From a virus: DNA of 64,000 nt. The stretch is taken from the IMG/VR virus record IMGVR_UViG_3300045988_062804. One strand, written 5' to 3'. The translations under genes were made by a program, and so were the position numbers. Shown one piece after another: positions 1 to 64,000 of the stretch (within the stretch, counting starts at the first letter, position 1; each line of letters begins with the position of its first letter). The notes beneath the pieces are model-generated. The model had not been told where the DNA came from, did no database searches, and was given only the letters and a program-made list of their open reading frames with translations.

Positions 1-2198
1 GTGGTAATCCAGTTGCAGAATTTACTATTGGGGTTCTTCCTGGTGAATTTACCTTAGATAACTGGGTTCAGAACTATGTTGGAGAGGATAAGAACATCAG
101 GTCTAAATGGCAGAGGTTAAGTAAGCTACTTGCTGATGGTAACGAGGTGGCTAAGAATGCTAGACGTACAGTGTACATCCCATTAGGAACTGACTTTGCA
201 TTAGGTCCTAATATTATTTCTAACACTAAGATTAGTAAGGTAAATGAACTTGGTCAAGACATTGACAAGTTTGGAGGGAATGTTAGAAGGACTCCATTTA
301 GTGAGTTCAAGAACGCCAAATCAAGAATAGTATCTGATGTCTTCATTATGACTAATGTAGGTGTTGATAACGATTTCTATGATAAGTCATTATCAGGTAA
401 GGCGGTCACATTCGTAACCACCAAGAAGGACTTTACCTACAAAGGAATAAAAGCTCTGAATGACCCTAATATTCTTGCAGAAGCATGGATGGAGACAAGG
501 GGAAATAAAGATGCTGACAAGTTAGACGAAGTGGTTAAGGTTGTTAAACTCGACCCAATAGGCGTCAACTTTGAGGAGTATATTAATGGAGTTAGTGCTT
601 TCAGAAGAGAGTTAGCTAATAAGACTGGCAATGCAAAGATGTTTAGTCCTCCAGGAAATAAATATACTGCTGCTCGTATCTTCATGAATTTGTTACAATT
701 TGACTTAGATTTAAAGACTGCCTTGGTTACTGGTCAAACAGTACATGGTGTATCTATTGTTGAAGGAGATAAGTTCAGATACGAAACTGGAAAGGTGGAC
801 ATACCTAGTAGTAGAGCAATAGAGCTAATTAGTAGCCTAGATTCAATGATGGCTTCTGCTGTTAATAGAATCTATGGTAAAAATGATGCTGAAAAGTTAG
901 CAACAACTAATGCAGAATGGGGACTTACTGGTGAAGTTTCTCAGGCAGCAATAGATAAGCTAAATAATGCTGTACTTAATAGGTTTGATAACTATCTTGA
1001 AAATTTGAAGAGCTATAAGGATGGAGAAATCTTAGCAGAGTTTGCTGACTCATACTCATTCACACTTGCTAAGTTATTCCATAATTACTTTGCAGAATTT
1101 AGAACAGACTCTAAGAATTATTCTTTAAGGACTGATGCTAAATCTCAGAACTTACTGAGAACTGTAACTAGGGTTCTTCAAAATTATGAGCAAAGTTCCT
1201 TTAAAGAGGGTATCTATTATACTCCTGTTTATAAGGGCAGTGCTGAAGGTGGTGGTTTAGCTACGTCAATGGCATACCCCGCTATTAATATGGTTAACAA
1301 CTTTACGGTGGATGTGGAAGCACAGACTCCAGATTTTGTTATCACTGGTGAAGCTTTGCAAAGGCTTGCAAATGGTATTGAACAATATATGTCTAGTAAA
1401 CCAACTCTAAGACCAGTAGAACAGAATTATACTATGGATAATGCTAAAGCTGTTTTAGCTGCCAAAGCTAAGTTCGAGTATGATGAACAGTTCAAGGGAG
1501 TGTTTGAGATGGCTTCTGACATAGTTGCTAAGTCAATACCAACAAATAAACCAGCTCTTGATAAGGACATTGCAAACTCAATTTATACTACTATTAAGAG
1601 GATGGTAGCTGACAGGAAAGAGGGTCTGGTAGATTCTAATACTGAAGGTTTCATTCTTAGTGTACAAGGAAATCTTACTCCACAAGGTAGTATGCAACTG
1701 AAGTTTAACACACTCGGAGGAGTACTAAGAGGATTACTTAATCAGCCAGTAACTAACATTAGTGTTGATGGAAGTGAAGGTAGTGCTTTGTATTCTGGAA
1801 AATTTGAGGTAAATTTGCAACCATATCAATGGACAATGGATAGTACAGGTAAGGTTACTTACAGTGAAATCCAAAATCCAGCTACTGATGAAAGTCAAAA
1901 AGCTGAGAACTTAGCAAAGCTTGAAGCTGAGACACAAAAGTTGGAGGCAAGAAAAGAGAAAATACTTAATGAGCTAGTTAAAGGTGTCAGTGCACCATTA
2001 GTTCCCAAAATAAAGGAAGGTATAAATATACTACTTTCTGGAGATTTAGGTACTAAGGAATACACTAGAGCTAAGGTACTAGTTGCTAAAGCATTCTCCA
2101 TGGCTCCGTCCAACTTAAAGAGTGAATGGGATTCATTGTTATCAGATTATGCTAATAACAAGGATGCCATAAATAACATATTAGGAACTTGTAATTAA
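1..2198 (+). CDS. Large protein of the virion-RNAP operon, function unknown, 5'-truncated by the window edge
   Basis: The ORF track starts this gene at GTG 147. The same frame (codons phased from nt 3) is open to the window start (GNPVAEFTIGVLPGEF...), so the gene begins upstream of the window. It ends at TAA 2196-2198. There is a C-terminal coiled-coil-like stretch (ESQKAENLAKLEAETQKLEARKEKILNEL). The only Cys in >730 visible residues is penultimate (..LGTCN*). It is co-directional with the RNAP gene and only 10 nt upstream of it. Confidence 0.8.
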   Translation, partial: GNPVAEFTIGVLPGEFTLDNWVQNYVGEDKNIRSKWQRLSKLLADGNEVAKNARRTVYIPLGTDFALGPNIISNTKISKVNELGQDIDKFGGNVRRTPFSEFKNAKSRIVSDVFIMTNVGVDNDFYDKSLSGKAVTFVTTKKDFTYKGIKALNDPNILAEAWMETRGNKDADKLDEVVKVVKLDPIGVNFEEYINGVSAFRRELANKTGNAKMFSPPGNKYTAARIFMNLLQFDLDLKTALVTGQTVHGVSIVEGDKFRYETGKVDIPSSRAIELISSLDSMMASAVNRIYGKNDAEKLATTNAEWGLTGEVSQAAIDKLNNAVLNRFDNYLENLKSYKDGEILAEFADSYSFTLAKLFHNYFAEFRTDSKNYSLRTDAKSQNLLRTVTRVLQNYEQSSFKEGIYYTPVYKGSAEGGGLATSMAYPAINMVNNFTVDVEAQTPDFVITGEALQRLANGIEQYMSSKPTLRPVEQNYTMDNAKAVLAAKAKFEYDEQFKGVFEMASDIVAKSIPTNKPALDKDIANSIYTTIKRMVADRKEGLVDSNTEGFILSVQGNLTPQGSMQLKFNTLGGVLRGLLNQPVTNISVDGSEGSALYSGKFEVNLQPYQWTMDSTGKVTYSEIQNPATDESQKAENLAKLEAETQKLEARKEKILNELVKGVSAPLVPKIKEGINILLSGDLGTKEYTRAKVLVAKAFSMAPSNLKSEWDSLLSDYANNKDAINNILGTCN

Positions 2199-2208
2199 AC
2201 AAAGAATT

Positions 2209-5200
2209 ATGCGTTGTATTGTTACTAATGACAAAAAAGAGATTATTATTGATTCGTTAAACAGTGTCTTCAATGATGCTGAATTGATAACCTTAGAGGC
2301 TAAGTTCAAGAGACTGGGGGAAGACCTTTCCCCTACTCTTGTCTTAGACGATGAGCGTTCTATAAGTGTAATATCAGACATCATCAATGAGTGGATTCCT
2401 GAAGCTAGAGATGTGGCTGAGTTGTTTGAAGATAATGTCCAACTAGCTCTATTAACTGAGTTAGAAGAAACAAAGGATTTACGAATTACTGACCTTAGAA
2501 AGGCAGGTGTAGCTCCAGCTAATAAGGCTGCTGCTAATTTAAACATGGACATTAAGGAAGAGTCTTTAATTGATTATCAAGAAAAGATTACTTCTTCTAC
2601 TATCAATAACCTATATAGAAGTGCTCAACAGCCTCGAAATCTAATGCAAGATGAGCTAAGACGTAGTGTTATATCATCATTCCTTGTAGATTTTAAAGAG
2701 GGACGAATAGTTAGAAGTTCTCAGGAATTTAATAAGAACCTAGCCGCTTTATTTAATAGGTTGCTGACAGATTTAAAGATATATGCAGAAGAGGCTAAAG
2801 TCGATTTCGACAATTCTCTACTGTTATATGACGAAGATGGTAAATATACTGGACAGTTCTCAGTTGTACAAAAGTTGGCTGATACTCTCTTTGGTGATAA
2901 GTTTAATGCTACATACCTTAATCATCTATATGCTACAAGAACAAGTAGCTTTAAGAGTTCTAAGGCATTAAGAGCATATAACTCGTATGTAATACTAAAT
3001 AACTTTGATACATTGTTAAAGACCTTACTTGGTAAGACTATAACTATTGACCAAAGATATGTAGACTCTTTTACTGATGTAGAAAATGACAAGTATAAAT
3101 TGCTTGACAATTCTAACCTAGTAAAGACATGGAGAAGTTCTGACGATGTAGATGCTTTATCTGAAATGGGTAACATCACTAAGATATTGGTAGAACAAAC
3201 TCCTGTATTACATTATTCAACTGGAGAGAATAAATTTAACAACTATTTGGAGGTAAAGGACTTTACCTATGTCTTCAACAAACTTAAGAACATTCCAATC
3301 TTCTCTGAGATAGTAAACAAAATTAGGTTTGCACCTAACAAGTTTATCCCAGAATTGATTGATACCGCACTTAAAACTAACACTAGGGGATTAACTGCTC
3401 ATGATAAGGACATTATATTCTCAGTACAAAGAAGGTTCTATAAGAACAACTTTGATGTTTATGGAGACTCTGAGTATTCTCTAACAGAGATTATCAACAA
3501 AGAGTATGCAGAAGGTAGTGATAGTGTTCTTAGTCAGAACTTAGTTGATTTTATATCTGGCATGATTGATAAGACTGTGTCTACTAATTATATTGGGTAT
3601 AGACCATCTGACTCTGGTAACATAGAGATATTTGATGTTAAGGATAACAATCTTAATAGTCATAAGTTGATTATTGAGAAAGGTATCAATAATATCAATA
3701 ACACTCTATCAACTGAGTATAGGAAAGACTTACTTGATAAGTATTCAGTTAGAAGAAATGGGGCTAAACTTAGTATTAGAATCCCAGGATATACTACTAA
3801 GAACGGTCATACACTACATATTGTTCATGCTAATAATAGCAGTAGAGGAATATCTGTGTTTACTGTTGATTCTAACAGAAATCAATCTCCTTTATCTTTA
3901 AATGAAATGGACCGCATGGTTGCTGAGGGAGATACAGACCTTGTAAGAGCTTTAACTGAGTTCTTAGATGACACCTTGTACCAATCACTTGGATTACAAC
4001 CCGAAATACTTGATGCTTTTAGAGAGATTGTAGAAGCTGGCTCTGATATAAGTGCTATAATGCAACTTGCTGCGTTAGGTGGGCGTTCTTTAATGCGTAA
4101 CCAAATAGAGAAGGAGTTAACAGATGGCACGATGGATAAGGCTTCTGTAGCTGAATGCTTCCCCGAAGCATATAGTAAGGAGACTACTCTATTCGACAAG
4201 AAAACTGGTTCACTAAAGACTGTAATAGCTGACCAAGCTAATATTGTAAGGGATTTAGCTAGGGCACGTATGTTAGTTAATGGTGAAGCTGCAAAGAGTA
4301 ATTCTCGTGACCTATCTGGTAACTCAATATCTAATAATGGTTTAACAAACCTTATTAATACTGCTAAGGTAAATTGGCTGGAAGCTAAACACCTTGCTGG
4401 ATATGGTTACAATGTAGCCTCATTAGGAAGTATCTTTGTTAAGAATCCTAACCTTATATTTGGTACTACTGTAAAGAAGGAAGCCCAAAGTAAGGATAGG
4501 TCTGTAACTAAGTCTAGTGCTAAGTTCTTCTCATCTGAAATTGCTCATAGTTCAGTTCTATATGACTTCTGGTCTGGATTCCTTAATAAGGATGGTGATA
4601 TGGCTGGTAAGTTCTATATTCAACCTACAGTATATTCAGATAAGTCGAGACATTATTTGATTGGAATTGATGGTATGCAAGTACTAACTCCAACATTTGA
4701 TGAGACTACTGGAGGTAATGTGGGAGGTAAGAGAATTACAGAATCTACTGCTGAGGATATTAGAAATGTTCACTATGCTTCTATGGCTCAGATGTACAGA
4801 GTTATGAGAACTAACTTGTTAGCTGACTATCAACAGACATTAGCTCCGATACTACCTATGTTGGGTATATCAAACATTACTACATTTAGTGATGCTGAGA
4901 GAGTGTTTGATGCTATCAATGCTAAGTATAAACTGAAGAAGGATGTAGAGTTCTTTAGGTCTAAAGGTATTCCAGTTAGTCCAGAGAATGAAGCTGAATA
5001 TCAGCAGATTATGCAGAGCCAGATGGCTTTAGCTAACTCTCCTCAAGACTTGTATATGTTACTTGCTAAGGAAGCTAATACTGAAGTTATTGACCAAATT
5101 CACTTCTCTGGTAAAGGCACTCTTGGAATTAATAAATTGTTAAAGCATTACTTTGAAATGTTCTTAGATGATGCTAAAACAAGAAGCATTTATAATGCTA

Positions 5201-8200
5201 AGGTTCTTAGAGAGAAGAAGAAATTTGCTAGAGACTTGCTCAATAACAATAAGTTCTTCTTATATGATAAGAGAGGTGAAATTGACCCTGTGTTGAATAA
5301 ATTCATACATGGTTCAAGCGAGTCTGAGAGGTATAGTATCTGGGCTGGTCCAGACTATGAATCTAAATGGGTAGACCCTGACACAGCTGAGATTATCATA
5401 GCTAAACTGGTTGACAAGAACGGTAAAGAAACGAGACTTACTAAGAACTCACTATTTGACCCTAAGGATTCTCAAGGTTTAATCCTTAATCCTTTGTTCG
5501 ATATGTTCTTTGAAGTTGACAATCTAATCTCAAGTAATTTCTTAACTTCTACTGTTGGTGGACCTTATGGTCATCCTCTTAAATCGAGGATTGATGCTAA
5601 TGCAGATGAAGTAACTAAGATTGAACAAGAGGAAGCTGCTCGTACATTGGCTCAGTTTAAGCGTATGGTTATCTATCCAGCAACTATGCATAACTACGTG
5701 CAGAACCAGTTTAATGGTATTCCGCCACAGTACAATGTTGCAACTATTAGAGATATGTCTGCTTCAGTGCATAACTTCTCTGGGGTTACATCTAAGGTGG
5801 ATGTTCAAGATGGTAGTGGTTGGGCTAATCCATTCATTGCTATATTAGAGAACTATTCTCTGAATGATGCTAAGGCTGGCGAGGATAAGAAGCCTATTGG
5901 TCATAGTATGAATCCTATGTACTTGTCTGAACTAGAGTTGAAGTATGCTTTGATGGACATCTATAATGAGCGTGTTAGAGACTCTGGAAAACCTGATAAT
6001 AAGGGCTTGAGATGGAAGAATATACTAAAGAAGATGACAGATAGACAATGGGATGTTCCTGTTGACTTAACTGTTGCCTTTAATGGTAAACCTATCAATA
6101 TAGCTGAGAATATACAGAACCCTTATTATAGAGACATAGTTACTGGTAAGTTCTATAAGATTACTGACATCAAGAGAACTGGTGATAACTTATATGACGT
6201 AACTCAAGTACAAGTTAACAAGATGGGTAACGTAATAGGTCAGCCAGAACTTAAAGGTGGAACTTCTCTTCTTATTGATACTAATTACAAGCTATGGGAA
6301 GCCTTTGGTGGAGAATGGTCTTGTGATTTAACTGATTTAGGATTATTCGAAGGTAACTCTTCTATTGAAGCAGTAGCTTGGTATATGAATAACATTGGTG
6401 TAGTAAGAAGTAAAGAAAACTCAGAAATCTATGGAACAGACTTTAAGCAGGAACTTTATACATTCGGAGAGGATTATGAAGAACTTCCTTCTGAAAGTGA
6501 AATCAGAAATCCTGATGGAACATTCACTGACTTTGCTAATCTGTCCCAGATTGAGGTGTATCAGCCTCTAAAGCATTCTGATATTCACTATCTGGTTAAT
6601 ACTAGTGGTGCTAAATGCGGTGCTACTAATATCAATCCTACAAGTTCTTGGTTTGACGATACTCCATTAAGAAGCTTTAAGATGTCTACTAGACACTTAG
6701 GCATTCAGATGGATGCTGACCACCACGCTGACGATTCAGAATTAACTGAGATGTCCCAGGTAATATCTTCATTAGAAGCCAATGGTTATACTCATCATAT
6801 TGCTAAGGAAGCATACCATGATTTAGGTTCTATTGTATATTCTACAATGAAGCGAGAGATTGATGCTGTAGCTGAGTATTATAAGATGGGTGATTCAAGA
6901 GAAATTTATAACATTGTAGGTAAGTCATTCTTAAAATCATTTGATGATAGTTCTAGCAATAAGGCTAGCTTAGCTGAAGCTATTATCTATAACATGAAGA
7001 AGGAGCTTAGTAAGTATCTAAAGATTTCAGAAGCTGATGTTAAACTACCATTTAGTGATAATAACCTATTAGGTGCTGTTATCTCTAGTGTAACTTCTAT
7101 GATTAATAAGAATGCTATCAAGAGAAAGTATCCAGGTATTGCATCTGTATTGATTCCATCACATGGTGCTATTCAAATCTATAAGGCTAATGGAATTGAC
7201 TATACTTATGGTCAAGCTCAGTTATCTAAAGTAGACTTTAATCATCAATTCAATATACAACCTATTATACCTATCACTGATATTGAGTTTGGTGAGAGTT
7301 ATGTAGTTGTTGAAGGTACTCAGGGCTATCCAGTTGATGTAAATGGTGTAGTTCCAGAAGGTGCTTCTATGTGGGATGGTGATATGCACAATGAAAGTCA
7401 GTTTAACCTTAATGTTCCTGGAGTTCAACACATTACTGTTGATTCTATTGAAAAGTATAATGAACTAAGGAATGATACTTCTGGTAGGTTAGTTAAGCGC
7501 AATCCTTATAAAGGACGTGACTTACAACCTTCCCGTACTCTGTTTAAGATTGGAGGTAGACAATATAGTATATTTGATTCTGATTCTATCAAGTCCAGAT
7601 ATGCTGTAGAGAAAGCCTTTGATAAAGGTGGAGTAATTGACTTAGCTAAGAGTGGCGATATTGATGCTGCTATTGAAATACTTAGAGGCTTTAGAGTCCC
7701 TAATGATTTGGTTGGAACTAAACTAAACGAGTTAGCAAATAAGCTAGCTAATAAGGACTTCTGGAGAATTAGTAACCTGGTTGATGATATTAAGAACCTG
7801 TATAGGGATGATGTTATCAACACATTCAAAAGGTTGTCTGCTGATGGCACTGTCATTATCAACGACGAAGTTAAAACTATCGACCCAGAATCCTTAGAGA
7901 TTAAGGAAGCTGAGTTAGTATTACCTAAAATCTATGCAACAAAGTTTGGTTTAAGAAGAGGTGACTCTCTGAATGATATAATGAAGAATGAAAACTTCTT
8001 CTATAACAGAATTATTGATGCATGGAATGATAAGACTACTAAGTATGATATTGCTCTGAAAAGAGCTAATGGTAATCATACCTATATTATTCTTAAGAGT
8101 GGAGGTAATGCTAAGGTTGTAGAAGGTTTACAGAAAGTAAATGTAAACACTATAGTCGAAGATGGTGAGAATACTCTAAGGGTTAATAACAAGGGTGAAA

Positions 8201-11200
8201 TCGAAGGTCCTCTAAACGATGCTGAGGTTTATGTTGATAGTAGAGGTAACGAAATTATCTTTACTGACAATGTTAAGCAGTTCTTAGAGGAACAGTACGA
8301 TGACTATGATGATGTAGAACTAAACTCTAGGTTAAAGGAAGGTACTCTAAATGCTGCATTCGATGTGGTTAAGGGTATTGACCATAAACTTACTGAGCAG
8401 TACAAGGAAATAGCTCTTCGTATGGAGAACAATGAGTCTGTAACTCTTAAACTTGCTCTGCAAGAGAAGAACACTCACCTTGATAGAATGTTTAGGCGTC
8501 TATCAAGAGAGAAGAGAACCTCATTCTTGAAATCTCTTGAGTTCATTGCAGCTCGTATTCCAGCTCAGTCCATGCAGTCATTCATGCCTATGAAGGTAGT
8601 TGCATTCTCTGAATCAGAGAAGAATATTGCTTATGTATCACACTGGCAGATTTGGTTGCAAGGTTCTGACTTTGATATTGATAAGGTATATCTAATGGGT
8701 TCCGAGTTCTCAGATAATGGTAAGTATATTGGATGGTCTCCTTATTTCAATCTATATTCTGATGAAGTAAGAAAGGCTTCTGAATTATTACCTATGCCGA
8801 GTGGTAAAGAATATCAGGTATTCTATCCTGATGTTCAACCAGAAGACTCATTTGATATTACTCAATTAGTTAAGAATGTTAACTTAGCAGCTAGTGATAA
8901 ACTTGGCACTAATACCAAGAGATTCATTATTGCATTGGCAGACTTACTAAAGGGTATCAGAGACAGTGGTTATACTAAGTTATGGTTAGACCCAAAGAGT
9001 ATTATTGAAGCTAACTGGATGAACTTAGATACTGTAGAGAAGAGAATTAACAGACATTCTTTATATCTATCTAAGATTAAGTCACCTGATAGGATTATTT
9101 CTATGATGAAGAACTCAGTTTCATCTAAGATTTATCGTATTATCAATGACCCAGCTAATATGGTTTCAGCTTATTCTCCGATTGAGATGAATGAGCCTCA
9201 AGCAGCAGCAGAATTATCTGAATCAGGTAAGGAAGCTAAGGAGTATACTCTGGGAAATCCATTTGTTAAGTGGAATATGCAATATCAGAATATGACTGGT
9301 AAGGATGTTATTGGTATTGCAGCTGTTGGTGAGAAGGTTTTCTTTGCATTATCTTACTATTATAATGAAGCTGCTAGAAGTGGTAACATGGAATGGCAGG
9401 AGAATGCATATTTTAGAAGGTCATTCAAGCTGATTAAGTCAAGGGATGGTAAGAAGTACCTTCCATTAGTAAGAAACATTATTGCTAATGTAAACTTTGA
9501 TGGCGTTGATACTTCTAAGGTTCTTTGGAACTCTATGATTGAACAACAATCTGGAGTTAGCATGGAAGACGCTGGTAAGAAGTATACTGAGGAGGAAGTG
9601 GCTTACATACGTGAACAGTTGTTAAGTCAGCTTGGAAGTCAAAAGGATGCATCATTAGTTATTTCAGCTCTGTTATCAGCAGCAACTGATAATGCTAAGG
9701 AGTTGATTTTAGCTAAGATTAATTCTGGTTCAGATTTAGCTTCCGTATATCTATATTCAATTATGTTGGGTATTGATTTTAAGGACATAGCTAATCTTAT
9801 GATTTCTAATACAGTTCAGACTATAGCTAAGTTAAACAAGACCAATATCTTTGATGAGTATAACCAGAGTTCAACTATTGACAGTGTGTTTAATAAGTTG
9901 GAGAATGGGTTACAAATCAAGAATTACTTGAATAAGTTTGAAGGTCTTAATGAAGCTATTGCAGCTGTTTATCCTAAAGCTGGAGGTAAATCTACTCAAG
10001 CTGCACTAACTGAAATATTCAAACAGGATAATAGGTTAGAGTTGCTCAAGAAGTTGCGAGAAGAGTTCAAGACAACTGAAATCTATAAGAACAATGGTTT
10101 CCCTAAGTTCAACCTAATGAGATTTATGAGTGATTTTGAAGAATTAGCTGTAATGGCTGACTCAATCTTTAAGAATGAGTTAAGTAGAACAGAGTATTAT
10201 ACCTTCAAGAGAATTTATAAGCTAGCTCAAGAGGTTAAGCAGTTAGGTTCTATCCTAAGTGCAAATCAGGGACTGCAGACCAATATGTTTGATAAGTTTG
10301 GTTATCTTGATAGAATCGAGCAGGCTGTAAAGGATAGAGTAGAGGAGTATGTAACTGGTGCTGGGGATAATAGGGATGTTAGTATCTTTAAAATCCTTGA
10401 AGATAAACCATATCTTGAGAAGCTACATGGCGGTAAGGAGGGTGCTAAGACATATGTCGAAAGCATTGTTAGAGCAGCTAAAACAGAAGGAATGATTGAT
10501 GACTTTAATACATTAAGGTTCTTAAATGACGATGAATATAGAAGACTTGCAGTTTCTTTCTATAATCTAATCAAGGGAACTATCAATGTGTTAGATGTTA
10601 TTACTAGAGTTCCTCACTTTAGAGCAACTATTGATATGGCAGCTACAGACTTTGGTATATTTGATGCTATTAGTGCTAAGTTTACTAACGTTTATAATCT
10701 ATCTAAACTCCTAATTAGGAATGTATATAATGTCTCTTCTAGTAAGGATAGGGATTCTATATATAGGAATGTTGGTAACTTCCTGGATAGTGTTATAAAT
10801 ACTAAGTGGTTCAAAGACAGAGGTACTTCATTTACTATAGCTGAATGTGATAGATACTTTGATAAGTATGGACACACCCATCAAGCTACAGGTAATGAGG
10901 TTATAGATTTGGGTACTGGTCATGGTCAGGCTACTTTCAAAATGTGGTTTGAGAATACAGTAGTTCCAAGTCTCAAGAGGGGTCTTCAAGAGAAGAATGG
11001 AGAGAGAAAACTATCGCTTGCCAGAAACAAGTTTATAAGTGCTCTTCAGTTATCTATCTCTGATAGAACTCTTACTCGTGATGTAAGCTACGCATGGACA
11101 CTTCCTATGAATATGTCAAGCATTAACTCTATTACCGAAATGAACAACTATGTAGAATATTTAACTCACTTTGATGAGTTGGATAAATATACGTTCAATG

Positions 11201-11745
11201 GAACTCCAGTTTCAGAGTTGTTCTTCTATTACAACATGATTGTAAATAAGAATAGGTATGGACAAACATCCTTGACAAGACTGTTTGAGCACTTTGTTGG
11301 TGAGAAACAAAACTCTGTTGTACAAGATTACTTCAAGTATATCGGAGATATGGACTTCAACAAGTTACTGAATAACTCTGACTATTCACTTGAAGATGTA
11401 ATCATGGCTTGTGCTATAACTGTTAGTGGAGGTAATTACGGTAAGAAGTTCCCCTATATTAAGGTCTTTAATCCTTTATTGCAGACTTATGAGCTGTTTA
11501 CGTATATGGGTGAATTTAACTCTTCTGAGCAGCTTCCAGATGATGTCATTGACAATCTGCCAGAGGGAGATGCTAGTGGTCCTGCTAACTACAAGCCAGT
11601 GGTCTTCCCAAATCAGAAAGAGTTGATGAACTATTTTACATGGTTACCAATGAACTTCAGCAAAGAGCAAGATGCAGAACCTCTAGAAGATAAACTGTTA
11701 AAGCTAATAAATCAAAACAGAGCAATAGTAAAGTATGAGTGCTAA
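2209..11745 (+). CDS. Giant virion-packaged RNA polymerase (crAss-like vRNAP, double-psi beta-barrel / RdRP-like) fused to ~2100 aa of unassigned N-terminal sequence
   Basis: This is an uninterrupted 3178-aa ORF. The context WLQGSDFDIDKVYLMG at aa 2154-2158 matches the DxDxD metal-binding loop described for crAss-like virion RNAPs (phi14:2 gp66 family, related to QDE-1-type RdRPs). Its size and its position in a block of giant genes convergent with the structural block fit crAss genome organisation. The assignment rests on the motif plus synteny; no alignment was possible. Confidence 0.75.
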   Translation: MRCIVTNDKKEIIIDSLNSVFNDAELITLEAKFKRLGEDLSPTLVLDDERSISVISDIINEWIPEARDVAELFEDNVQLALLTELEETKDLRITDLRKAGVAPANKAAANLNMDIKEESLIDYQEKITSSTINNLYRSAQQPRNLMQDELRRSVISSFLVDFKEGRIVRSSQEFNKNLAALFNRLLTDLKIYAEEAKVDFDNSLLLYDEDGKYTGQFSVVQKLADTLFGDKFNATYLNHLYATRTSSFKSSKALRAYNSYVILNNFDTLLKTLLGKTITIDQRYVDSFTDVENDKYKLLDNSNLVKTWRSSDDVDALSEMGNITKILVEQTPVLHYSTGENKFNNYLEVKDFTYVFNKLKNIPIFSEIVNKIRFAPNKFIPELIDTALKTNTRGLTAHDKDIIFSVQRRFYKNNFDVYGDSEYSLTEIINKEYAEGSDSVLSQNLVDFISGMIDKTVSTNYIGYRPSDSGNIEIFDVKDNNLNSHKLIIEKGINNINNTLSTEYRKDLLDKYSVRRNGAKLSIRIPGYTTKNGHTLHIVHANNSSRGISVFTVDSNRNQSPLSLNEMDRMVAEGDTDLVRALTEFLDDTLYQSLGLQPEILDAFREIVEAGSDISAIMQLAALGGRSLMRNQIEKELTDGTMDKASVAECFPEAYSKETTLFDKKTGSLKTVIADQANIVRDLARARMLVNGEAAKSNSRDLSGNSISNNGLTNLINTAKVNWLEAKHLAGYGYNVASLGSIFVKNPNLIFGTTVKKEAQSKDRSVTKSSAKFFSSEIAHSSVLYDFWSGFLNKDGDMAGKFYIQPTVYSDKSRHYLIGIDGMQVLTPTFDETTGGNVGGKRITESTAEDIRNVHYASMAQMYRVMRTNLLADYQQTLAPILPMLGISNITTFSDAERVFDAINAKYKLKKDVEFFRSKGIPVSPENEAEYQQIMQSQMALANSPQDLYMLLAKEANTEVIDQIHFSGKGTLGINKLLKHYFEMFLDDAKTRSIYNAKVLREKKKFARDLLNNNKFFLYDKRGEIDPVLNKFIHGSSESERYSIWAGPDYESKWVDPDTAEIIIAKLVDKNGKETRLTKNSLFDPKDSQGLILNPLFDMFFEVDNLISSNFLTSTVGGPYGHPLKSRIDANADEVTKIEQEEAARTLAQFKRMVIYPATMHNYVQNQFNGIPPQYNVATIRDMSASVHNFSGVTSKVDVQDGSGWANPFIAILENYSLNDAKAGEDKKPIGHSMNPMYLSELELKYALMDIYNERVRDSGKPDNKGLRWKNILKKMTDRQWDVPVDLTVAFNGKPINIAENIQNPYYRDIVTGKFYKITDIKRTGDNLYDVTQVQVNKMGNVIGQPELKGGTSLLIDTNYKLWEAFGGEWSCDLTDLGLFEGNSSIEAVAWYMNNIGVVRSKENSEIYGTDFKQELYTFGEDYEELPSESEIRNPDGTFTDFANLSQIEVYQPLKHSDIHYLVNTSGAKCGATNINPTSSWFDDTPLRSFKMSTRHLGIQMDADHHADDSELTEMSQVISSLEANGYTHHIAKEAYHDLGSIVYSTMKREIDAVAEYYKMGDSREIYNIVGKSFLKSFDDSSSNKASLAEAIIYNMKKELSKYLKISEADVKLPFSDNNLLGAVISSVTSMINKNAIKRKYPGIASVLIPSHGAIQIYKANGIDYTYGQAQLSKVDFNHQFNIQPIIPITDIEFGESYVVVEGTQGYPVDVNGVVPEGASMWDGDMHNESQFNLNVPGVQHITVDSIEKYNELRNDTSGRLVKRNPYKGRDLQPSRTLFKIGGRQYSIFDSDSIKSRYAVEKAFDKGGVIDLAKSGDIDAAIEILRGFRVPNDLVGTKLNELANKLANKDFWRISNLVDDIKNLYRDDVINTFKRLSADGTVIINDEVKTIDPESLEIKEAELVLPKIYATKFGLRRGDSLNDIMKNENFFYNRIIDAWNDKTTKYDIALKRANGNHTYIILKSGGNAKVVEGLQKVNVNTIVEDGENTLRVNNKGEIEGPLNDAEVYVDSRGNEIIFTDNVKQFLEEQYDDYDDVELNSRLKEGTLNAAFDVVKGIDHKLTEQYKEIALRMENNESVTLKLALQEKNTHLDRMFRRLSREKRTSFLKSLEFIAARIPAQSMQSFMPMKVVAFSESEKNIAYVSHWQIWLQGSDFDIDKVYLMGSEFSDNGKYIGWSPYFNLYSDEVRKASELLPMPSGKEYQVFYPDVQPEDSFDITQLVKNVNLAASDKLGTNTKRFIIALADLLKGIRDSGYTKLWLDPKSIIEANWMNLDTVEKRINRHSLYLSKIKSPDRIISMMKNSVSSKIYRIINDPANMVSAYSPIEMNEPQAAAELSESGKEAKEYTLGNPFVKWNMQYQNMTGKDVIGIAAVGEKVFFALSYYYNEAARSGNMEWQENAYFRRSFKLIKSRDGKKYLPLVRNIIANVNFDGVDTSKVLWNSMIEQQSGVSMEDAGKKYTEEEVAYIREQLLSQLGSQKDASLVISALLSAATDNAKELILAKINSGSDLASVYLYSIMLGIDFKDIANLMISNTVQTIAKLNKTNIFDEYNQSSTIDSVFNKLENGLQIKNYLNKFEGLNEAIAAVYPKAGGKSTQAALTEIFKQDNRLELLKKLREEFKTTEIYKNNGFPKFNLMRFMSDFEELAVMADSIFKNELSRTEYYTFKRIYKLAQEVKQLGSILSANQGLQTNMFDKFGYLDRIEQAVKDRVEEYVTGAGDNRDVSIFKILEDKPYLEKLHGGKEGAKTYVESIVRAAKTEGMIDDFNTLRFLNDDEYRRLAVSFYNLIKGTINVLDVITRVPHFRATIDMAATDFGIFDAISAKFTNVYNLSKLLIRNVYNVSSSKDRDSIYRNVGNFLDSVINTKWFKDRGTSFTIAECDRYFDKYGHTHQATGNEVIDLGTGHGQATFKMWFENTVVPSLKRGLQEKNGERKLSLARNKFISALQLSISDRTLTRDVSYAWTLPMNMSSINSITEMNNYVEYLTHFDELDKYTFNGTPVSELFFYYNMIVNKNRYGQTSLTRLFEHFVGEKQNSVVQDYFKYIGDMDFNKLLNNSDYSLEDVIMACAITVSGGNYGKKFPYIKVFNPLLQTYELFTYMGEFNSSEQLPDDVIDNLPEGDASGPANYKPVVFPNQKELMNYFTWLPMNFSKEQDAEPLEDKLLKLINQNRAIVKYEC
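8668..8682 (+). other. DFDID (DxDxD) putative catalytic metal-binding loop of the vRNAP
   Basis: Codons gac ttt gat att gat are in frame with the ORF starting at 2209 (aa 2154-2158). Confidence 0.65.
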
Positions 11746-12736
11746 GAACTGTACTTCTACATTGATAATTGGGGGGCTGGAATTTAAAGTCCAGTCTCCC
11801 AACGTCAATGGGAATCCTCCAATTAAAGACATTATACAGAACATAATTAAAGAACATGGTTCTGAAATTTCTAAAGCATTATCTGACCCAAAAGGTGTGT
11901 ATGAAGTACTTAACATTAATGACATATCACATTTAAGAGGTAATGCTACATTTAAAGATATTACTAAGCACCTAAACAGTTTAGGTAGGCAGTATATACC
12001 AATGAGAGATAGTTTAAGGGTATTAATATCCAAACTAAACAAAGTTGTTCCAGAGTCTGAACAGAACATTCTTTGGGTTTCATCACCCATAACACTAAAT
12101 GACGTAAAAATACCTAACGTAAATGTTAGTACTAACGGGGATTTAGTTATCCTAGACTCCAATAACCTTAATAAAGTATATAATACACTAAGGGAATATT
12201 TCTATGCTAAGACTATTAATACTCCTGAAAAGATTAATCAAATCTTATCCTTTATAGGAAGTATTGGTAAGGCAACTGACAAAATGAAATTAAAGTCTGA
12301 TGTATGGATAGCTAATCTACAGTCTAAGTTCACTGAGATGAGAAAGAATCCTGCAACAGCACTACACTACATTGTTAGTGATGATATTATAAACGAATTA
12401 GTAGACCTATCTGGAATGAGGTCAGAACTTAATACCTTGCTTAGAACATTAAGTAATGTTCAGTTAAAGGAAGGTAAAGGTAAGCAATGGTGGTTAGAGT
12501 GGAATGGTAATGCTGGAACCTATACTAATAGGAATGGTCAGCAGTTTAAGTTCAACTTTAAAGAAATGGATACCACTATTACAGGATACCTAAAAGAGAA
12601 GGGTATTGAAGCTAATGAAGAAGAAATTAGAGCTACAAAGGCTGTTCTACTAAGTGGAATATCACAAGGACATCCATTGTCAGACAACGAGATATACGAT
12701 TTATGGGACGAATTTACTAGAAAAGGTTGTGAATAA
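11735..12736 (+). CDS. Hypothetical protein of the vRNAP operon (333 aa)
   Basis: The ATG overlaps the end of the RNAP gene by 11 nt, and the stop overlaps the next start (TAATG). I recognise no motif. The only two cysteines are C6 and C332 (..RKGCE*). Confidence 0.8.
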   Translation: MSAKNCTSTLIIGGLEFKVQSPNVNGNPPIKDIIQNIIKEHGSEISKALSDPKGVYEVLNINDISHLRGNATFKDITKHLNSLGRQYIPMRDSLRVLISKLNKVVPESEQNILWVSSPITLNDVKIPNVNVSTNGDLVILDSNNLNKVYNTLREYFYAKTINTPEKINQILSFIGSIGKATDKMKLKSDVWIANLQSKFTEMRKNPATALHYIVSDDIINELVDLSGMRSELNTLLRTLSNVQLKEGKGKQWWLEWNGNAGTYTNRNGQQFKFNFKEMDTTITGYLKEKGIEANEEEIRATKAVLLSGISQGHPLSDNEIYDLWDEFTRKGCE

Positions 12737-14385
12737 TGGCTTGTATTAATCATAATGATATAACATATAGAACACTTCTAGAACTTTCTGGATTAACCCA
12801 GTTAGAGCTTGATGCAAAGGTAAGGAAGATACTAGAGACTACTGGGGAATACCCATTTATTGAACAAGTAGTATCTTCTGACACAATACCTGCATTAGTA
12901 AAGAAGTATAATTTAGTCAAGTCGGGCGATAGATATGTTGCTAAAGATGTTGACTTAGAAGGAGTGGATGCGCCCTATTTAAATAGCATCTATAGAGACT
13001 TAGAGATAACGATAACTCCACTGTTTGATGGAGAATCCCTAGTAGACATCAAGAGGAGGGCTACTATAAATAGGGATTTAGAAGTAGAAGAAGATTATGT
13101 AGGACCTTATACTGAGCATAATAGTAATATATTCCCTCAACCTATTCAGGTAATTAATGGAAACTACATCTATCAGCATGATGGTAATTACTACATATCT
13201 AAACACAAAGTAGGAAGTTATACTGCATTAAGTAATCTACCAAGAACAAAGAACTTGAAGACAGCTTATTCCAAAGCTACTCCAGTAAACACTAAGTATG
13301 AAGTTAATAGAGATGTTCTTAGGTTTATATCGGACTATAGTAATTTATTGTCTGCAGGACAAAATGCTATATATAATACTAATTCAGAACTTCCACCAAT
13401 TATATCATATTATGGCAATTTTAACTATCCTAAGTTCAAAGTTGATACAACTCTTAAAGGCAAGTATGACATTAATGAAGAGGGTACTATCCTAATAAAT
13501 CCAAACAAAGTTGGAACTGAGCCTAAAGCATTAGAGAGGGCTATTCTTGAGGCTGAAGGCTTCTATAGTGAGACAGAGATACTTGAAGCACTAAATAGAC
13601 TTACTAACCCAATTAAAGTTGAAACGTTAAAAGTAGATAACAACCAATATTTATTAAGGTCTACTAATAAGGATAATAAACTTAATAATTATTACCCAGA
13701 ACTTTCTAATGGTAATATAAGAATCAATAAACTTGAAGCTATGTTGGATAGACTAACTGACTTATATGGGGTTAAATTCAATAGAGTTACAAGTTCAGAA
13801 TTGAGGTTGGGAGGGTTTAAGGATGTAATTCCAGATGCTACTAGAGTCAATGCTTTCATACTTGATGGAGAAATCTATATCAATACTGATAACGCAAGTG
13901 ATGATGCTCCTATTCATGAGTTGTCTCATATGTTGCTTGGTTCACTAAAGTCTACAGACTATAACCTATACTCAGCATTAGTAAACTCCGTAGAGAATCT
14001 TGATGATTATGATTTGAGGCTAGAGGAGTTCCCCAATAGAGCTAGAATGGATGCTAATGAGGAGATATTCGTAGACCTGTTTGCCAGACACTTTACAGAG
14101 AATTTGGAATTACCAGTTGATGCTAATCTAATGGATAGGGCAGAATATGAAATTAAGAGAAATATTGACTCAGCCATCTTCCCTAATGAAAGTACAACTA
14201 AAGTTAGTCTAAATAGTATCAGTGGTAAATCGTTCTCTGAAATCATGGACTTATTTGGAACATCTATTAACGAAACCACAATAGCTAATGCTTTTAATGG
14301 TAACGAATCAGGAACTAACAGACGACTAGCTAATATTAAAGAAGATTTATTAAAACAAGGATTATTAAAAGAGTATTGTGAATAA
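12736..14385 (+). CDS. Zincin-like metallopeptidase-motif protein (549 aa)
   Basis: It carries the HExxH motif DDAPIHELSHMLLGS (H394-H398), with a Glu 22 residues after the second His (..NSVENLDD), which is gluzincin-like spacing. Zn-peptidase domains are reported to accompany the RNAP module of crAss-like phages. The only two cysteines are C3 and C548 (..KEYCE*). Both ends are TAATG-coupled. Confidence 0.55.
   Translation: MACINHNDITYRTLLELSGLTQLELDAKVRKILETTGEYPFIEQVVSSDTIPALVKKYNLVKSGDRYVAKDVDLEGVDAPYLNSIYRDLEITITPLFDGESLVDIKRRATINRDLEVEEDYVGPYTEHNSNIFPQPIQVINGNYIYQHDGNYYISKHKVGSYTALSNLPRTKNLKTAYSKATPVNTKYEVNRDVLRFISDYSNLLSAGQNAIYNTNSELPPIISYYGNFNYPKFKVDTTLKGKYDINEEGTILINPNKVGTEPKALERAILEAEGFYSETEILEALNRLTNPIKVETLKVDNNQYLLRSTNKDNKLNNYYPELSNGNIRINKLEAMLDRLTDLYGVKFNRVTSSELRLGGFKDVIPDATRVNAFILDGEIYINTDNASDDAPIHELSHMLLGSLKSTDYNLYSALVNSVENLDDYDLRLEEFPNRARMDANEEIFVDLFARHFTENLELPVDANLMDRAEYEIKRNIDSAIFPNESTTKVSLNSISGKSFSEIMDLFGTSINETTIANAFNGNESGTNRRLANIKEDLLKQGLLKEYCE
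13915..13929 (+). other. HELSH (HExxH) zinc-binding motif
   Basis: Codons cat gag ttg tct cat are in frame with the ORF starting at 12736. Confidence 0.55.
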
Positions 14386-17300
14386 TGGCAAAGTGCGGAT
14401 ATACTCTATTAGGAAGGTCATTTGGCTCTGAGTTAGAATTGAACAACTTCCTACTTAACAATAAACATAGTATAGACCTTGGTAGAATATCTGATATAGT
14501 GTTTAGTCTTAATACTAAGAAAGACGAAGTAGTATCTATATTAGATGGTAAACTATCATGGGCTACTAAAATCCAGAGTATTAAGAGAAATCCTAATTCA
14601 TTCCTGGATGATGAAGATATAGACCCAGAATCGGTGAAACCATATAAAGGTGTTACATCTGCAATAAAGTTATTTAGACAAGCAGATGGAGTAACCAGAT
14701 TTGTGCCTGAGTTCAAGATAGAGAACTTCAAGGAGAAGTGCTTTGAAAGGTGGGGTAAGGATGGGTTTAGTGCAATGGAAGCTAAATTGGTTGGTAAAGA
14801 GCCAGGTGTTCCAGTAAAAGAGAATGAAATGGAAGGAGCTTTCAAAGCACTAACTACCAAGTGGGACTTACTTGGTAAAGTTGGTACTTCACTTCATAAA
14901 GTAGCTGAGTTATTCTGGAAGGGTGAAAGTTTATCAGCTATAGTGCAGGATGATGAAGTTAAGAACTATCTTGACCCAGTAATGGCTTCTCATATGTATA
15001 GTAACATGGAAATACTGAGAGACCAGTTAATTAAGCTACATGGTAACGGAGACCCCAATAGTGTAAAATTCTACCCAGAGTACGTAGTTGCTGGAGACAC
15101 TCAAGCCACTGACGATAATGGTAATCCTATCAAACTACTTGGTATTATTGACTTGTTGGTAGTTGATTCTGATGGGCAAGTACACATATATGACTACAAG
15201 ACTTCTGATAAAGCTCACGTTGATTTTGATAGTACTAAGAAATTAACATTCGATTATCAGTTAGCTGTTTATAGGCAGTTATTAGAGAGCTATGGATTAC
15301 CAGTAAGTAGGGCTATGATGGGTATTATCCCACTATCAATGCAAGACTTTGATGGAACTACTGGTAACTTCTCCAACATTACTGCACCTATTACTACTGT
15401 AAATGGTGTAAAGGAAATCAACATTGATTATAGAGATAGAAACCCAAGGCTATCCTATGATAGTGCATCTGCCTTTGTAACCAATAACGTTGAAATGGTT
15501 ATGCCTGTAGAGCCTGTTGAAGATATAGTTACTAAGGACTTTGTTGAGCATATGAGTACTGGGTTTGCTAAACTATTCCCAGGATATAAGTTTAACAGAG
15601 AACTAAATGAAGCTACATTAGAAGCTCTTAAAAGGGATGTGAGATATAATGCATCTACTGGTAAGTGGACTCTTCCAGACTTAAAGAATCCAGGTAAGAC
15701 TCTAACATTTGATACTCAAGCAGAAGCATATAAGGCTCTTGAAAGTTATCACGAATCTTTGTTAAGCTCTAAGACGAGAGCAACTGAAAGGTTGATTGGT
15801 AATATTAGAACTGCTATTAATACTGGTAATACTAACTTCTTACCCCTATCCAATCGTAAGATTAAGGGACACAGTGCAGGTTGGTTTATTAAGGAATGTA
15901 GTAGGTACTGTAACTCTGAATGGAAGGTAATGGATGTTCCAGAATTAACATCTTTAGGTATAATGCTACTATTTAATAAGAGAGCTAAATACTTTGACGT
16001 GTTAGTACTTGATAACACTCCATTGAAGACACAGCTTAAATTCAAGAAGGGTACTTCCGTTCTTGGTGAATATGCTTCTAACGTAGAACTAGAACAGAGG
16101 GGTATCCTGGCATTGGAGGGCATTGTAGGTAATGTTGACCTAATGAAAGCTATGCTAGCTTTAAATGAACTTCCAGATTTATTCAGGGAAGGTAAGTTTA
16201 AATTAGGTGAGATTAGAGTTCTTAACCAAAAGGATGAAACTGGTATGCACACTAGTGCTTGGCAGTTAATGCAGAACTTTAATGAGCTTACTAAGAATGG
16301 TAGGGCTGGTGTGGATAATAACTTTACTACTGGTAAAATACAGTTCTTAGAGAATTATCAATTAGCATACTACAATATGATTCAGTTCTGTGCCTTAGGT
16401 AAAGAGCAGAGTAAATTGAATAATGTACTGTCAGAGTTTGAGACTAATCCAATTATTCTTGACCATTCTATAGAGAACCTAATAAAGATGAAGAAGATGT
16501 TAGAGCAGGAATATCCTAATTTAACTGAAACTAAGACTACAGATTTCTCTTCACCTCCTGGAATTGTATATGGCTACCTACTTAAAGCTATTAAGGATTT
16601 AAGAGGTATGCACTATGTACAAGAAGTTAGGGATGGTAACAAAATAGTTCTACTAACTGATAACCCAGATGTGATGGCATCAGCTAACCTTAGAAATATG
16701 TATAAAGTAACCACTGACGGTCTTGTACATCTAAGAACTAATCTTAATAACTTTGCTGCTGAAATGCGTACTGCTATGGAGAAGTTCTGGAAAGCTAAGG
16801 GATATTCTACTGAAAGAAGGAATCTTATTGGTGACCAACTATCACTATTTAAGAATATGTTTGTTACTGATAGAGATGGCAAGATTGATAGTAGAATGAG
16901 GGTTAAGAGTCCATTTGTTGATAGAACATTAGATGCTGCTGAGAAGGAGTTCCTAACATTCTGGCTGGATAAACTAAACAGATACAGGTATCAAAATATG
17001 TCTGAATCTGACTTAGAGGAAATGAGATTAGACCCTGATAGTGAATACTATAATGTACCATTAATGGAAGCTAGCTCAGCTACTAAGGTACAGGAAGGTG
17101 GTAAGGGATTAATATCCTGGTTTAAGAGAAAGGTAGACCAGTTTAGAAATCCTAAGGAATGGGCAGATAGACTAATCACTGGTGCTTTGGACTCAGAGCA
17201 TAATGAGCAGTTAAAGGAGGATATGGAAAAGTATGAGATGATTGATATGTTTGAGTATAGCGATAATGCAACATCAAGAAGTAATGCTTTAGAAGAGCAT

Positions 17301-19004
17301 GATACTGTGTTCTTTGAAACTAACTTGAATGACATTATCTATTCATATGCCTTTGTTAAAGAAAGGAAGAAAGCATACGATGAAATATTGCCAGTGGTTA
17401 AAGCTACTATGGTTGATATGCTTATGGAAGCTAACTTCCAGAACTTGGACATTAAGAATACTATAGGGTACACTAAGGACTATGTAAAGAACAAAATCAT
17501 TGGTCAAACATTAGTCCCAGAGAACCTTAAAGGATTAGCTCATTATATGGGTATGGTTAGAAACTTTACCACTACTGCCGCCTTAGGTTTCTCTCCTAAA
17601 TCTGGTCTATTCCAGATGATGGAAGGCTTCTGGAAGAATGCAGGTAAGGCAATCATTAGACCTATGGGTACTAATCAATTTGGATGGGATGAAGTACAGC
17701 AAGCCATGAAATGGGTAGCTGGTGATATGAAAGACCATTTCAAGATAGTATCGTTAGGAGAGCTGATAAATGAACAGTATGCCATTAATGACTTTGACTC
17801 TAACGTATATGATAAAAGGCTTAGAGGTGAACCTGGCTTGATTAACTTCCAGGGTAAGATGCTGTGGACTACCTCTGCACCTGACTACTTTAATAGAATG
17901 ACTCTATTTGTAGCTCAGATGATAAAGGATGGTTGCATGGATGCTTATTCAATGAAAGGTAATAAGTTAGTCTATGATTGGAAGAAAGATAAGAGATTCT
18001 CTGCATATGCAGCTGGTAATAAAGCTGATTCTAAGTATGGTTATCAGAAGGCTTTATATGAAGCTATGATAGACCAATTTAGAAATGAAGGTTGGAAGAA
18101 TGATAAAGGTCAACCAATCGGCTATGATGATGATTTACCAATGGCTTATACTAATAAGGAAGCTCAGAGTTTGAAATCATTTGCAGACCAAACTTATGGT
18201 TATTACTCACATGAAACTCAAATGATGTTAAAGAGCTACTTCCTCGGTGCTCAGTATATGCAGTTTAGAACTTATTGGTCAGCTTTGAAGAATAGGTACT
18301 TCCTAAAGAGTGGTGTATATTCACAAGGTAATTTCCAACAACTTGTAGACGAGGATGGTAATAAAGTTTATAAGAAACTTGTAACTATTAATGGTGTACA
18401 ACAGTATGTTCAGACTACTGAGAATACAGGTGAACCATTTATGGTGTGGAGAGGTAACTGGCAGGAAGGTATATTCATGTCATTTAGGGATGGATTCAAG
18501 GAAATGCTTGAAGGATTCCGTGATGATGGATTATCTGGAATAGTGAAGGGTGCTAAAGAATTTTGGAACACTAATAACAGTGAACTTAGAAGGGTAAGGC
18601 ACGCCAATTTACAGCAATTCGGATATGATATGGCTCTTTGGGGACTAATTGGTAGCCTACTTGGATACTTCTTAACCCAACTATTAAAGGAGCAACAGAA
18701 GGCTGATAAAGGTCGAGATTTGAGTTGGGGAGATGTAATGCTGAGAGATGCAGAAAGTATCTTCGTTTCCTCACTGATTACCTCAACTGACGATTTAGGT
18801 GCTTTTGAATCAATGCTATCACCTCTTACAGATTGGACCCCACCATCATTCAGAATGTTAACTAATATTTGGAATGATGGTTGTGCAGTGATTACTGGAG
18901 ATAAGGATTTTAGTAAAGCTGTCATAAATAACATCGGTGTACTAAGACAAACTAGAAACTTCTGGTACGATGCTAGTGAGACAGTTGAAAGTGCAATTGA
19001 ATAA
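14385..19004 (+). CDS. Large (1539 aa) protein with an N-terminal RecB/Cas4-like PD-(D/E)xK nuclease motif set and a C-terminal transmembrane helix
   Basis: LLGIIDLLVVDSDGQVHIYDYKTSDK (D256 ... D270-Y-K272) is followed by DYQLAVYRQLL (a QxxxY motif). This arrangement is typical of RecB-family nucleases. A hydrophobic helix MALWGLIGSLLGYFLTQLL lies near the C-terminus (about nt 18630-18690). The start is TAATG-coupled. Confidence 0.6.
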   Translation: MAKCGYTLLGRSFGSELELNNFLLNNKHSIDLGRISDIVFSLNTKKDEVVSILDGKLSWATKIQSIKRNPNSFLDDEDIDPESVKPYKGVTSAIKLFRQADGVTRFVPEFKIENFKEKCFERWGKDGFSAMEAKLVGKEPGVPVKENEMEGAFKALTTKWDLLGKVGTSLHKVAELFWKGESLSAIVQDDEVKNYLDPVMASHMYSNMEILRDQLIKLHGNGDPNSVKFYPEYVVAGDTQATDDNGNPIKLLGIIDLLVVDSDGQVHIYDYKTSDKAHVDFDSTKKLTFDYQLAVYRQLLESYGLPVSRAMMGIIPLSMQDFDGTTGNFSNITAPITTVNGVKEINIDYRDRNPRLSYDSASAFVTNNVEMVMPVEPVEDIVTKDFVEHMSTGFAKLFPGYKFNRELNEATLEALKRDVRYNASTGKWTLPDLKNPGKTLTFDTQAEAYKALESYHESLLSSKTRATERLIGNIRTAINTGNTNFLPLSNRKIKGHSAGWFIKECSRYCNSEWKVMDVPELTSLGIMLLFNKRAKYFDVLVLDNTPLKTQLKFKKGTSVLGEYASNVELEQRGILALEGIVGNVDLMKAMLALNELPDLFREGKFKLGEIRVLNQKDETGMHTSAWQLMQNFNELTKNGRAGVDNNFTTGKIQFLENYQLAYYNMIQFCALGKEQSKLNNVLSEFETNPIILDHSIENLIKMKKMLEQEYPNLTETKTTDFSSPPGIVYGYLLKAIKDLRGMHYVQEVRDGNKIVLLTDNPDVMASANLRNMYKVTTDGLVHLRTNLNNFAAEMRTAMEKFWKAKGYSTERRNLIGDQLSLFKNMFVTDRDGKIDSRMRVKSPFVDRTLDAAEKEFLTFWLDKLNRYRYQNMSESDLEEMRLDPDSEYYNVPLMEASSATKVQEGGKGLISWFKRKVDQFRNPKEWADRLITGALDSEHNEQLKEDMEKYEMIDMFEYSDNATSRSNALEEHDTVFFETNLNDIIYSYAFVKERKKAYDEILPVVKATMVDMLMEANFQNLDIKNTIGYTKDYVKNKIIGQTLVPENLKGLAHYMGMVRNFTTTAALGFSPKSGLFQMMEGFWKNAGKAIIRPMGTNQFGWDEVQQAMKWVAGDMKDHFKIVSLGELINEQYAINDFDSNVYDKRLRGEPGLINFQGKMLWTTSAPDYFNRMTLFVAQMIKDGCMDAYSMKGNKLVYDWKKDKRFSAYAAGNKADSKYGYQKALYEAMIDQFRNEGWKNDKGQPIGYDDDLPMAYTNKEAQSLKSFADQTYGYYSHETQMMLKSYFLGAQYMQFRTYWSALKNRYFLKSGVYSQGNFQQLVDEDGNKVYKKLVTINGVQQYVQTTENTGEPFMVWRGNWQEGIFMSFRDGFKEMLEGFRDDGLSGIVKGAKEFWNTNNSELRRVRHANLQQFGYDMALWGLIGSLLGYFLTQLLKEQQKADKGRDLSWGDVMLRDAESIFVSSLITSTDDLGAFESMLSPLTDWTPPSFRMLTNIWNDGCAVITGDKDFSKAVINNIGVLRQTRNFWYDASETVESAIE
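15150..15200 (+). other. PD-(D/E)xK core motif (D...DYK)
   Basis: gac at 15150-15152 (D256) and gac tac aag at 15192-15200 (D270 Y K272), in frame. Confidence 0.55.
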
Positions 19005-19621
19005 TGATTATTGGAATTTCTGGAAAGAAACAATGTGGTAAGGATACCGTATGCAAAATTATTAAGGCATTAGATATATGGAATAGGTACGGAGATGGGG
19101 ATATGCATACATTTGTAAAGATGTTACTTAAGAGTCCAAGTCCTTTAGGCAGTATATGGTACAAGCACGCATATGCTGATAAACTTAAACAAGTCTTAGC
19201 TATTATACTTAACGTAAATGTTAAGGCATTCGAGGATAATATATTTAAGATGTCTAACAGTGAGATAGCTAAACCAGAGGGAGGATATTATACTAATAGA
19301 GAACTTCTACAGAGATTTGGAACTGAGGTAGGTAGGAGTATATCTCCAACATTGTGGGTAGATGCTTTATTCATGGGCTACAGTGAGGACGACCACTGGA
19401 TTATTCCAGATGTTAGGTTTCCATCTGAAGCTGAAGCTATTAAGGAAAGGGGTGGTATAATCATTAGAGTAGATAGGGAAACCTTCTCTCGTGATACCCA
19501 TCCATCTGAAGTGGCATTGGATAATTATGAAGGTTTTGATTACAGAATAGATAACAATAACGATATAGAACATTTAATAGATAGGGTGAAAGGGATAATG
19601 TCCCAACTAAACCTTATATAA
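19004..19621 (+). CDS. Deoxynucleoside monophosphate (dNMP) kinase
   Basis: The N-terminal P-loop MIIGISGKKQCGKDTV resembles T4 gp1 (..LSGVKRSGKDT..). Size is 205 aa. Later motifs (VRFPSEAEAIKERGGIIIRVDR) are typical of phage dNMP kinases. A dNMP kinase is a known crAss-family gene. Confidence 0.7.
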   Translation: MIIGISGKKQCGKDTVCKIIKALDIWNRYGDGDMHTFVKMLLKSPSPLGSIWYKHAYADKLKQVLAIILNVNVKAFEDNIFKMSNSEIAKPEGGYYTNRELLQRFGTEVGRSISPTLWVDALFMGYSEDDHWIIPDVRFPSEAEAIKERGGIIIRVDRETFSRDTHPSEVALDNYEGFDYRIDNNNDIEHLIDRVKGIMSQLNLI

Positions 19622-19628
19622 AGCAATT

Positions 19629-19678
19629 AGGGCGATACTAGTTAACGAAAGTTAAACTAGGTCGCCCTTATTTTTTTA
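19629..19678 (+). terminator. Rho-independent terminator closing the plus-strand operon
   Basis: A long interrupted hairpin. The outer stem is agggcga (19629-19635) paired with tcgccct (19662-19668). The inner stem is ctagttaac paired with gttaaactag, with one bulged A. It is capped by a GAAA tetraloop (19647-19650) and followed by TTATTTTTTTA. Confidence 0.85.
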
Positions 19679-19693
19679 TTGAATTTAATTCAT

Positions 19694-19701
19694 TATCTTT
19701 G
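19694..19701 (+). promoter_or_regulatory. Possible -7 box (TATCTTTG = TAnnTTTG) for the homing-endonuclease-like gene
   Basis: It matches the Bacteroides -7 consensus 17 nt upstream of ATG 19719. No proper -33 TTTG sits at 19-21 nt spacing (only the terminator T-tract), so support is weak. Confidence 0.3.
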
Positions 19702-19718
19702 CATTAAAGTTTTAAAAT

Positions 19719-20429
19719 ATGATATACCTAATAGACTTACAAACGTGTTATAAAATCGGGAGTTGTTCTGATATTAATAAGAGAATCAAGTCCTTTAAAA
19801 ACGCAAGGGAAAATGTTAAAGTTATAGATTTAATAGTAAATCCTGAAAAGACATTAGATAGTAAGGAAGATATTAGAATAGAAAGAGATATCCAGGAATT
19901 ATGTAGTAAATATCTAATAACAAGAGAACTATTTATGAAAGATGATAACGTAGTATCTATATTTAGGGACTACAAACACAACGTAATAAAGGATAATACT
20001 TTATGGGAAATAGACGAAATTAATGAGACTAGTATAAATCAAAGCAAGCCAACCTATCAATACGATATGCTTGGAAACTTCATAAATGTTTATAAGAGTA
20101 CTTCCAACGCTGCCACTTTAACTGGAATTAGTCGTAGTTGTATTCAAAGAGCATGTACTGGTAATTCCAGTAGGGCTGGAAACTTTATATGGAGTTTTAA
20201 TGAATTAAACGCAGAAGAACTTAAAGATAAGATAAGTAAAGCTGAACTTACACTTCCATCTAAAATACAACAATTTACTAAAAGTGGAAATCTAATTGGT
20301 AGTTATGATTCAATCAGTGATGCTTTTAGAGCTACTGGAGTCAGAATTTCAAGTATATCATCATGTATAAATGGTAAGTATAAAAGTGCTGGGGGATATA
20401 TATGGGTAAAACAACAAAGGGAGGCGTGA
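19719..20429 (+). CDS. Free-standing homing-endonuclease-like protein: T5orf172/GIY-YIG-superfamily N-domain plus two NUMOD1/IENR1-like DNA-binding repeats
   Basis: The N-terminus is MIYLIDLQTCYKIGSCSDINKRIKSF (IY..YKIG..R pattern), with a later acidic IERDIQEL. Two C-terminal repeats are YKSTSNAATLTGISRSCIQRACTGNSSRAGNFIW and YDSISDAFRATGVRISSISSCINGKYKSAGGYIW. These resemble the helix-turn-helix modules of phage Seg/I-Tev-type endonucleases. Confidence 0.65.
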   Translation: MIYLIDLQTCYKIGSCSDINKRIKSFKNARENVKVIDLIVNPEKTLDSKEDIRIERDIQELCSKYLITRELFMKDDNVVSIFRDYKHNVIKDNTLWEIDEINETSINQSKPTYQYDMLGNFINVYKSTSNAATLTGISRSCIQRACTGNSSRAGNFIWSFNELNAEELKDKISKAELTLPSKIQQFTKSGNLIGSYDSISDAFRATGVRISSISSCINGKYKSAGGYIWVKQQREA

Positions 20430-20449
20430 GCCTCCCTTATTTTTTTTTA
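20419..20449. terminator. Bidirectional intrinsic terminator between the convergent blocks
   Basis: The stem is gggaggc (20419-20425) paired with gcctccc (20430-20436), with loop gtga. On the plus strand it is followed by TTATTTTTTTTT. On the minus strand it is followed by TTTGTTGTTTT. The stem overlaps the stop codon of the endonuclease-like gene. Confidence 0.8.
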
Positions 20450-21013
20450 CTTAGTTTTCTTCTCTACATATTCAGGTTCTCTTTCGTCCTGTTGCTTTAG
20501 ATAAGTAAACATTCTCTTACCTAACGCCTTATAGTCTTTCTCACTCTTTGATTTAGAAGCTCTCTTAGCCATTCTGATTAGGGTTCTTGTATTCTTTCTA
20601 CTAAAGATTCTCTCTCCTCCTTCTAATTCCATTTGAGTAGAACCATCAGGGGCAATTACCTTCATTTTAGGCAATTCTTCGTCCTCTTCAATATCAAGTT
20701 CATCTCCCTCTTTAATACCAGAGCCTTGATTAACTTCTAATACAAATTGTACGTCATCTTCCTCAGCTATATTCTCATTCTCAGGTTCTCCCTGATATAC
20801 TGATATTACTTCCATATCTTCATTAATGAAAATGATGTCTAGTGGAATTTTAGTGTCCTTCATCCAGAATCCTACAGTCTGAGGCTCCTCAAAGAAGAAT
20901 AACATTCCTTCATCATCTTTCATTTCTGTAACTCCTTGTAGACCTTTCATTCTTTCCTCTTCAGTTCTAGCACAAGTTACATTATACTCTCTGTCTCCTA
21001 TTTCAATCTTCAT
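20447..21013 (-). CDS. DUF192-domain protein with a charged C-terminal extension
   Basis: RMKGLQGVTEMKDDEGMLFFFEEPQTVGFWMKDTKIPLDIIFINEDMEVISV matches the DUF192 (COG1430) signature GL..r..l..d.GMlF.f......fWMk.t.ipLDiiFi. It is the last gene of the minus-strand block, and its start is TAATG-coupled. Confidence 0.7.
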   Translation of the reverse strand: MKIEIGDREYNVTCARTEEERMKGLQGVTEMKDDEGMLFFFEEPQTVGFWMKDTKIPLDIIFINEDMEVISVYQGEPENENIAEEDDVQFVLEVNQGSGIKEGDELDIEEDEELPKMKVIAPDGSTQMELEGGERIFSRKNTRTLIRMAKRASKSKSEKDYKALGKRMFTYLKQQDEREPEYVEKKTK

Positions 21014-22758
21014 TATTCAACTGTATTTAATAGTCCTGTGTTATCAACTGTATTCTCAAGAATCTCATGTACAAGCAGTTTACCAGCTTCAATAGCAGCT
21101 TCATCAGAACCGTCTTGCATTAGTTTCTCCAATTGCTTAGTAACCTCAAGATTGAAGATTATCTCTTCTCTCTCTACTTCTGCGTGTTGCTTAATGTCCC
21201 CGCCTTTCTCTTCTGTAATAACTGGAATACCTTTAGTAGTTACCTCTTCAAACTTCTCATCCACATTCTCTAAGTGATGTTTATGGGCATGTAAAGCACC
21301 ACTAGGAATTACATTAACCTTACCTCCCTCTGCAAACTTCTTAGGGACATATCTGTAATAATCCCCAGACGTGTCTAAGTCATATGAGTTTCTAAACTCT
21401 ACTGCTTCTGGGTCTTTAGAATTATACCACTCTAGTTCATATTTAAGAGTTGGATGGTCTTTAGCTTTCATAAACTCATAGATACCTGTTTCAGGGTCTA
21501 GATATACGGAATTTAGGTGATTCTTACCGTTCTTTAAATCAGACACACTTGATGTCCTCCAAGCCTCTAGTTCTTCTTTAGGGGCTAGTTCAAAAGCCCT
21601 TCTAAGGTTGTATGAAGTAGTATCGTTTCTATCTACTGGAATAGTTTTATACCAAGACTCAAATGTTACTTTGGGAGCAGCCCCTGTAATACCATCTACA
21701 ACACCACCCTTTTGAAAGCCAGCTACCTCTTCCATTCTAACCTCTTCTTGAATCTTCTTTCTCTTCTCTTTCTGTCCTTTAGATAGTTTAACTACTCTCT
21801 TAGCGAAGTCTCTATCCATCTTCAAGCCAGACTTACCAGCTCTTACTGTATTCTGCTGATAACCTCCATTTAGTTGTAATTGAGTTCCAAGTCCAAGCAA
21901 AGGATTGTTAGAAGCTACAAGTGCCATTTGGGCTTCATCAGCTATATTACCCATTTTGACTTGTTGCATCTGAGCATTGTGTATTTGTCTATTAGCTTTG
22001 TTCCTTGCTCCACCACTAAGTAATCCATACTTCTTACCACTCTTAGTAAGAGCATCATCTACAGTAGATTGAGTTCCACCGTAGGCAGAACCTACTTGTT
22101 CAAATGCTTCATTATCCTTAGTAATAGTATCGGCTTTCTTAGCTCCAATGGCATTAACCAATCCAATTGGAGTTAGTTTGAGAAACTTACTATCTAATAT
22201 CTTGTCCGCTGTAGTCATTTGGTCAGTTCCAACTCCCATAGCTGTTAAGCCATCTGATAACATTCCACCTACTTTCATAGCACCACCGATAATAGTACCT
22301 ACTCCAGGTATAGTAGACACAGCATTAGCAGCAGCATCATAGCCTTGATTTAGTCCAGTAGTTAGTGCTGATTGTTCTTTCTGGGGAATTAGACTTCCAA
22401 CTACATCAGCTATACCTCCAGCCACATTCATGGTGTTACCAATCTTAGCTTTGCTAAATATTCCACTATTAGGAGTAACAGTAGAGGAGTTCCCGCCAAA
22501 TCTCTTTATGTCCTGTATAGCCTTATTAGAATCTCTGTTGAATTTCAAGGACATACTTAATGGGTCTCCCATCTTAGCGTTAAAATCAATTAGGCTATTA
22601 GTCGGAGCCATTATTTGCTCAGCTGATTTACCAAAGTCAGCAGCCCAGTCCTTTCCCATTAAATTCTGATAGACTGGTGTCCCATTGTTTTGTGGAATGG
22701 TGTAGGGACCCCATGTTGAAGTCCCTCCCCACTGGTATCTTTTAACTAGTTTACGCAT
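21013..22758 (-). CDS. Cys-free 581-aa protein with glycine-zipper hydrophobic segments; candidate ejected/internal virion protein
   Basis: Gly-rich hydrophobic stretches are present (NVAGGIADVVGSLIP; IPGVGTIIGGAMKVGGMLSDGLTAMGVG). A His cluster SGALHAHKHHLEN lies at about nt 21262-21300. It has no cysteine at all. It sits directly after the two giant tail proteins, as the cargo gene does in crAss001-type genomes. Function is inferred. Confidence 0.4.
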   Translation of the reverse strand: MRKLVKRYQWGGTSTWGPYTIPQNNGTPVYQNLMGKDWAADFGKSAEQIMAPTNSLIDFNAKMGDPLSMSLKFNRDSNKAIQDIKRFGGNSSTVTPNSGIFSKAKIGNTMNVAGGIADVVGSLIPQKEQSALTTGLNQGYDAAANAVSTIPGVGTIIGGAMKVGGMLSDGLTAMGVGTDQMTTADKILDSKFLKLTPIGLVNAIGAKKADTITKDNEAFEQVGSAYGGTQSTVDDALTKSGKKYGLLSGGARNKANRQIHNAQMQQVKMGNIADEAQMALVASNNPLLGLGTQLQLNGGYQQNTVRAGKSGLKMDRDFAKRVVKLSKGQKEKRKKIQEEVRMEEVAGFQKGGVVDGITGAAPKVTFESWYKTIPVDRNDTTSYNLRRAFELAPKEELEAWRTSSVSDLKNGKNHLNSVYLDPETGIYEFMKAKDHPTLKYELEWYNSKDPEAVEFRNSYDLDTSGDYYRYVPKKFAEGGKVNVIPSGALHAHKHHLENVDEKFEEVTTKGIPVITEEKGGDIKQHAEVEREEIIFNLEVTKQLEKLMQDGSDEAAIEAGKLLVHEILENTVDNTGLLNTVE

Positions 22759-25700
22759 AACTTACGATATATAATGTTTTTAAAGCTGTTATTATAGCTA
22801 ACTCGTCACCAGTATATCTCACTTTAATCTTTATGTATTTGTCCCTAATTCTAGTCTCCTTCCTTTCATTAGACCATTTATTAACATCTAATGACAAGAA
22901 ATCTGCACTATAACCTCGGTCTCTTAGTTCAGATGGGATATCAGAGTTACTAGTAATATTTAGAGCAGTCATACTCTCTGGTAATGGGTTATTAACTAGG
23001 TTAAGAGGTGGGTATGTATTACCATCCTTATCCTTAACAGTCCAAGCTAATTCGTTCTTAGCCCAATAAGTTATAGAAGGTATTTGAATGTCCCACTTAT
23101 CTTCTAAGTAGTCCATGTTACCATTTATTCTACCATACTCCATAACCTCATACCATTTACCATTTTGAACTAGTACATTTGTATATCCAGCTGCTATAAG
23201 TGAGCTATATCTATCTTGAGTTATCTCTTGTAAATATCTCTTCTTAAAAGGACATGCCTTGACATGAGTAGCTATCTTAAATTCATTTAACTGATTATCA
23301 TGCACAATCTCTGAACCAGATATTGATTGGTAGTCTCTACCAGCTGATGTCATTGATTGATAATGGTCTTCAATATCGTTTAGACTATCTACCCTCGAAT
23401 ATAATAGTGGGAACATAACTGACATATCCTTGTACTTAGTAGTACTGTACAATATGTCTCTTTGTTCTGGTATAACATCCAAGTAATCATGATTATAAAC
23501 TATATCTGCACCATTATACTGGTATAGATGCTTAGTAGCCTCTTGCCTAAAATACATATTCTTTTTGTCTTTGGCAAAGTTATATACTTCTCCAACAACT
23601 TCAAAATGGAATGATTCAGGTTGGGTCTTATTACTTATAATCTGTAAGTTATTAAAGATTTTATGTACTGATGGATTATCAACTACAATAAATTCCAGCT
23701 CGAATGGATGTTGCTTACCATACCAATAGCAAGGACTAATTGGCTTTCTAGTAGGCATTAATCCAGCTTGACCATGTTTCCAGAATGAAGTAGTTAGTAA
23801 GTCATACCTCATCTTAGTAACTACAGTTACATTAGAGTATAATGTCTTTACTACATTTCTAACTTCACCTTCAACTAAATCAGTTCCTTGATTATATACT
23901 ACAGCTTTAATAGGTATTGTCCACCTACTATCTCCGACTGAATTGGCATTGACTGATACTTGATTACCATTAGTAATGAAGAACTTATTTCTAACTCTAT
24001 CATTAGCAATACTATACTCAATGTTAGAACCACTAATATCAAGATTTAGTTGTAAGTTACCTAACTTAGCTTTGCCATCTACTACAGTTAATACGTTGTC
24101 AACTACTGCACCACCCTGTATACTAATAAGAGGATAGTTAGAAGTTATCTTAGTAATTGTCTTAGATGTATTTCTGTCAAAACTAAAGAAGATGTTATCA
24201 ATATTCTCAGAATATGATGGAACCCATGAGTAGAATGTTACAAACTTCTGCATTACCTCATTGTAGCATAAATTCCATACATTCTCTTCCAATGTATTAA
24301 TATCATCATAGAAAGTAAACATCACATCTTGCTTAAACCTATTGTAGTGAGTTTTAACGTTCCTAATACCAATAATTGGAGTCTTCTCTTTCTCAGTAAG
24401 TGAGATATTGTCATTTAAGAACTTCTGTACTTTAAAGTCTGAGATAACCTCGAACAGTTGTCCATTAGTTCTCCAAATCTTCTTCCCGACTGTATCCACT
24501 CCATAGACGTAATAGGGAGTCTTGATGACACTCTCTGACCACTGAGTACCGAATGTATCAGACAGCATTTTTGGATTCTCTGGGAGTACGTTAGAGGTGT
24601 TTATGAAGATATTTCCACCTGCACCTTCACCTGCAACGGCTCTTTCATTGACTGGTATCAAAGCAACACCATGTTCAAATACACAGATAATGCTACCAAA
24701 CCATTCAACTAACTTAACTATACTACCGTAAGTTAATGGGTAGTCCCTATAGTTCATTAATTTGAATACTCTGTAACCATTCTTAAATGAGTCATTGACA
24801 TTAATGTCAGAGTACATTACTCTAATATGGAACTTATTCTTAATAGCTGGAACATTTGGTAGTTCATAGTAATACTTATCAGATGTAGTAGAGTTAATAC
24901 CACCATTTATAACAAATGATTCTGGTATTTTAGATTCACCAGTAACTGACATAGCTTGTAATGGATAGAATCCTCTAGCTTTACCAGTTAATCCTAACTC
25001 TGAAGTATATGACATATCAATACTTCTCATAGATAGGTTGACGTTGCTACATACCTTAATAGTAACCCAGTGCCCCATCTTAATGGCATTTACGTCACCT
25101 CTATTGATTTTGCCATTCTTCTCGCTATCACCTATTGTATAGTTATCCTTCCATGACATTTGGTCCACAATATCATCATTTATAGGAGCTGCTGAGTCTT
25201 GGAAGTTCCTACACATTCTATGTGTATAGTTACCTATATAGCAATCTCCTCTAAACAGGTTCTTAGCTATCATAGTATTCCCATCCTCATCTAAATCATC
25301 CCATAACATTCTGTTACACATAGCATAGAATGCAGATGAATCCTCATACCTAATTTCAAAGTAGGTATCTAATAGGTTCTCCTCATAGTTAGGAGTCTTA
25401 ATATCAATAAGACTCATCTTATTAGTATTATATCCTTCCAATCCTATGTAAGGTCCCCAACTTCCTCTTAGCAGGTTACGAGCATTAGAAGACTTATTTG
25501 TATAGTTATAGTAAGATACTCTCCATGCTTCTTCAGCTTCTCCAGCCCTTGCACTAAATAACTGTTTCTTACCCTTTAGTGCCTTAACATTATCACCAAT
25601 AGCCATAATGTTATATGTCTCGTCTTGGGTAGAATTATTAGTAACGTAAGATAGGTTATAGAAATGAGTACCACTTTTGTCAAAGTATTTCTTACCAAAC

Positions 25701-27442
25701 TGGGACTTAGCCATCTTGACTTTAAACTGAGTACCAGTGAATAGTTGATTGAAGTATGCTTGTCTTAATTCAAACTCTGGACATAGAGCTGCATATCCTT
25801 CCAATACTTTATCCTTATTAATGTCTTCACATCTTCTATCAAAGTCATGTGTTAGAACTCCGTCATTGTCTAGGAATCTTTCTACCCTATATGTCTCAGC
25901 ACCAGAAGGAAGCACAGGTAAGTGACTTGTATTCTCTAGTCCGATTGTAACTGCTTGAGCTAATGTAGTAGGTATTCTCTTCTGTCTTACAAAGAAGAAT
26001 CCTTTAGTATACCTCTTTAGCTCTCTAACGGCATCCTTGCTAATTTTAATATCAAATCCAATTGGAACTGTACCACTATCAGCTAATTGATTGCCATTAT
26101 ACTTAATTTTAATTACACCCTTAGAGTTTTCATTCTGACTATCCAGCTTGTATGTTTCCTTGTTAATAGGGATGTACTCTCTATTGGCTTGGATAATAGC
26201 TATGTTGTTTGTACTAGTTGGGTCGAAGTCCTTCTTAAATAGAGGATAATCTTCCCAATCTATCCTATCAGTATCACCAGGTATAGCTAATCTACTAATA
26301 CCTCTAATATTAAATACTGGAGATAAAGTATAATCATTAAGAATGTATACTACTCCTAGTCGGTAAATCTCATCATTCCAGTATCCAAGTCTATTATAGA
26401 TGTTCATCACATTATAATACTCATACTGTCCTGATTCATCCTTATAATCCTTATCAACTCTACCTATATTGTTTTCTACATTTAGCTCTGGTAAGAAGTG
26501 TAGAGATAGGTCTGTAAGCTCCTTATATTCAATATCTGGATTAGCTACGTTACCTAAGAATAACATATTCTGGCAAGTAGTCTGTGCTGCTGCACTATTA
26601 ACCACATTGTATGCTACGTTAATATCATTGATACTAACAGCTTGTACAGTTTCAAATCCAGTAATACTAATCTTAGCTGCATTGTTATATACAGCAAATT
26701 GCTTCATAATCTTAAACGATGTAGTCATTTCATTTCCATCTATATCAGATGTACTTCTTGTATAGTAAACTACTACATTGTTATAAGATGAATCTATGTT
26801 AGTTAGTAAGAATGAAGCTGACTTATAACTGTTTTCATCTCTAATTCCACCTTGTATAGAGGATGGGTCATTCAAATTACCAATATGGCAAGTTACTATG
26901 CCTGACTCAGCTATAAAATCTGTCTCATTCCCATCTGAATCCGATAACTTAAAGTAGAACACATAATTACCAACTCTTAAATTACCACTGGTATTTAATC
27001 CCATGAATGTAAGGTTAGCAATATTGTTAGTCTTCTTGTAAAGAGATATGTCAGATTCAAAGGAATCTATATCATATATATTAGTGTCGTTATCTCCTTC
27101 TCTATCTACAATCTGATATGTATTCATACCAGTAGATGAGAATCTTGTGTTAATCAACTTAGGATATGTACTTCCGTCATTAAGGATAAGGTTAACTGAA
27201 CCATCATAAGATTGTTGTGGAACAATATCAATAGGATGGTTCAGGTCAAAACTGAGTAATTCTGTATCCAGGTTTATTAAGCTACCTTTAGGATACACAA
27301 TTACTCCGTTCTCCCTTATATCTTCATTAGTTCTCAGAACCCTTAAAGGATTGTACTCGTAAACTAATGCTCCCTTCTGTTGAAGTTGATTTAATCCTAA
27401 GTCTAGGTCTAATACCTTACCACTTAGTGATTTGAAATCCAT
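22751..27442 (-). CDS. Giant (1563 aa) tail structural protein; positional equivalent of the crAss distal tail (muzzle-type) protein
   Basis: An uninterrupted ORF, TAATG-coupled to the upstream 1047-aa gene. Composition is beta-rich (N/Y/T/V). The assignment rests on size and conserved crAss gene order (MCP ... IHF-like pair, ~1000-aa protein, ~1500-aa protein). I recognise no motif. Confidence 0.45.
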   Translation of the reverse strand: MDFKSLSGKVLDLDLGLNQLQQKGALVYEYNPLRVLRTNEDIRENGVIVYPKGSLINLDTELLSFDLNHPIDIVPQQSYDGSVNLILNDGSTYPKLINTRFSSTGMNTYQIVDREGDNDTNIYDIDSFESDISLYKKTNNIANLTFMGLNTSGNLRVGNYVFYFKLSDSDGNETDFIAESGIVTCHIGNLNDPSSIQGGIRDENSYKSASFLLTNIDSSYNNVVVYYTRSTSDIDGNEMTTSFKIMKQFAVYNNAAKISITGFETVQAVSINDINVAYNVVNSAAAQTTCQNMLFLGNVANPDIEYKELTDLSLHFLPELNVENNIGRVDKDYKDESGQYEYYNVMNIYNRLGYWNDEIYRLGVVYILNDYTLSPVFNIRGISRLAIPGDTDRIDWEDYPLFKKDFDPTSTNNIAIIQANREYIPINKETYKLDSQNENSKGVIKIKYNGNQLADSGTVPIGFDIKISKDAVRELKRYTKGFFFVRQKRIPTTLAQAVTIGLENTSHLPVLPSGAETYRVERFLDNDGVLTHDFDRRCEDINKDKVLEGYAALCPEFELRQAYFNQLFTGTQFKVKMAKSQFGKKYFDKSGTHFYNLSYVTNNSTQDETYNIMAIGDNVKALKGKKQLFSARAGEAEEAWRVSYYNYTNKSSNARNLLRGSWGPYIGLEGYNTNKMSLIDIKTPNYEENLLDTYFEIRYEDSSAFYAMCNRMLWDDLDEDGNTMIAKNLFRGDCYIGNYTHRMCRNFQDSAAPINDDIVDQMSWKDNYTIGDSEKNGKINRGDVNAIKMGHWVTIKVCSNVNLSMRSIDMSYTSELGLTGKARGFYPLQAMSVTGESKIPESFVINGGINSTTSDKYYYELPNVPAIKNKFHIRVMYSDINVNDSFKNGYRVFKLMNYRDYPLTYGSIVKLVEWFGSIICVFEHGVALIPVNERAVAGEGAGGNIFINTSNVLPENPKMLSDTFGTQWSESVIKTPYYVYGVDTVGKKIWRTNGQLFEVISDFKVQKFLNDNISLTEKEKTPIIGIRNVKTHYNRFKQDVMFTFYDDINTLEENVWNLCYNEVMQKFVTFYSWVPSYSENIDNIFFSFDRNTSKTITKITSNYPLISIQGGAVVDNVLTVVDGKAKLGNLQLNLDISGSNIEYSIANDRVRNKFFITNGNQVSVNANSVGDSRWTIPIKAVVYNQGTDLVEGEVRNVVKTLYSNVTVVTKMRYDLLTTSFWKHGQAGLMPTRKPISPCYWYGKQHPFELEFIVVDNPSVHKIFNNLQIISNKTQPESFHFEVVGEVYNFAKDKKNMYFRQEATKHLYQYNGADIVYNHDYLDVIPEQRDILYSTTKYKDMSVMFPLLYSRVDSLNDIEDHYQSMTSAGRDYQSISGSEIVHDNQLNEFKIATHVKACPFKKRYLQEITQDRYSSLIAAGYTNVLVQNGKWYEVMEYGRINGNMDYLEDKWDIQIPSITYWAKNELAWTVKDKDGNTYPPLNLVNNPLPESMTALNITSNSDIPSELRDRGYSADFLSLDVNKWSNERKETRIRDKYIKIKVRYTGDELAIITALKTLYIVSYA

Positions 27443-30400
27443 TACTCGTATTTGTATATTGATTTACTTCCAAACCCAATCTTATACGCCATATCAGGTG
27501 CATGGCTATCTTTCTTTTTAGTCCACCTTCCAATAGCATTAGTTGTATCTGTGATATAAATACCATTAAAGAACCCATCAGGAACTTTGCCCGACATTTT
27601 ACTTAATGCATAAGAGTTAATAAATCTTGAGTTGAGACTATACCCCAATGAAATAGTACCTCCCCTCCAGTCATACAGCTGAGTATCAGAACCCATGGTC
27701 TGATATGTACCGTCACTATTAGTAGCTAACATCAATGACCCATCACTGTTAGTCCCAACTCTCACTCCCACGTGTATTTTATTCCTCTGAGCATCGGTTA
27801 GTTCTGTAGTTGGTAATGAATAATACGAGTACGCGCTGGTATAGCAGTTTAATATTACAGAGTCATTATCAAACCTAATATTATCTCCATACTCTATGTA
27901 GGTAGATAGGACTGTAGGCATATGTACTTTGAATAATGGAAGATAATTCTTAAGTTCTTTTATAGCAGCCATCCATCTGGTCATATGGGTTTCTACTGAG
28001 ATTGAGCTCCCATCCAGAAAGAAGTCTACATCAACATCCTTTCCAGCATTATTTACCTGAATATTAACGTCACATGATGTGTTAAAAGCATTATGGTATA
28101 CAAACTCAGAACCGTTAGGTCCCACAAAGTTTGACACCTTGGAACTTTTACTAGCTACCAGCATTTGGCTTAAGAAGCACTTTAGCATTGCGTCTACTCT
28201 TATAAGTCCTGTAGAAGTCAGGTCATGTTTAGTAGTCTTCTCAGAACCTAAGTTAATAACATGGGGTATTCCGTCTCTGTCCTTCCAGGTTGCCAAGAGG
28301 AAATTATCCTCACTAGCCACTTCGCTTTTGCTTCTATACCATGCCCCAGAATTATATGGAAGTCCTCTATTCTTACTATACCCGTAGAACAAGGATGCAT
28401 GGTTACAGTCATGTCCTCCAAATATACCTATAATCCCTTCCCCCATGCTGGCTAAACATGCCCTTAGTCCATCATCATCAGCTCCAGCCCCGCCATTTGG
28501 ACCTTTATAACTTCCTTCTGTATGAGCATTACTTCTTAAGATTCTGGAATTGTAGCAGCAGTAATCCTCGTCACCAGTAACACAATATAGAGTATCACCT
28601 GTCTCACTAAACGAGAATAATTTACCTCTATCCTGTTGTGACATATCAGACCTATATATTGGCATTAGTTTCTCTACATCTGTTGTTATAGACTTCACTG
28701 GACCATTAGAAGCTATAATGTTTCTAGAAGTGTTAACAGTTCCAGTAAATTCACCCTTAGAAGCATTATATGTTAAAATGCCTACCTCAGACTCAATATT
28801 GGTAATCTCGGAACTAAGTGGAGAATTATTACTAAAAGTTACCTCTGAGTTGTTGGGAGTTCCAAATGTGGCTCTTGGAGAGTTCCCAAAGAATCCTGAT
28901 ATTACTTTCTGGTCAGCTTTACCAGCATATAGTCTAGAGTTATAATCATAATCTACAGAAGGTCTGATTGTAACTTCATAAGCCCCCCTCTTCCTTGTAT
29001 TATATCTGTAATTTACTTCAGATGTGGCTGAAGGAACTTCTTTTATGTAGTCAGATGGATTAACAATAGCCTTAGTTACAAATGAGTTAGAGTCATTAAC
29101 TTTTATAGCTAGCTCTATGTTACCAGGCTTTACAGAGCTTCCTACTTCATTCTTAAGCCCCAGTAGTACCTTACTTCTATTACTTCCATTAGGAAGTCCA
29201 GTATTGAAGTCTGGAATTTCCTCGTAGAAGTCATTAAAGTACCCACCAGTGTAAATTAATTTATAGCCTACTGTCTTCTTAACTCCAGCTACATATCTAT
29301 CAATTCTAACTATATAAATCCAATTCTTCTGGATTGTACTATCATCAAATGGAATAATCTCTTCAAAGCTACCATTATAATACTCTTTAGAGATTGTATA
29401 TTTATAAGCGCCGTTTAGGTTCTCGGCATTATTAGCTTCAGCAGAATCAGTAAGGCTTATAAAGGTAAACTCTATCTTCTCAATATCAGAATCCTCATTA
29501 AGGTTGTAATAATCATATCCCCAGCCAATCTTCAGATATGTATCAGTAACGAAGAATCTCCACTCATCTAATACTTCTGAATTAGTTCTAATAGCGTCAA
29601 AGTCTATAGTTCCGCTCTTAGCCATTCTCTCTAATACTCCATAAGGACAAGCAGGCATAATTTTGTATTGAGTCTTACCAGTCTTACCACTCTTTATAAT
29701 GGTAGATTTAACTGATGATGAATTAGCTTCAATTAATCCAACATCATCTGGATTGTTCTTAGTCGTACCTTTAAATACTCCAGTAGTTTCTCCAGAGAAC
29801 TCCACACTGATAACTTTAGTATCATCATTACATGAGTACTTCCTTATCAGGTTAAATGTATCAAAGGTCTTTAACTCAATTACTAAGATTAATGCTCCAG
29901 ATGATTTAGCACTAAATACTTGGACTAGTTCCTTAGACTTAATAACATCCAACATAGGTGTGTTACTATTCTCATAAATCCATAGTCCATTGTTGTATAT
30001 CTTTAGATTCTTTTCATCTATATAATCAATACTACCACTACTATTTATAACTCCCAATCTTAACTTGATAGCCCCCCTATTAATTGCTTCTTTGATAGCA
30101 GCATCAATAGTATTGGCAACTATTACAAATCTATCTCCAGGATGAAATATCTTAACTTCATCTGAATTTTTAACTTGGAATAGCTTCTCCTTGTAATATT
30201 CCAGTTCTATGTAAGGAACACTTCCCTTCATAGTTATGAATTTAGAGAACTCAAATTCAATTGGAGTAACATTTAGGTCTTCTCCCTCATACAACTGTTG
30301 AGGAGATGGGAATGAACCTATCTGACTCTTACCAGTGATTGGGTTATGAGCTGCAACGTAAATAATACCTCCATGTTCCTTCATTCCTACAGGTACATAT

Positions 30401-30585
30401 CCCTTATCGAGATAGGCTGTATGAACTTCTCCATTTCCCATATCATTCTGTAATACAAACTCATTACCATTGTATGTTATTATAGTACCATTTAAGCAGT
30501 TTGTTAACACATTACTGGGAGTAGTTAATGGGTGTAAGTCCATTATTAAACCCTCACCAAAGGTATTAATTGCTTCTTTTCTCAT
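27442..30585 (-). CDS. Large (1047 aa) tail structural protein; positional equivalent of the crAss tail stub/ring protein
   Basis: An uninterrupted ORF directly downstream of the two small IHF-like candidates. The assignment is by synteny only. Confidence 0.4.
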   Translation of the reverse strand: MRKEAINTFGEGLIMDLHPLTTPSNVLTNCLNGTIITYNGNEFVLQNDMGNGEVHTAYLDKGYVPVGMKEHGGIIYVAAHNPITGKSQIGSFPSPQQLYEGEDLNVTPIEFEFSKFITMKGSVPYIELEYYKEKLFQVKNSDEVKIFHPGDRFVIVANTIDAAIKEAINRGAIKLRLGVINSSGSIDYIDEKNLKIYNNGLWIYENSNTPMLDVIKSKELVQVFSAKSSGALILVIELKTFDTFNLIRKYSCNDDTKVISVEFSGETTGVFKGTTKNNPDDVGLIEANSSSVKSTIIKSGKTGKTQYKIMPACPYGVLERMAKSGTIDFDAIRTNSEVLDEWRFFVTDTYLKIGWGYDYYNLNEDSDIEKIEFTFISLTDSAEANNAENLNGAYKYTISKEYYNGSFEEIIPFDDSTIQKNWIYIVRIDRYVAGVKKTVGYKLIYTGGYFNDFYEEIPDFNTGLPNGSNRSKVLLGLKNEVGSSVKPGNIELAIKVNDSNSFVTKAIVNPSDYIKEVPSATSEVNYRYNTRKRGAYEVTIRPSVDYDYNSRLYAGKADQKVISGFFGNSPRATFGTPNNSEVTFSNNSPLSSEITNIESEVGILTYNASKGEFTGTVNTSRNIIASNGPVKSITTDVEKLMPIYRSDMSQQDRGKLFSFSETGDTLYCVTGDEDYCCYNSRILRSNAHTEGSYKGPNGGAGADDDGLRACLASMGEGIIGIFGGHDCNHASLFYGYSKNRGLPYNSGAWYRSKSEVASEDNFLLATWKDRDGIPHVINLGSEKTTKHDLTSTGLIRVDAMLKCFLSQMLVASKSSKVSNFVGPNGSEFVYHNAFNTSCDVNIQVNNAGKDVDVDFFLDGSSISVETHMTRWMAAIKELKNYLPLFKVHMPTVLSTYIEYGDNIRFDNDSVILNCYTSAYSYYSLPTTELTDAQRNKIHVGVRVGTNSDGSLMLATNSDGTYQTMGSDTQLYDWRGGTISLGYSLNSRFINSYALSKMSGKVPDGFFNGIYITDTTNAIGRWTKKKDSHAPDMAYKIGFGSKSIYKYE

Positions 30586-31168
30586 ATTTTATAAGTTCAT
30601 AGTTGTTACTACTAATAAGTATGTCCTTGAACGTACTTGGATTATCTCTTACTAATGCAACTTCTAAATCATTGCACTTCATTGTATCTTTGAAGAATGT
30701 ATATCCCATGTCTGTGATGTATCTGTATCTTACGATGTATTTAGACCAACTGTAAAACACTTTAGCCTCATCGAAGACCTTCATACCGAACTTATTATGG
30801 AATATGAAATTCTTCTTCTTTCTTCCTCTTCCAGTGGTGGACATAACTATAGATTCATATTCATCTTCAGTTAGTCCTATATAATAGTACCCATCCCACT
30901 CCTTAACTTTCTTAGAGTATAATACTCTTAGCTTCCTTCTTAACATTCTTCTATAATAGTTGTAATGTTTAATAGAATCACGTGTAAGTTGTCCGCAGTA
31001 GAACCAGTATCTATACTTAGTACTACTAATAAGAGTATCACATCCTCTAAGATTATAATAATATAGCATTCTCCAGCCGTATTCAACAGCTCGTTTAACA
31101 TCCTCTGGAGGTACAGTCGGGAATTGGGCTATTAGGTCTGGTAAATAATCATTGACACTTTTTAGCAT
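30566..31168 (-). CDS. Small basic protein (200 aa); second member of the conserved crAss IHF-like gene pair (tentative)
   Basis: It is rich in R/K/Y, TAATG-coupled to the upstream gene, and lies before the ~1000-aa tail gene. The similarity to IHF/HU is not convincing by eye. Confidence 0.25.
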   Translation of the reverse strand: MLKSVNDYLPDLIAQFPTVPPEDVKRAVEYGWRMLYYYNLRGCDTLISSTKYRYWFYCGQLTRDSIKHYNYYRRMLRRKLRVLYSKKVKEWDGYYYIGLTEDEYESIVMSTTGRGRKKKNFIFHNKFGMKVFDEAKVFYSWSKYIVRYRYITDMGYTFFKDTMKCNDLEVALVRDNPSTFKDILISSNNYELIKYEKRSN

Positions 31169-31608
31169 TAATAATATTGTTTACCTTGATTTGTGTGTTC
31201 TAATATCTTATCTCTATGCTCAGGGTCAAGATATATTAGCTTCTCCCTCATAACTCCCTTAGATTGGAAGTGAAATACCATTTGATATGCACAGAAGTTA
31301 GATGTCAGAAAGTCTACCTTAGCCCACTTACCGTTTCTTCTTGCCTTAGAGAACTCGTCCCTCTCGAATCTCTTCATCTTCAACTCAGCTCTCCTAGACC
31401 TAGTCGGGAGGGTAAATGTAGCATTATTCTCAATTATATCTTCCAAAACCATATTCAAGGCACTCTTAAATATCTTCTTAGCGATAACTTCCTTGTGCCT
31501 ATTACCTATTAATTCCTCACATGCCTTTGAAGTCATCTTCATCTTCTTAGTAGGGAAGGAGATGAATAACTCATCTATATTCATGGCATATCCTGTAGCG
31601 TAATTCAT
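31168..31608 (-). CDS. IHF/HU-like DNA-bending protein candidate (146 aa from the preferred start)
   Basis: The preferred start is ATG 31608 (MNYATGY...), which forms a TAATG overlap with the upstream stop. The ORF-track start at 31626 would overlap by 19 nt. The segment KEVIAKKIFKSALNMVLEDIIENNATFTLPTRSRRAELKMKR, followed by a basic arm, resembles the helix-helix-strand-arm layout of HU/IHF. The position matches the IHF-like genes reported in crAss-like phages. Confidence 0.35.
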   Translation of the reverse strand: MNYATGYAMNIDELFISFPTKKMKMTSKACEELIGNRHKEVIAKKIFKSALNMVLEDIIENNATFTLPTRSRRAELKMKRFERDEFSKARRNGKWAKVDFLTSNFCAYQMVFHFQSKGVMREKLIYLDPEHRDKILEHTNQGKQYY

Positions 31609-32297
31609 TATTTTACAAATTTCCAAGTCTTATTAAATATCTTCCTATTCCAGCTTGTCTTAGCGTCAAGGATTTCATTCATATCATTCTGGTTGATATA
31701 CATTGGAACTCTGGCAGCATCACATAGTCTGTACCATCTTTGCTCAAGAAGTTGTGCCTCTTGTAACATACCTTGATTATGTTTACTCCAGCCCTCTTTA
31801 AACCTATCAGTATAAGCACAATAACAAGCTATTGCATCCTTTTCTTTCTCATTGATAAAGGGCAATCCGTCATCGTCTAATAGTACCCCCTTATATAATA
31901 TATTAACTGAGCCATAGTTCTTATCAAAATAAAGAGTATCATTGACTCTTTCATACTTGGCTAGTTTACCACTAATGTAGAATGGGCTGTTATAAACCTT
32001 ACGTCCCTCAATGTAATTCTCAATAAACTGTGATTGATAATCTCCATTAACTGTATCATTGGTAGTATATCTCCAATCCTCAAAGTCATATGTTACGGCT
32101 TCAATAAAATCACAATTACATGGTAGTGTAACTGTTAAGGTTTCACAATCTATCTTACACCTATATCTATATAGTTTAGTTTGTCTATTACCTATCTTAT
32201 TCCAGGCAATTAAACCTATTTCCTCAAACTCTTCCGGAGCTAACTCTATTCCATATAATAGGTTAGCTTGAGCATATGCTGACCTAAAATCTTCCAT
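31608..32297 (-). CDS. Hypothetical head-tail connector-region protein (229 aa)
   Basis: A clean ORF in the operon between the capsid-accessory genes and the IHF-like pair. I recognise no motif. Confidence 0.7.
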   Translation of the reverse strand: MEDFRSAYAQANLLYGIELAPEEFEEIGLIAWNKIGNRQTKLYRYRCKIDCETLTVTLPCNCDFIEAVTYDFEDWRYTTNDTVNGDYQSQFIENYIEGRKVYNSPFYISGKLAKYERVNDTLYFDKNYGSVNILYKGVLLDDDGLPFINEKEKDAIACYCAYTDRFKEGWSKHNQGMLQEAQLLEQRWYRLCDAARVPMYINQNDMNEILDAKTSWNRKIFNKTWKFVK

Positions 32298-32302
32298 ATA
32301 AT

Positions 32303-32977
32303 TTAACGAGGTGCTTGATTATTAGGTAATATAGGAGCTGCTAGCTGTCTATAATAGCGTAGCTTTTTCTCTGTTAATCTTTTCTTTATTTCAGCGTCGA
32401 TGAAAGTCATATTATTAATGTCTAATGCAGAACAACATCCATAAGTTTGTAACTGACGTGGATCTTTGAATATACCTACCACAGATACTTGCTTTATAAC
32501 TGGCAGATTGAATATCCAGCAATCATACATATTGTTGGCATTAGGAGTAACATCAATATATACATAGGGTCTATTCTTAGCCCTCTTTCTATATTTATGA
32601 TACTGCATTACTGTTGGGCTTATGTACCATATAAATGGCTGACCTTTATCAACAGAACCTATATATTCAATTCCTCCTCCGAACTCAGTTAGTAACTGTG
32701 GTATTTCAAAGTGGAATGTTGGCGTACCATCTGTTTTATTGCCACAGGTACAGCTCTCTATATCCTTACAGTCTACGTTGATACAATTAATAGACATTAA
32801 TAAATCCCTCTTAGGAATAAGCCCTTTCATGGAATATTCCTTAATGATTTGCAATCTTTCATCTACAATATCATCTTCTAGTTGTTCTATTGATAATGTG
32901 TTTGTAGTAGTATAACCTCTAAGTCCAGACACTATATCATTATAGATTGCAGATGCTAGTTTAAAATAATATCCCAT
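32303..32977 (-). CDS. Hypothetical head-tail connector-region protein (224 aa); possible adaptor/tail tubular protein
   Basis: It is the first gene after the terminator at 32983-33020. A Cys cluster is present (NCINVDCKDIESCTCGNK). The role is guessed from position only. Confidence 0.7.
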   Translation of the reverse strand: MGYYFKLASAIYNDIVSGLRGYTTTNTLSIEQLEDDIVDERLQIIKEYSMKGLIPKRDLLMSINCINVDCKDIESCTCGNKTDGTPTFHFEIPQLLTEFGGGIEYIGSVDKGQPFIWYISPTVMQYHKYRKRAKNRPYVYIDVTPNANNMYDCWIFNLPVIKQVSVVGIFKDPRQLQTYGCCSALDINNMTFIDAEIKKRLTEKKLRYYRQLAAPILPNNQAPR

Positions 32978-32982
32978 AAGTA

Positions 32983-33020
32983 TAAAGTAAAAAAGGCGAA
33001 GGCTTAATTGCCCTCGCCTT
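32983..33020 (-). terminator. Intrinsic terminator after the capsid gene group
   Basis: On the minus strand, AAGGCGAGGG-caattaag-CCTTCGCCTT forms a 10-bp stem including one G-U pair, running into TTTTTT. It starts 5 nt after the stop of the 373-aa gene. The next ATG lies only ~11 nt beyond it. Confidence 0.75.
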
Positions 33021-33025
33021 CAGTT

Positions 33026-34147
33026 TTAAGCATTTGCTTGAGTGACTGTAATTTCTTTAGCTGCTACAGCACCAGTTTCGTCCTTTACAGTAACCTTTAC
33101 TAATGCACTGCGAGATTTACCAGTTCCATTATCTGTACCAGTAATACCAACCTTAGTCGCACCAGGAGTTACAGTAATCCAATCTGCTTCTGTCTCTGCA
33201 TCTACCCATTTAACAGTTCCCTCTTCAATAGTAGGAGTTATTTCTTGTTTAGTACCAGCCTTTACAAGATTAATATCCTGAACTCCACTCTTAATAAAGA
33301 TAGGTTTCTTCTCTGTAGTTAGAGTACCCAGCACAGCTAATGCTGCTTCGAACTCTGCAGCGATAGACTCTAGTACATAGAATACATGAGTAGTTTTAGA
33401 TGTAACTTGCTGACCAACAGCAGCACCTCCGAATAGACCTCTATCTACTGTGTAGTAAATAGTATATTGGTTGTACTTCATTCCTGGGATAGGAAGTTCC
33501 TCTTGGTTTACAGCTTCAAATCTTCTAGCTTCAATAGTAGGTAATCTAAGGTCTTTTAGGATATGAGTATAAGTACCGAATCCTTCAACACTCTTAGTGA
33601 TTGTACCTTCGATAACATCCTCAAATACTTCATTAGTAAGTGGGTTGTTAGCAGCTACGTTAAGTTTTTGAATCTTAGCCTCAGTGAATAATTGATATTC
33701 GTCTACTCCGTGGATTATTAGCTTATCGCTATTAACCTCAGTCTTGATATATTTGTCACCATAGAAAGCCTGAATCTTATCAATAACTCTTTTAATTTCT
33801 TTAGCAACATCAGTTGCAGCAGTAGAACCAGAAGTAATTCTGAACTCGTAAACAAAAGGCTTACCTTTGAATACGAAGTCATTAGAGTAGTATGAGTTCT
33901 GGCTTCCAGATAATCTGATGTATAACTTCAACCTATAGATACCTACGCCTGGGTTAGTAATAGTGAACTCTGCCTTACCAATAACTGGGTCAGAAGCAGT
34001 TCTCTTATACATCGCACTTACGTTCTTCTTGAGGAATTTGTTTACACGTCTTACCTCAATCTCGTCTGAACCCTTAACGATTTTATCTAAACCAGTGGTT
34101 ACATCTTTCAGTGAGTTTAATACAATAGTGTTAGTGTACTGAAACAT
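33026..34147 (-). CDS. Capsid-associated protein with a C-terminal BACON-like Ig domain (head fibre/decoration candidate)
   Basis: The C-terminal ~62 aa (nt 33029-33215) read VKWVDAETEADWITVTPGATKVGITGTDNGTGKSRSALVKVTVKDETGAVAAKEITVTQ. This fits the BACON pattern (W.tv.p......v.v..N.tg..R.a.v.v.......i.vtQ). It lies in the MCP transcription unit. Confidence 0.55.
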   Translation of the reverse strand: MFQYTNTIVLNSLKDVTTGLDKIVKGSDEIEVRRVNKFLKKNVSAMYKRTASDPVIGKAEFTITNPGVGIYRLKLYIRLSGSQNSYYSNDFVFKGKPFVYEFRITSGSTAATDVAKEIKRVIDKIQAFYGDKYIKTEVNSDKLIIHGVDEYQLFTEAKIQKLNVAANNPLTNEVFEDVIEGTITKSVEGFGTYTHILKDLRLPTIEARRFEAVNQEELPIPGMKYNQYTIYYTVDRGLFGGAAVGQQVTSKTTHVFYVLESIAAEFEAALAVLGTLTTEKKPIFIKSGVQDINLVKAGTKQEITPTIEEGTVKWVDAETEADWITVTPGATKVGITGTDNGTGKSRSALVKVTVKDETGAVAAKEITVTQANA

Positions 34148-34155
34148 AAATTAAA

Positions 34156-35106
34156 TTATTTTTTGGTTTGTGACTGTTGCTGAGCTGGATTTGCAATAGT
34201 CTGATTAACTGCTAAATTAGTTTGAAGCCTTGGGTCACCTGCGTTCTCCAATAATAGCTTTGCCAGCTCATTTATAATCTCTTGACACACATAATCTGGA
34301 AACTCCATGACTTGTGATGTATCTTCAACCATTTCAATCTGGTCTTGTGTTAGTCTAATTTTTTGAGGAGTCTTAATGTAATCAACAAATATATCAGTTA
34401 ATTGAAATACAGAAGAATCCTTGCCATACCTAATTTCAAGTCTAACTTGAGATGGATTTCCATACCTATTAACTCCTGGCTGTTCTACTAAATCTACTGA
34501 TTTACCTCCAATAGTAATTTTAGTTGGAAGTGAACCATCTGTACCAGTAGTTTGCTGAATAGTTGTGTTTGGTGATATACTTCCCTCTCCAGCAGTAAGT
34601 CTTACTGGATTAGTAGGCATTGTCGTAGCACTATTTACGTTGTGTATGAAGTAATAAGGATTTCTATAAGAGGGTTGCATATAGAAGTTCCTTATTATCT
34701 GTGACCAAAGGTCTGAGGTTAAACGCTTAGCACCAATTTGTACATAAGTACCAGCGTCATAGCACTCGTATGTCTTTACTACTTTGAAATTGCATACACA
34801 ATTCAAAATATGTAAATAATCCAATGGGAGATTTACTTCATAAACAGCCCCATACAGTGAGTTAGTTTGAGAACTAACAGCAGCGTATGTATTTGTAGCC
34901 AGAGTAGGCTGGAGGATGGCAGTAGATTTTAAAACTCTAATGTCATCTGTTGATTGTTGATTTACATCATAAATGTTGTACTTCTTATTAATGTATTGGT
35001 ATATCGCCTTATTTAATAAGTAGTTAAAGTCCTCAAGTAAAATACTTGGAGCAGCAGTCTTATTCATTTCAACTAATGCTCCTCTGTATACTTGTTTCGC
35101 TGTCAT
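34156..35106 (-). CDS. Hypothetical capsid-module protein (316 aa)
   Basis: A clean ORF two genes downstream of the MCP, inside the same promoter-terminator unit. I recognise no motif. Confidence 0.75.
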   Translation of the reverse strand: MTAKQVYRGALVEMNKTAAPSILLEDFNYLLNKAIYQYINKKYNIYDVNQQSTDDIRVLKSTAILQPTLATNTYAAVSSQTNSLYGAVYEVNLPLDYLHILNCVCNFKVVKTYECYDAGTYVQIGAKRLTSDLWSQIIRNFYMQPSYRNPYYFIHNVNSATTMPTNPVRLTAGEGSISPNTTIQQTTGTDGSLPTKITIGGKSVDLVEQPGVNRYGNPSQVRLEIRYGKDSSVFQLTDIFVDYIKTPQKIRLTQDQIEMVEDTSQVMEFPDYVCQEIINELAKLLLENAGDPRLQTNLAVNQTIANPAQQQSQTKK

Positions 35107-35116
35107 TTAGGTAATG

Positions 35117-35953
35117 TTATTTCTTAGATGCACTTTCTTCTAAGTACATATCGGGATAAGTATCTCTCTTAATAAGTTCAAGTACCTTACTGTTAGTAGG
35201 GTTCTTCATCCAAGTGATTACTGCATCGTCAGTTGCACCTAATACAATGCTATCACCATATAGATAAACCTTATTCTTAACGTATATGACATTCTTGTCT
35301 TTAGCGTCAATAAACATCAATCTCAGATTAATATCTCCACCAGTGTACAGGTCAATAATCTTCTCTGGAGATTTATGTGATATTTCAAGCAAGTAGTCTG
35401 TAATATCTGCGTCTGGTGCGTTACGCATATTCTTGCCAAGCAATCTAGCTTTAAGTGCTCTACCTTCTGCACCTTTAGGGTCACCATAGATGTAAGAGTC
35501 AGCATCATGGATAAGTTTCTTCTTAGAGATTCTCTTAGCAGTATCATATCCAGGTCTTTCTACATATAGTTCAGCTGTACCATAACGAGCACGAGCCTTA
35601 CCCTCAGCTATTTCACCATCAATTAGTAAATTTCCTTTAGAGTCCCTTGCATCTCTTGATAATGCAATAAGAGGACAATGTTGTATTGAGTGCCACTCAG
35701 CAGCCTGCCATTCATCATTTAGGTTAAATGTAGTACCATCTTCAATGATGAACACTTTATTCTCAGGAATAAGTGGTTTACCTTCATTTCTATCCTTATC
35801 AGAGATAATCATATCACCCTTACTATCTACTGGTCTCACGCAGTCAGGGAATCTACCAGTTCTTGGGTCCCTAACAGGATTCATGAAGTACTTCTGTCCA
35901 ACTTTACCGAACACACTTCTTAAAATAATTATATCGTCTAAAACATCAGCCAT
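35117..35953 (-). CDS. Hypothetical capsid-module protein (278 aa)
   Basis: A clean ORF immediately downstream of the MCP. I recognise no motif. Confidence 0.75.
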   Translation of the reverse strand: MADVLDDIIILRSVFGKVGQKYFMNPVRDPRTGRFPDCVRPVDSKGDMIISDKDRNEGKPLIPENKVFIIEDGTTFNLNDEWQAAEWHSIQHCPLIALSRDARDSKGNLLIDGEIAEGKARARYGTAELYVERPGYDTAKRISKKKLIHDADSYIYGDPKGAEGRALKARLLGKNMRNAPDADITDYLLEISHKSPEKIIDLYTGGDINLRLMFIDAKDKNVIYVKNKVYLYGDSIVLGATDDAVITWMKNPTNSKVLELIKRDTYPDMYLEESASKK

Positions 35954-36056
35954 ATTAATTCGTATTTTTATTGTATATCATACATCATCTTTATAATGAG
36001 TATGAGAGGGACTATAGATTAGCCCCTCCCAACACATCTTGATTATATGTTTTTTA

Positions 36057-37478
36057 TTACGCTTCTTTCATAATGAAGCTTCTGTATGGAGAGAATACTC
36101 CAACACCAGAATAACCCCAGTTGATTACCTTAGATGCAGCTGTAGTACTTGAAACGATACCAGAGCTTAGACCATCTAAACCACCAACACCAGGATACTT
36201 GTTAGTAATGAAGTCACCACCCTTTAATGTGAACATTTGGATAGCTGGTTCACCGCTAGTCTTATCAGCAGTAAGGTCAAGCATTAGACCAAAGCCCTTC
36301 TCAGAACCCCATTCACGAGAGAATGTTCTGTCCACCTTGAATGAAATAGTGTTACCACCTATTTCATAACTATTGAATGTAGCACCAACGTCTACATATC
36401 CGTTAGCCTTCTTAGACCATAGATAAGTACCACAAGTTTTGAATCTTGCAAGCCACTCTGATAGGCAGCTTTGGATGTCATTCCACATCTTCTCGTTACA
36501 GATGAATACATACTTATTACCAGTTGGGTTTTCACTCTTCTCATTCATCATAGCCATAGCTGTAGTGAACGCTTCTGGAGTAAGTTTATTGTAAACATAC
36601 TTAGATGCAAATCTTTCGATTTGTGGGATGATACCGTCACCAATGTAGATTGGACGACCAGTGTCAGGGTCAGAGATTGTCGGTTTACCATTCTTATCTA
36701 CGTTAGTCTTATTGAATAATAGACCTTGGTTACGAACTTCCAAGAAGTTTCTTAATAGATTCTTCTCAAGGGTATCCATCTTGTACATTGTTTCCTTAAC
36801 AGCACCATTGCCTTCACCCTTACCAATGCTGATAAATGTTTGCTCTAGTGGCTTGAATAGAGAAGTATAGCTGTCATCAACACGGTGTGTAGTGATGTAA
36901 CCTCTATGTCTCTCAATGTTAGATTGATACTTAACATAACCCTCTTCGTGTGCCTCAGGCATAGCGTTAGATTGGAATCTTGTAGTGTCACCAATCTGGC
37001 ATCCGTCTAGGTCTAGGATTGAAGAATAGTCGTTATCAATTAGTCTTACTTCAACAGTCCAATAATTATCTGCAACTCTTGTAGGTCTGGAGATAACTTG
37101 GCATTGCTGCATTGTTTTGTCAATCTTAAAAATGTCATACTTCTGGTAATAGTTCTCTTTGAAAGCCATTACGATGGTTGTACCACCTTCACCATTAGTT
37201 GCTGGAACATCTGCGAACTCAACCCTCTTGATGTAGTTGGTTTCAACTTCCCACTCGAAGTACATACTATCAATACTTCTATATTTGCTATTTGACTTAG
37301 AATCCATGTAGAAGATGTTTCTTAGAGATTCTGTCAAGTAAGAAGCAGTTAGGTTAGGGTAGAGTCTTGAAACTATACCAAGTCTAGTTGGTTTTGTGCC
37401 TAAGAACTTATAGAAATCTTCATAAGTTCTAGTTTCGCTCATTGTAGGGCGATTGGTTACGAAATTTGCTACTATCAT
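36057..37478 (-). CDS. Major capsid protein (crAss-like, HK97-fold class)
   Basis: A 473-aa ORF immediately after an acidic scaffold-like gene and behind a consensus late promoter. Its size, position and overall sequence character match my recollection of crAss-family MCPs. This was not verifiable without a search. Confidence 0.6.
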   Translation of the reverse strand: MIVANFVTNRPTMSETRTYEDFYKFLGTKPTRLGIVSRLYPNLTASYLTESLRNIFYMDSKSNSKYRSIDSMYFEWEVETNYIKRVEFADVPATNGEGGTTIVMAFKENYYQKYDIFKIDKTMQQCQVISRPTRVADNYWTVEVRLIDNDYSSILDLDGCQIGDTTRFQSNAMPEAHEEGYVKYQSNIERHRGYITTHRVDDSYTSLFKPLEQTFISIGKGEGNGAVKETMYKMDTLEKNLLRNFLEVRNQGLLFNKTNVDKNGKPTISDPDTGRPIYIGDGIIPQIERFASKYVYNKLTPEAFTTAMAMMNEKSENPTGNKYVFICNEKMWNDIQSCLSEWLARFKTCGTYLWSKKANGYVDVGATFNSYEIGGNTISFKVDRTFSREWGSEKGFGLMLDLTADKTSGEPAIQMFTLKGGDFITNKYPGVGGLDGLSSGIVSSTTAASKVINWGYSGVGVFSPYRSFIMKEA

Positions 37479-37494
37479 ACTTTATAATTTAAAT

Positions 37495-38586
37495 TTAATC
37501 TAAATCATCAATTGTTAATACTTTCTTAGCAGGGGCAGCCTTACTACCTGCTGGTTTTTTGACCACTATCTTAGCTGCATTTGGAGCTTTACCTCCTTTA
37601 GCATCCTCAAATCCTTTATTATAATTGTATTTGGATGCTTCTGTAATCTTCTGTTTGTAATAATCAGAAATTTGACTAAACGCCTCCTGTCCTTTAAGTG
37701 CATACCAAACCATACCCACCAAGGTCTTAGGGTCATTCAATGCTTTAGCAATGTGTCTCACTCCTGCAACATCTGAATCTAAGATAAAGCTAGCAATTTC
37801 ATTCATATCGTCCTCAGACAAGGTTAGTGAGGACTCACCCAAGTCAATGGTATCATTCTCTTGAATTGCAGCTACAATAGTATCTTCGAACTCTTGAGCA
37901 GCTTTCTCTGCTGCTAATCTTTGTTCTTCTTCCTCTTGTTGAGCTAGCAACTCTTCTTTCTTCTTATACTCGTTGCGGATACCTTGAACCTTCTTCTGAT
38001 ATAATACTTCGTGCTGTTTAGCTAATTCTAATTCAGCAGCAGCATCTTCGTCAGTAAGCTCTGGGATTTTAGCTTTTAAATCTATAAGATACAGTTCATC
38101 ATCTGGAATGGAATCAACCTCATAGGTAGGAGTTTCTGAATCATTACTAGCTAAGTACTCTTGAATAGCTTGTTGAGCAATATATTTCTTATATTCCTCT
38201 GCACTCAGATTGTTCTCTCTTAACTCGTTAATAAGGCTAACCTCATCTTCTGCTAAACCATAATCGTCATTTGACTCATCATAATTTAGGATTTGAAGCT
38301 GCTCTTCTCTTGAAAGCTCATTAAAACTCTTCTCTTCGATTTCTCCTGTTTCACTCTCGAATTTGATAGCTTCAGGATTGATTCCTTTATCTTTTAGTAG
38401 GGCAACGATAATGTCCTCGTCTTCTGTCTCATTAGTTAGCTCATCCTCGTGAACTTCCTCGTCTTGTGGTACAGAACCATCAAGCCACGGCTTCTCATAG
38501 GTGTCCTCGTCAAACCCGGCTTCGTGAGTTACGTCTTCGTCTAATCCTACATCGTCAATGTCTAAATCCTCTAATTTCATATCCAT
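37495..38586 (-). CDS. Acidic coiled-coil protein, scaffolding-protein candidate
   Basis: The preferred start is ATG 38586 (MDMKLEDLDIDD...). The 30 extra N-terminal codons of the ORF-track model (up to 38676) cover the promoter and an inverted repeat. The protein is extremely D/E-rich with long heptad-like stretches (EELLAQQEEEEQRLAAEKAAQEFE) and a basic C-terminus. It lies directly upstream of the MCP. Confidence 0.45.
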   Translation of the reverse strand: MDMKLEDLDIDDVGLDEDVTHEAGFDEDTYEKPWLDGSVPQDEEVHEDELTNETEDEDIIVALLKDKGINPEAIKFESETGEIEEKSFNELSREEQLQILNYDESNDDYGLAEDEVSLINELRENNLSAEEYKKYIAQQAIQEYLASNDSETPTYEVDSIPDDELYLIDLKAKIPELTDEDAAAELELAKQHEVLYQKKVQGIRNEYKKKEELLAQQEEEEQRLAAEKAAQEFEDTIVAAIQENDTIDLGESSLTLSEDDMNEIASFILDSDVAGVRHIAKALNDPKTLVGMVWYALKGQEAFSQISDYYKQKITEASKYNYNKGFEDAKGGKAPNAAKIVVKKPAGSKAAPAKKVLTIDDLD

Positions 38587-38610
38587 ATTATTCCCTTTTA
38601 AAGTTATTTG

Positions 38611-38641
38611 CAAAATTAAGGAAATTTTAGGGGTGTCCAAA
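38611..38641 (-). promoter_or_regulatory. Bacteroides-type promoter (TTTG-N19-TAATTTTG) for the scaffold/MCP unit
   Basis: On the minus strand, the -33 TTTG is at 38641-38638, the spacer is 19 nt, and the -7 TAATTTTG is at 38618-38611. It lies 24 nt upstream of ATG 38586. This is an exact match to the TTTG / TAnnTTTG consensus of Bacteroides housekeeping promoters. Confidence 0.65.
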
Positions 38642-38685
38642 ATGAAATACTGAAATTCATTAATATTTGAGAACACCCCTAATTA

Positions 38686-39279
38686 TTATCCTTGTATTGC
38701 CTTGATATAATCCAATATACCCTGTACGTGCAGGCGAGCTATAGTTGCTCTACCCTCATCTGATAGTAGGTACTCTACGTCTACCTTATTATCTTGAAAC
38801 AGATTCTCTGTTAAAACTGCTGGGCATTTAGTCTCCCTACATATAGCTAGATTCTGCTTCCAATATACTTGTGTTTGTGAATATTTCCTTAGTGTTAAAC
38901 CCTCTTTACGTGCTGCTTCAAACAAGCACTCTGCCAGTCTCTTACTCTTACTTGAGCTATTGTTGGAGATGAATACACTCCAACCTTTAGCGTTCATCCA
39001 ATCTGCCCCGCTACCAGCAGCATTACAGTGAATCGACACCAATACAGTATTAGCTTTTCCATGTGTATCACAGTATTGGTTTACTATTCGGCATCTTTGC
39101 ATAAGTGGTACATCTACATCATCTGTAACTACCAACTCAACATTAAAGCCTTTATCAGTTAATTGTTTCTTTACCTCGTTAGCAATCTCTCTGCAATATT
39201 TATACTCCCTAAGTCTTCCGTCTGGACTTCTTTTACCTGGAGTAGACTCTCCGTGACCTGCATCTAATAGAATTATCAT
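38686..39279 (-). CDS. N-acetylmuramoyl-L-alanine amidase (Amidase_3 family) endolysin
   Basis: MIILLDAGHGESTPGKRSPDG..REY.., VLVSIHCNAAGSG and PAVLTENLFQDN reproduce the Amidase_3 zinc-ligand and core motifs (DxGHG, E, SxHxNA, E). Size is 197 aa. The start overlaps the upstream stop (ATGA). Confidence 0.85.
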   Translation of the reverse strand: MIILLDAGHGESTPGKRSPDGRLREYKYCREIANEVKKQLTDKGFNVELVVTDDVDVPLMQRCRIVNQYCDTHGKANTVLVSIHCNAAGSGADWMNAKGWSVFISNNSSSKSKRLAECLFEAARKEGLTLRKYSQTQVYWKQNLAICRETKCPAVLTENLFQDNKVDVEYLLSDEGRATIARLHVQGILDYIKAIQG

Positions 39280-39590
39280 AGTTTACTAAATTTTAGACAA
39301 GTGTCAAGAGTTGATAATGTTATCTTCCCCTCGCTGTCAAGCTCTTGTATTCTCTTCTTTATAATTCCAAGTTGAGAATAATTAATGTCTATTTCCTTTT
39401 GTATATCTTTACTTGGATTCCATTTAATTTGACCACCATCCTCTTTATACTGTATCTCATCCTTCTCCTCATCTGTAAATCTTAGTGACTTTACTAACTC
39501 TACAATTTCAACTAAGTCACTCATATTGCCTGCTGTAGGAAGCATAGCAATTATAGTTAGCCTATCTCTAATACTTAAGTTTACAACCAT
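39276..39590 (-). CDS. Hypothetical protein upstream of the endolysin (104 aa from the preferred start)
   Basis: The preferred start is ATG 39590 (MVVNLSIRD...), 5 nt after the stop of the 1080-aa gene. The ORF-track start at 39623 would overlap by 29 nt. There is no clear TM segment, so this is not an obvious holin. Confidence 0.65.
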   Translation of the reverse strand: MVVNLSIRDRLTIIAMLPTAGNMSDLVEIVELVKSLRFTDEEKDEIQYKEDGGQIKWNPSKDIQKEIDINYSQLGIIKKRIQELDSEGKITLSTLDTCLKFSKL

Positions 39591-39594
39591 AATA

Positions 39595-42500
39595 TTACGT
39601 ATGAAAATCCATAACCAATCCATCTCTTACTGTAAGATAAACGTGTCCTCTACCAGATACCTTATACGTACCAGAACGGGGAATATTTAGTTTAGGTTTA
39701 CCGTCTGCCTCATAACCTTCTACAAACCCAAACCCTTCAGCATACGTTCTTTTTGTACTAAGTGAGAACCCATCGAACCATGCTGCCCATACTTCACCTT
39801 TACCTGGGTATCTAGCAGTCTTCTCTGAATTTACTGATGTAAATATTCCTGCACCCATCATAGTAAATACCATAATAGGCATAGCCCATACTCCAGTCTG
39901 GATTTTAATGCAAGTTTCCCAATCATTTCCAATCCAGCTATAATTAACAGATGCCCATCCAAGCTCTATCTTCTTGTCTGTACCACCTCCGTAGTCAAAT
40001 GTTTCCCACTCTAACCTGTTACTTCCATCTTTGTTGAGCTTAAATCCCCCAATCTGTCCATCATAAGCTGTGATGTCCCAGCATTTGATGTTAGTTGCCC
40101 TAACTTTCTTGAAGTCACAATCTTGTGCCCATATGTTTCCGTATTTACTAACTGTGAAGAATGGCTGGAACTCACCATCCACCTCGTGACCAACACTTAA
40201 TCCTCTTGATTGAATCCAACCATTAACGTCTAAAACTGCCTCTATGAATTGCCCATTATCATTAAATAGTCCACCTAGGGTCATAGCCTTGTTATCAGCT
40301 ATATTAAACCTAAATTGGTCAGCATTCATGTAAATCTCGGTCTTGTTCCTGTAAGTAGGATTGCCATTCTCGTCTAGAATAGGTTCACCTTCAAGATTTA
40401 AAGCTGGTACTTGGTCAATAGTCCCATCTTTGTTAACTACATCCCTAATTTCTAAACCTGCATTCCTAAACTTCAATAATATACTCTCTTCTGAGAAGTC
40501 CACTATAGAAGTGCCATTATTAAGGTAGAACTCTCCAGTTAAGAATACATTCTCACCGTATAACCCAAATCCATATGGCTGTTTATTACCAAAGATTTCA
40601 TTATAGATTCCATCTAGGTTTCCTACCCTTACTCTTGTTGTTTTAGTGTAAGCGTGCCTATACTTACCATCTTTTACAACTAACTCTGAGTCCTTAGTTG
40701 GATAAAGAGTGCCATAGTACTCCTTGCTCCCAATTCTGATGGGAGTTATATAATCTACATTACTAGGGGGCTGGTTCTCTTGCAGATAGTAATTATACTT
40801 TATTCCATTATACTTAAACGTGGTACCATCTTGCCTATATATATACTCGTGTCTCCTATAGATTGGAATATCATACAGTACTGAGTAGTCAGGTCTATTT
40901 AGACCACTAATTACGTCAATAAACGGACCATCATCATCACATGAGGTTAAATAGATAGCATTTTGTCTTTGCACATCATAAATGTTGCCCATCTGAATCA
41001 TATCATCACCAGGGGCTATATCATCTACTCTAGCTTCTGTGGTTTTAGATGAGGAGTTCGATTCCAGTCTACCCGTGATTGGATTATAACTCTTCTCAGT
41101 CTTAGTATACTGAGTAGTATTATATTCTTCTTTATAATCCTTAACTGAACCATTCTCGTTATAATGTATCTCAGTATACTTATCGAATACTGAAACTGCT
41201 TTCTGAACTATAAACTGTCTTGTCCCTATTTGTGTTAGTACTATAGCATCATAGTACTTTATGTTGCCATTAGTATATTTTTGACATCTAATAATGTCGC
41301 CAGCCTTGAACATTGGATATTCATCACCATCAGTATTTACAATCCACAAATTAGGCACTGTAGCTGTAGGTACGTACCCATTATCAAACTCTGAGTTTGA
41401 TTCCTGTATGGCAGAGTTTATTATAGATGTTTCAAGAGCGAAATACTTGTAGTAAGGATATATTTGGAATATATACCTACGTGCCTCCCCTTGTGAGGTA
41501 GCCTGCTCATATAAGTCCGTGTATAACTTACCAGAAGTTGGCTCAATACCCTTAGGTATCATAAATAACGGAAACTTTTTATCAAAAGTATCTCTATACT
41601 CCCATTCTATAGGTTCTGTACCTTCATCCCATTGTCCTTCATTACCTCCCCATTTAGTTACTACTATCTCTTTACTAATGTAATATAAACTTATGCAACT
41701 GAGAAGTGCTGTGTGATTTGCATCACCACTAGATGATGTTAATAAAGCTTCATCATACAATGTTTGCATTCCCTTAAATAGAGGATTATTAACTAAACCC
41801 ACAGGGTCCTTTACATGTATAATAAACTTATAGTTTACGAATGCCTTACTATTCCTATTTATCTCACTTGGTCCTGATAGCTCAGAAGTTAGCGAGATTG
41901 TACTCTCGATATTTGTCCCATTACTAGGAATTGGTAAATAGTATGTATTGCTCTTGATAATCTTAAGAGCTGCGTCTTTATTTTCTGCTGAGCCTGTCCA
42001 GGATGCAATACTCCTTAGTTCTTTATCAGTTAATATAGTGGGTTGCACAGCAGACTCACATTTACTGGAATTACTAACCCATATACTTCCATTAGTAGCA
42101 CTAATCTTGTTGATTACCATCTCATATACTTTCATAGCCTTGCGAACTACAAGATAGTCAATGGTTAACGTATTAGTGTCTGCGTCAAGTCTCCAACCAT
42201 AGCCACCAAACCCTGATGCAAACTCTGGGGAGGTAATACTTCTACTTGTTACTAAATCTCCATACATTCGGACATTCTCCTTAAAAGTCCAGTTATTCTC
42301 TGACACACCTTTGCCCTTAAATGTCCAATTACCTGTAATGTATTCATCTACTTTCTTCTTAGCCAAATCATCTGCGGAGTAACCACCTATAAATTCGGCA
42401 TTTAGATTGTTTACCAACTTAGAAGAAGCCACTATTAAAGGAGGACCAACAGTGTTAATTTCTAACTGTCCTGTCATTGTGTCTCCCTTACGCCTTACAT

Positions 42501-42837
42501 ATCCATCACCAGCACCTTCTGCTGCCTCTATTAGGGCTACATATCTCTCATCATAAGAAATATATAGGGTAGTTGTAAGTGTATTATAAATGAAGAATCC
42601 ATCTCCAGGATACTCCATCTGCTCCATCTCAAGTAAGCTCCCAACTATAATAGTCTGGCTTTTAATTTCTGACTCAGTAGCCTTGTCAAGTAATGCTAAT
42701 ACATCACTTAGAGCTCTTGAATTATTACCAGTCTTTATGTAGACCTTCCCAAGAGTTTCAAGTACTAAATCAGTGTACTTATTACCAACTATAACTTTAT
42801 CACCCCCTAAGAATGACTCTGTTCTAATGTTGTCCAT
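39595..42837 (-). CDS. Tail fibre/spike protein (1080 aa)
   Basis: It contains the classic fibre motif KGDTMTGQLEIN near aa 118 (about nt 42467-42490). Composition is beta-rich and repetitive, and it lies among the fibre genes. Confidence 0.65.
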   Translation of the reverse strand: MDNIRTESFLGGDKVIVGNKYTDLVLETLGKVYIKTGNNSRALSDVLALLDKATESEIKSQTIIVGSLLEMEQMEYPGDGFFIYNTLTTTLYISYDERYVALIEAAEGAGDGYVRRKGDTMTGQLEINTVGPPLIVASSKLVNNLNAEFIGGYSADDLAKKKVDEYITGNWTFKGKGVSENNWTFKENVRMYGDLVTSRSITSPEFASGFGGYGWRLDADTNTLTIDYLVVRKAMKVYEMVINKISATNGSIWVSNSSKCESAVQPTILTDKELRSIASWTGSAENKDAALKIIKSNTYYLPIPSNGTNIESTISLTSELSGPSEINRNSKAFVNYKFIIHVKDPVGLVNNPLFKGMQTLYDEALLTSSSGDANHTALLSCISLYYISKEIVVTKWGGNEGQWDEGTEPIEWEYRDTFDKKFPLFMIPKGIEPTSGKLYTDLYEQATSQGEARRYIFQIYPYYKYFALETSIINSAIQESNSEFDNGYVPTATVPNLWIVNTDGDEYPMFKAGDIIRCQKYTNGNIKYYDAIVLTQIGTRQFIVQKAVSVFDKYTEIHYNENGSVKDYKEEYNTTQYTKTEKSYNPITGRLESNSSSKTTEARVDDIAPGDDMIQMGNIYDVQRQNAIYLTSCDDDGPFIDVISGLNRPDYSVLYDIPIYRRHEYIYRQDGTTFKYNGIKYNYYLQENQPPSNVDYITPIRIGSKEYYGTLYPTKDSELVVKDGKYRHAYTKTTRVRVGNLDGIYNEIFGNKQPYGFGLYGENVFLTGEFYLNNGTSIVDFSEESILLKFRNAGLEIRDVVNKDGTIDQVPALNLEGEPILDENGNPTYRNKTEIYMNADQFRFNIADNKAMTLGGLFNDNGQFIEAVLDVNGWIQSRGLSVGHEVDGEFQPFFTVSKYGNIWAQDCDFKKVRATNIKCWDITAYDGQIGGFKLNKDGSNRLEWETFDYGGGTDKKIELGWASVNYSWIGNDWETCIKIQTGVWAMPIMVFTMMGAGIFTSVNSEKTARYPGKGEVWAAWFDGFSLSTKRTYAEGFGFVEGYEADGKPKLNIPRSGTYKVSGRGHVYLTVRDGLVMDFHT

Positions 42838-43165
42838 TGTTCGCTTTCAACGTTTTAAATATTCTCTCGAACTCATCAATGTCAGCCTCACCAAACTTAA
42901 CTGGTTTACCAAATAGCTTAACGACATATCCGTCTTTAGCACGAGTCTTCATAACGTCACGTAGCGCATTTCCAAATAAATCTATGTTTATATTACCACC
43001 CTTATCGAGGAATGGTTCCAAATACATTCCATACTTGTCCTCCATGTTATTAACTACGTAAGTTATGAGAGCATCAGTACCTATTGTGTTTATGCCGAAT
43101 AAGTTACCTACCAAGTTTTTAGTGAATGTGTTTGCTGCTTGAAATATCAATTCCTTGTCACTCAT
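42824..43165 (-). CDS. Hypothetical protein (113 aa)
   Basis: A clean ORF with a TAATG-coupled start. Its stop overlaps the fibre gene start by 14 nt. Confidence 0.7.
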   Translation of the reverse strand: MSDKELIFQAANTFTKNLVGNLFGINTIGTDALITYVVNNMEDKYGMYLEPFLDKGGNINIDLFGNALRDVMKTRAKDGYVVKLFGKPVKFGEADIDEFERIFKTLKANNGQH

Positions 43166-43614
43166 TATTTAGCTGTTTTATTCATCATGAGTTCATCAAA
43201 TCTCTTCTTCATCTCTGGGTCACTTTCCATTAATTCTAATAATGTGTTAACCTTTTCTTCTTTTGCCTTAATCTGAGATTGTATAAACTCCTTACTCTTT
43301 CTAATAGTAGCTAATAGATTCTCAGCTGCTACTTTACCATCAGGGGAGTTTACATATTCCGCACTAAACTTAGTACCTAAGAATGCCATGAATCCTGCTT
43401 CATAGGTCTGTTTAGCCATTTGATACTCTTGTGTTTTAGCCAATACGTTCTGCTCATCAACAGACAACGACCCAACCTCCCTGTTTATTTCATCAAGGAT
43501 GGGTTGAGTCTTCTGTTGTGCTTGCTGAGCTTGTTGCATTACTTGTAATTGTTGCAGGTACTGGTTCTGTAAGTCAGTATAATTACTGCCAAAAGGTTGT
43601 CCAAATAAGCTCAT
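43165..43614 (-). CDS. Hypothetical Gln-rich helical protein (149 aa)
   Basis: A clean ORF with an N-terminal Q-rich tract (QNQYLQQLQVMQQAQQAQQKTQ). Confidence 0.7.
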   Translation of the reverse strand: MSLFGQPFGSNYTDLQNQYLQQLQVMQQAQQAQQKTQPILDEINREVGSLSVDEQNVLAKTQEYQMAKQTYEAGFMAFLGTKFSAEYVNSPDGKVAAENLLATIRKSKEFIQSQIKAKEEKVNTLLELMESDPEMKKRFDELMMNKTAK

Positions 43615-43626
43615 GTTATGGGATTA

Positions 43627-44076
43627 TTATGCTGCTGCTGGAATCTGTATCTCGAATACTGAGTATGCACAATTACCTTTAACTGGTAATGATGTTGGTA
43701 ACTCATCTAAGATAGCTTGATTAACAATACTAACTCCGTTAGGAATTATTACATCAATAACCTTATTAACTTCTGGAACAAGTGTAGTTATTGTTTCACT
43801 TGTTGCTGGAGAAGATAGTATAGTTGATGTCTCTTCTGTAGCTAATCTCACATTTCCCTTACAATCAGTGTACTGTATATTATGTATAATATCAAACTTA
43901 GTAACTTGCATGTAAGAAGCTGCACCTGTTGTAGCTGTGTTAATAACCTTAGCCCATCTTTGAGTAATTGTTAATGTAGACACTGGAGCTACAGATGCTC
44001 TTGCTCCGCATGGTAACGATACATTAAATTCAATTAACTGAGCACTTTCTCCTATAGGAGTAATTTTAACTTTCAT
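43627..44076 (-). CDS. Hypothetical beta-rich protein (149 aa)
   Basis: A clean ORF, the first gene after the terminator at 44095-44132. Confidence 0.7.
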   Translation of the reverse strand: MKVKITPIGESAQLIEFNVSLPCGARASVAPVSTLTITQRWAKVINTATTGAASYMQVTKFDIIHNIQYTDCKGNVRLATEETSTILSSPATSETITTLVPEVNKVIDVIIPNGVSIVNQAILDELPTSLPVKGNCAYSVFEIQIPAAA

Positions 44077-44094
44077 AAGTGTTTGTGTTTTAAA

Positions 44095-44132
44095 TATAAA
44101 AAATAAGGGAGACTATTTGCATAATCTCCCTT
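44095..44132 (-). terminator. Intrinsic terminator after the 288-aa gene
   Basis: An 8-bp stem aagggaga (44105-44112) paired with tctccctt (44125-44132), with a 12-nt loop. On the minus strand it is followed by ATTTTTTAT. It starts 9 nt after the stop at 44141. Confidence 0.75.
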
Positions 44133-44140
44133 TCAATATC

Positions 44141-45007
44141 TTACTGAGCTGTACAAGATGGACAAGCACTGTTGATGGCTGTATTTACTGCATTCCAGTT
44201 AGAAGCAGCTTGACCAGCATACATACCTGTACCATATTGTGTGAATGGACTACAGTATAGTGGAGAAATACTAGGAACTGGAGCACATAGGTCACTATAA
44301 GCATATTTCAGCTGTCCAGTAATCTTGTGGTCTAGTTGTCTCTGTAAATCACCAGCAGCAACTAATAGTTGTTTCTCTGACTTGCAGCAGCAGTTATCTG
44401 AATATCTTTCAGCATTAACCTTGTTAAGTTCGAACATTAGAGGTAGAGCAGCAGCAGTTGCAGCTTCCTTCTTCTCTAACTCAACTAAACGTGTGTTAAG
44501 TCTCTCGAAGATTTCTGACTTCTCTTGTACGTCTTGCTCTCTCCTCTTGTAAAGTTCATCACATAGTCTCATGTTCTGAGCATTATCACGAGTGATTATA
44601 TCAACGTACATTCCACTCTTCTCTTGTAAGTCTTCTACTCTACCCTTCCAGATTTGGTTTGTTAGAACTTGTGTTTCGTTTCCAATTCTTTCGTTAGTAG
44701 CCAAATTCCTACCATTGATGTAAGTGTATAAGTCAATATCATCTTGCATAGACTGTACTCTATTGTTCCAAGCTAGATTCTGAGACATTTGTCCTTGTGC
44801 CATAGCAGTCTGCATAGCCTTCTCAGCTATACAATTACCGTTATTACCTCCAAATAGACCTCCGAGAATACCGTTGTTACCACAGCCATTGTTACCTGTA
44901 AAAGCTCCAAGTGCTGTTCCAATAATACCTAGAGTCAGAGCTGCATTGGTTTTACCTTTCTTACCAAATTTATCCTCTGCCTCTTGCATTGTTAAAAATT
45001 CTGCCAT
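44141..45007 (-). CDS. Membrane-anchored coiled-coil protein with a glycine-zipper TM segment and a Cys-rich C-terminus (288 aa), function unknown
   Basis: The TM/glycine-zipper region is AALTLGIIGTALGAFTGNNGCGNNGILGGLFGGNNGNC. The central region is long and charged and helical (RVEDLQEKSG...RREQDVQEKSEIFERLNTRLVELEKKEA). The C-terminus carries CCC, CAP, YCSP and CPSC. The gene has its own consensus promoter and terminator. Confidence 0.75.
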   Translation of the reverse strand: MAEFLTMQEAEDKFGKKGKTNAALTLGIIGTALGAFTGNNGCGNNGILGGLFGGNNGNCIAEKAMQTAMAQGQMSQNLAWNNRVQSMQDDIDLYTYINGRNLATNERIGNETQVLTNQIWKGRVEDLQEKSGMYVDIITRDNAQNMRLCDELYKRREQDVQEKSEIFERLNTRLVELEKKEAATAAALPLMFELNKVNAERYSDNCCCKSEKQLLVAAGDLQRQLDHKITGQLKYAYSDLCAPVPSISPLYCSPFTQYGTGMYAGQAASNWNAVNTAINSACPSCTAQ

Positions 45008-45042
45008 AATTTGTTAAGCGCGCTTCTTTAATTTTCATAGTG

Positions 45043-45074
45043 CAAAGTTAATGATTCTTAAAGGTCATACCAAA
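45043..45074 (-). promoter_or_regulatory. Bacteroides-type promoter (TTTG-N20-TAACTTTG)
   Basis: On the minus strand, the -33 TTTG is at 45074-45071, the spacer is 20 nt, and the -7 TAACTTTG is at 45050-45043. It lies 35 nt upstream of ATG 45007. The leader contains the perfect palindrome AAGCGCGCTT (45016-45025). Confidence 0.65.
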
Positions 45075-45163
45075 GAAATATTGTTAATCAATGTTAACTA
45101 CAAAATAATTGTATTAAAATATTCAAAAATCATTCCTATGATATAACTAGCTTATATAATTGG

Positions 45164-48100
45164 CTATAGCCATTCAGCAGGTACTAATCTAGATTCTAAT
45201 TGGTCAGCATTGGTGATGTTAGCCTTCTTAACCCCAGTTAAATATCCAGATACTACATTTAATACTGGATAAGATGGTGACGGGAACAGTGGTACAGAAC
45301 CCTTCATCTTGGTGCAGTAATAGAACATATTATTGATACTATTAATATTGTAACAATTACCTAGCAACTCCTCAGAAATTAGTAGTAGACCCCTATCTCC
45401 ACCATCAACATCAAGAACTGCAAACAAGTTTGAAGCATCTGAAATTCTATTATTATTCTTAAATGTGTTTACAAAGTCAAACTGAGGATATACCTCTGCT
45501 GTACCCTGAGCATTATATGCCCTGTTATCGAACTTACAGTTTGACCAACATCCAGAAATTACAGTTAAAAGTGTGTTACTCTCAAACATGTCTGCGTTAA
45601 TATCTACGCCTACAGGGATTGTAGTAGTCATAAAGACGTCCTTTAGGGTAGTTAGAGCTTTACAGTACTTAAACATTCCAGGGGGATACATAATACCTCT
45701 AGTGAATGTAGTGCCCTGCAGACCTACGTAAGCATCAAAGTTAGTATCCTTAAATACCGATTCCATTACTTGAGTGTCAGTTAATGAATCAAACAATTTA
45801 GCTGGAATTCTACCCTGAAGGCCCTCTATTTTGGTCCCTTTTACCACTGACTTATCACCAGTAGATGAGTTAGTCTCTATAACGTTCTCCTTCCATGTCA
45901 ATCCATCAAGCACTCCACTTAATGTACAATCTTTACTACAATATCTAAATAAATCTGTAGGTATCATATAATTCTGCCTTGAATCTATATACCTACCATT
46001 AGCTTCATGCTGCTCAATAGCTAGCTTCTGCTGAGCATCATATTTAAAATATTTTTCAGCTAGTCTAGCCTTTACATCAGCCAGCCCAGGTTCAGAGCTA
46101 CTAGCCCCTTCCCAGCCATAACCGTCCAAGTACCATACGTCAAATGCTTGCTCTCCTGGATTGTAATCCGGACTACTAGAGTCTTCATTCCTATCGTAGT
46201 TATATGATTTCTTTAGATTACTTACATCTAACTTAAATGATACTCTACTTCCAGGTACACTGATTATATGGTCATTCCAAGATGTGGTAGTACCACCCCC
46301 ATGAAGTATGATACTAGTGTCCACAGTTCTAGTAATATCATAGCCTAAACACCAACAACCTGCAAATACACTAGTCATTTTAGTTATAGTTCTATTAATA
46401 GACTTAGTGCCATCAGCATTAGTCTTAGACATAAAGAACAATCTGTATGGTATAGTACCAAATAATCCACTATTTTCGAATGCGGATGATACATCAGTTA
46501 GATTACAGTTCTTAAAACCTTCTCCAACTAATTTTATCTTTAAATTATGACAGTCCTTAAACAACCCTCTGATAATTTGTAGATTACTACAATCATCAAA
46601 CATTCCAGCTGGTGGAAATATGTATTCTTCCTTATTGTTATCTAAGTTTTCTATTCCACTAAAGAAGGCTTCTACGCTAGTCATTCTAACACATCCCTTG
46701 AATATATCTACTGGTATCTTTTGGGCAGCTGTAGTAGCTAAGCATAGAGTTCCCTTAAATATACCTATAGCTTGAAGTAAGGTCCCTCCGAGCCTTGTTA
46801 GACATCTACCCATAGTAGACAAATCTATCATTAGTTCTTTAGTTCCACCGCTGCCATCGAAAGGATATTGTATAGAACTAAAATCGGGAATATGATAGGT
46901 GTTAGAATTACTAACTACTGTGTCAGTAATCCCTCCAAATACATTAGGTTTTAATTCCCCTACCAGACTTACTCCACTATATACAGTATTATCTAATACC
47001 ATAGCCCTAACTGGTTTATCAAGAACATGGAACAATAAACTAGTCTCCCCCACGTTATCTATCTTCATTCTAACTTTACCACACCCCATAAACATACCCT
47101 TGGGGTAAGTTGCCACAAGGTTTCTAAGATTGGTAAAGAATGTTTCAGAACTTAAAGTGCCCTCCCTTATAACTGACGCTCTTGTATCCTCACATGTTTT
47201 AAGTTGCGTACAATTTCTAAACATGTAATCTACTTTTGCAAGTGTAGAATACGAAGTGGTACCATTGTATACTATAGGTGCAAAGGCATTGTTATCTATC
47301 CACTCCACCCCTGTTGAGTCAAATGCACCTTCCGCGTCAGTTACAGTTGGTATAAAGTCTAAAATACCCCAAGTAGAATCTTTAGTAGGACTATAGTCAG
47401 CCGTTCTCGAATAGAATATACCATTTAACTGAGTTTGAGTAAATATCTCTCTAATACTAGTAACCCTTGGACAATACCTAAATATGTCATACCACAGTAC
47501 ACCGTTTATACCTACACATCCCCTAAACATTCCCTCCAATGAGGCTAAATGAGGTGTTAGTCTAACCATCAAATACTTAAAGTCATCGTAGGACAGCATA
47601 CTACAGTTTTCAAAACAATAGTAACCATCTAACATGGTATCACTAAACGATATATTAGTCACATTATCTCCCTCTAAGAATACATCGGTGCCATACATAT
47701 TATACGTGGCTCGGTCATTCATGAAAAACATGTTACATCCTCTGAACGTCTCTCCTCCTAATAGAACTAAGTGACCATATACTCTTGATAATGTGGTACA
47801 ATCTCTAAACGCCCCAGATGGCAGTTCAATAGGATTGTTCTTATTGTTAGTACACTTAATGGCTTTAAGTTCCTTACAGCTAGCAGCTTGTATAGAACCC
47901 AAGTCTGGGAAATTAGATAAATTTAAGTAGTCAAATTCACTATCATTATACTTCAATGTTTTTATACTAGTCCTACTTATATTAAGTCTTTTTAGACTAG
48001 TAAAGTAAGGTTGTCCATTTACAAACAGTGAAGGTAGTACAATATCTGTAGACTTAGTGTTACTCAAGTCTAAATCTTCTAGGTTCCACGCCCCAGTCAG

Positions 48101-51100
48101 CTCTAGCTTTAGGCTTGGATTATTCTGCCCAGATACACTAAATACCTTTAATCCAGGACAGTTATCTATAAGAACATGTGCTAATGGACTTACTGAGTTG
48201 TTTATTGATACATAATCAATACTTAAGTTAGACATAGACGTACAATTTCTAATAGTTATGGACTGCACATTAACTGGAATTGCCAATGTCTTCAGGGCTG
48301 GGCAGTTATCAATAACAATTTTAGTTAACTTGTCACAGTTATCAATTAGCAGTGTTTCTAAGAATGATTGATTAGCTAAGTTTAAAGAGGTGATATTAGT
48401 ACCACTAAGGTTGTACTTCTTTAATACAGCTGAATCAGGTAGAGTCACCTTTGTAATTGTAGAATATGATATGTCAAGTTCTTGTATCTTCTCACACCCA
48501 CTTAAGTCTAATGTGTATGCTGAAGCAGTAGAACCAATGAGTTTAACTCTACTTAGATTTAACTTCTTAATGTTCTTTAAACCTATATCGTTAGCCTTAT
48601 TATATACTCCACCCTGGAAGAAGAAGGCAGCATCCACATTACTTAGTCCACTTAAATCTAACTCTTGTAACATAGGTAGATTAATATTATCCAAACCTGT
48701 CCAAGGATAACTCTTAAACTTAGTAAAATCAGTAATGTACTTGTTAGCATACATATATACTACTGTTTCACCAGTAGGCATAGGTAGTATAACTGGTGTT
48801 GGAGTGTCCGTAATCCAGAATGCACCAGTAGTCTTATCATGTGAATAGTGATAAAGTATTTGACTACTTGCAGTAATATCAGTACTGAATCTAACTTCAG
48901 TAGCAGAACCAGTGGCTTTGTTAGAAGCCCATAGACCAGTAATGGGTGATTCAATAGTAGTAGGTAATAGGTTAGTATTATCCTTGTAACCATATACTCC
49001 GTCTAAGAACATGATTCTCTTTCTGAACCAATCCTTAACGTGCATCACACGATTACCATGTAAGAACTTCAGCTGACTAAAGTCTGTACTATCTTCATAC
49101 TTACCAGTATTTGGGTCATATGTCTTAGATATAGCAAGATACTTAATCTTATAGTCATAGTTGAACATGATAGAACCTGTCTTCTCGGTATATGACTGAT
49201 AGTAATCCTTAATGAATTTATCAGGGTCAGGGAATAAGTTAGTTCTTAGATTCACGTATAATGATTCTAGGCTAGTTCTACTCTCCGTACTACCACTGTC
49301 TATGCCAGCTAAGTTTTCAAGTACTTCCCATATTCTATTCCACCATGAAGCAAAGTATTGCTTATAACTATCAGTAGACACATAGTTCTTCTCTTGAGTA
49401 TACTGAGTAATACCAGTATCTTGTGAAGCAATGTTATACCATCTATGTAAGTGTGCCCAATATTCTACAATATCCTGTCCAGCATTGTTAAGTCCGAATG
49501 CTGTATCCATATCATAGAAGCAACAATACCACACGTCAGTACCCCAACTACGAATAGTTAAGTTCTTACACATGGAGTCCACACAACCAAATAGTAATGC
49601 AATCATAAAGTAAGCACAAGCATTATCCCAGTTTAGATGCTGGTCACAAGCACTAAAGTTATAATAAGCATTCTTATCCAAATCATAGAACTCTCCAGGA
49701 ATAGGTTTAGTTGGAGTTTGTCCAGCATCATCCATTGTATATTTCTGGATACGAGTAAGAGCCATATTAGCCATTTGGTTATAAAACTTCTGTACTTGAT
49801 TATATCCGATTGCCTCATCCCTAGATGTGTACATTACATCACCCATAAACTGTACAATCTTCATATCATCCTGTTGGAATGCACCTTGAGCAGAAGAGTT
49901 CTGGTTTATTTCAATAGAGTATACTCCATTGCTAACACCAGTATTCCACTTACTAGCATCTTCCGTATAATCAGTTACTAATGTTGGTCCGTCTTGGTTT
50001 ACCTTAGTATAATCAAGAAGCAATTTTAATCCAAGATTAAAGAAAGCATATCTACCTAGATTGAAGTTGTAGATACCACAGAATTTAGGCTGCTTGATAA
50101 TACCATCAGCATCAGGAGCATATCTGATGAATAGTAACACTGGGAAGCCTTCAGAAGTATGTTTAATTTTACCTCTAATAGCATTAGCCTTATCAGCATC
50201 ACCTCCCCAAACATCATTACCTAATGACATAGGTGGTGTAGCACTAAATGGAGTAATAGATTGTCCAGAAGAGTTCTTAGCCCTACCATTAACAATCTGA
50301 CCAATTACTACGTTATTAACGTGAGCAGAGTCCACTACGTCAGCCTTTAATGTAAATTCGTTCTCTGGCAACCAATCATCAGTAGGTTGGAATAACATCT
50401 TCTTACCAGTCTGGTCTACATCTCCCATATAAATCTCAAAGTTCTTAGCGTTATAAGATAGAGAAGATGTACCCTGTAGACCAATAGTAACACCATTACC
50501 TTCAGATACACCACTGGGAGTACTAATAACTACCTTACCTTTACTATCTTGATAAGTGATTTTAACTGGGAACTTAGTACCCATTACTTCTACCTTGTCA
50601 GATGCAGAGAAGATAGCTGTTGAGTATGGTTCAAATAATGTTGGACTATTAGATGTTTCTTCTACTAATACAATGGGGTATGGAGTATTAATCTCCATTT
50701 GTTCTACAAGTTTTGAGTATAACAACTCACCAGTTAGAAATCCTCCTTTGCCACCATCTAGTGTCTTATCCCAAATTAAACAGTTGCCTGCACTATCGAA
50801 TAGGTTCTTAGTTCTTAACTCAGCATCTAATGATGCGTCAATCTGACCTCTTACAAGCCTTGCTTGTTCAGTAGCAGATATGTAGTTTTGAACAATAGCA
50901 TATTCACTCTGTGAAGATGTATAAATCTTAATATCGTAGATATTGACATCGGAGAATCTACTTCTTACTCCGTTATCATTTCTACATCCGAAATAGAAGT
51001 CAGTACCAAACATCCAGTCAATGTCAGATTGGAGTACTCTACTTACAGCAGATAGTACACCATTAACATAGATTTTAAAGTACCAAGCATTTCCAGACAG

Positions 51101-52903
51101 TAATGATACATCTAGGTCTACAGTAAGTAGTTCATTCTGTGGTAACTTAACTGTAAGGGTATCAGCAGAACCAATCTTACATACAGCCTTCTCTAGTGTT
51201 ACTTCATAACCTGTCTTTAGTTCTCCATCCTCATACTGACCTATACCACATACTACTTCCTCTGGATAAGAAGAAGCATCTGCCTTATATGTACATGAGA
51301 TATGGAATCCCATAGGTTGGAAGAATGATACACCAGCACTAACATCAACAGCGGGGAACATTTGGTCAGCTACTTCGAGATAACCATAGGCTTCACCACT
51401 CAACCTTGTTGCAGGTATTTGATTTACACCATCACTATCTTGTAAGAAACCACTAGTCTTACCATTTACACCTTTCAGAGTAAAGTTTACACCATCTTGG
51501 AACTTAGATGCAAATGCACCCTCATAGATAAACTCTCCACCACTCTTGATAGGATAGTTCCAAGTACCAGTAGCTGTATTGGGAAATCCCGTAATTTTAC
51601 TGAAGTATGCCAGCAATGTGTGCATATCATTATTAGCATATAACTCTGTACTTACACTCTCTACTATTCTACAAGTAACTGTCTTAGTATACTGGGCAGA
51701 AGTATCACCAGGGTCATTTACTGCATATCCAAATAGAGTAATTCTTAAATACTCGTCAGCCTTATTAACAGATAAGTTTACTGTACTATATACGAACCTA
51801 TTAGTTTCACTCTTATTGATGTTCTTAATTGTACCTATATCAAGTAATGACACTTCACCACTTCCATTCATTAAATGGATTTTATAATCCATATTGAATG
51901 TACTATACTTACTAAGACCATAACTAAAGTAATAGCTAAATCCTAATTGAGAACCCTGACCATACTGAGTTAAATCCTCAATAGTTTCACCAGGATTAGA
52001 AGAAGGAGTAAACTCTGTAATATCCTCAGTTACAATAACTAGGTTATTGCTGTCTGCCACAGTAACATCGAACTTAATTTGCTCAGATGATAATATCTCA
52101 CCATTAAGAGTAGTACTAGCTTGTGCTACAAAGTAGAATCTCTGTCCAGCCTTAGGATTGAAATGCTCGCTCTCAAATAATAACTTACGAGCATCATAAC
52201 TTAATGCACGAATAGCTGTAGTAATGTTACTCACTCTGGCGACTTCAATGCCATTGATAGTCATCCAGAACTCTGCTGGACTTTGCAAGATATTATTAGT
52301 TACTGTATAGTTAAGAGACACTTCTGCAACACCACCCATGTACATAGTTTTAGGTGGTATAGATTGAATCTCCAAAGAGATAGCTCCAGCTACAATCTTA
52401 ACATAGGTAGGAGTAGCATAGGTGTTCTCACTATCATAAGCGGATAGTTCCACGTCAGTAGTTCCAGATAATCCAGTAATGGTAATATCTGTCCTTGCCA
52501 TAGAATACTTCTTCCATGTTCCTAATGTTCTATTAGTAGCTAAATCTTTAGCAATTACAGTGAATGACTTTTTAACACCGCCACTCTTAATTAAGATATT
52601 AAGTGTAACAGTATTAGTAGCTGTATAGACTGTGCTACCCTCAGCTACATCAATAGTATATTCGGAGCCGTCACCACCGCCACCACCGCCACCACCTCCG
52701 ATTGCACCATTAAGGTACACCCAGGCTAGGTTTTGTTCTAACTTAGTCATTCTATTATCTAGCTTTGTAAAGCCATTGTCAATAGAAACTGATTCCCCAG
52801 CTTCATTTAAGAAGCCAGGGTTTGTCAGTTCCAATTCTGAAGCATTAGAAGCACCGTCGATTACCCATCTTCCAGTTACTTCATCATAATGTTTTATTTT
52901 CAT
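45164..52903 (-). CDS. Giant (2579 aa) tail fibre / receptor-binding protein: N-terminal anchor, poly-Gly hinge, Ig-like repeats, LamG-like, CotH-like and two kinds of leucine-rich repeats
   Basis: The poly-Gly hinge is at aa 69-77. The LamG/ConA-like signature is ..WYFKIYVNGVLSAV..FSDVNIYDIKIYTSS (about nt 50930-51400). The CotH-like block is ..GIYNFNLGR.. / LNWDNACAYFMIALLFGCVDSMCKNLTIRSWGTDVWYCCFYDMDTAFG (about nt 49300-50260; YDMD at 49505-49516). Canonical LRRs include LDLSGL..LNLSRVKL..LDLSGCEKIQELDISYSTITKVTLP..LNLSGTNITSLNLANQ (about nt 47860-48700). BspA/LRR_5-like repeats (FRDCTTLS, FRGCNMF, FENCSMLS, FRNCTQLK, FKGCVRMTSV, FDDCSNLQ, FKDCHNLK, FAGCWCLG...) run from about 45300 to 47830. 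Confidence 0.6.
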   Translation of the reverse strand: MKIKHYDEVTGRWVIDGASNASELELTNPGFLNEAGESVSIDNGFTKLDNRMTKLEQNLAWVYLNGAIGGGGGGGGGDGSEYTIDVAEGSTVYTATNTVTLNILIKSGGVKKSFTVIAKDLATNRTLGTWKKYSMARTDITITGLSGTTDVELSAYDSENTYATPTYVKIVAGAISLEIQSIPPKTMYMGGVAEVSLNYTVTNNILQSPAEFWMTINGIEVARVSNITTAIRALSYDARKLLFESEHFNPKAGQRFYFVAQASTTLNGEILSSEQIKFDVTVADSNNLVIVTEDITEFTPSSNPGETIEDLTQYGQGSQLGFSYYFSYGLSKYSTFNMDYKIHLMNGSGEVSLLDIGTIKNINKSETNRFVYSTVNLSVNKADEYLRITLFGYAVNDPGDTSAQYTKTVTCRIVESVSTELYANNDMHTLLAYFSKITGFPNTATGTWNYPIKSGGEFIYEGAFASKFQDGVNFTLKGVNGKTSGFLQDSDGVNQIPATRLSGEAYGYLEVADQMFPAVDVSAGVSFFQPMGFHISCTYKADASSYPEEVVCGIGQYEDGELKTGYEVTLEKAVCKIGSADTLTVKLPQNELLTVDLDVSLLSGNAWYFKIYVNGVLSAVSRVLQSDIDWMFGTDFYFGCRNDNGVRSRFSDVNIYDIKIYTSSQSEYAIVQNYISATEQARLVRGQIDASLDAELRTKNLFDSAGNCLIWDKTLDGGKGGFLTGELLYSKLVEQMEINTPYPIVLVEETSNSPTLFEPYSTAIFSASDKVEVMGTKFPVKITYQDSKGKVVISTPSGVSEGNGVTIGLQGTSSLSYNAKNFEIYMGDVDQTGKKMLFQPTDDWLPENEFTLKADVVDSAHVNNVVIGQIVNGRAKNSSGQSITPFSATPPMSLGNDVWGGDADKANAIRGKIKHTSEGFPVLLFIRYAPDADGIIKQPKFCGIYNFNLGRYAFFNLGLKLLLDYTKVNQDGPTLVTDYTEDASKWNTGVSNGVYSIEINQNSSAQGAFQQDDMKIVQFMGDVMYTSRDEAIGYNQVQKFYNQMANMALTRIQKYTMDDAGQTPTKPIPGEFYDLDKNAYYNFSACDQHLNWDNACAYFMIALLFGCVDSMCKNLTIRSWGTDVWYCCFYDMDTAFGLNNAGQDIVEYWAHLHRWYNIASQDTGITQYTQEKNYVSTDSYKQYFASWWNRIWEVLENLAGIDSGSTESRTSLESLYVNLRTNLFPDPDKFIKDYYQSYTEKTGSIMFNYDYKIKYLAISKTYDPNTGKYEDSTDFSQLKFLHGNRVMHVKDWFRKRIMFLDGVYGYKDNTNLLPTTIESPITGLWASNKATGSATEVRFSTDITASSQILYHYSHDKTTGAFWITDTPTPVILPMPTGETVVYMYANKYITDFTKFKSYPWTGLDNINLPMLQELDLSGLSNVDAAFFFQGGVYNKANDIGLKNIKKLNLSRVKLIGSTASAYTLDLSGCEKIQELDISYSTITKVTLPDSAVLKKYNLSGTNITSLNLANQSFLETLLIDNCDKLTKIVIDNCPALKTLAIPVNVQSITIRNCTSMSNLSIDYVSINNSVSPLAHVLIDNCPGLKVFSVSGQNNPSLKLELTGAWNLEDLDLSNTKSTDIVLPSLFVNGQPYFTSLKRLNISRTSIKTLKYNDSEFDYLNLSNFPDLGSIQAASCKELKAIKCTNNKNNPIELPSGAFRDCTTLSRVYGHLVLLGGETFRGCNMFFMNDRATYNMYGTDVFLEGDNVTNISFSDTMLDGYYCFENCSMLSYDDFKYLMVRLTPHLASLEGMFRGCVGINGVLWYDIFRYCPRVTSIREIFTQTQLNGIFYSRTADYSPTKDSTWGILDFIPTVTDAEGAFDSTGVEWIDNNAFAPIVYNGTTSYSTLAKVDYMFRNCTQLKTCEDTRASVIREGTLSSETFFTNLRNLVATYPKGMFMGCGKVRMKIDNVGETSLLFHVLDKPVRAMVLDNTVYSGVSLVGELKPNVFGGITDTVVSNSNTYHIPDFSSIQYPFDGSGGTKELMIDLSTMGRCLTRLGGTLLQAIGIFKGTLCLATTAAQKIPVDIFKGCVRMTSVEAFFSGIENLDNNKEEYIFPPAGMFDDCSNLQIIRGLFKDCHNLKIKLVGEGFKNCNLTDVSSAFENSGLFGTIPYRLFFMSKTNADGTKSINRTITKMTSVFAGCWCLGYDITRTVDTSIILHGGGTTTSWNDHIISVPGSRVSFKLDVSNLKKSYNYDRNEDSSSPDYNPGEQAFDVWYLDGYGWEGASSSEPGLADVKARLAEKYFKYDAQQKLAIEQHEANGRYIDSRQNYMIPTDLFRYCSKDCTLSGVLDGLTWKENVIETNSSTGDKSVVKGTKIEGLQGRIPAKLFDSLTDTQVMESVFKDTNFDAYVGLQGTTFTRGIMYPPGMFKYCKALTTLKDVFMTTTIPVGVDINADMFESNTLLTVISGCWSNCKFDNRAYNAQGTAEVYPQFDFVNTFKNNNRISDASNLFAVLDVDGGDRGLLLISEELLGNCYNINSINNMFYYCTKMKGSVPLFPSPSYPVLNVVSGYLTGVKKANITNADQLESRLVPAEWL
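52673..52699 (-). repeat. Gly9 hinge encoded by a 9-nt tandem repeat (ggtggtggc)n
   Basis: The minus strand reads gga ggt ggt ggc ggt ggt ggc ggt ggt, within ..NGAIGGGGGGGGGDGSEY.. Confidence 0.9.
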
Positions 52904-55900
52904 TGTAATGTCTTTTCAATTACTATATTGTTGCTTGGATTGGTAGAACCATTACCTCCCACCTTTTTAAGGTCAGTATAAGCTATAGGTACATTATACT
53001 TGTAAGCCCAAACCTTAGTATTATCCTTTAGTTGAAGCTTGTATGATTTACCAAGTATTCTCTCCCTCGAAGCTGTTGTCATAGAAGGAGTCTCAACCTC
53101 ATCACCACTACCTATATTCCATATAATGTAATTAGGATATTGCTGTGCTGAGTTAACCTTTACTGTAGCAGTATTAGTTGTATTGTTCTCAATCTGACTA
53201 GATACTGGGTAGTATTCTAACAACCAAGGAATATTCTTTGCAGGTAATTCCTTATTAGAAGTTAACTTATATCCAGTAGCCTGACACATTACATATCTTA
53301 CATAATTCAAGCTTGCATCAGTGGAGATTTGAACACATTGTCTTTCTCTATCTGGTAAGCTAGTATACCATGAAGGAGTTAAGGAAGTATCGTAAACGAT
53401 AGGTTCCATTGTCCTACTTGGGTTCTCTCTTATATATCTTGAATTGGCATATGTATGTTTGTGACCACATAGGCATAGTTTAAAATCATTATCTTGCATC
53501 CATTGGCTGAACCAATAACTACCTACTGTATTTAAGTGACTACCACCCCTCTTGATGTTTAGGTCTTTATCATAAGTTCCACTCTCATTTTTCTTTAGAT
53601 AACTCATAATTAAGTCAGCCGTAATGATAGTAAATGGAGCTTCGTGACAGAACGCAACCTTCCACTTAATTTTAGCATCAGCTGCGTGTTGTGCCAAATC
53701 AGCAGTTGCCCAGTCTTTTAAGTCATTATATACATTCACACCAGTTATATCTCCGAACACGTCTGTCCTCGCTAATTCAGTGATTTCAGAGTTCATAGAC
53801 AAGAAATAGGTGTTACCATATACGAAACTATAGCAGCAGGGTATGTACACTCCAGCAGACGAAATGGGTACTGTATAAGGGTGTTCAAATGTAAAGAAAA
53901 ATTCTACATTGGCTGGGTTAGTTTTACTTTTATCTTCCCCATCCCCTAACGTGTACACATCTACAGGTGTTAAATCATTGTTGCCTACTGAGTACATCTG
54001 TTCTGTATCTCTATAGATAACATCTCCTCCCTTGTAATAGTCAATCCATTCATTAAATCTATTACCATTCTGAGTTTGGTCTCCAGTATTTAAACACCAT
54101 TCATATGGATTCTCAGCTTTGTCAGAGTTGATATACTCTGCACTAACTCTCCACATTTCATACTCTTCTGCATTGAAACCTTGTTGGTCACTTACTTGTA
54201 GGAAGTTAAATCCTCTTTCAATAACCTTGTCCCTATTTCTAAGAGTAAATGACCTTTCCTCAGTCCACGCTCCGTCTCTTCCTACCTTGTAATAATACTT
54301 CTGAGTATCAGTAGGTTCGTCGAAGTCTTTAATGAACTTATGAACTGTAAATGGTGTACCATCTGTAGTTATACTTCTAATCCTATTGTATATTTTATTA
54401 GCCCAATTCTTGTGGTTGGTAGGTCTGTTAGGATTCTGGCTAACGTCTTCTGTATTGAAGTCTTCTTTCTTGAAAGACTCAAACTTATTCTCTGGAGTAT
54501 ATTCTTCCCCATCTTTCCTTATCCAGATATATTCATCATAATATCCAACTGATACCCAGTTAAAGCATCTAGTCTTATGTGCGTCATGTCCTAATGTACA
54601 AGTAACAATGTTAGGAGCACCCTCAACTAATAGATGTTTATTGAAGAATATATTCTTATTTTGTGATGAGTTCTTAGGAGTGTACTCTTGAATATCAATA
54701 GCAGGGTTAATCTTATCCATATTGATGTAAGTCCAGTCCTTAACATTACTCCTAGCACTCAGAGCCTTAGTAGCTTGCTTAACTGGGTCCATATTATAGT
54801 AACGCATTAATAATACATTACTTCCCTTAGTAGCTATAGGAGATGCTTCACATGGCATTGACTTATCATTGTAGTTACCTATTCCGACTAAATCTACATA
54901 CCATTTAATCACTCCATTAGTAGTCCAAGGTGCTGTACTATTCATAACAGTAGTCTTGAAGTAATCTGTTGTTTCCTCACTACTAATGTAGAATGCACAG
55001 TCGTAACTAAATTTGATGCAGTTATCTTTGCTAGACCAAATACTATGAGCTTGAACTCCAGCACCTTCATCCACAGCAATCTCAAGCCTTGTATTATTAA
55101 GAGTGTCATCTTTAGTCCAATACATATCAGGTTCACCAACTCTAATTAGTGTAGTATTGATGTTCTCTACTGAGCATTGAGCACCCTTAATCAAGAATGT
55201 GCCTTGAGATTTAAGAGTACCAATTAGAGGTAATGTAACCCAATCTCCACTATTCCTTTCTGTGTAATGTAAGTATAATCCTTTTAGATTTAAGTCCTTC
55301 TTACCTAGGTTACATAGTTCTACGAAATTGTGAGATACTGGATTATAATCCTTATCCTCAGATGTTCCTCCACAATATACCATATTAACATATATCTTTG
55401 GAGAGTCTTTAGAACCAACTTCCTCTGGAATAATTGGGAAATAAGGAGTAGTATAATAAATTCCAGTACCTTGAGTCTGAGCATTACCAGCTAAAGTATT
55501 CTTATCTAATCTATAATCATGTATATCTAACTTGCCATCCTTAACCTGAATAAGGAATGTATTCTCTTTATTCGTCATGTCAGCGAACTCAATACCAATA
55601 ATCTTGGTTTTAGCTCCACTACCACTTCCAATGACTTCGGTTAATATTCCATCCATTGTCTCTGGGTCTGGTCCAGGTCCTGGGTCTTCTCCACCACCTG
55701 TGCTACCTATTTTAATTAATTTATATGTCTTAGGGTCTTTAATCCATAATGTCTGAGTATCATAACACCATAACAATTCTTTCGGTAGGAAATCACCCTT
55801 ATTAGCCTGCATTTCTGCATACGTACCACTTTTAATACATATATGCTTGGCATTAGGTAAATACTCTTCATACTCAGTAGGTTCAGGTGAATCAGCAAGA

Positions 55901-56598
55901 ACTATATCCTTATTAGCCTCTTGAGTGGCATTATCCTCTTCCTCTGAAGTACCGTAATTAGGCTCCTCATTAGGCATACCATCGTAAGCATATCTCTGAT
56001 TGTTGGTAAAATCACCCGAATCTATCTGGCAGTTAAATGCAAACTCTAGCTTCCGTACCTTGTCTTGCAGTACTGATATAACTTTCAATAGGTCTTGAAT
56101 TACAGTACTACTTGTCATATGTTCTTTATTCTCAGAAGTATCTATCCAAATACCTCCTTTATCTTCAGGTGGTGCATCCTGTATGTAGATTTTGGAGAAG
56201 GATTCCCAAACGAATCCATTAAAGTAACGTATTTCATTAATATCATTAACGAATACTATTTGTCCTTTAATTCTAAGGTCGTCTCTATCAAGTAGTTCCT
56301 CTAAGGTCTCAACTACTACAATAGACATTCCTCCACCTCCTCCACCTCCTCCACCTCCTTGTACTTTCCATACATTCCACACCCCACTATAGAATTGATA
56401 CATATGGTTGTCGTCAGGTGAATTTTTAACGTAACACAGCATACCTTCCTTTAGCTTATTAGTACTAAGGAAGGCTTCCATATCACTCATATTGGTAACT
56501 TGGATGTAACCACCACGTAAGTCATTAACATCTGCTAACGGAAAGTTAGCATTGTTCTTGGGTTTTAATTGACCAATTACCTCAATATATTCATTCAT
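52900..56598 (-). CDS. Tail fibre protein (1232 aa from the preferred start) with N-terminal anchor, poly-Gly hinge, lamin-tail-domain-like module and C-terminal purple-acid-phosphatase-like metallophosphoesterase
   Basis: The preferred start is ATG 56598 (MNEYIEVIG...). The ORF-track start at 56631 lies inside the terminator hairpin. The Gly10 hinge is at 56329-56358. The LTD-like segment is SHNFVELCNLGKKDLNLKGLYLHYTERNSGDWVTLPL (about nt 55050-55400). The PAP N-domain-like segment is YYYKVGRDGAWTEERSFTLRN. The metallophosphatase motifs occur in order: FLQVSDQQG, LNTGDQTQNG, VGNNDL, FCHEAPF, CGHKHTY (about nt 53400-54450). The stop overlaps the next start (ATGA). Confidence 0.6.
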   Translation of the reverse strand: MNEYIEVIGQLKPKNNANFPLADVNDLRGGYIQVTNMSDMEAFLSTNKLKEGMLCYVKNSPDDNHMYQFYSGVWNVWKVQGGGGGGGGGGMSIVVVETLEELLDRDDLRIKGQIVFVNDINEIRYFNGFVWESFSKIYIQDAPPEDKGGIWIDTSENKEHMTSSTVIQDLLKVISVLQDKVRKLEFAFNCQIDSGDFTNNQRYAYDGMPNEEPNYGTSEEEDNATQEANKDIVLADSPEPTEYEEYLPNAKHICIKSGTYAEMQANKGDFLPKELLWCYDTQTLWIKDPKTYKLIKIGSTGGGEDPGPGPDPETMDGILTEVIGSGSGAKTKIIGIEFADMTNKENTFLIQVKDGKLDIHDYRLDKNTLAGNAQTQGTGIYYTTPYFPIIPEEVGSKDSPKIYVNMVYCGGTSEDKDYNPVSHNFVELCNLGKKDLNLKGLYLHYTERNSGDWVTLPLIGTLKSQGTFLIKGAQCSVENINTTLIRVGEPDMYWTKDDTLNNTRLEIAVDEGAGVQAHSIWSSKDNCIKFSYDCAFYISSEETTDYFKTTVMNSTAPWTTNGVIKWYVDLVGIGNYNDKSMPCEASPIATKGSNVLLMRYYNMDPVKQATKALSARSNVKDWTYINMDKINPAIDIQEYTPKNSSQNKNIFFNKHLLVEGAPNIVTCTLGHDAHKTRCFNWVSVGYYDEYIWIRKDGEEYTPENKFESFKKEDFNTEDVSQNPNRPTNHKNWANKIYNRIRSITTDGTPFTVHKFIKDFDEPTDTQKYYYKVGRDGAWTEERSFTLRNRDKVIERGFNFLQVSDQQGFNAEEYEMWRVSAEYINSDKAENPYEWCLNTGDQTQNGNRFNEWIDYYKGGDVIYRDTEQMYSVGNNDLTPVDVYTLGDGEDKSKTNPANVEFFFTFEHPYTVPISSAGVYIPCCYSFVYGNTYFLSMNSEITELARTDVFGDITGVNVYNDLKDWATADLAQHAADAKIKWKVAFCHEAPFTIITADLIMSYLKKNESGTYDKDLNIKRGGSHLNTVGSYWFSQWMQDNDFKLCLCGHKHTYANSRYIRENPSRTMEPIVYDTSLTPSWYTSLPDRERQCVQISTDASLNYVRYVMCQATGYKLTSNKELPAKNIPWLLEYYPVSSQIENNTTNTATVKVNSAQQYPNYIIWNIGSGDEVETPSMTTASRERILGKSYKLQLKDNTKVWAYKYNVPIAYTDLKKVGGNGSTNPSNNIVIEKTLQ
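56329..56358 (-). repeat. Gly10 hinge encoded by a 9-nt tandem repeat (ggaggtgga)n
   Basis: The plus strand reads tcc tcc acc tcc tcc acc tcc tcc acc tcc, within ..VWKVQGGGGGGGGGGMSIV.. Confidence 0.9.
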
Positions 56599-56602
56599 GT
56601 GT

Positions 56603-56638
56603 ATAAAAAAATAAAGGGCTGTGAATAACACAGCCCTT
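56603..56638 (-). terminator. Intrinsic terminator after the 90/150-aa gene pair
   Basis: A perfect 10-bp stem aagggctgtg (56614-56623) paired with cacagccctt (56629-56638), with loop aataa. On the minus strand it is followed by TATTTTTTTAT. It begins 9 nt after the stop at 56647. Confidence 0.85.
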
Positions 56639-56646
56639 ATTTGTAC

Positions 56647-57099
56647 TTATTCTACAAACAAGCTGTAGATTATTTCAAGAAAATCAGCAGCCTTTAGTTT
56701 AGTGCCATTAATTTCTACATCATTACCTGAATTTACGTCCACAAGCTCAAAATACTCTTCCTCGGTGAATTTACCATCCCAATCTAACTCTTCATTACTC
56801 TTTTCAGTAAGATAGGTGTCATAGCCATCCTTGATGTCAGCATTCCACTGGTTTAGTTGCGCTGCTTCTTCCTCGTTCTTTCCCTCTTTGGCAGCAAGAG
56901 CATCATAACCCTTTGGTTTAAGATTCTCCACGATAGACTTTAAATCTCTCTCAAAAGCTGACTTAATTTTTGATAACTCAAGTCTCATCGACATAACCTT
57001 TACCTTTAAAGTTTTAGGTAGCTCAGCGTCGTCAGACTTTAATAGAATCTTACTAATAAAATTGTGTTTTACGAATGCATCATTTAACGTCATATTCAT
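56647..57099 (-). CDS. Hypothetical acidic helical protein (150 aa)
   Basis: A clean ORF, TAATG-coupled to the upstream 90-aa gene and rich in D/E. It is bounded by a promoter upstream and a terminator downstream. Confidence 0.75.
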   Translation of the reverse strand: MNMTLNDAFVKHNFISKILLKSDDAELPKTLKVKVMSMRLELSKIKSAFERDLKSIVENLKPKGYDALAAKEGKNEEEAAQLNQWNADIKDGYDTYLTEKSNEELDWDGKFTEEEYFELVDVNSGNDVEINGTKLKAADFLEIIYSLFVE

Positions 57100-57371
57100 T
57101 ATACATTTTTAAGTTCTACCACAGTAGCATCTAATAGTGCCACTGCCTTACCATCTATACCATTAGGGATACTACTCACACTTTGTGAGAAGTCTCCTTC
57201 CATCTCAAAGTAAGAGAAGTTGCCAGCATAATTGTCGTCTAATGTAAAGAACTGACCATTGAAATTGGTTATTCTCTTAGTTGCATCAAATGTAACATCT
57301 CCTACTAGTTTTAGGTCACTAGTTTCGTTGGATACGTTGTAAATTTCTCTCTTGTTACTTAATTGTATCAT
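57099..57371 (-). CDS. Hypothetical small protein (90 aa)
   Basis: A clean ORF 36 nt downstream of a consensus promoter. Confidence 0.7.
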   Translation of the reverse strand: MIQLSNKREIYNVSNETSDLKLVGDVTFDATKRITNFNGQFFTLDDNYAGNFSYFEMEGDFSQSVSSIPNGIDGKAVALLDATVVELKNV

Positions 57372-57407
57372 AATTTATATTATTTAGTCTGTCATTTAAT
57401 ACTTGTA

Positions 57408-57438
57408 CAAATATACAAACAAATACCTGAACTACAAA
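57408..57438 (-). promoter_or_regulatory. Bacteroides-type promoter (TTTG-N19-TATATTTG)
   Basis: On the minus strand, the -33 TTTG is at 57438-57435, the spacer is 19 nt, and the -7 TATATTTG is at 57415-57408. It lies in the 111-nt AT-rich intergenic region downstream of the 1786-aa fibre gene. Confidence 0.65.
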
Positions 57439-57482
57439 AGAATTTTAAGTAAATAAAGTTAAATTTGTATAAGTGCCTGATA

Positions 57483-60400
57483 TTATAACTTTCTTAAGAA
57501 TCTCACTGCCCTATACTTGGGTATTAATGTGAAATAAGCGTATGTGCTACTATTATAGTTGTATCCAGTTGAGTTACACTTACTACCTGTTCTAAATATA
57601 CCCTGGTGGGTACTTTCTCCAGAGTCGTGACCTCTATTATGCTTACCATTCAGGCTGGAAATTTTCTTAAATTCTTCATCAGATGAACTCTCAGTATATG
57701 TACCGCCCCAATAGTTATTAGTACCATTAACAAATCTATGATAGTGGTTTGGTAAATAATCGCCATCGACTGTTACATAATCGTCACCACCAATAGTATT
57801 AACCCCAGCACTGTACGTATTCTTAACACTCGTACCCCATCCTGGATGTCTTGCAGTACCTGCACCCATGGGAAATCTACCATCAAATAATGATGTAATG
57901 TCTTCCCATCCAGATGGAATATTATCACCCAGCCACATAATGATTGTACCACTAGGTATAGCGTTAGCTACGTCCTCAGTAGTAGCTAGTGCTTTCCAGC
58001 TTTGCCACCCAGAGTTATATCTTCTTGTATAGGTTCTATCATCCCACATGTTTTGTACTATCTGGAAACCATAAGCCTGGTCACCAGGATTAGAACCGAT
58101 AGTGATACCATTACTATATCCAGCACTACTGTTATTAGCCTGACCAATATTCCAAGAATAGAATACCTTAGCACCATATCCTGGATGAGAGCCATCTGGA
58201 CTTGCAGAATGCCCAGATAGCATATTAGCTCTTTCAGTTGAATCAGCTACAGTAGCTCTATCAGCTTTAGATGCTATAGCACATGTTCCTACTCTACTAC
58301 TAGCTTCTTGCTCCCATTCATTATTTAGTCTACTGGTTCTTGGTGCTACATAGTCAGGGTATGTACTATCTCCAATATTAGTATTACTTGAATAGACAGA
58401 GAATGAACGTCCGTCGGTAGTCCTGTACTGATAATTAGCTCCACCTCTCATATATAGTACTAGTGCACTTCTGTTATTTCTTTGTTCAAGACCATAACAA
58501 GGGTCATCATTAGCAAAAGAATATGAATGTCTATATATTCTTAAATACCAAGATATAGTTCCCCAACCTCCACCAATCCAGTCGAAATCAAATTGGAATG
58601 AAAAACCACCACCATGTGCAGACCATGAAGGTACATTAGATGACAGAGCATTACAGAATGTTACTCTTACTGGAGTACTATTACCAGGACTTGCATACAT
58701 TACACAAGGATACCATGTATTAGAATCTAAATGTGTTAATGATAGAGTTTGTTGACTATTAGCATTAACATAGTTAGCTGTTACATTACCGTTATGTACA
58801 CCGTCTAATAAGTCAGCGTTAAGATTTGTCCACAGTCCTGAACCACTTACAAAGTGGTTGGAACCGTTATATCCAAACTGATAACCACTTTTGCCCAACT
58901 TAATCATACCTGCACTATTATTAGTAGTACCCATTATACCTATGGTATTAACCATATTGCAATCTCCAATATAACAATCATCACCTACCAACAATCCACT
59001 ATATGTACCATTCAACCCAGCTGATTGTATAGTTAATCTACCTGTCATAGTATCTCCTGTAACATTGACATACGCAGAATCATGGTTATGTGTGCTTAGT
59101 GATATAGGTATATCATCTACGGCAAACTGACCATCACTTCTCATACCAAATCTCTTAGCATACCTATTACCCCAGTGAAATGTTATTGCAGGAGAATAAC
59201 CCCATGCTAATTGAGTATTAGTAACATTTCCATATTCTCTAATCTGGATAGCACCTCCGTATGAAGCATCTGTACTCCATGAGTTCCAAAGCATTTGAGC
59301 ACTCTTAGAACCACCTACTTGAGAGTTAATTTCATCCTTAAATGCTAATATTCTACTATAGGATGCACCTCCATACACATTACCTGCCACATAGACATTT
59401 TTGTTAAACCAGTGTCCAGAACTAGCATTAGTATTATGATGTGTGTACGCACCATTATCATTACTAATGGATGAGGTAACTCCATTCATAACCCATGACA
59501 ATCTACCTGTCATAGTATCTCCAGCTTTATTAACTTTAGTATTGGGGTCGAAGTTAGCTGAGTTCCATATAGTATATACGCTTCCCCAAGTTCCATTAGC
59601 TCTAGACTTCATGTAAAGGTTTCCACCAGTACCATAGTCATGATATATCTTACACTGATAGTTAGCGCTGTCTGAGTGCATTAATGTTACACCATAAGCA
59701 CCAAGATTGTTATCTCTCCAGAATCCAGCTCTACCTAAATCATCAGAATTACCAGTCCTTTCGTTTACACCACAAGAGCCATATGTAGAATAGATGAACT
59801 GATTCAAAGCCTTATGTCCTCCATCTCCAAGTAATACATAGGCAGCTGAAGAACCACTCTTTATAAAAGCAGGTGCTGTTACTCCGTTAGACTTTATTGA
59901 CATCCATTGAGTTAAAGTAGAACCACTCTTTCCAGAGAATTTAAAGTACTCGTTACCATTATCACCAGTTTCAAATCCAAGATACGAATCAGCATCACTA
60001 TCTCCTGTATTCTTAAAGTGAATTTTAGCATAGTCTGTGTTCCTAGACCATTGTACTACTGAATCAGTGGATATTGTAATACTACCCGTCATCGTTCCAC
60101 CAGCTAAAGGTAAGAACTTACCATCAGCCCATCCTGTAGTAGCTAGCTGCTTCCATGCTTCCCAAGCTGTACCAGTGCCAAATCTAACCCACACATTAGA
60201 ATTATCAGTAAATCCAAGCTGAGCCGCCTTACCACCAGACCAGTCAGAAGTACTACCATACTTTCTAACAGTTAGTAATCCTGTGTAACTACCACCATCA
60301 GTGAGGTTCGCCTTGGCATTAGATTTAAAATCCAACCAAACACCTGCTGAATGTTCTTGTGGAGTTGACGCTGTTTCTCTATTATCAATATGGTTTATAG

Positions 60401-62843
60401 TATTGTGAGAGTGCTCTGTTCTTAGTCCCACTAAGTTTCTAGCATCCCATATATTATAGTCAGTGCCATTATACCTATGTTGTAAGTCAGTTGCACCACT
60501 TCTAATATAAGTAGTACCAGCTTGCATACCAAGATATGTGTAAGTAGTTCCAGAATACATTACAAGACCATTACCTCCAGTACTCTGAATTTCAGTCACT
60601 TTGAGAGCCCCAGTCATTGTATCACCTGCTCTATTCACAGCATTAGCAAATGCTCTAATATTGTCACCACTAAATATGTAAGCTTGCCCTGATTCTCCAT
60701 CCTTAGTGCCCCAAACATGGGTAGGTGTAGCATTACCTATAGTCCAATTCATTGTTAATCCACCCTCTAAAGAGTACCTAACAAAGTTCTTCAGTTGATT
60801 AGGGTCGGTTTGTTTCTGGATATAGGTATCATCTAAGTAAGTGTGGAAGTTGCTTTTATCAATAACAGGTGTCCAACCTGTAATACTTCCTGCTGTATTT
60901 CTTCTGTGCCACAATCCCTCTACACCTGTTATGGCTTGAGCTAATTCAGTATAGTAACCAGACTCATTGTTGTGAAGTATTTTAAGTCTATTCGACCATG
61001 AACCTTCTATTGGTCCATTAGTAGAGTCTTGTAACACACCTGCATATGTACCATAGGATGCTCCAAGCAATCCTACTGGATTAAGGTCTATCCTTAATGC
61101 TGCACCACCAGCTGTTAATGAACCTGCATATAGGTGGGTATGTCCTTCTGTAGATACTTTAATGCCATTACTATACAAACAGTTATCTGTGCCTACATAC
61201 ACATATTGGTTACTATATGTTTGAGGAGAAGTAGTTTGAGATTCTGCACCAATTAGGAATAGTTTTCTATTTATTAAATTGGTAGCGCCCGCTGTATTTA
61301 CTGTATCACTACCTGGGTCAGCAGCTAATGTGATATTGCCCTGAGCATCTACAGTAATAAACATATTATCTCCAGCAATGAAGTTTATAATCTTCTCTTC
61401 ATGACCATCAAACTCTAAAAAGTCTACAAGATTATACCTAAACTTTAATTTATGATTTAACCTATCAGGTTTATCTTCCCATTTAGGAATGCCAGCACTC
61501 CCAATAACCATCATCTGTCCTATACTACCGTTAGCTAAACCTTTTATAAGTTTACCAGTAGTAGAATTAAATATAGCTAGTTGACCTACAATAGAAGCCG
61601 ATGGACCACTTACTACACCAGTGGTATTAGTCTGTACATATGTCCATTTCTTTTTAACGTCTTGCCAGTTAGAAGAGTTAGATGCCTGAGCCGATTCTTT
61701 ACATATTAATAGGTCACCTATTTCTACAGGTTCCCCATTAATGTATCCTACATTATCTATATAGTTTCCAGAACCAAATGTTACCACATAAGTATTACCA
61801 ATGTCAGCAGCAGGGGTGTATGTTCCTGGTGTGGATAAGCCAGCTTCCAAAGCACCTTTATAAAGCATAGCATTGTTAGCCCCCAAGATACTATCAGCAT
61901 ATGCCTTAGCTGTTTCTATAGCATTCCATACCATTAAAGGTGAGGCAGCTATAGCTGTAATTTCAGTATTATTAATATTAGTGTTACTAGTAGAGGGATT
62001 GGGCTTACTGTTTAAAGTATCTTGTAGTTTAACGTGACCATACAATTCTAACGAAGAGCCACCATATTCAGGTTTTAATGATAAGTGAATCTTTGGCGTG
62101 GCAGAGCCCTCTACATCACCCTTCAACTTACCTATGATATAACCATCTATCACTGTTAAGTCAGAGCCTACTACATTAACAGTACCCGTAGAGTTTAAGC
62201 CCCCTGTTAGTATAAGCTTTTTTGTGGCATCATTGTAACTCATACCATTAGCTTTACGTACCTGGGCTGACTCTGAGACATCCATATCAGAATATGCTAG
62301 TAATACATTCCTCTCTCCAATTGAGGTAGATGGAGTAAGTTGTTCTACATAATCCCTAATAGACACATTTCTATTAGCTATATCAGTTACATGTCCCCAT
62401 TCATCTACCGTTACATTTGGTATTGAGAATATACTAGCATTATTTACATTAGTAGATTGTCCGAAAGTCCCAGCATTAGTACCACTCTTTTTATGTATTA
62501 GCTTTCTATCAGCAGTTATCCATTCTAGTGGGACATCTGTATTCACTCTGTTAAGTGCATTACTACTAAGAATGATCCTATTACCATCACCTTTCCTTAC
62601 ACTTATACTTTCACCAGTAGTAGACATCATAAAGAATGAGTTACCAATGGTTACTTTAACAGACCCACTTTCTTCTGATACCTCTATGCTTGGATAACCA
62701 ATGCTGAAATAAGTTCCGCATGTCCACATTTCTCTTGTATCTTCTATAAATACTATAGGATTTAGTCCTGTAGGTATAGTAGGTATAAGAGGTTCAAACA
62801 ACTCCTTCTTCTTTACATATGCAATCTTCTTATCAATCACCAT
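57483..62843 (-). CDS. Long tail fibre protein (1786 aa) with repeated GDTMTG modules and a C-terminal phage tail-collar-like domain
   Basis: Four copies of the fibre motif are present: AGDTMTGALKV, AGGTMTGSITI, AGDTMTGRLSW and TGDTMTGRLTI. The C-terminal 157 aa (nt 57486-57957) read PSGTIIMWLGDNIPSGWEDITSLFDGRFPMGAG...GGDDYVTVDGDYLPNHYH...TLIPKYRAVRFL. This fits the Phage_tail_collar pattern (G.I..w.g..iP.GW......l.gRfp.g.g......GG......lP.H.H....P.y....fi). Confidence 0.75.
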   Translation of the reverse strand: MVIDKKIAYVKKKELFEPLIPTIPTGLNPIVFIEDTREMWTCGTYFSIGYPSIEVSEESGSVKVTIGNSFFMMSTTGESISVRKGDGNRIILSSNALNRVNTDVPLEWITADRKLIHKKSGTNAGTFGQSTNVNNASIFSIPNVTVDEWGHVTDIANRNVSIRDYVEQLTPSTSIGERNVLLAYSDMDVSESAQVRKANGMSYNDATKKLILTGGLNSTGTVNVVGSDLTVIDGYIIGKLKGDVEGSATPKIHLSLKPEYGGSSLELYGHVKLQDTLNSKPNPSTSNTNINNTEITAIAASPLMVWNAIETAKAYADSILGANNAMLYKGALEAGLSTPGTYTPAADIGNTYVVTFGSGNYIDNVGYINGEPVEIGDLLICKESAQASNSSNWQDVKKKWTYVQTNTTGVVSGPSASIVGQLAIFNSTTGKLIKGLANGSIGQMMVIGSAGIPKWEDKPDRLNHKLKFRYNLVDFLEFDGHEEKIINFIAGDNMFITVDAQGNITLAADPGSDTVNTAGATNLINRKLFLIGAESQTTSPQTYSNQYVYVGTDNCLYSNGIKVSTEGHTHLYAGSLTAGGAALRIDLNPVGLLGASYGTYAGVLQDSTNGPIEGSWSNRLKILHNNESGYYTELAQAITGVEGLWHRRNTAGSITGWTPVIDKSNFHTYLDDTYIQKQTDPNQLKNFVRYSLEGGLTMNWTIGNATPTHVWGTKDGESGQAYIFSGDNIRAFANAVNRAGDTMTGALKVTEIQSTGGNGLVMYSGTTYTYLGMQAGTTYIRSGATDLQHRYNGTDYNIWDARNLVGLRTEHSHNTINHIDNRETASTPQEHSAGVWLDFKSNAKANLTDGGSYTGLLTVRKYGSTSDWSGGKAAQLGFTDNSNVWVRFGTGTAWEAWKQLATTGWADGKFLPLAGGTMTGSITISTDSVVQWSRNTDYAKIHFKNTGDSDADSYLGFETGDNGNEYFKFSGKSGSTLTQWMSIKSNGVTAPAFIKSGSSAAYVLLGDGGHKALNQFIYSTYGSCGVNERTGNSDDLGRAGFWRDNNLGAYGVTLMHSDSANYQCKIYHDYGTGGNLYMKSRANGTWGSVYTIWNSANFDPNTKVNKAGDTMTGRLSWVMNGVTSSISNDNGAYTHHNTNASSGHWFNKNVYVAGNVYGGASYSRILAFKDEINSQVGGSKSAQMLWNSWSTDASYGGAIQIREYGNVTNTQLAWGYSPAITFHWGNRYAKRFGMRSDGQFAVDDIPISLSTHNHDSAYVNVTGDTMTGRLTIQSAGLNGTYSGLLVGDDCYIGDCNMVNTIGIMGTTNNSAGMIKLGKSGYQFGYNGSNHFVSGSGLWTNLNADLLDGVHNGNVTANYVNANSQQTLSLTHLDSNTWYPCVMYASPGNSTPVRVTFCNALSSNVPSWSAHGGGFSFQFDFDWIGGGWGTISWYLRIYRHSYSFANDDPCYGLEQRNNRSALVLYMRGGANYQYRTTDGRSFSVYSSNTNIGDSTYPDYVAPRTSRLNNEWEQEASSRVGTCAIASKADRATVADSTERANMLSGHSASPDGSHPGYGAKVFYSWNIGQANNSSAGYSNGITIGSNPGDQAYGFQIVQNMWDDRTYTRRYNSGWQSWKALATTEDVANAIPSGTIIMWLGDNIPSGWEDITSLFDGRFPMGAGTARHPGWGTSVKNTYSAGVNTIGGDDYVTVDGDYLPNHYHRFVNGTNNYWGGTYTESSSDEEFKKISSLNGKHNRGHDSGESTHQGIFRTGSKCNSTGYNYNSSTYAYFTLIPKYRAVRFLRKL
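59035..59522 (-). repeat. Exact 23-nt direct repeat pair inside the 1786-aa fibre gene
   Basis: aatctacctgtcatagtatctcc occurs at 59035-59057 and 59500-59522. The copies are 465 nt (155 codons) apart and in frame. Each encodes GDTMTGRL, marking a duplicated fibre module. Confidence 0.9.
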
Positions 62844-63220
62844 TATTCAATAATTTGAGTTGTTAATAAATCATCAAATCTTTTAGCTGTTTGAGCTACA
62901 GTGGATTGGGAGTTAACAAAGTTACCTGTCCAACCTATTAATAAATCTGTTCCATCAAGAATAGGATTATTCTTTATAGCTTTTCTGTTGACCGTTTTAT
63001 CACCTAAGTCATTAATCTGTTTCTGCATGTTATCGAGTTTTTCTTGAACCTTATTAACAATCTCTATGATTTCTTTGTTGTCAAGAAAGACTACCCACTG
63101 ACTTCCGTCATAAAGCAACATCTTACTGTTATCCTTAATCCAGATATGGTAAATAGTTGGAGGGATTGTATCACCCCTCCAGAAATTTACCTGCCTATTG
63201 TTTACCATTGCATCTGCCAT
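62843..63220 (-). CDS. Small fibre-associated protein (125 aa) sharing the N-terminal anchor-like motif
   Basis: A clean ORF, TAATG-coupled to the 1786-aa fibre gene. IWIKDNSKMLLYDGSQWVVF resembles the N-termini of the 1243-aa (CYVKNS..MYQFYSGVWNVW) and 2579-aa (HYDEVTGRWVI) fibres. It is followed by a short coiled coil. Confidence 0.7.
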   Translation of the reverse strand: MADAMVNNRQVNFWRGDTIPPTIYHIWIKDNSKMLLYDGSQWVVFLDNKEIIEIVNKVQEKLDNMQKQINDLGDKTVNRKAIKNNPILDGTDLLIGWTGNFVNSQSTVAQTAKRFDDLLTTQIIE

Positions 63221-63221
63221 G

Positions 63222-64000
63222 TTATTCTAGTATTATAGAAGCATTAGTAGTAATGTTATTAACAATTTCCTCTAATGCTGTAAGTTTGTCCATTAATAGT
63301 TTACCCTGCGCTGCTGATAAGCTCATGTTGGCATCTTCTGTGGTCAGATTGTTTGCTATTGTTGAAAGTATTCTCTTTGTGCAGGTGAACTTGAAAGTCT
63401 CCTCCTCACTTTCGTTATACTCCAGATTAGTAATCACCTCCAAGTCTTCGTAGTTATTTAAGTGACACATAGTAGTTACACTTACCCTTTTAACTGAATT
63501 TATGTCAGTCTGGCTAGTTCCAACCTTGTTATACACAGCAACATAATTATCAGTATCATATTCTACCACAGAGGCATAAGATGAGAATAAGGATTCCATA
63601 AATTCAATAGCATCATCTCTTACATCAAAAGGATTCTCCAAGTTTAAGATATCGTTATAAATCACTGATTGAGCTGAGTTTAAATCAGTTCTGATAGAAT
63701 CTACTTCTGACTTGATAGTAGTATCATTGTAATTCTCCAGACTGTCAACTTTATCCTTATATAGATTAGTAAAGTCATTAGTAGAAAGCCCCTTACCTTC
63801 CTCCTTTAACACAAATTTACTAACATCAGGTATTTCAGACTTTAAAGCATAACCACTTAAATCAACACCAGGTATTGCAGCTATTTGTTGTTGTACCCAA
63901 GTTTGTGAAGCTAATCCTTCAATACTAGGAATACTCGGAGTATTGATAAGGTCATTATAATCTTTAGAGAATAATTCTGACTTATCAGCTTTACTATTCA
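63222..64000 (-). CDS. Tail fibre-like protein, 5'-truncated by the window edge
   Basis: The ORF track starts it at GTG 63812. The frame remains open up to nt 64000 (..NSKADKSELFSKDYNDLINTPSIPSIEGLASQTWVQQQIAAIPGVDLSGYALKSEIPDVSKFVLKEEGKGLSTNDFT..). The motifs DYNDLxNxPxIPS and KGLSxNDFT are common in phage tail-fibre shafts. Confidence 0.7.
   Translation of the reverse strand, partial: NSKADKSELFSKDYNDLINTPSIPSIEGLASQTWVQQQIAAIPGVDLSGYALKSEIPDVSKFVLKEEGKGLSTNDFTNLYKDKVDSLENYNDTTIKSEVDSIRTDLNSAQSVIYNDILNLENPFDVRDDAIEFMESLFSSYASVVEYDTDNYVAVYNKVGTSQTDINSVKRVSVTTMCHLNNYEDLEVITNLEYNESEEETFKFTCTKRILSTIANNLTTEDANMSLSAAQGKLLMDKLTALEEIVNNITTNASIILE

Follow-up and report, generated by a model that had tools for sequence, protein, structure and literature searches.

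Phage N4 (Schitoviridae) packages its RNA polymerase, gp50, in the virion as a single chain described as 'beads on a string', which passes loosely folded through a channel of ~35 Å (PMC13434306). Several crassviruses encode fused 'polyproteins' (p-crAssphage gp44, cr1_1 gp076, cr109_1 gp53, cr7_1 gp32 and Fpv1 gp33), which are probably cleaved into their components by proteolysis (Drobysheva et al. preprint). In the virion of crAss001, inter-subunit disulfides were seen experimentally by cryo-EM, the cargo must partly unfold for exit, and the order of ejection depends on protein-protein interactions within the cargo; that structure paper does not take up the cysteines of the cargo (PMC10172136). 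Exclusion of cysteine has been described for exported proteins of Gram-positive bacteria (PMC2823432).

We analysed a stretch of viral DNA of 64,000 nucleotides (IMG/VR record IMGVR_UViG_3300045988_062804), hereafter the window. It comes from a large crAss-like phage, which probably belongs to the epsilon group, and contains the module of cargo proteins around the RNA polymerase that is packaged in the virion. The members of the module are, in order, ORF1 (2,896 aa), the RNA polymerase RNAP (3,178 aa), p333, the zincin-like p549 and p1539. The window shows 731 aa of ORF1, and its full length was taken from contigs of 100% identity. RNAP is a homologue of crAss001 gp50 and of phi14:2 gp66 (PDB 6VR4). 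In p549, an N-terminal domain (residues 1-110) is followed by an insert (132-313), the catalytic domain (331-511) and then a C-terminal helix and tail; residues 165-303 of p1539 form a PD-(D/E)XK nuclease domain. Throughout the module, a single cysteine lies at most six residues from every terminus that adjoins another member, and other cysteines have been nearly all purged. The coordinates are collected in Table 1.

Table 1. Cargo genes, terminal cysteine codons and catalytic motifs of the module, with their positions in the window
Feature	Position	Strand	Remarks
ORF1, C-terminal 731 aa	3..2198	+	First chain member; N-terminus MDNKKPNDW, without Cys
ORF1 Cys codon (TGT), position -2, GTCN-stop	2190..2192	+	
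RNAP, 3,178 aa, 'B' protein, virion RNA polymerase	2209..11745	+	blastp vs crAss001 gp50, E=2.6e-7
RNAP Cys codon, residue 3 (MRC)	2215..2217	+	
RNAP catalytic motif DFDID, residues 2154-2158, in LQGSDFDIDKVY	8668..8682	+	
RNAP Cys codon (TGC), last residue, KYEC-stop	11740..11742	+	Overlaps p333 codons 2-3
p333, lineage-specific extra cargo protein	11735..12736	+	Cys only at residue 6 and -2
p333 Cys codon, residue 6 (MSAKNC)	11750..11752	+	
p333 Cys codon, -2 (GCE-stop)	12728..12730	+	
p549, zincin-like protein (HExxH + EE)	12736..14385	+	
p549 Cys codon, residue 3 (MAC)	12742..12744	+	
p549 HExxH motif, residues 394-398	13915..13929	+	
p549 Cys codon, -2 (YCE-stop)	14377..14379	+	
p1539, last chain member	14385..19004	+	Cys at residue 4; C-terminal Cys absent
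p1539 Cys codon (TGC), residue 4 (MAKC)	14394..14396	+	

The likeness to N4 gp50 lies in a megadalton-scale, virion-packaged polymerase and in the order of the parts: the N4 sequence of NTD, RNAP, HExxH domain and large helical domain parallels that of ORF1, RNAP, (p333), the HExxH protein and p1539. However, N4 gp50 is one polypeptide and hence has neither junctions nor terminal cysteines, its polymerase is T7-like and not a two-barrel DFDxD enzyme, and homology between it and the window proteins was not shown. The three N4 ejection proteins contain 0 cysteines in 4,294 aa. The fused crassvirus forms have homologous domains in the same order, but there a peptide bond joins the parts, the cysteines of the junction are missing, and a protease rather than reduction would be needed to separate them. 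The crAss001 disulfides (the gp57 dimer, the tail hub-ring proteins and R1-R2) are covalent links between different virion proteins within the same viral order; by contrast, they join folded shell or tail domains, involving neither chain termini nor ejected cargo. Terminal-cysteine disulfides inside particles are known from animal viruses, namely at Cys183, the last residue of the hepatitis B core protein, and in the adenovirus pVIc peptide, whose cysteine at -2 is bonded to the viral protease. Here too a protein inside the virion is bonded to another molecule by a disulfide of its extreme C-terminal cysteine, but these links are homotypic or join a protease to its cofactor, and they involve neither a head-to-tail series of different proteins nor ejection through a tail. 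Gram-positive exported proteins likewise cross a channel unfolded, then meet an oxidising milieu and are depleted in cysteine, although this is a phenomenon of cellular secretion in which no terminal pairs are retained.

Reading of the window sequence placed all eight terminal cysteine codons where an earlier note, made from the sequence of the window, had located them. RNAP, p333 and p549 carry one such cysteine at each terminus, and p1539 carries the N-terminal one only. These residues are the sole cysteines of p333 (2/333 aa) and p549 (2/549 aa), and RNAP has seven in 3178 aa. The visible part of ORF1 has one in 731 aa, and this penultimate residue proved to be the sole cysteine of the full-length protein of 2,896 aa, with none at the N-terminus. 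There are 7 cysteines in the 1539 aa of p1539, none of them in its C-terminal region. Overall, the cysteine frequency was 0.30% in the cargo block vs 1.15% in the minus-strand block, where no protein showed the two-ended pattern, as had also been stated. Using the higher frequency, and counting residues 2-6 as N-terminal and the last 2 residues as C-terminal, we estimated the chance of the pattern in the window (four N-terminal and four C-terminal matches) at ~3e-12; the N-terminal positions rest on start codons called from sequence.

The earlier note underestimated the scope of the pattern, which is order-wide and not peculiar to this one operon. The orthologue comparison that it proposed, run across Crassvirales, found the terminal cysteines kept and the internal ones depleted, and the junction rule was retained in ~95 distinct related loci. 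We collected 54 distinct loci using the RNAP catalytic region and classed their proteins as A, B and C. All A proteins had the C-terminal cysteine (37/37), and 29 had exactly one cysteine in the part visible in the locus. For B proteins, the N-terminal cysteine was found in 43/49, the six exceptions being second halves of interrupted genes or A+B fusions, and the C-terminal one in 50/53, the exceptions being two broken ORFs and one B+C fusion. C proteins had the N-terminal cysteine in 48/51 cases and a C-terminal one in 0/50. Among the control ORFs of the same 54 loci, the corresponding counts were 30/341 (N-terminal) and 80/384 (C-terminal). Internal cysteine density was 0.12% in the giant proteins vs 1.7% in the other ORFs of these loci, a depletion of ~14-fold.

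Closer relatives gave the same picture. In 41 distinct relatives of the window, the C-terminal cysteine of RNAP was present in 40/40 and the N-terminal cysteine of the last protein in 41/41, while the exceptions for the zincin protein were GTG or internal starts. C3 and C548 of the p549 family do not vary across 83 sequences, and neither do H394, E395, H398, E442 and E443. Twelve clusters of p333 at 73-98% identity keep exactly two terminal cysteines, and a distant homologue of 954 aa in locus L014 also has both. The two proteins inserted in the module, p333 and the zincin protein, come from families that are unrelated, and each has both cysteines. Globally, the junction cysteines are invariant in homologues down to ~30% identity; TGT and TGC codons both occur, and the distance from the terminus varies, up to 10 residues in relatives of the module proteins. 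Compared with controls, cysteine-bearing N-termini carried a net charge of +1.0 and C-termini -0.65, values uncorrected for sequence relatedness. The rule is also kept in crAss001, DAC15, IAS virus, phi14:2, p-crAssphage, crAss002, cr1_1, cr109_1, cr7_1 and Flavobacterium phage Fpv1. For example, the last residue of phi14:2 gp078 (1,797 aa) is its one cysteine, gp077 of the same phage (the solved RNAP) has two, at position 3 and at -2, and gp076 (1,421 aa) has one at position 3. In crAss001, the terminal cysteine of gp47 is residue 2339 of 2341, gp50 carries C5 plus a cysteine at -9, and C5 is the sole cysteine of gp49.

The number of C-terminal cysteines equals the number of N-terminal cysteines and the number of protein junctions in nearly all architectures. 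The first protein of the module never has an N-terminal cysteine, and the last never has a C-terminal one, one clade excepted. When two genes are fused, the cysteine pair of exactly that junction is absent. The A+B fusions (4,461 and 4,631 aa) have a single, C-terminal cysteine, and the B+C fusions (locus L156 and p-crAssphage gp44) have the N-terminal one only, with none at the internal junction; both types were verified by phmmer. Fpv1 gp33 has one cysteine in 4,401 aa. The pattern is also independent of gene adjacency: the A gene and the B and C genes lie on opposite strands in crAss001, DAC15 and most Steigviridae-like loci, and the A protein still keeps its C-terminal cysteine. In the two-protein systems (A+B with C, or A with B+C), an N-to-C link is the sole option if the two cysteines pair mutually.

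We therefore favour the first of three readings offered by the earlier note, in which consecutive cargo proteins are joined C-terminus to N-terminus, most likely by disulfides. The comparative data favour it through the single-cysteine end members, the junction parity and the loss of the pair on fusion. Also in its favour are the independence from gene arrangement, the depletion of cysteine, the cysteine-free N4 ejection proteins, the basic N-termini and acidic C-termini, the disulfides of the crAss001 virion and the two cysteines in each of the unrelated inserted families. We put its probability at roughly 0.6. The C-terminal cysteine of each protein would pair with the N-terminal cysteine of the next, most likely in an intermolecular disulfide arising inside the non-reducing particle, and the cargo would become one linear, covalently continuous thread of ~8,500 residues, a reducible pseudo-polyprotein comparable to the cysteine-free single chain of the N4 polymerase. 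Because the links would sit at chain ends, a junction would be barely wider than one polypeptide, and therefore the next protein could trail the preceding one through the portal and tail channel. Cysteines elsewhere in the chains would be kept out, since unintended cross-links would prevent unfolding and threading. On reaching the reducing cytoplasm of the host, the links would open, and the proteins would separate and refold. Where neighbouring genes are fused, a peptide bond would achieve the same outcome. A protein with both cysteines could in principle cyclise or polymerise. Points against this reading are that the cytoplasm where the phage is assembled is reducing and the lumen of the gut lacks oxygen, and also the unpartnered C-terminal cysteines and the long overhangs of some zincin proteins described below.

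If a metal ion (Zn, Fe or Cu) bridged the two cysteines instead, the head-to-tail topology would be unchanged, and an anaerobic host would not have to supply an oxidant; such a link could be made in the reducing cytoplasm, or it could last in the active enzyme complex. The arguments from parity, fusion and strand fit it equally well, and in the zincin family a nearly invariant glutamate two residues before the C-terminal cysteine (E546) could be an extra ligand. Nevertheless, two thiolates are insufficient for a stable tetrahedral site, most families have no further conserved Cys or His near the termini, and the purge of internal cysteines is the signature expected of proteins exposed to oxidation, not of metal sites. 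We regard a metal link as possible, if unlikely.

Alternatively, a terminal cysteine could bind something other than its neighbour and so anchor or meter the cargo. Its partner might be a cysteine lining the inside of the portal, capsid or tail, or the protein might dimerise with a second copy of itself, tail-to-tail or head-to-head. The crAss001 tail has many disulfides, and some C-terminal cysteines appear unpartnered: p-crAssphage gp47 and gp48 and crAss002 gp30 are cargo-like with a single C-terminal cysteine and no obvious N-terminal partner, and in one epsilon clade (L051-L067 and L064, 7/41 distinct relatives) the last protein has an additional cysteine at -9 with no downstream partner. 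However, such binding leaves unexplained the equality of C-terminal and N-terminal counts, the missing N-terminal cysteine of the first protein and C-terminal cysteine of the last, and the joint loss of both junction cysteines on fusion, and it seems improbable.

It is still less probable that the cysteines regulate or serve the zincin protease, either by blocking its catalytic zinc up to the moment of ejection, in the manner of a cysteine switch, or as recognition signals for the processing of termini. Published proposals assign to the zincin the activation of RNAP or the cleavage of fused polyproteins, and an HExxH domain lies 150-215 residues before the C-terminal cysteine in p549, crAss001 gp47, p-crAssphage gp45, crAss002 gp32 and Fpv1 gp33. 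Most cysteine-bearing termini, though, belong to proteins free of HExxH (RNAP, p333, p1539, crAss001 gp49 and gp50), and the A proteins of DAC15 and phi14:2 have lost the motif and kept the cysteine.

The second reading of the earlier note, an intramolecular staple closing each protein into a loop, agrees with the one cysteine per end of RNAP, p333 and p549. It is unsupported and seems very unlikely: the end members have one terminal cysteine, often the sole one in 1,300-4,600 residues (ORF1, phi14:2 gp078 and gp076, crAss001 gp47 and gp49, Fpv1 gp33), and a closed loop would need to cross the tail channel as a doubled chain. The third reading, relics of processing sites in an ancestral polyprotein, stands in part as history, since fused versions exist; it fails as an account of relics, because the cysteines are invariant and the fused versions lack them.

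Split inteins resemble the present case in that cysteines mark the meeting point of giant-protein parts encoded by separate genes, and split and fused forms alternate among relatives. Protein trans-splicing was rejected: there is no Hint domain and no His-Asn before the downstream cysteine, and 0-10 residues lie beyond the cysteine. In an intein-free thiol-based ligation, a trimmed N-terminal cysteine would attack an acyl-thioester at the preceding C-terminal X-Cys bond and yield a true peptide-linked giant protein. The geometry is like that of native chemical ligation, in that a cysteine lies near the N-terminus without being the first residue, and Cys-x(0-3) would be the leaving group. Position 2 of the cargo proteins is mostly occupied by a small residue (Ala, Ser or Gly), so that Met can be removed. 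Such a ligation is barely conceivable: Pfam found no Hint or intein domain, the residue preceding the C-terminal cysteine is variable with no His-Asn, an N-terminal cysteine at positions 3-7 would require extra trimming, and the residues after the C-terminal cysteine, up to 9-10 of them, or 19-100 after the conserved zincin-protein cysteine of the L012-L014 clade and of a few database proteins, make a poor leaving group.

Finally, chance or a nucleotide-level signal such as translational coupling, which might be suggested by the 14 identical nucleotides TTGTGAATAATGGC at the p333/p549 and p549/p1539 junctions and by gene overlaps of 1-11 nt in the window, is already refuted by the window-alone probability, the invariance of the cysteines under variable codons and distances, and their retention with convergent partner genes on opposite strands, which excludes coupling and bears out the earlier argument for selection on the protein.

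Literature searches found no prior description of the junction cysteines, consistent with the earlier claim that the feature is undescribed. The links may serve co-packaging or ordered ejection. The order-wide rule suggests that the cargo is packaged and ejected as a single thread of proteins tied head to tail.

Overall, the eight terminal Cys codons of the cargo operon were found by a sequence check exactly where the earlier note had located them, and a recount of the cysteines in the five plus-strand proteins (see the table) agreed with its description. The window begins within ORF1, the first of these proteins; its N-terminus was taken from contigs that are 100% identical over the visible part. 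Full-length ORF1 has 2,896 aa, starts with MDNKKPNDW without a Cys and has its sole Cys as the penultimate residue, and the two proteins encoded upstream of it on these contigs contain no Cys. Since ORF1 has no N-terminal Cys and its only Cys is C-terminal, the five-protein series reads C only, N+C, N+C, N+C, N only. Cys content was 0.30% in the five plus-strand proteins versus 1.15% in the minus-strand block of the window. Even when the higher of these frequencies was used, the chance of four N-terminal and four C-terminal matches was about 3e-12. None of the minus-strand proteins showed the terminal-Cys pattern, as had been claimed. The two junctions flanking p549 have 14 nt in common (TTGTGAATAATGGC), and at both the stop codon overlaps the start codon as TAATG; the next junction reads TTGAATAATG.

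Table. Features of the window and cargo proteins of related phages; coordinates of proteins from other loci are those of the locus named. Negative positions count from the C-terminus.
Feature	Coordinates	Strand	Length (aa)	Cys	Position of Cys or remark
ORF1, visible part	3..2198	+	731	1	-2
RNAP	2209..11745	+	3,178	7	terminal ones: residue 3 and last residue
p333	11735..12736	+	333	2	residue 6 and -2
p549	12736..14385	+	549	2	residue 3 and -2
p1539	14385..19004	+	1,539	7	residue 4; none close to C-terminus
p333/p549 junction	12723-12749
p549/p1539 junction	14372-14398
Junction after p1539	19004
Deoxynucleoside monophosphate kinase	19004-19621				after cargo operon; PHROG 139, E=9e-45; no terminal Cys
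Protein with HNH endonuclease domain	19719-20429				after cargo operon; no terminal Cys
Muzzle-like protein	22751-27442	-	1,563	12	convergent with cargo operon; matches PHROG 15100
crAss001 gp47			2,341	1	residue 2339
crAss001 gp50			2,412		C5, C1334 and -9
crAss001 gp49			1,349	1	C5
phi14:2 gp078			1,797	1	last residue
phi14:2 gp077			2,180	2	residue 3 and -2
phi14:2 gp076			1,421	1	residue 3
crAss002 gp33 (locus L089)	17088-29825				N-terminal Cys after an internal Met
Last module protein, locus L054	10639-15471				additional Cys at -9

The window RNAP contains the two-barrel RNAP catalytic motif DFDxD (LQGSDFDIDKVY at residue 2154), matches crAss001 gp50 (blastp, E=2.6e-7) and is also related to phi14:2 gp077, the virion RNAP whose structure is solved (PDB 6VR4). 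Judged from its HExxH and EE motifs, p549 is zincin-like: H394, E395, H398, E442 and E443 were invariant in an 83-sequence alignment, so that HExxH and a downstream Glu ligand, the hallmark of the gluzincin type, are kept family-wide. In the window it is encoded on its own behind the RNAP gene instead of forming the C-terminal part of the first giant cargo protein. An hhalign comparison of the p549 family with the zincin in the first giant protein of crAss001-type modules lined up the HExxH and EE motifs at a non-significant E=0.12, and homology of the two is therefore not claimed. The p549-family profile found no match among the first giant proteins of the reference phages (hmmsearch), and Foldseek of the AF2 model (mean pLDDT 83.5) against the PDB returned nothing at E<=0.001, the best relevant hit being the Zn peptidase 3c37 (E=0.63). 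The PD-(D/E)XK nuclease domain of p1539 matches part of crAss001 gp47 (E=6e-6), not gp49, and ORF1 gave no significant match to gp47; ORF1 and p1539 are concordant with the first and last giant proteins of other modules in synteny and size, not in one-to-one orthology.

ORF1, p333, p549 and the RNAP had no match in PHROGs or Pfam. Most of the minus-strand neighbours had no assignment either, the exceptions being an endolysin, a tail-fibre-like protein and a muzzle-like structural protein. PHROG 15100, matched by the 1,563-aa minus-strand protein, is a virion structural protein family, and its profile of 1,783 positions equals the length of gp30 of Flavobacterium phage Fpv1 (1,783 aa); the 1,563-aa protein may be the muzzle protein. 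Megablast of window positions 11000-15000 against GenBank phages gave no match, and tblastn with p549 and p1539 returned only 1-3 unannotated records. Close relatives lie on contigs of 180-190 kb, in agreement with the large crAss-like phages of the epsilon group in PMC11054128. The cargo-module proteins of crAss001 and phi14:2 are packaged in the virion according to mass spectrometry (PMC10172136; Drobysheva et al.), and we assume that those of the window, which comes from an uncultured phage, are packaged and ejected as well.

Within the lineage of the window, a search with p549 retrieved 163 homologues. Nearly all of the best 120 of these (identity down to ~32%, length 340-790 aa) start with M-x(1-3)-C-[ILV]-N and end with L-x-E-x-C-x(0-2), and C3 and C548 of p549 are among the 20 invariant columns of the 83-sequence alignment. 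For p333, all 12 database clusters (73-98% identity) have exactly two Cys, both terminal. Its only distant relative, a 954-aa protein in locus L014 (phmmer, 7.5e-18), ends in DGNC and starts with (M)ANNCIPK if translation is taken to begin at a GTG that overlaps the stop of the preceding gene. Across 41 distinct syntenic loci, many of which read TAG as Gln, the RNAP has its C-terminal Cys in 40/40 and the large protein downstream starts with M-x(1-2)-C in 41/41; the apparent exceptions among the zincin proteins were start-codon miscalls, with the true start at a GTG over the stop or at an internal Met. Several downstream genes start at a GTG that overlaps the preceding stop, in L012 and L014 (~7095-7125) and in L054 and L064 (~9590-9610), where reading TGT GGN TAA as GTG G restores an N-terminal M-x-x-x-C that is missed by ATG-only gene calls. 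The giant ORFs of most distant relatives (many of L012-L074) are intact only with TAG as Gln (code 15); the window uses the standard code.

Other features of this lineage vary. Nine p549-family proteins of 538-790 aa (P0047, P0060, P0061, P0064, P0071, P0089, P0094, P0097 and P0100) match Pfam PF18760, an ART-PolyVal ADP-ribosyltransferase, with an additional PF01966 (HD) match in P0100. Both terminal Cys are present in 8/9, the ninth, P0097, being a truncated start call. The window p549 has an insert at residues ~132-313, and the family may be a carrier of variable effector domains. The RNAP gene is interrupted in L051, L058, L065, L073 and L074 (~5.2-6.6 kb), in L122, L131 and L137, and in L006 and L009 (4688-5234). 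In some relatives the break falls inside the catalytic motif (LQGSD / FDID), in others at IGYRV / PT. Epsilon-type loci with such an interruption have a 228-234-aa ORF in the gap, and an insertion of ~550 nt, absent from the window, is present in L006 and L009, whose p549 is 91-92% identical to that of the window. No Cys lies at the break points, and the interruptions resemble introns or insertions of homing endonucleases.

The comparison with Crassvirales relatives that the earlier note had suggested showed that the terminal cysteines are kept. This holds for crAss001 gp47, gp50 and gp49, the RNAP-associated cargo proteins detected in virions by mass spectrometry (PMC10172136), of which gp47 is encoded on the strand opposite to the other two, and for the phi14:2 cargo module, numbered gp65-gp67 by Drobysheva et al. 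The Cys-bearing ends in crAss001 are ALRC(NS) of gp47, (M)SKRC and DKIC of gp50 and (M)AKKC of gp49; those in phi14:2 are NTIC of gp078, (M)AC and QECK of gp077 and (M)SC of gp076, and beyond these four Cys the 5,398 residues of the phi14:2 proteins contain none. The rule is also followed by DAC15, IAS virus, p-crAssphage, crAss002, cr1_1, cr109_1, cr7_1 and Fpv1, in which gp33 (4,401 aa) has a single Cys at -2 and gp34 begins MAC. Terminus counts come from IMG/VR, where the RNAP catalytic region as query retrieved 80 loci (54 distinct); A, B and C denote the first, the RNAP-bearing middle and the last giant cargo protein of a module. The C-terminal Cys of A was present in 37/37 and is the only Cys of the visible portion in 29 of these. 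For B, the N-terminal Cys was found in 43/49, the exceptions being three second halves of interrupted genes and three A+B fusions, and the C-terminal Cys in 50/53, the exceptions being two broken ORFs and one B+C fusion. C has its N-terminal Cys in 48/51, with start-codon miscalls or a Cys at position 9 in the rest, and a C-terminal Cys in 0/50. Control ORFs had an N-terminal Cys in 30/341 cases and a C-terminal one in 80/384. At the other end of the series, the N-terminal Cys was missing in all 12 first proteins with a readable N-terminus. Conserved Cys in both partners, as is demanded of intermolecular virion disulfides, was observed. The C-termini of the A proteins were too divergent for use in a 23-sequence alignment. 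The N-terminal module C-[IV]-N-K-[NS]-S-x-E-[FY], as in p549, opens some B and C proteins of other lineages. In crAss002 gp33 an internal Met gives MSCTPSN, similar to MSCGNIK of p-crAssphage gp44, and the annotated start of gp33 is probably 32 codons too early.

Fusion and fission of the cargo genes bear on how the cysteines pair. The A+B fusions in L146 (4,461 aa) and L167 (4,631 aa) have one Cys each, at the C-terminus, and the B+C fusions in L156 (3,903 aa) and p-crAssphage (gp44) have an N-terminal Cys, none at the C-terminus and none at the internal junction (phmmer). On the other hand, the extra separate module proteins, namely p333, the zincin protein and the second RNAP piece of L012/L014, have both Cys each. 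The number of Cys pairs therefore follows the number of polypeptide junctions. In two-protein systems, N-to-C pairing alone remains if their two Cys pair together.

The giant proteins are otherwise nearly purged of cysteine, with an internal density of 0.12% versus 1.7% in other ORFs of the same loci, so that the retained terminal Cys stand out as deliberate. Such depletion is the expected pattern for proteins that have to unfold and be threaded through a channel following oxidising exposure. In the outgroup phage N4 (L173, EF056009 34400-50000), the ejection proteins gp50 (vRNAP, 3,500 aa), gp51 (644 aa) and gp52 (150 aa) have no Cys, and exclusion of Cys may hold generally for phage proteins that are injected. 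Compared with controls, N-termini with a Cys were net basic and C-termini with a Cys were net acidic when the relatedness of the sequences was ignored. In the AlphaFold2 model of p549, an N-terminal domain is predicted with confidence and the N-terminal Cys directly precedes its first helix, and the C-terminal Cys lies in a low-confidence coil beyond the last helix.

Of the three explanations put forward in the earlier note, the comparative data favour a link from the C-terminus of one cargo protein to the N-terminus of the next. The proposal that the cysteines are relics of processing sites in an ancestral polyprotein is correct in part, as history, and the proposal that they staple the two ends of the same protein together was rejected. 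A nucleotide-level signal is ruled out: the Cys is invariant at ~30% protein identity, TGT and TGC are both in use, the distance from the chain end is not constant (residues 3-7 for N-terminal Cys, -1 to -10 for C-terminal Cys), and A retains its Cys where its gene runs convergently to those of B and C. An intein or split intein, which would show a Hint fold (blocks A, B, F and G) and a C-terminal His-Asn ahead of Cys, Ser or Thr, was rejected: there was no Pfam match, various residues precede the C-terminal Cys (Y, I, F, Q, V, E, P, G and others) and just 0-10 residues flank the Cys. A matrixin-type cysteine switch, in which a Cys blocks the catalytic zinc site of its own chain, was rejected too: most Cys-bearing proteins have no HExxH, and lineages that lost HExxH retain the Cys. 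A lipobox, with its signal peptide of ~15-25 residues ending in L-x-x-C, was rejected, the Cys lying at residues 3-7 right behind the initiator Met.

A head-to-tail link of consecutive cargo proteins is the best-supported reading, for which we infer the contact, its chemistry and its role. The chemistry is most likely a disulfide, because inter-subunit disulfides have been seen in the crAss001 virion (PMC10172136), because two thiols alone make no metal site and because the purging of Cys points to oxidative exposure. Cargo linked in this way would form a linear thread with junctions thin enough for channel passage, which would come apart upon reduction in the host cytoplasm. Such a thread fits with the statements that crassvirus cargo, unresolved in the published cryo-EM maps, must partly unfold and that its ejection order is set by cargo-cargo interactions (PMC10172136), that fused versions of the module are probably cut into components, with a possible role of the zincin in activation (Drobysheva et al. 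preprint), and that N4 cargo is modelled as one beads-on-a-string chain (PMC13434306). The order of the N4 chain, namely NTD, RNAP, HExxH domain and large helical domain, is mirrored by the gene order of the window.

We assign a probability of roughly 0.35 to the fuller reading that the terminal Cys turn the cargo into a redox-cleavable pseudo-polyprotein, one disulfide-linked train of ~0.6-1 MDa. Packaging of the train as a single unit would guarantee 1:1 stoichiometry, its exit from the capsid would be processive and in link order, with each protein drawing its successor through the tail, and the proteins would be uncoupled in the cytoplasm. Gene fusion followed by zincin cleavage would then be an alternative solution in other lineages, and total Cys exclusion, as in N4, the single-chain solution.

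Several observations complicate the head-to-tail link. Two-Cys proteins could in principle cyclise or polymerise and would have to be kept from doing so. In the clade of L051-L067 and L064, the last module protein has its additional Cys in ILNCINQSLQED just before the stop, with no downstream plus-strand gene as the source of a partner; the RNAP of this clade is dense in recoded TAG. The cargo-like proteins gp47 and gp48 of p-crAssphage (L086) and gp30 of crAss002 (L089), whose genes lie upstream of the RNAP module, each have a single Cys close to the C-terminus (ends GGKQSCR, YRCGGHRR and FRCGGKKKIA, respectively) and no N-terminal partner Cys in sight. The zincin protein of the L012-L014 clade has 19-100 residues beyond the conserved Cys. 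Close to the p-crAssphage module, gp39 and gp37 are annotated as thioredoxin and truncated thioredoxin, which could be relevant to thiol chemistry.

The terminal Cys of the cargo is not described in the crystal-structure preprint, which has zero mentions of cysteine or disulfide, in the epsilon-group genome paper (PMC11054128) or in the N4 paper (PMC13434306), and the crAss001 atlas (PMC10172136) does not mention cargo Cys or disulfides. Full-text searches on Crassvirales cysteines or disulfides and on disulfides of ejection proteins gave nothing relevant; subscription literature lay largely outside this search, and an earlier mention is possible. Virion disulfide cross-links are already known, and we rate the proposed end-to-end concatenation of different ejected proteins as what is new.

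In the human gut, crassviruses are the most abundant viruses. How several megadaltons of cargo are stored and pass in order through a narrow tail are open questions in the structural papers, and the sequence rule predicts which chain ends touch, and in which order, for every member of Crassvirales. Three cultured phages, crAss001, DAC15 and phi14:2, make it directly testable. The rule is also useful for start-codon calls, including GTG starts overlapping an upstream stop, and for spotting cargo modules in metagenomic phages, and it suggests a way to hitch foreign proteins onto the cargo train. If confirmed, this would be the first case of head-to-tail concatenation of different ejected proteins, and one principle would join the split and fused crassvirus modules, the N4 chain and the exclusion of Cys from injected proteins. 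If the pseudo-polyprotein reading is true, it would amount to a general design rule for phage-injected proteins.
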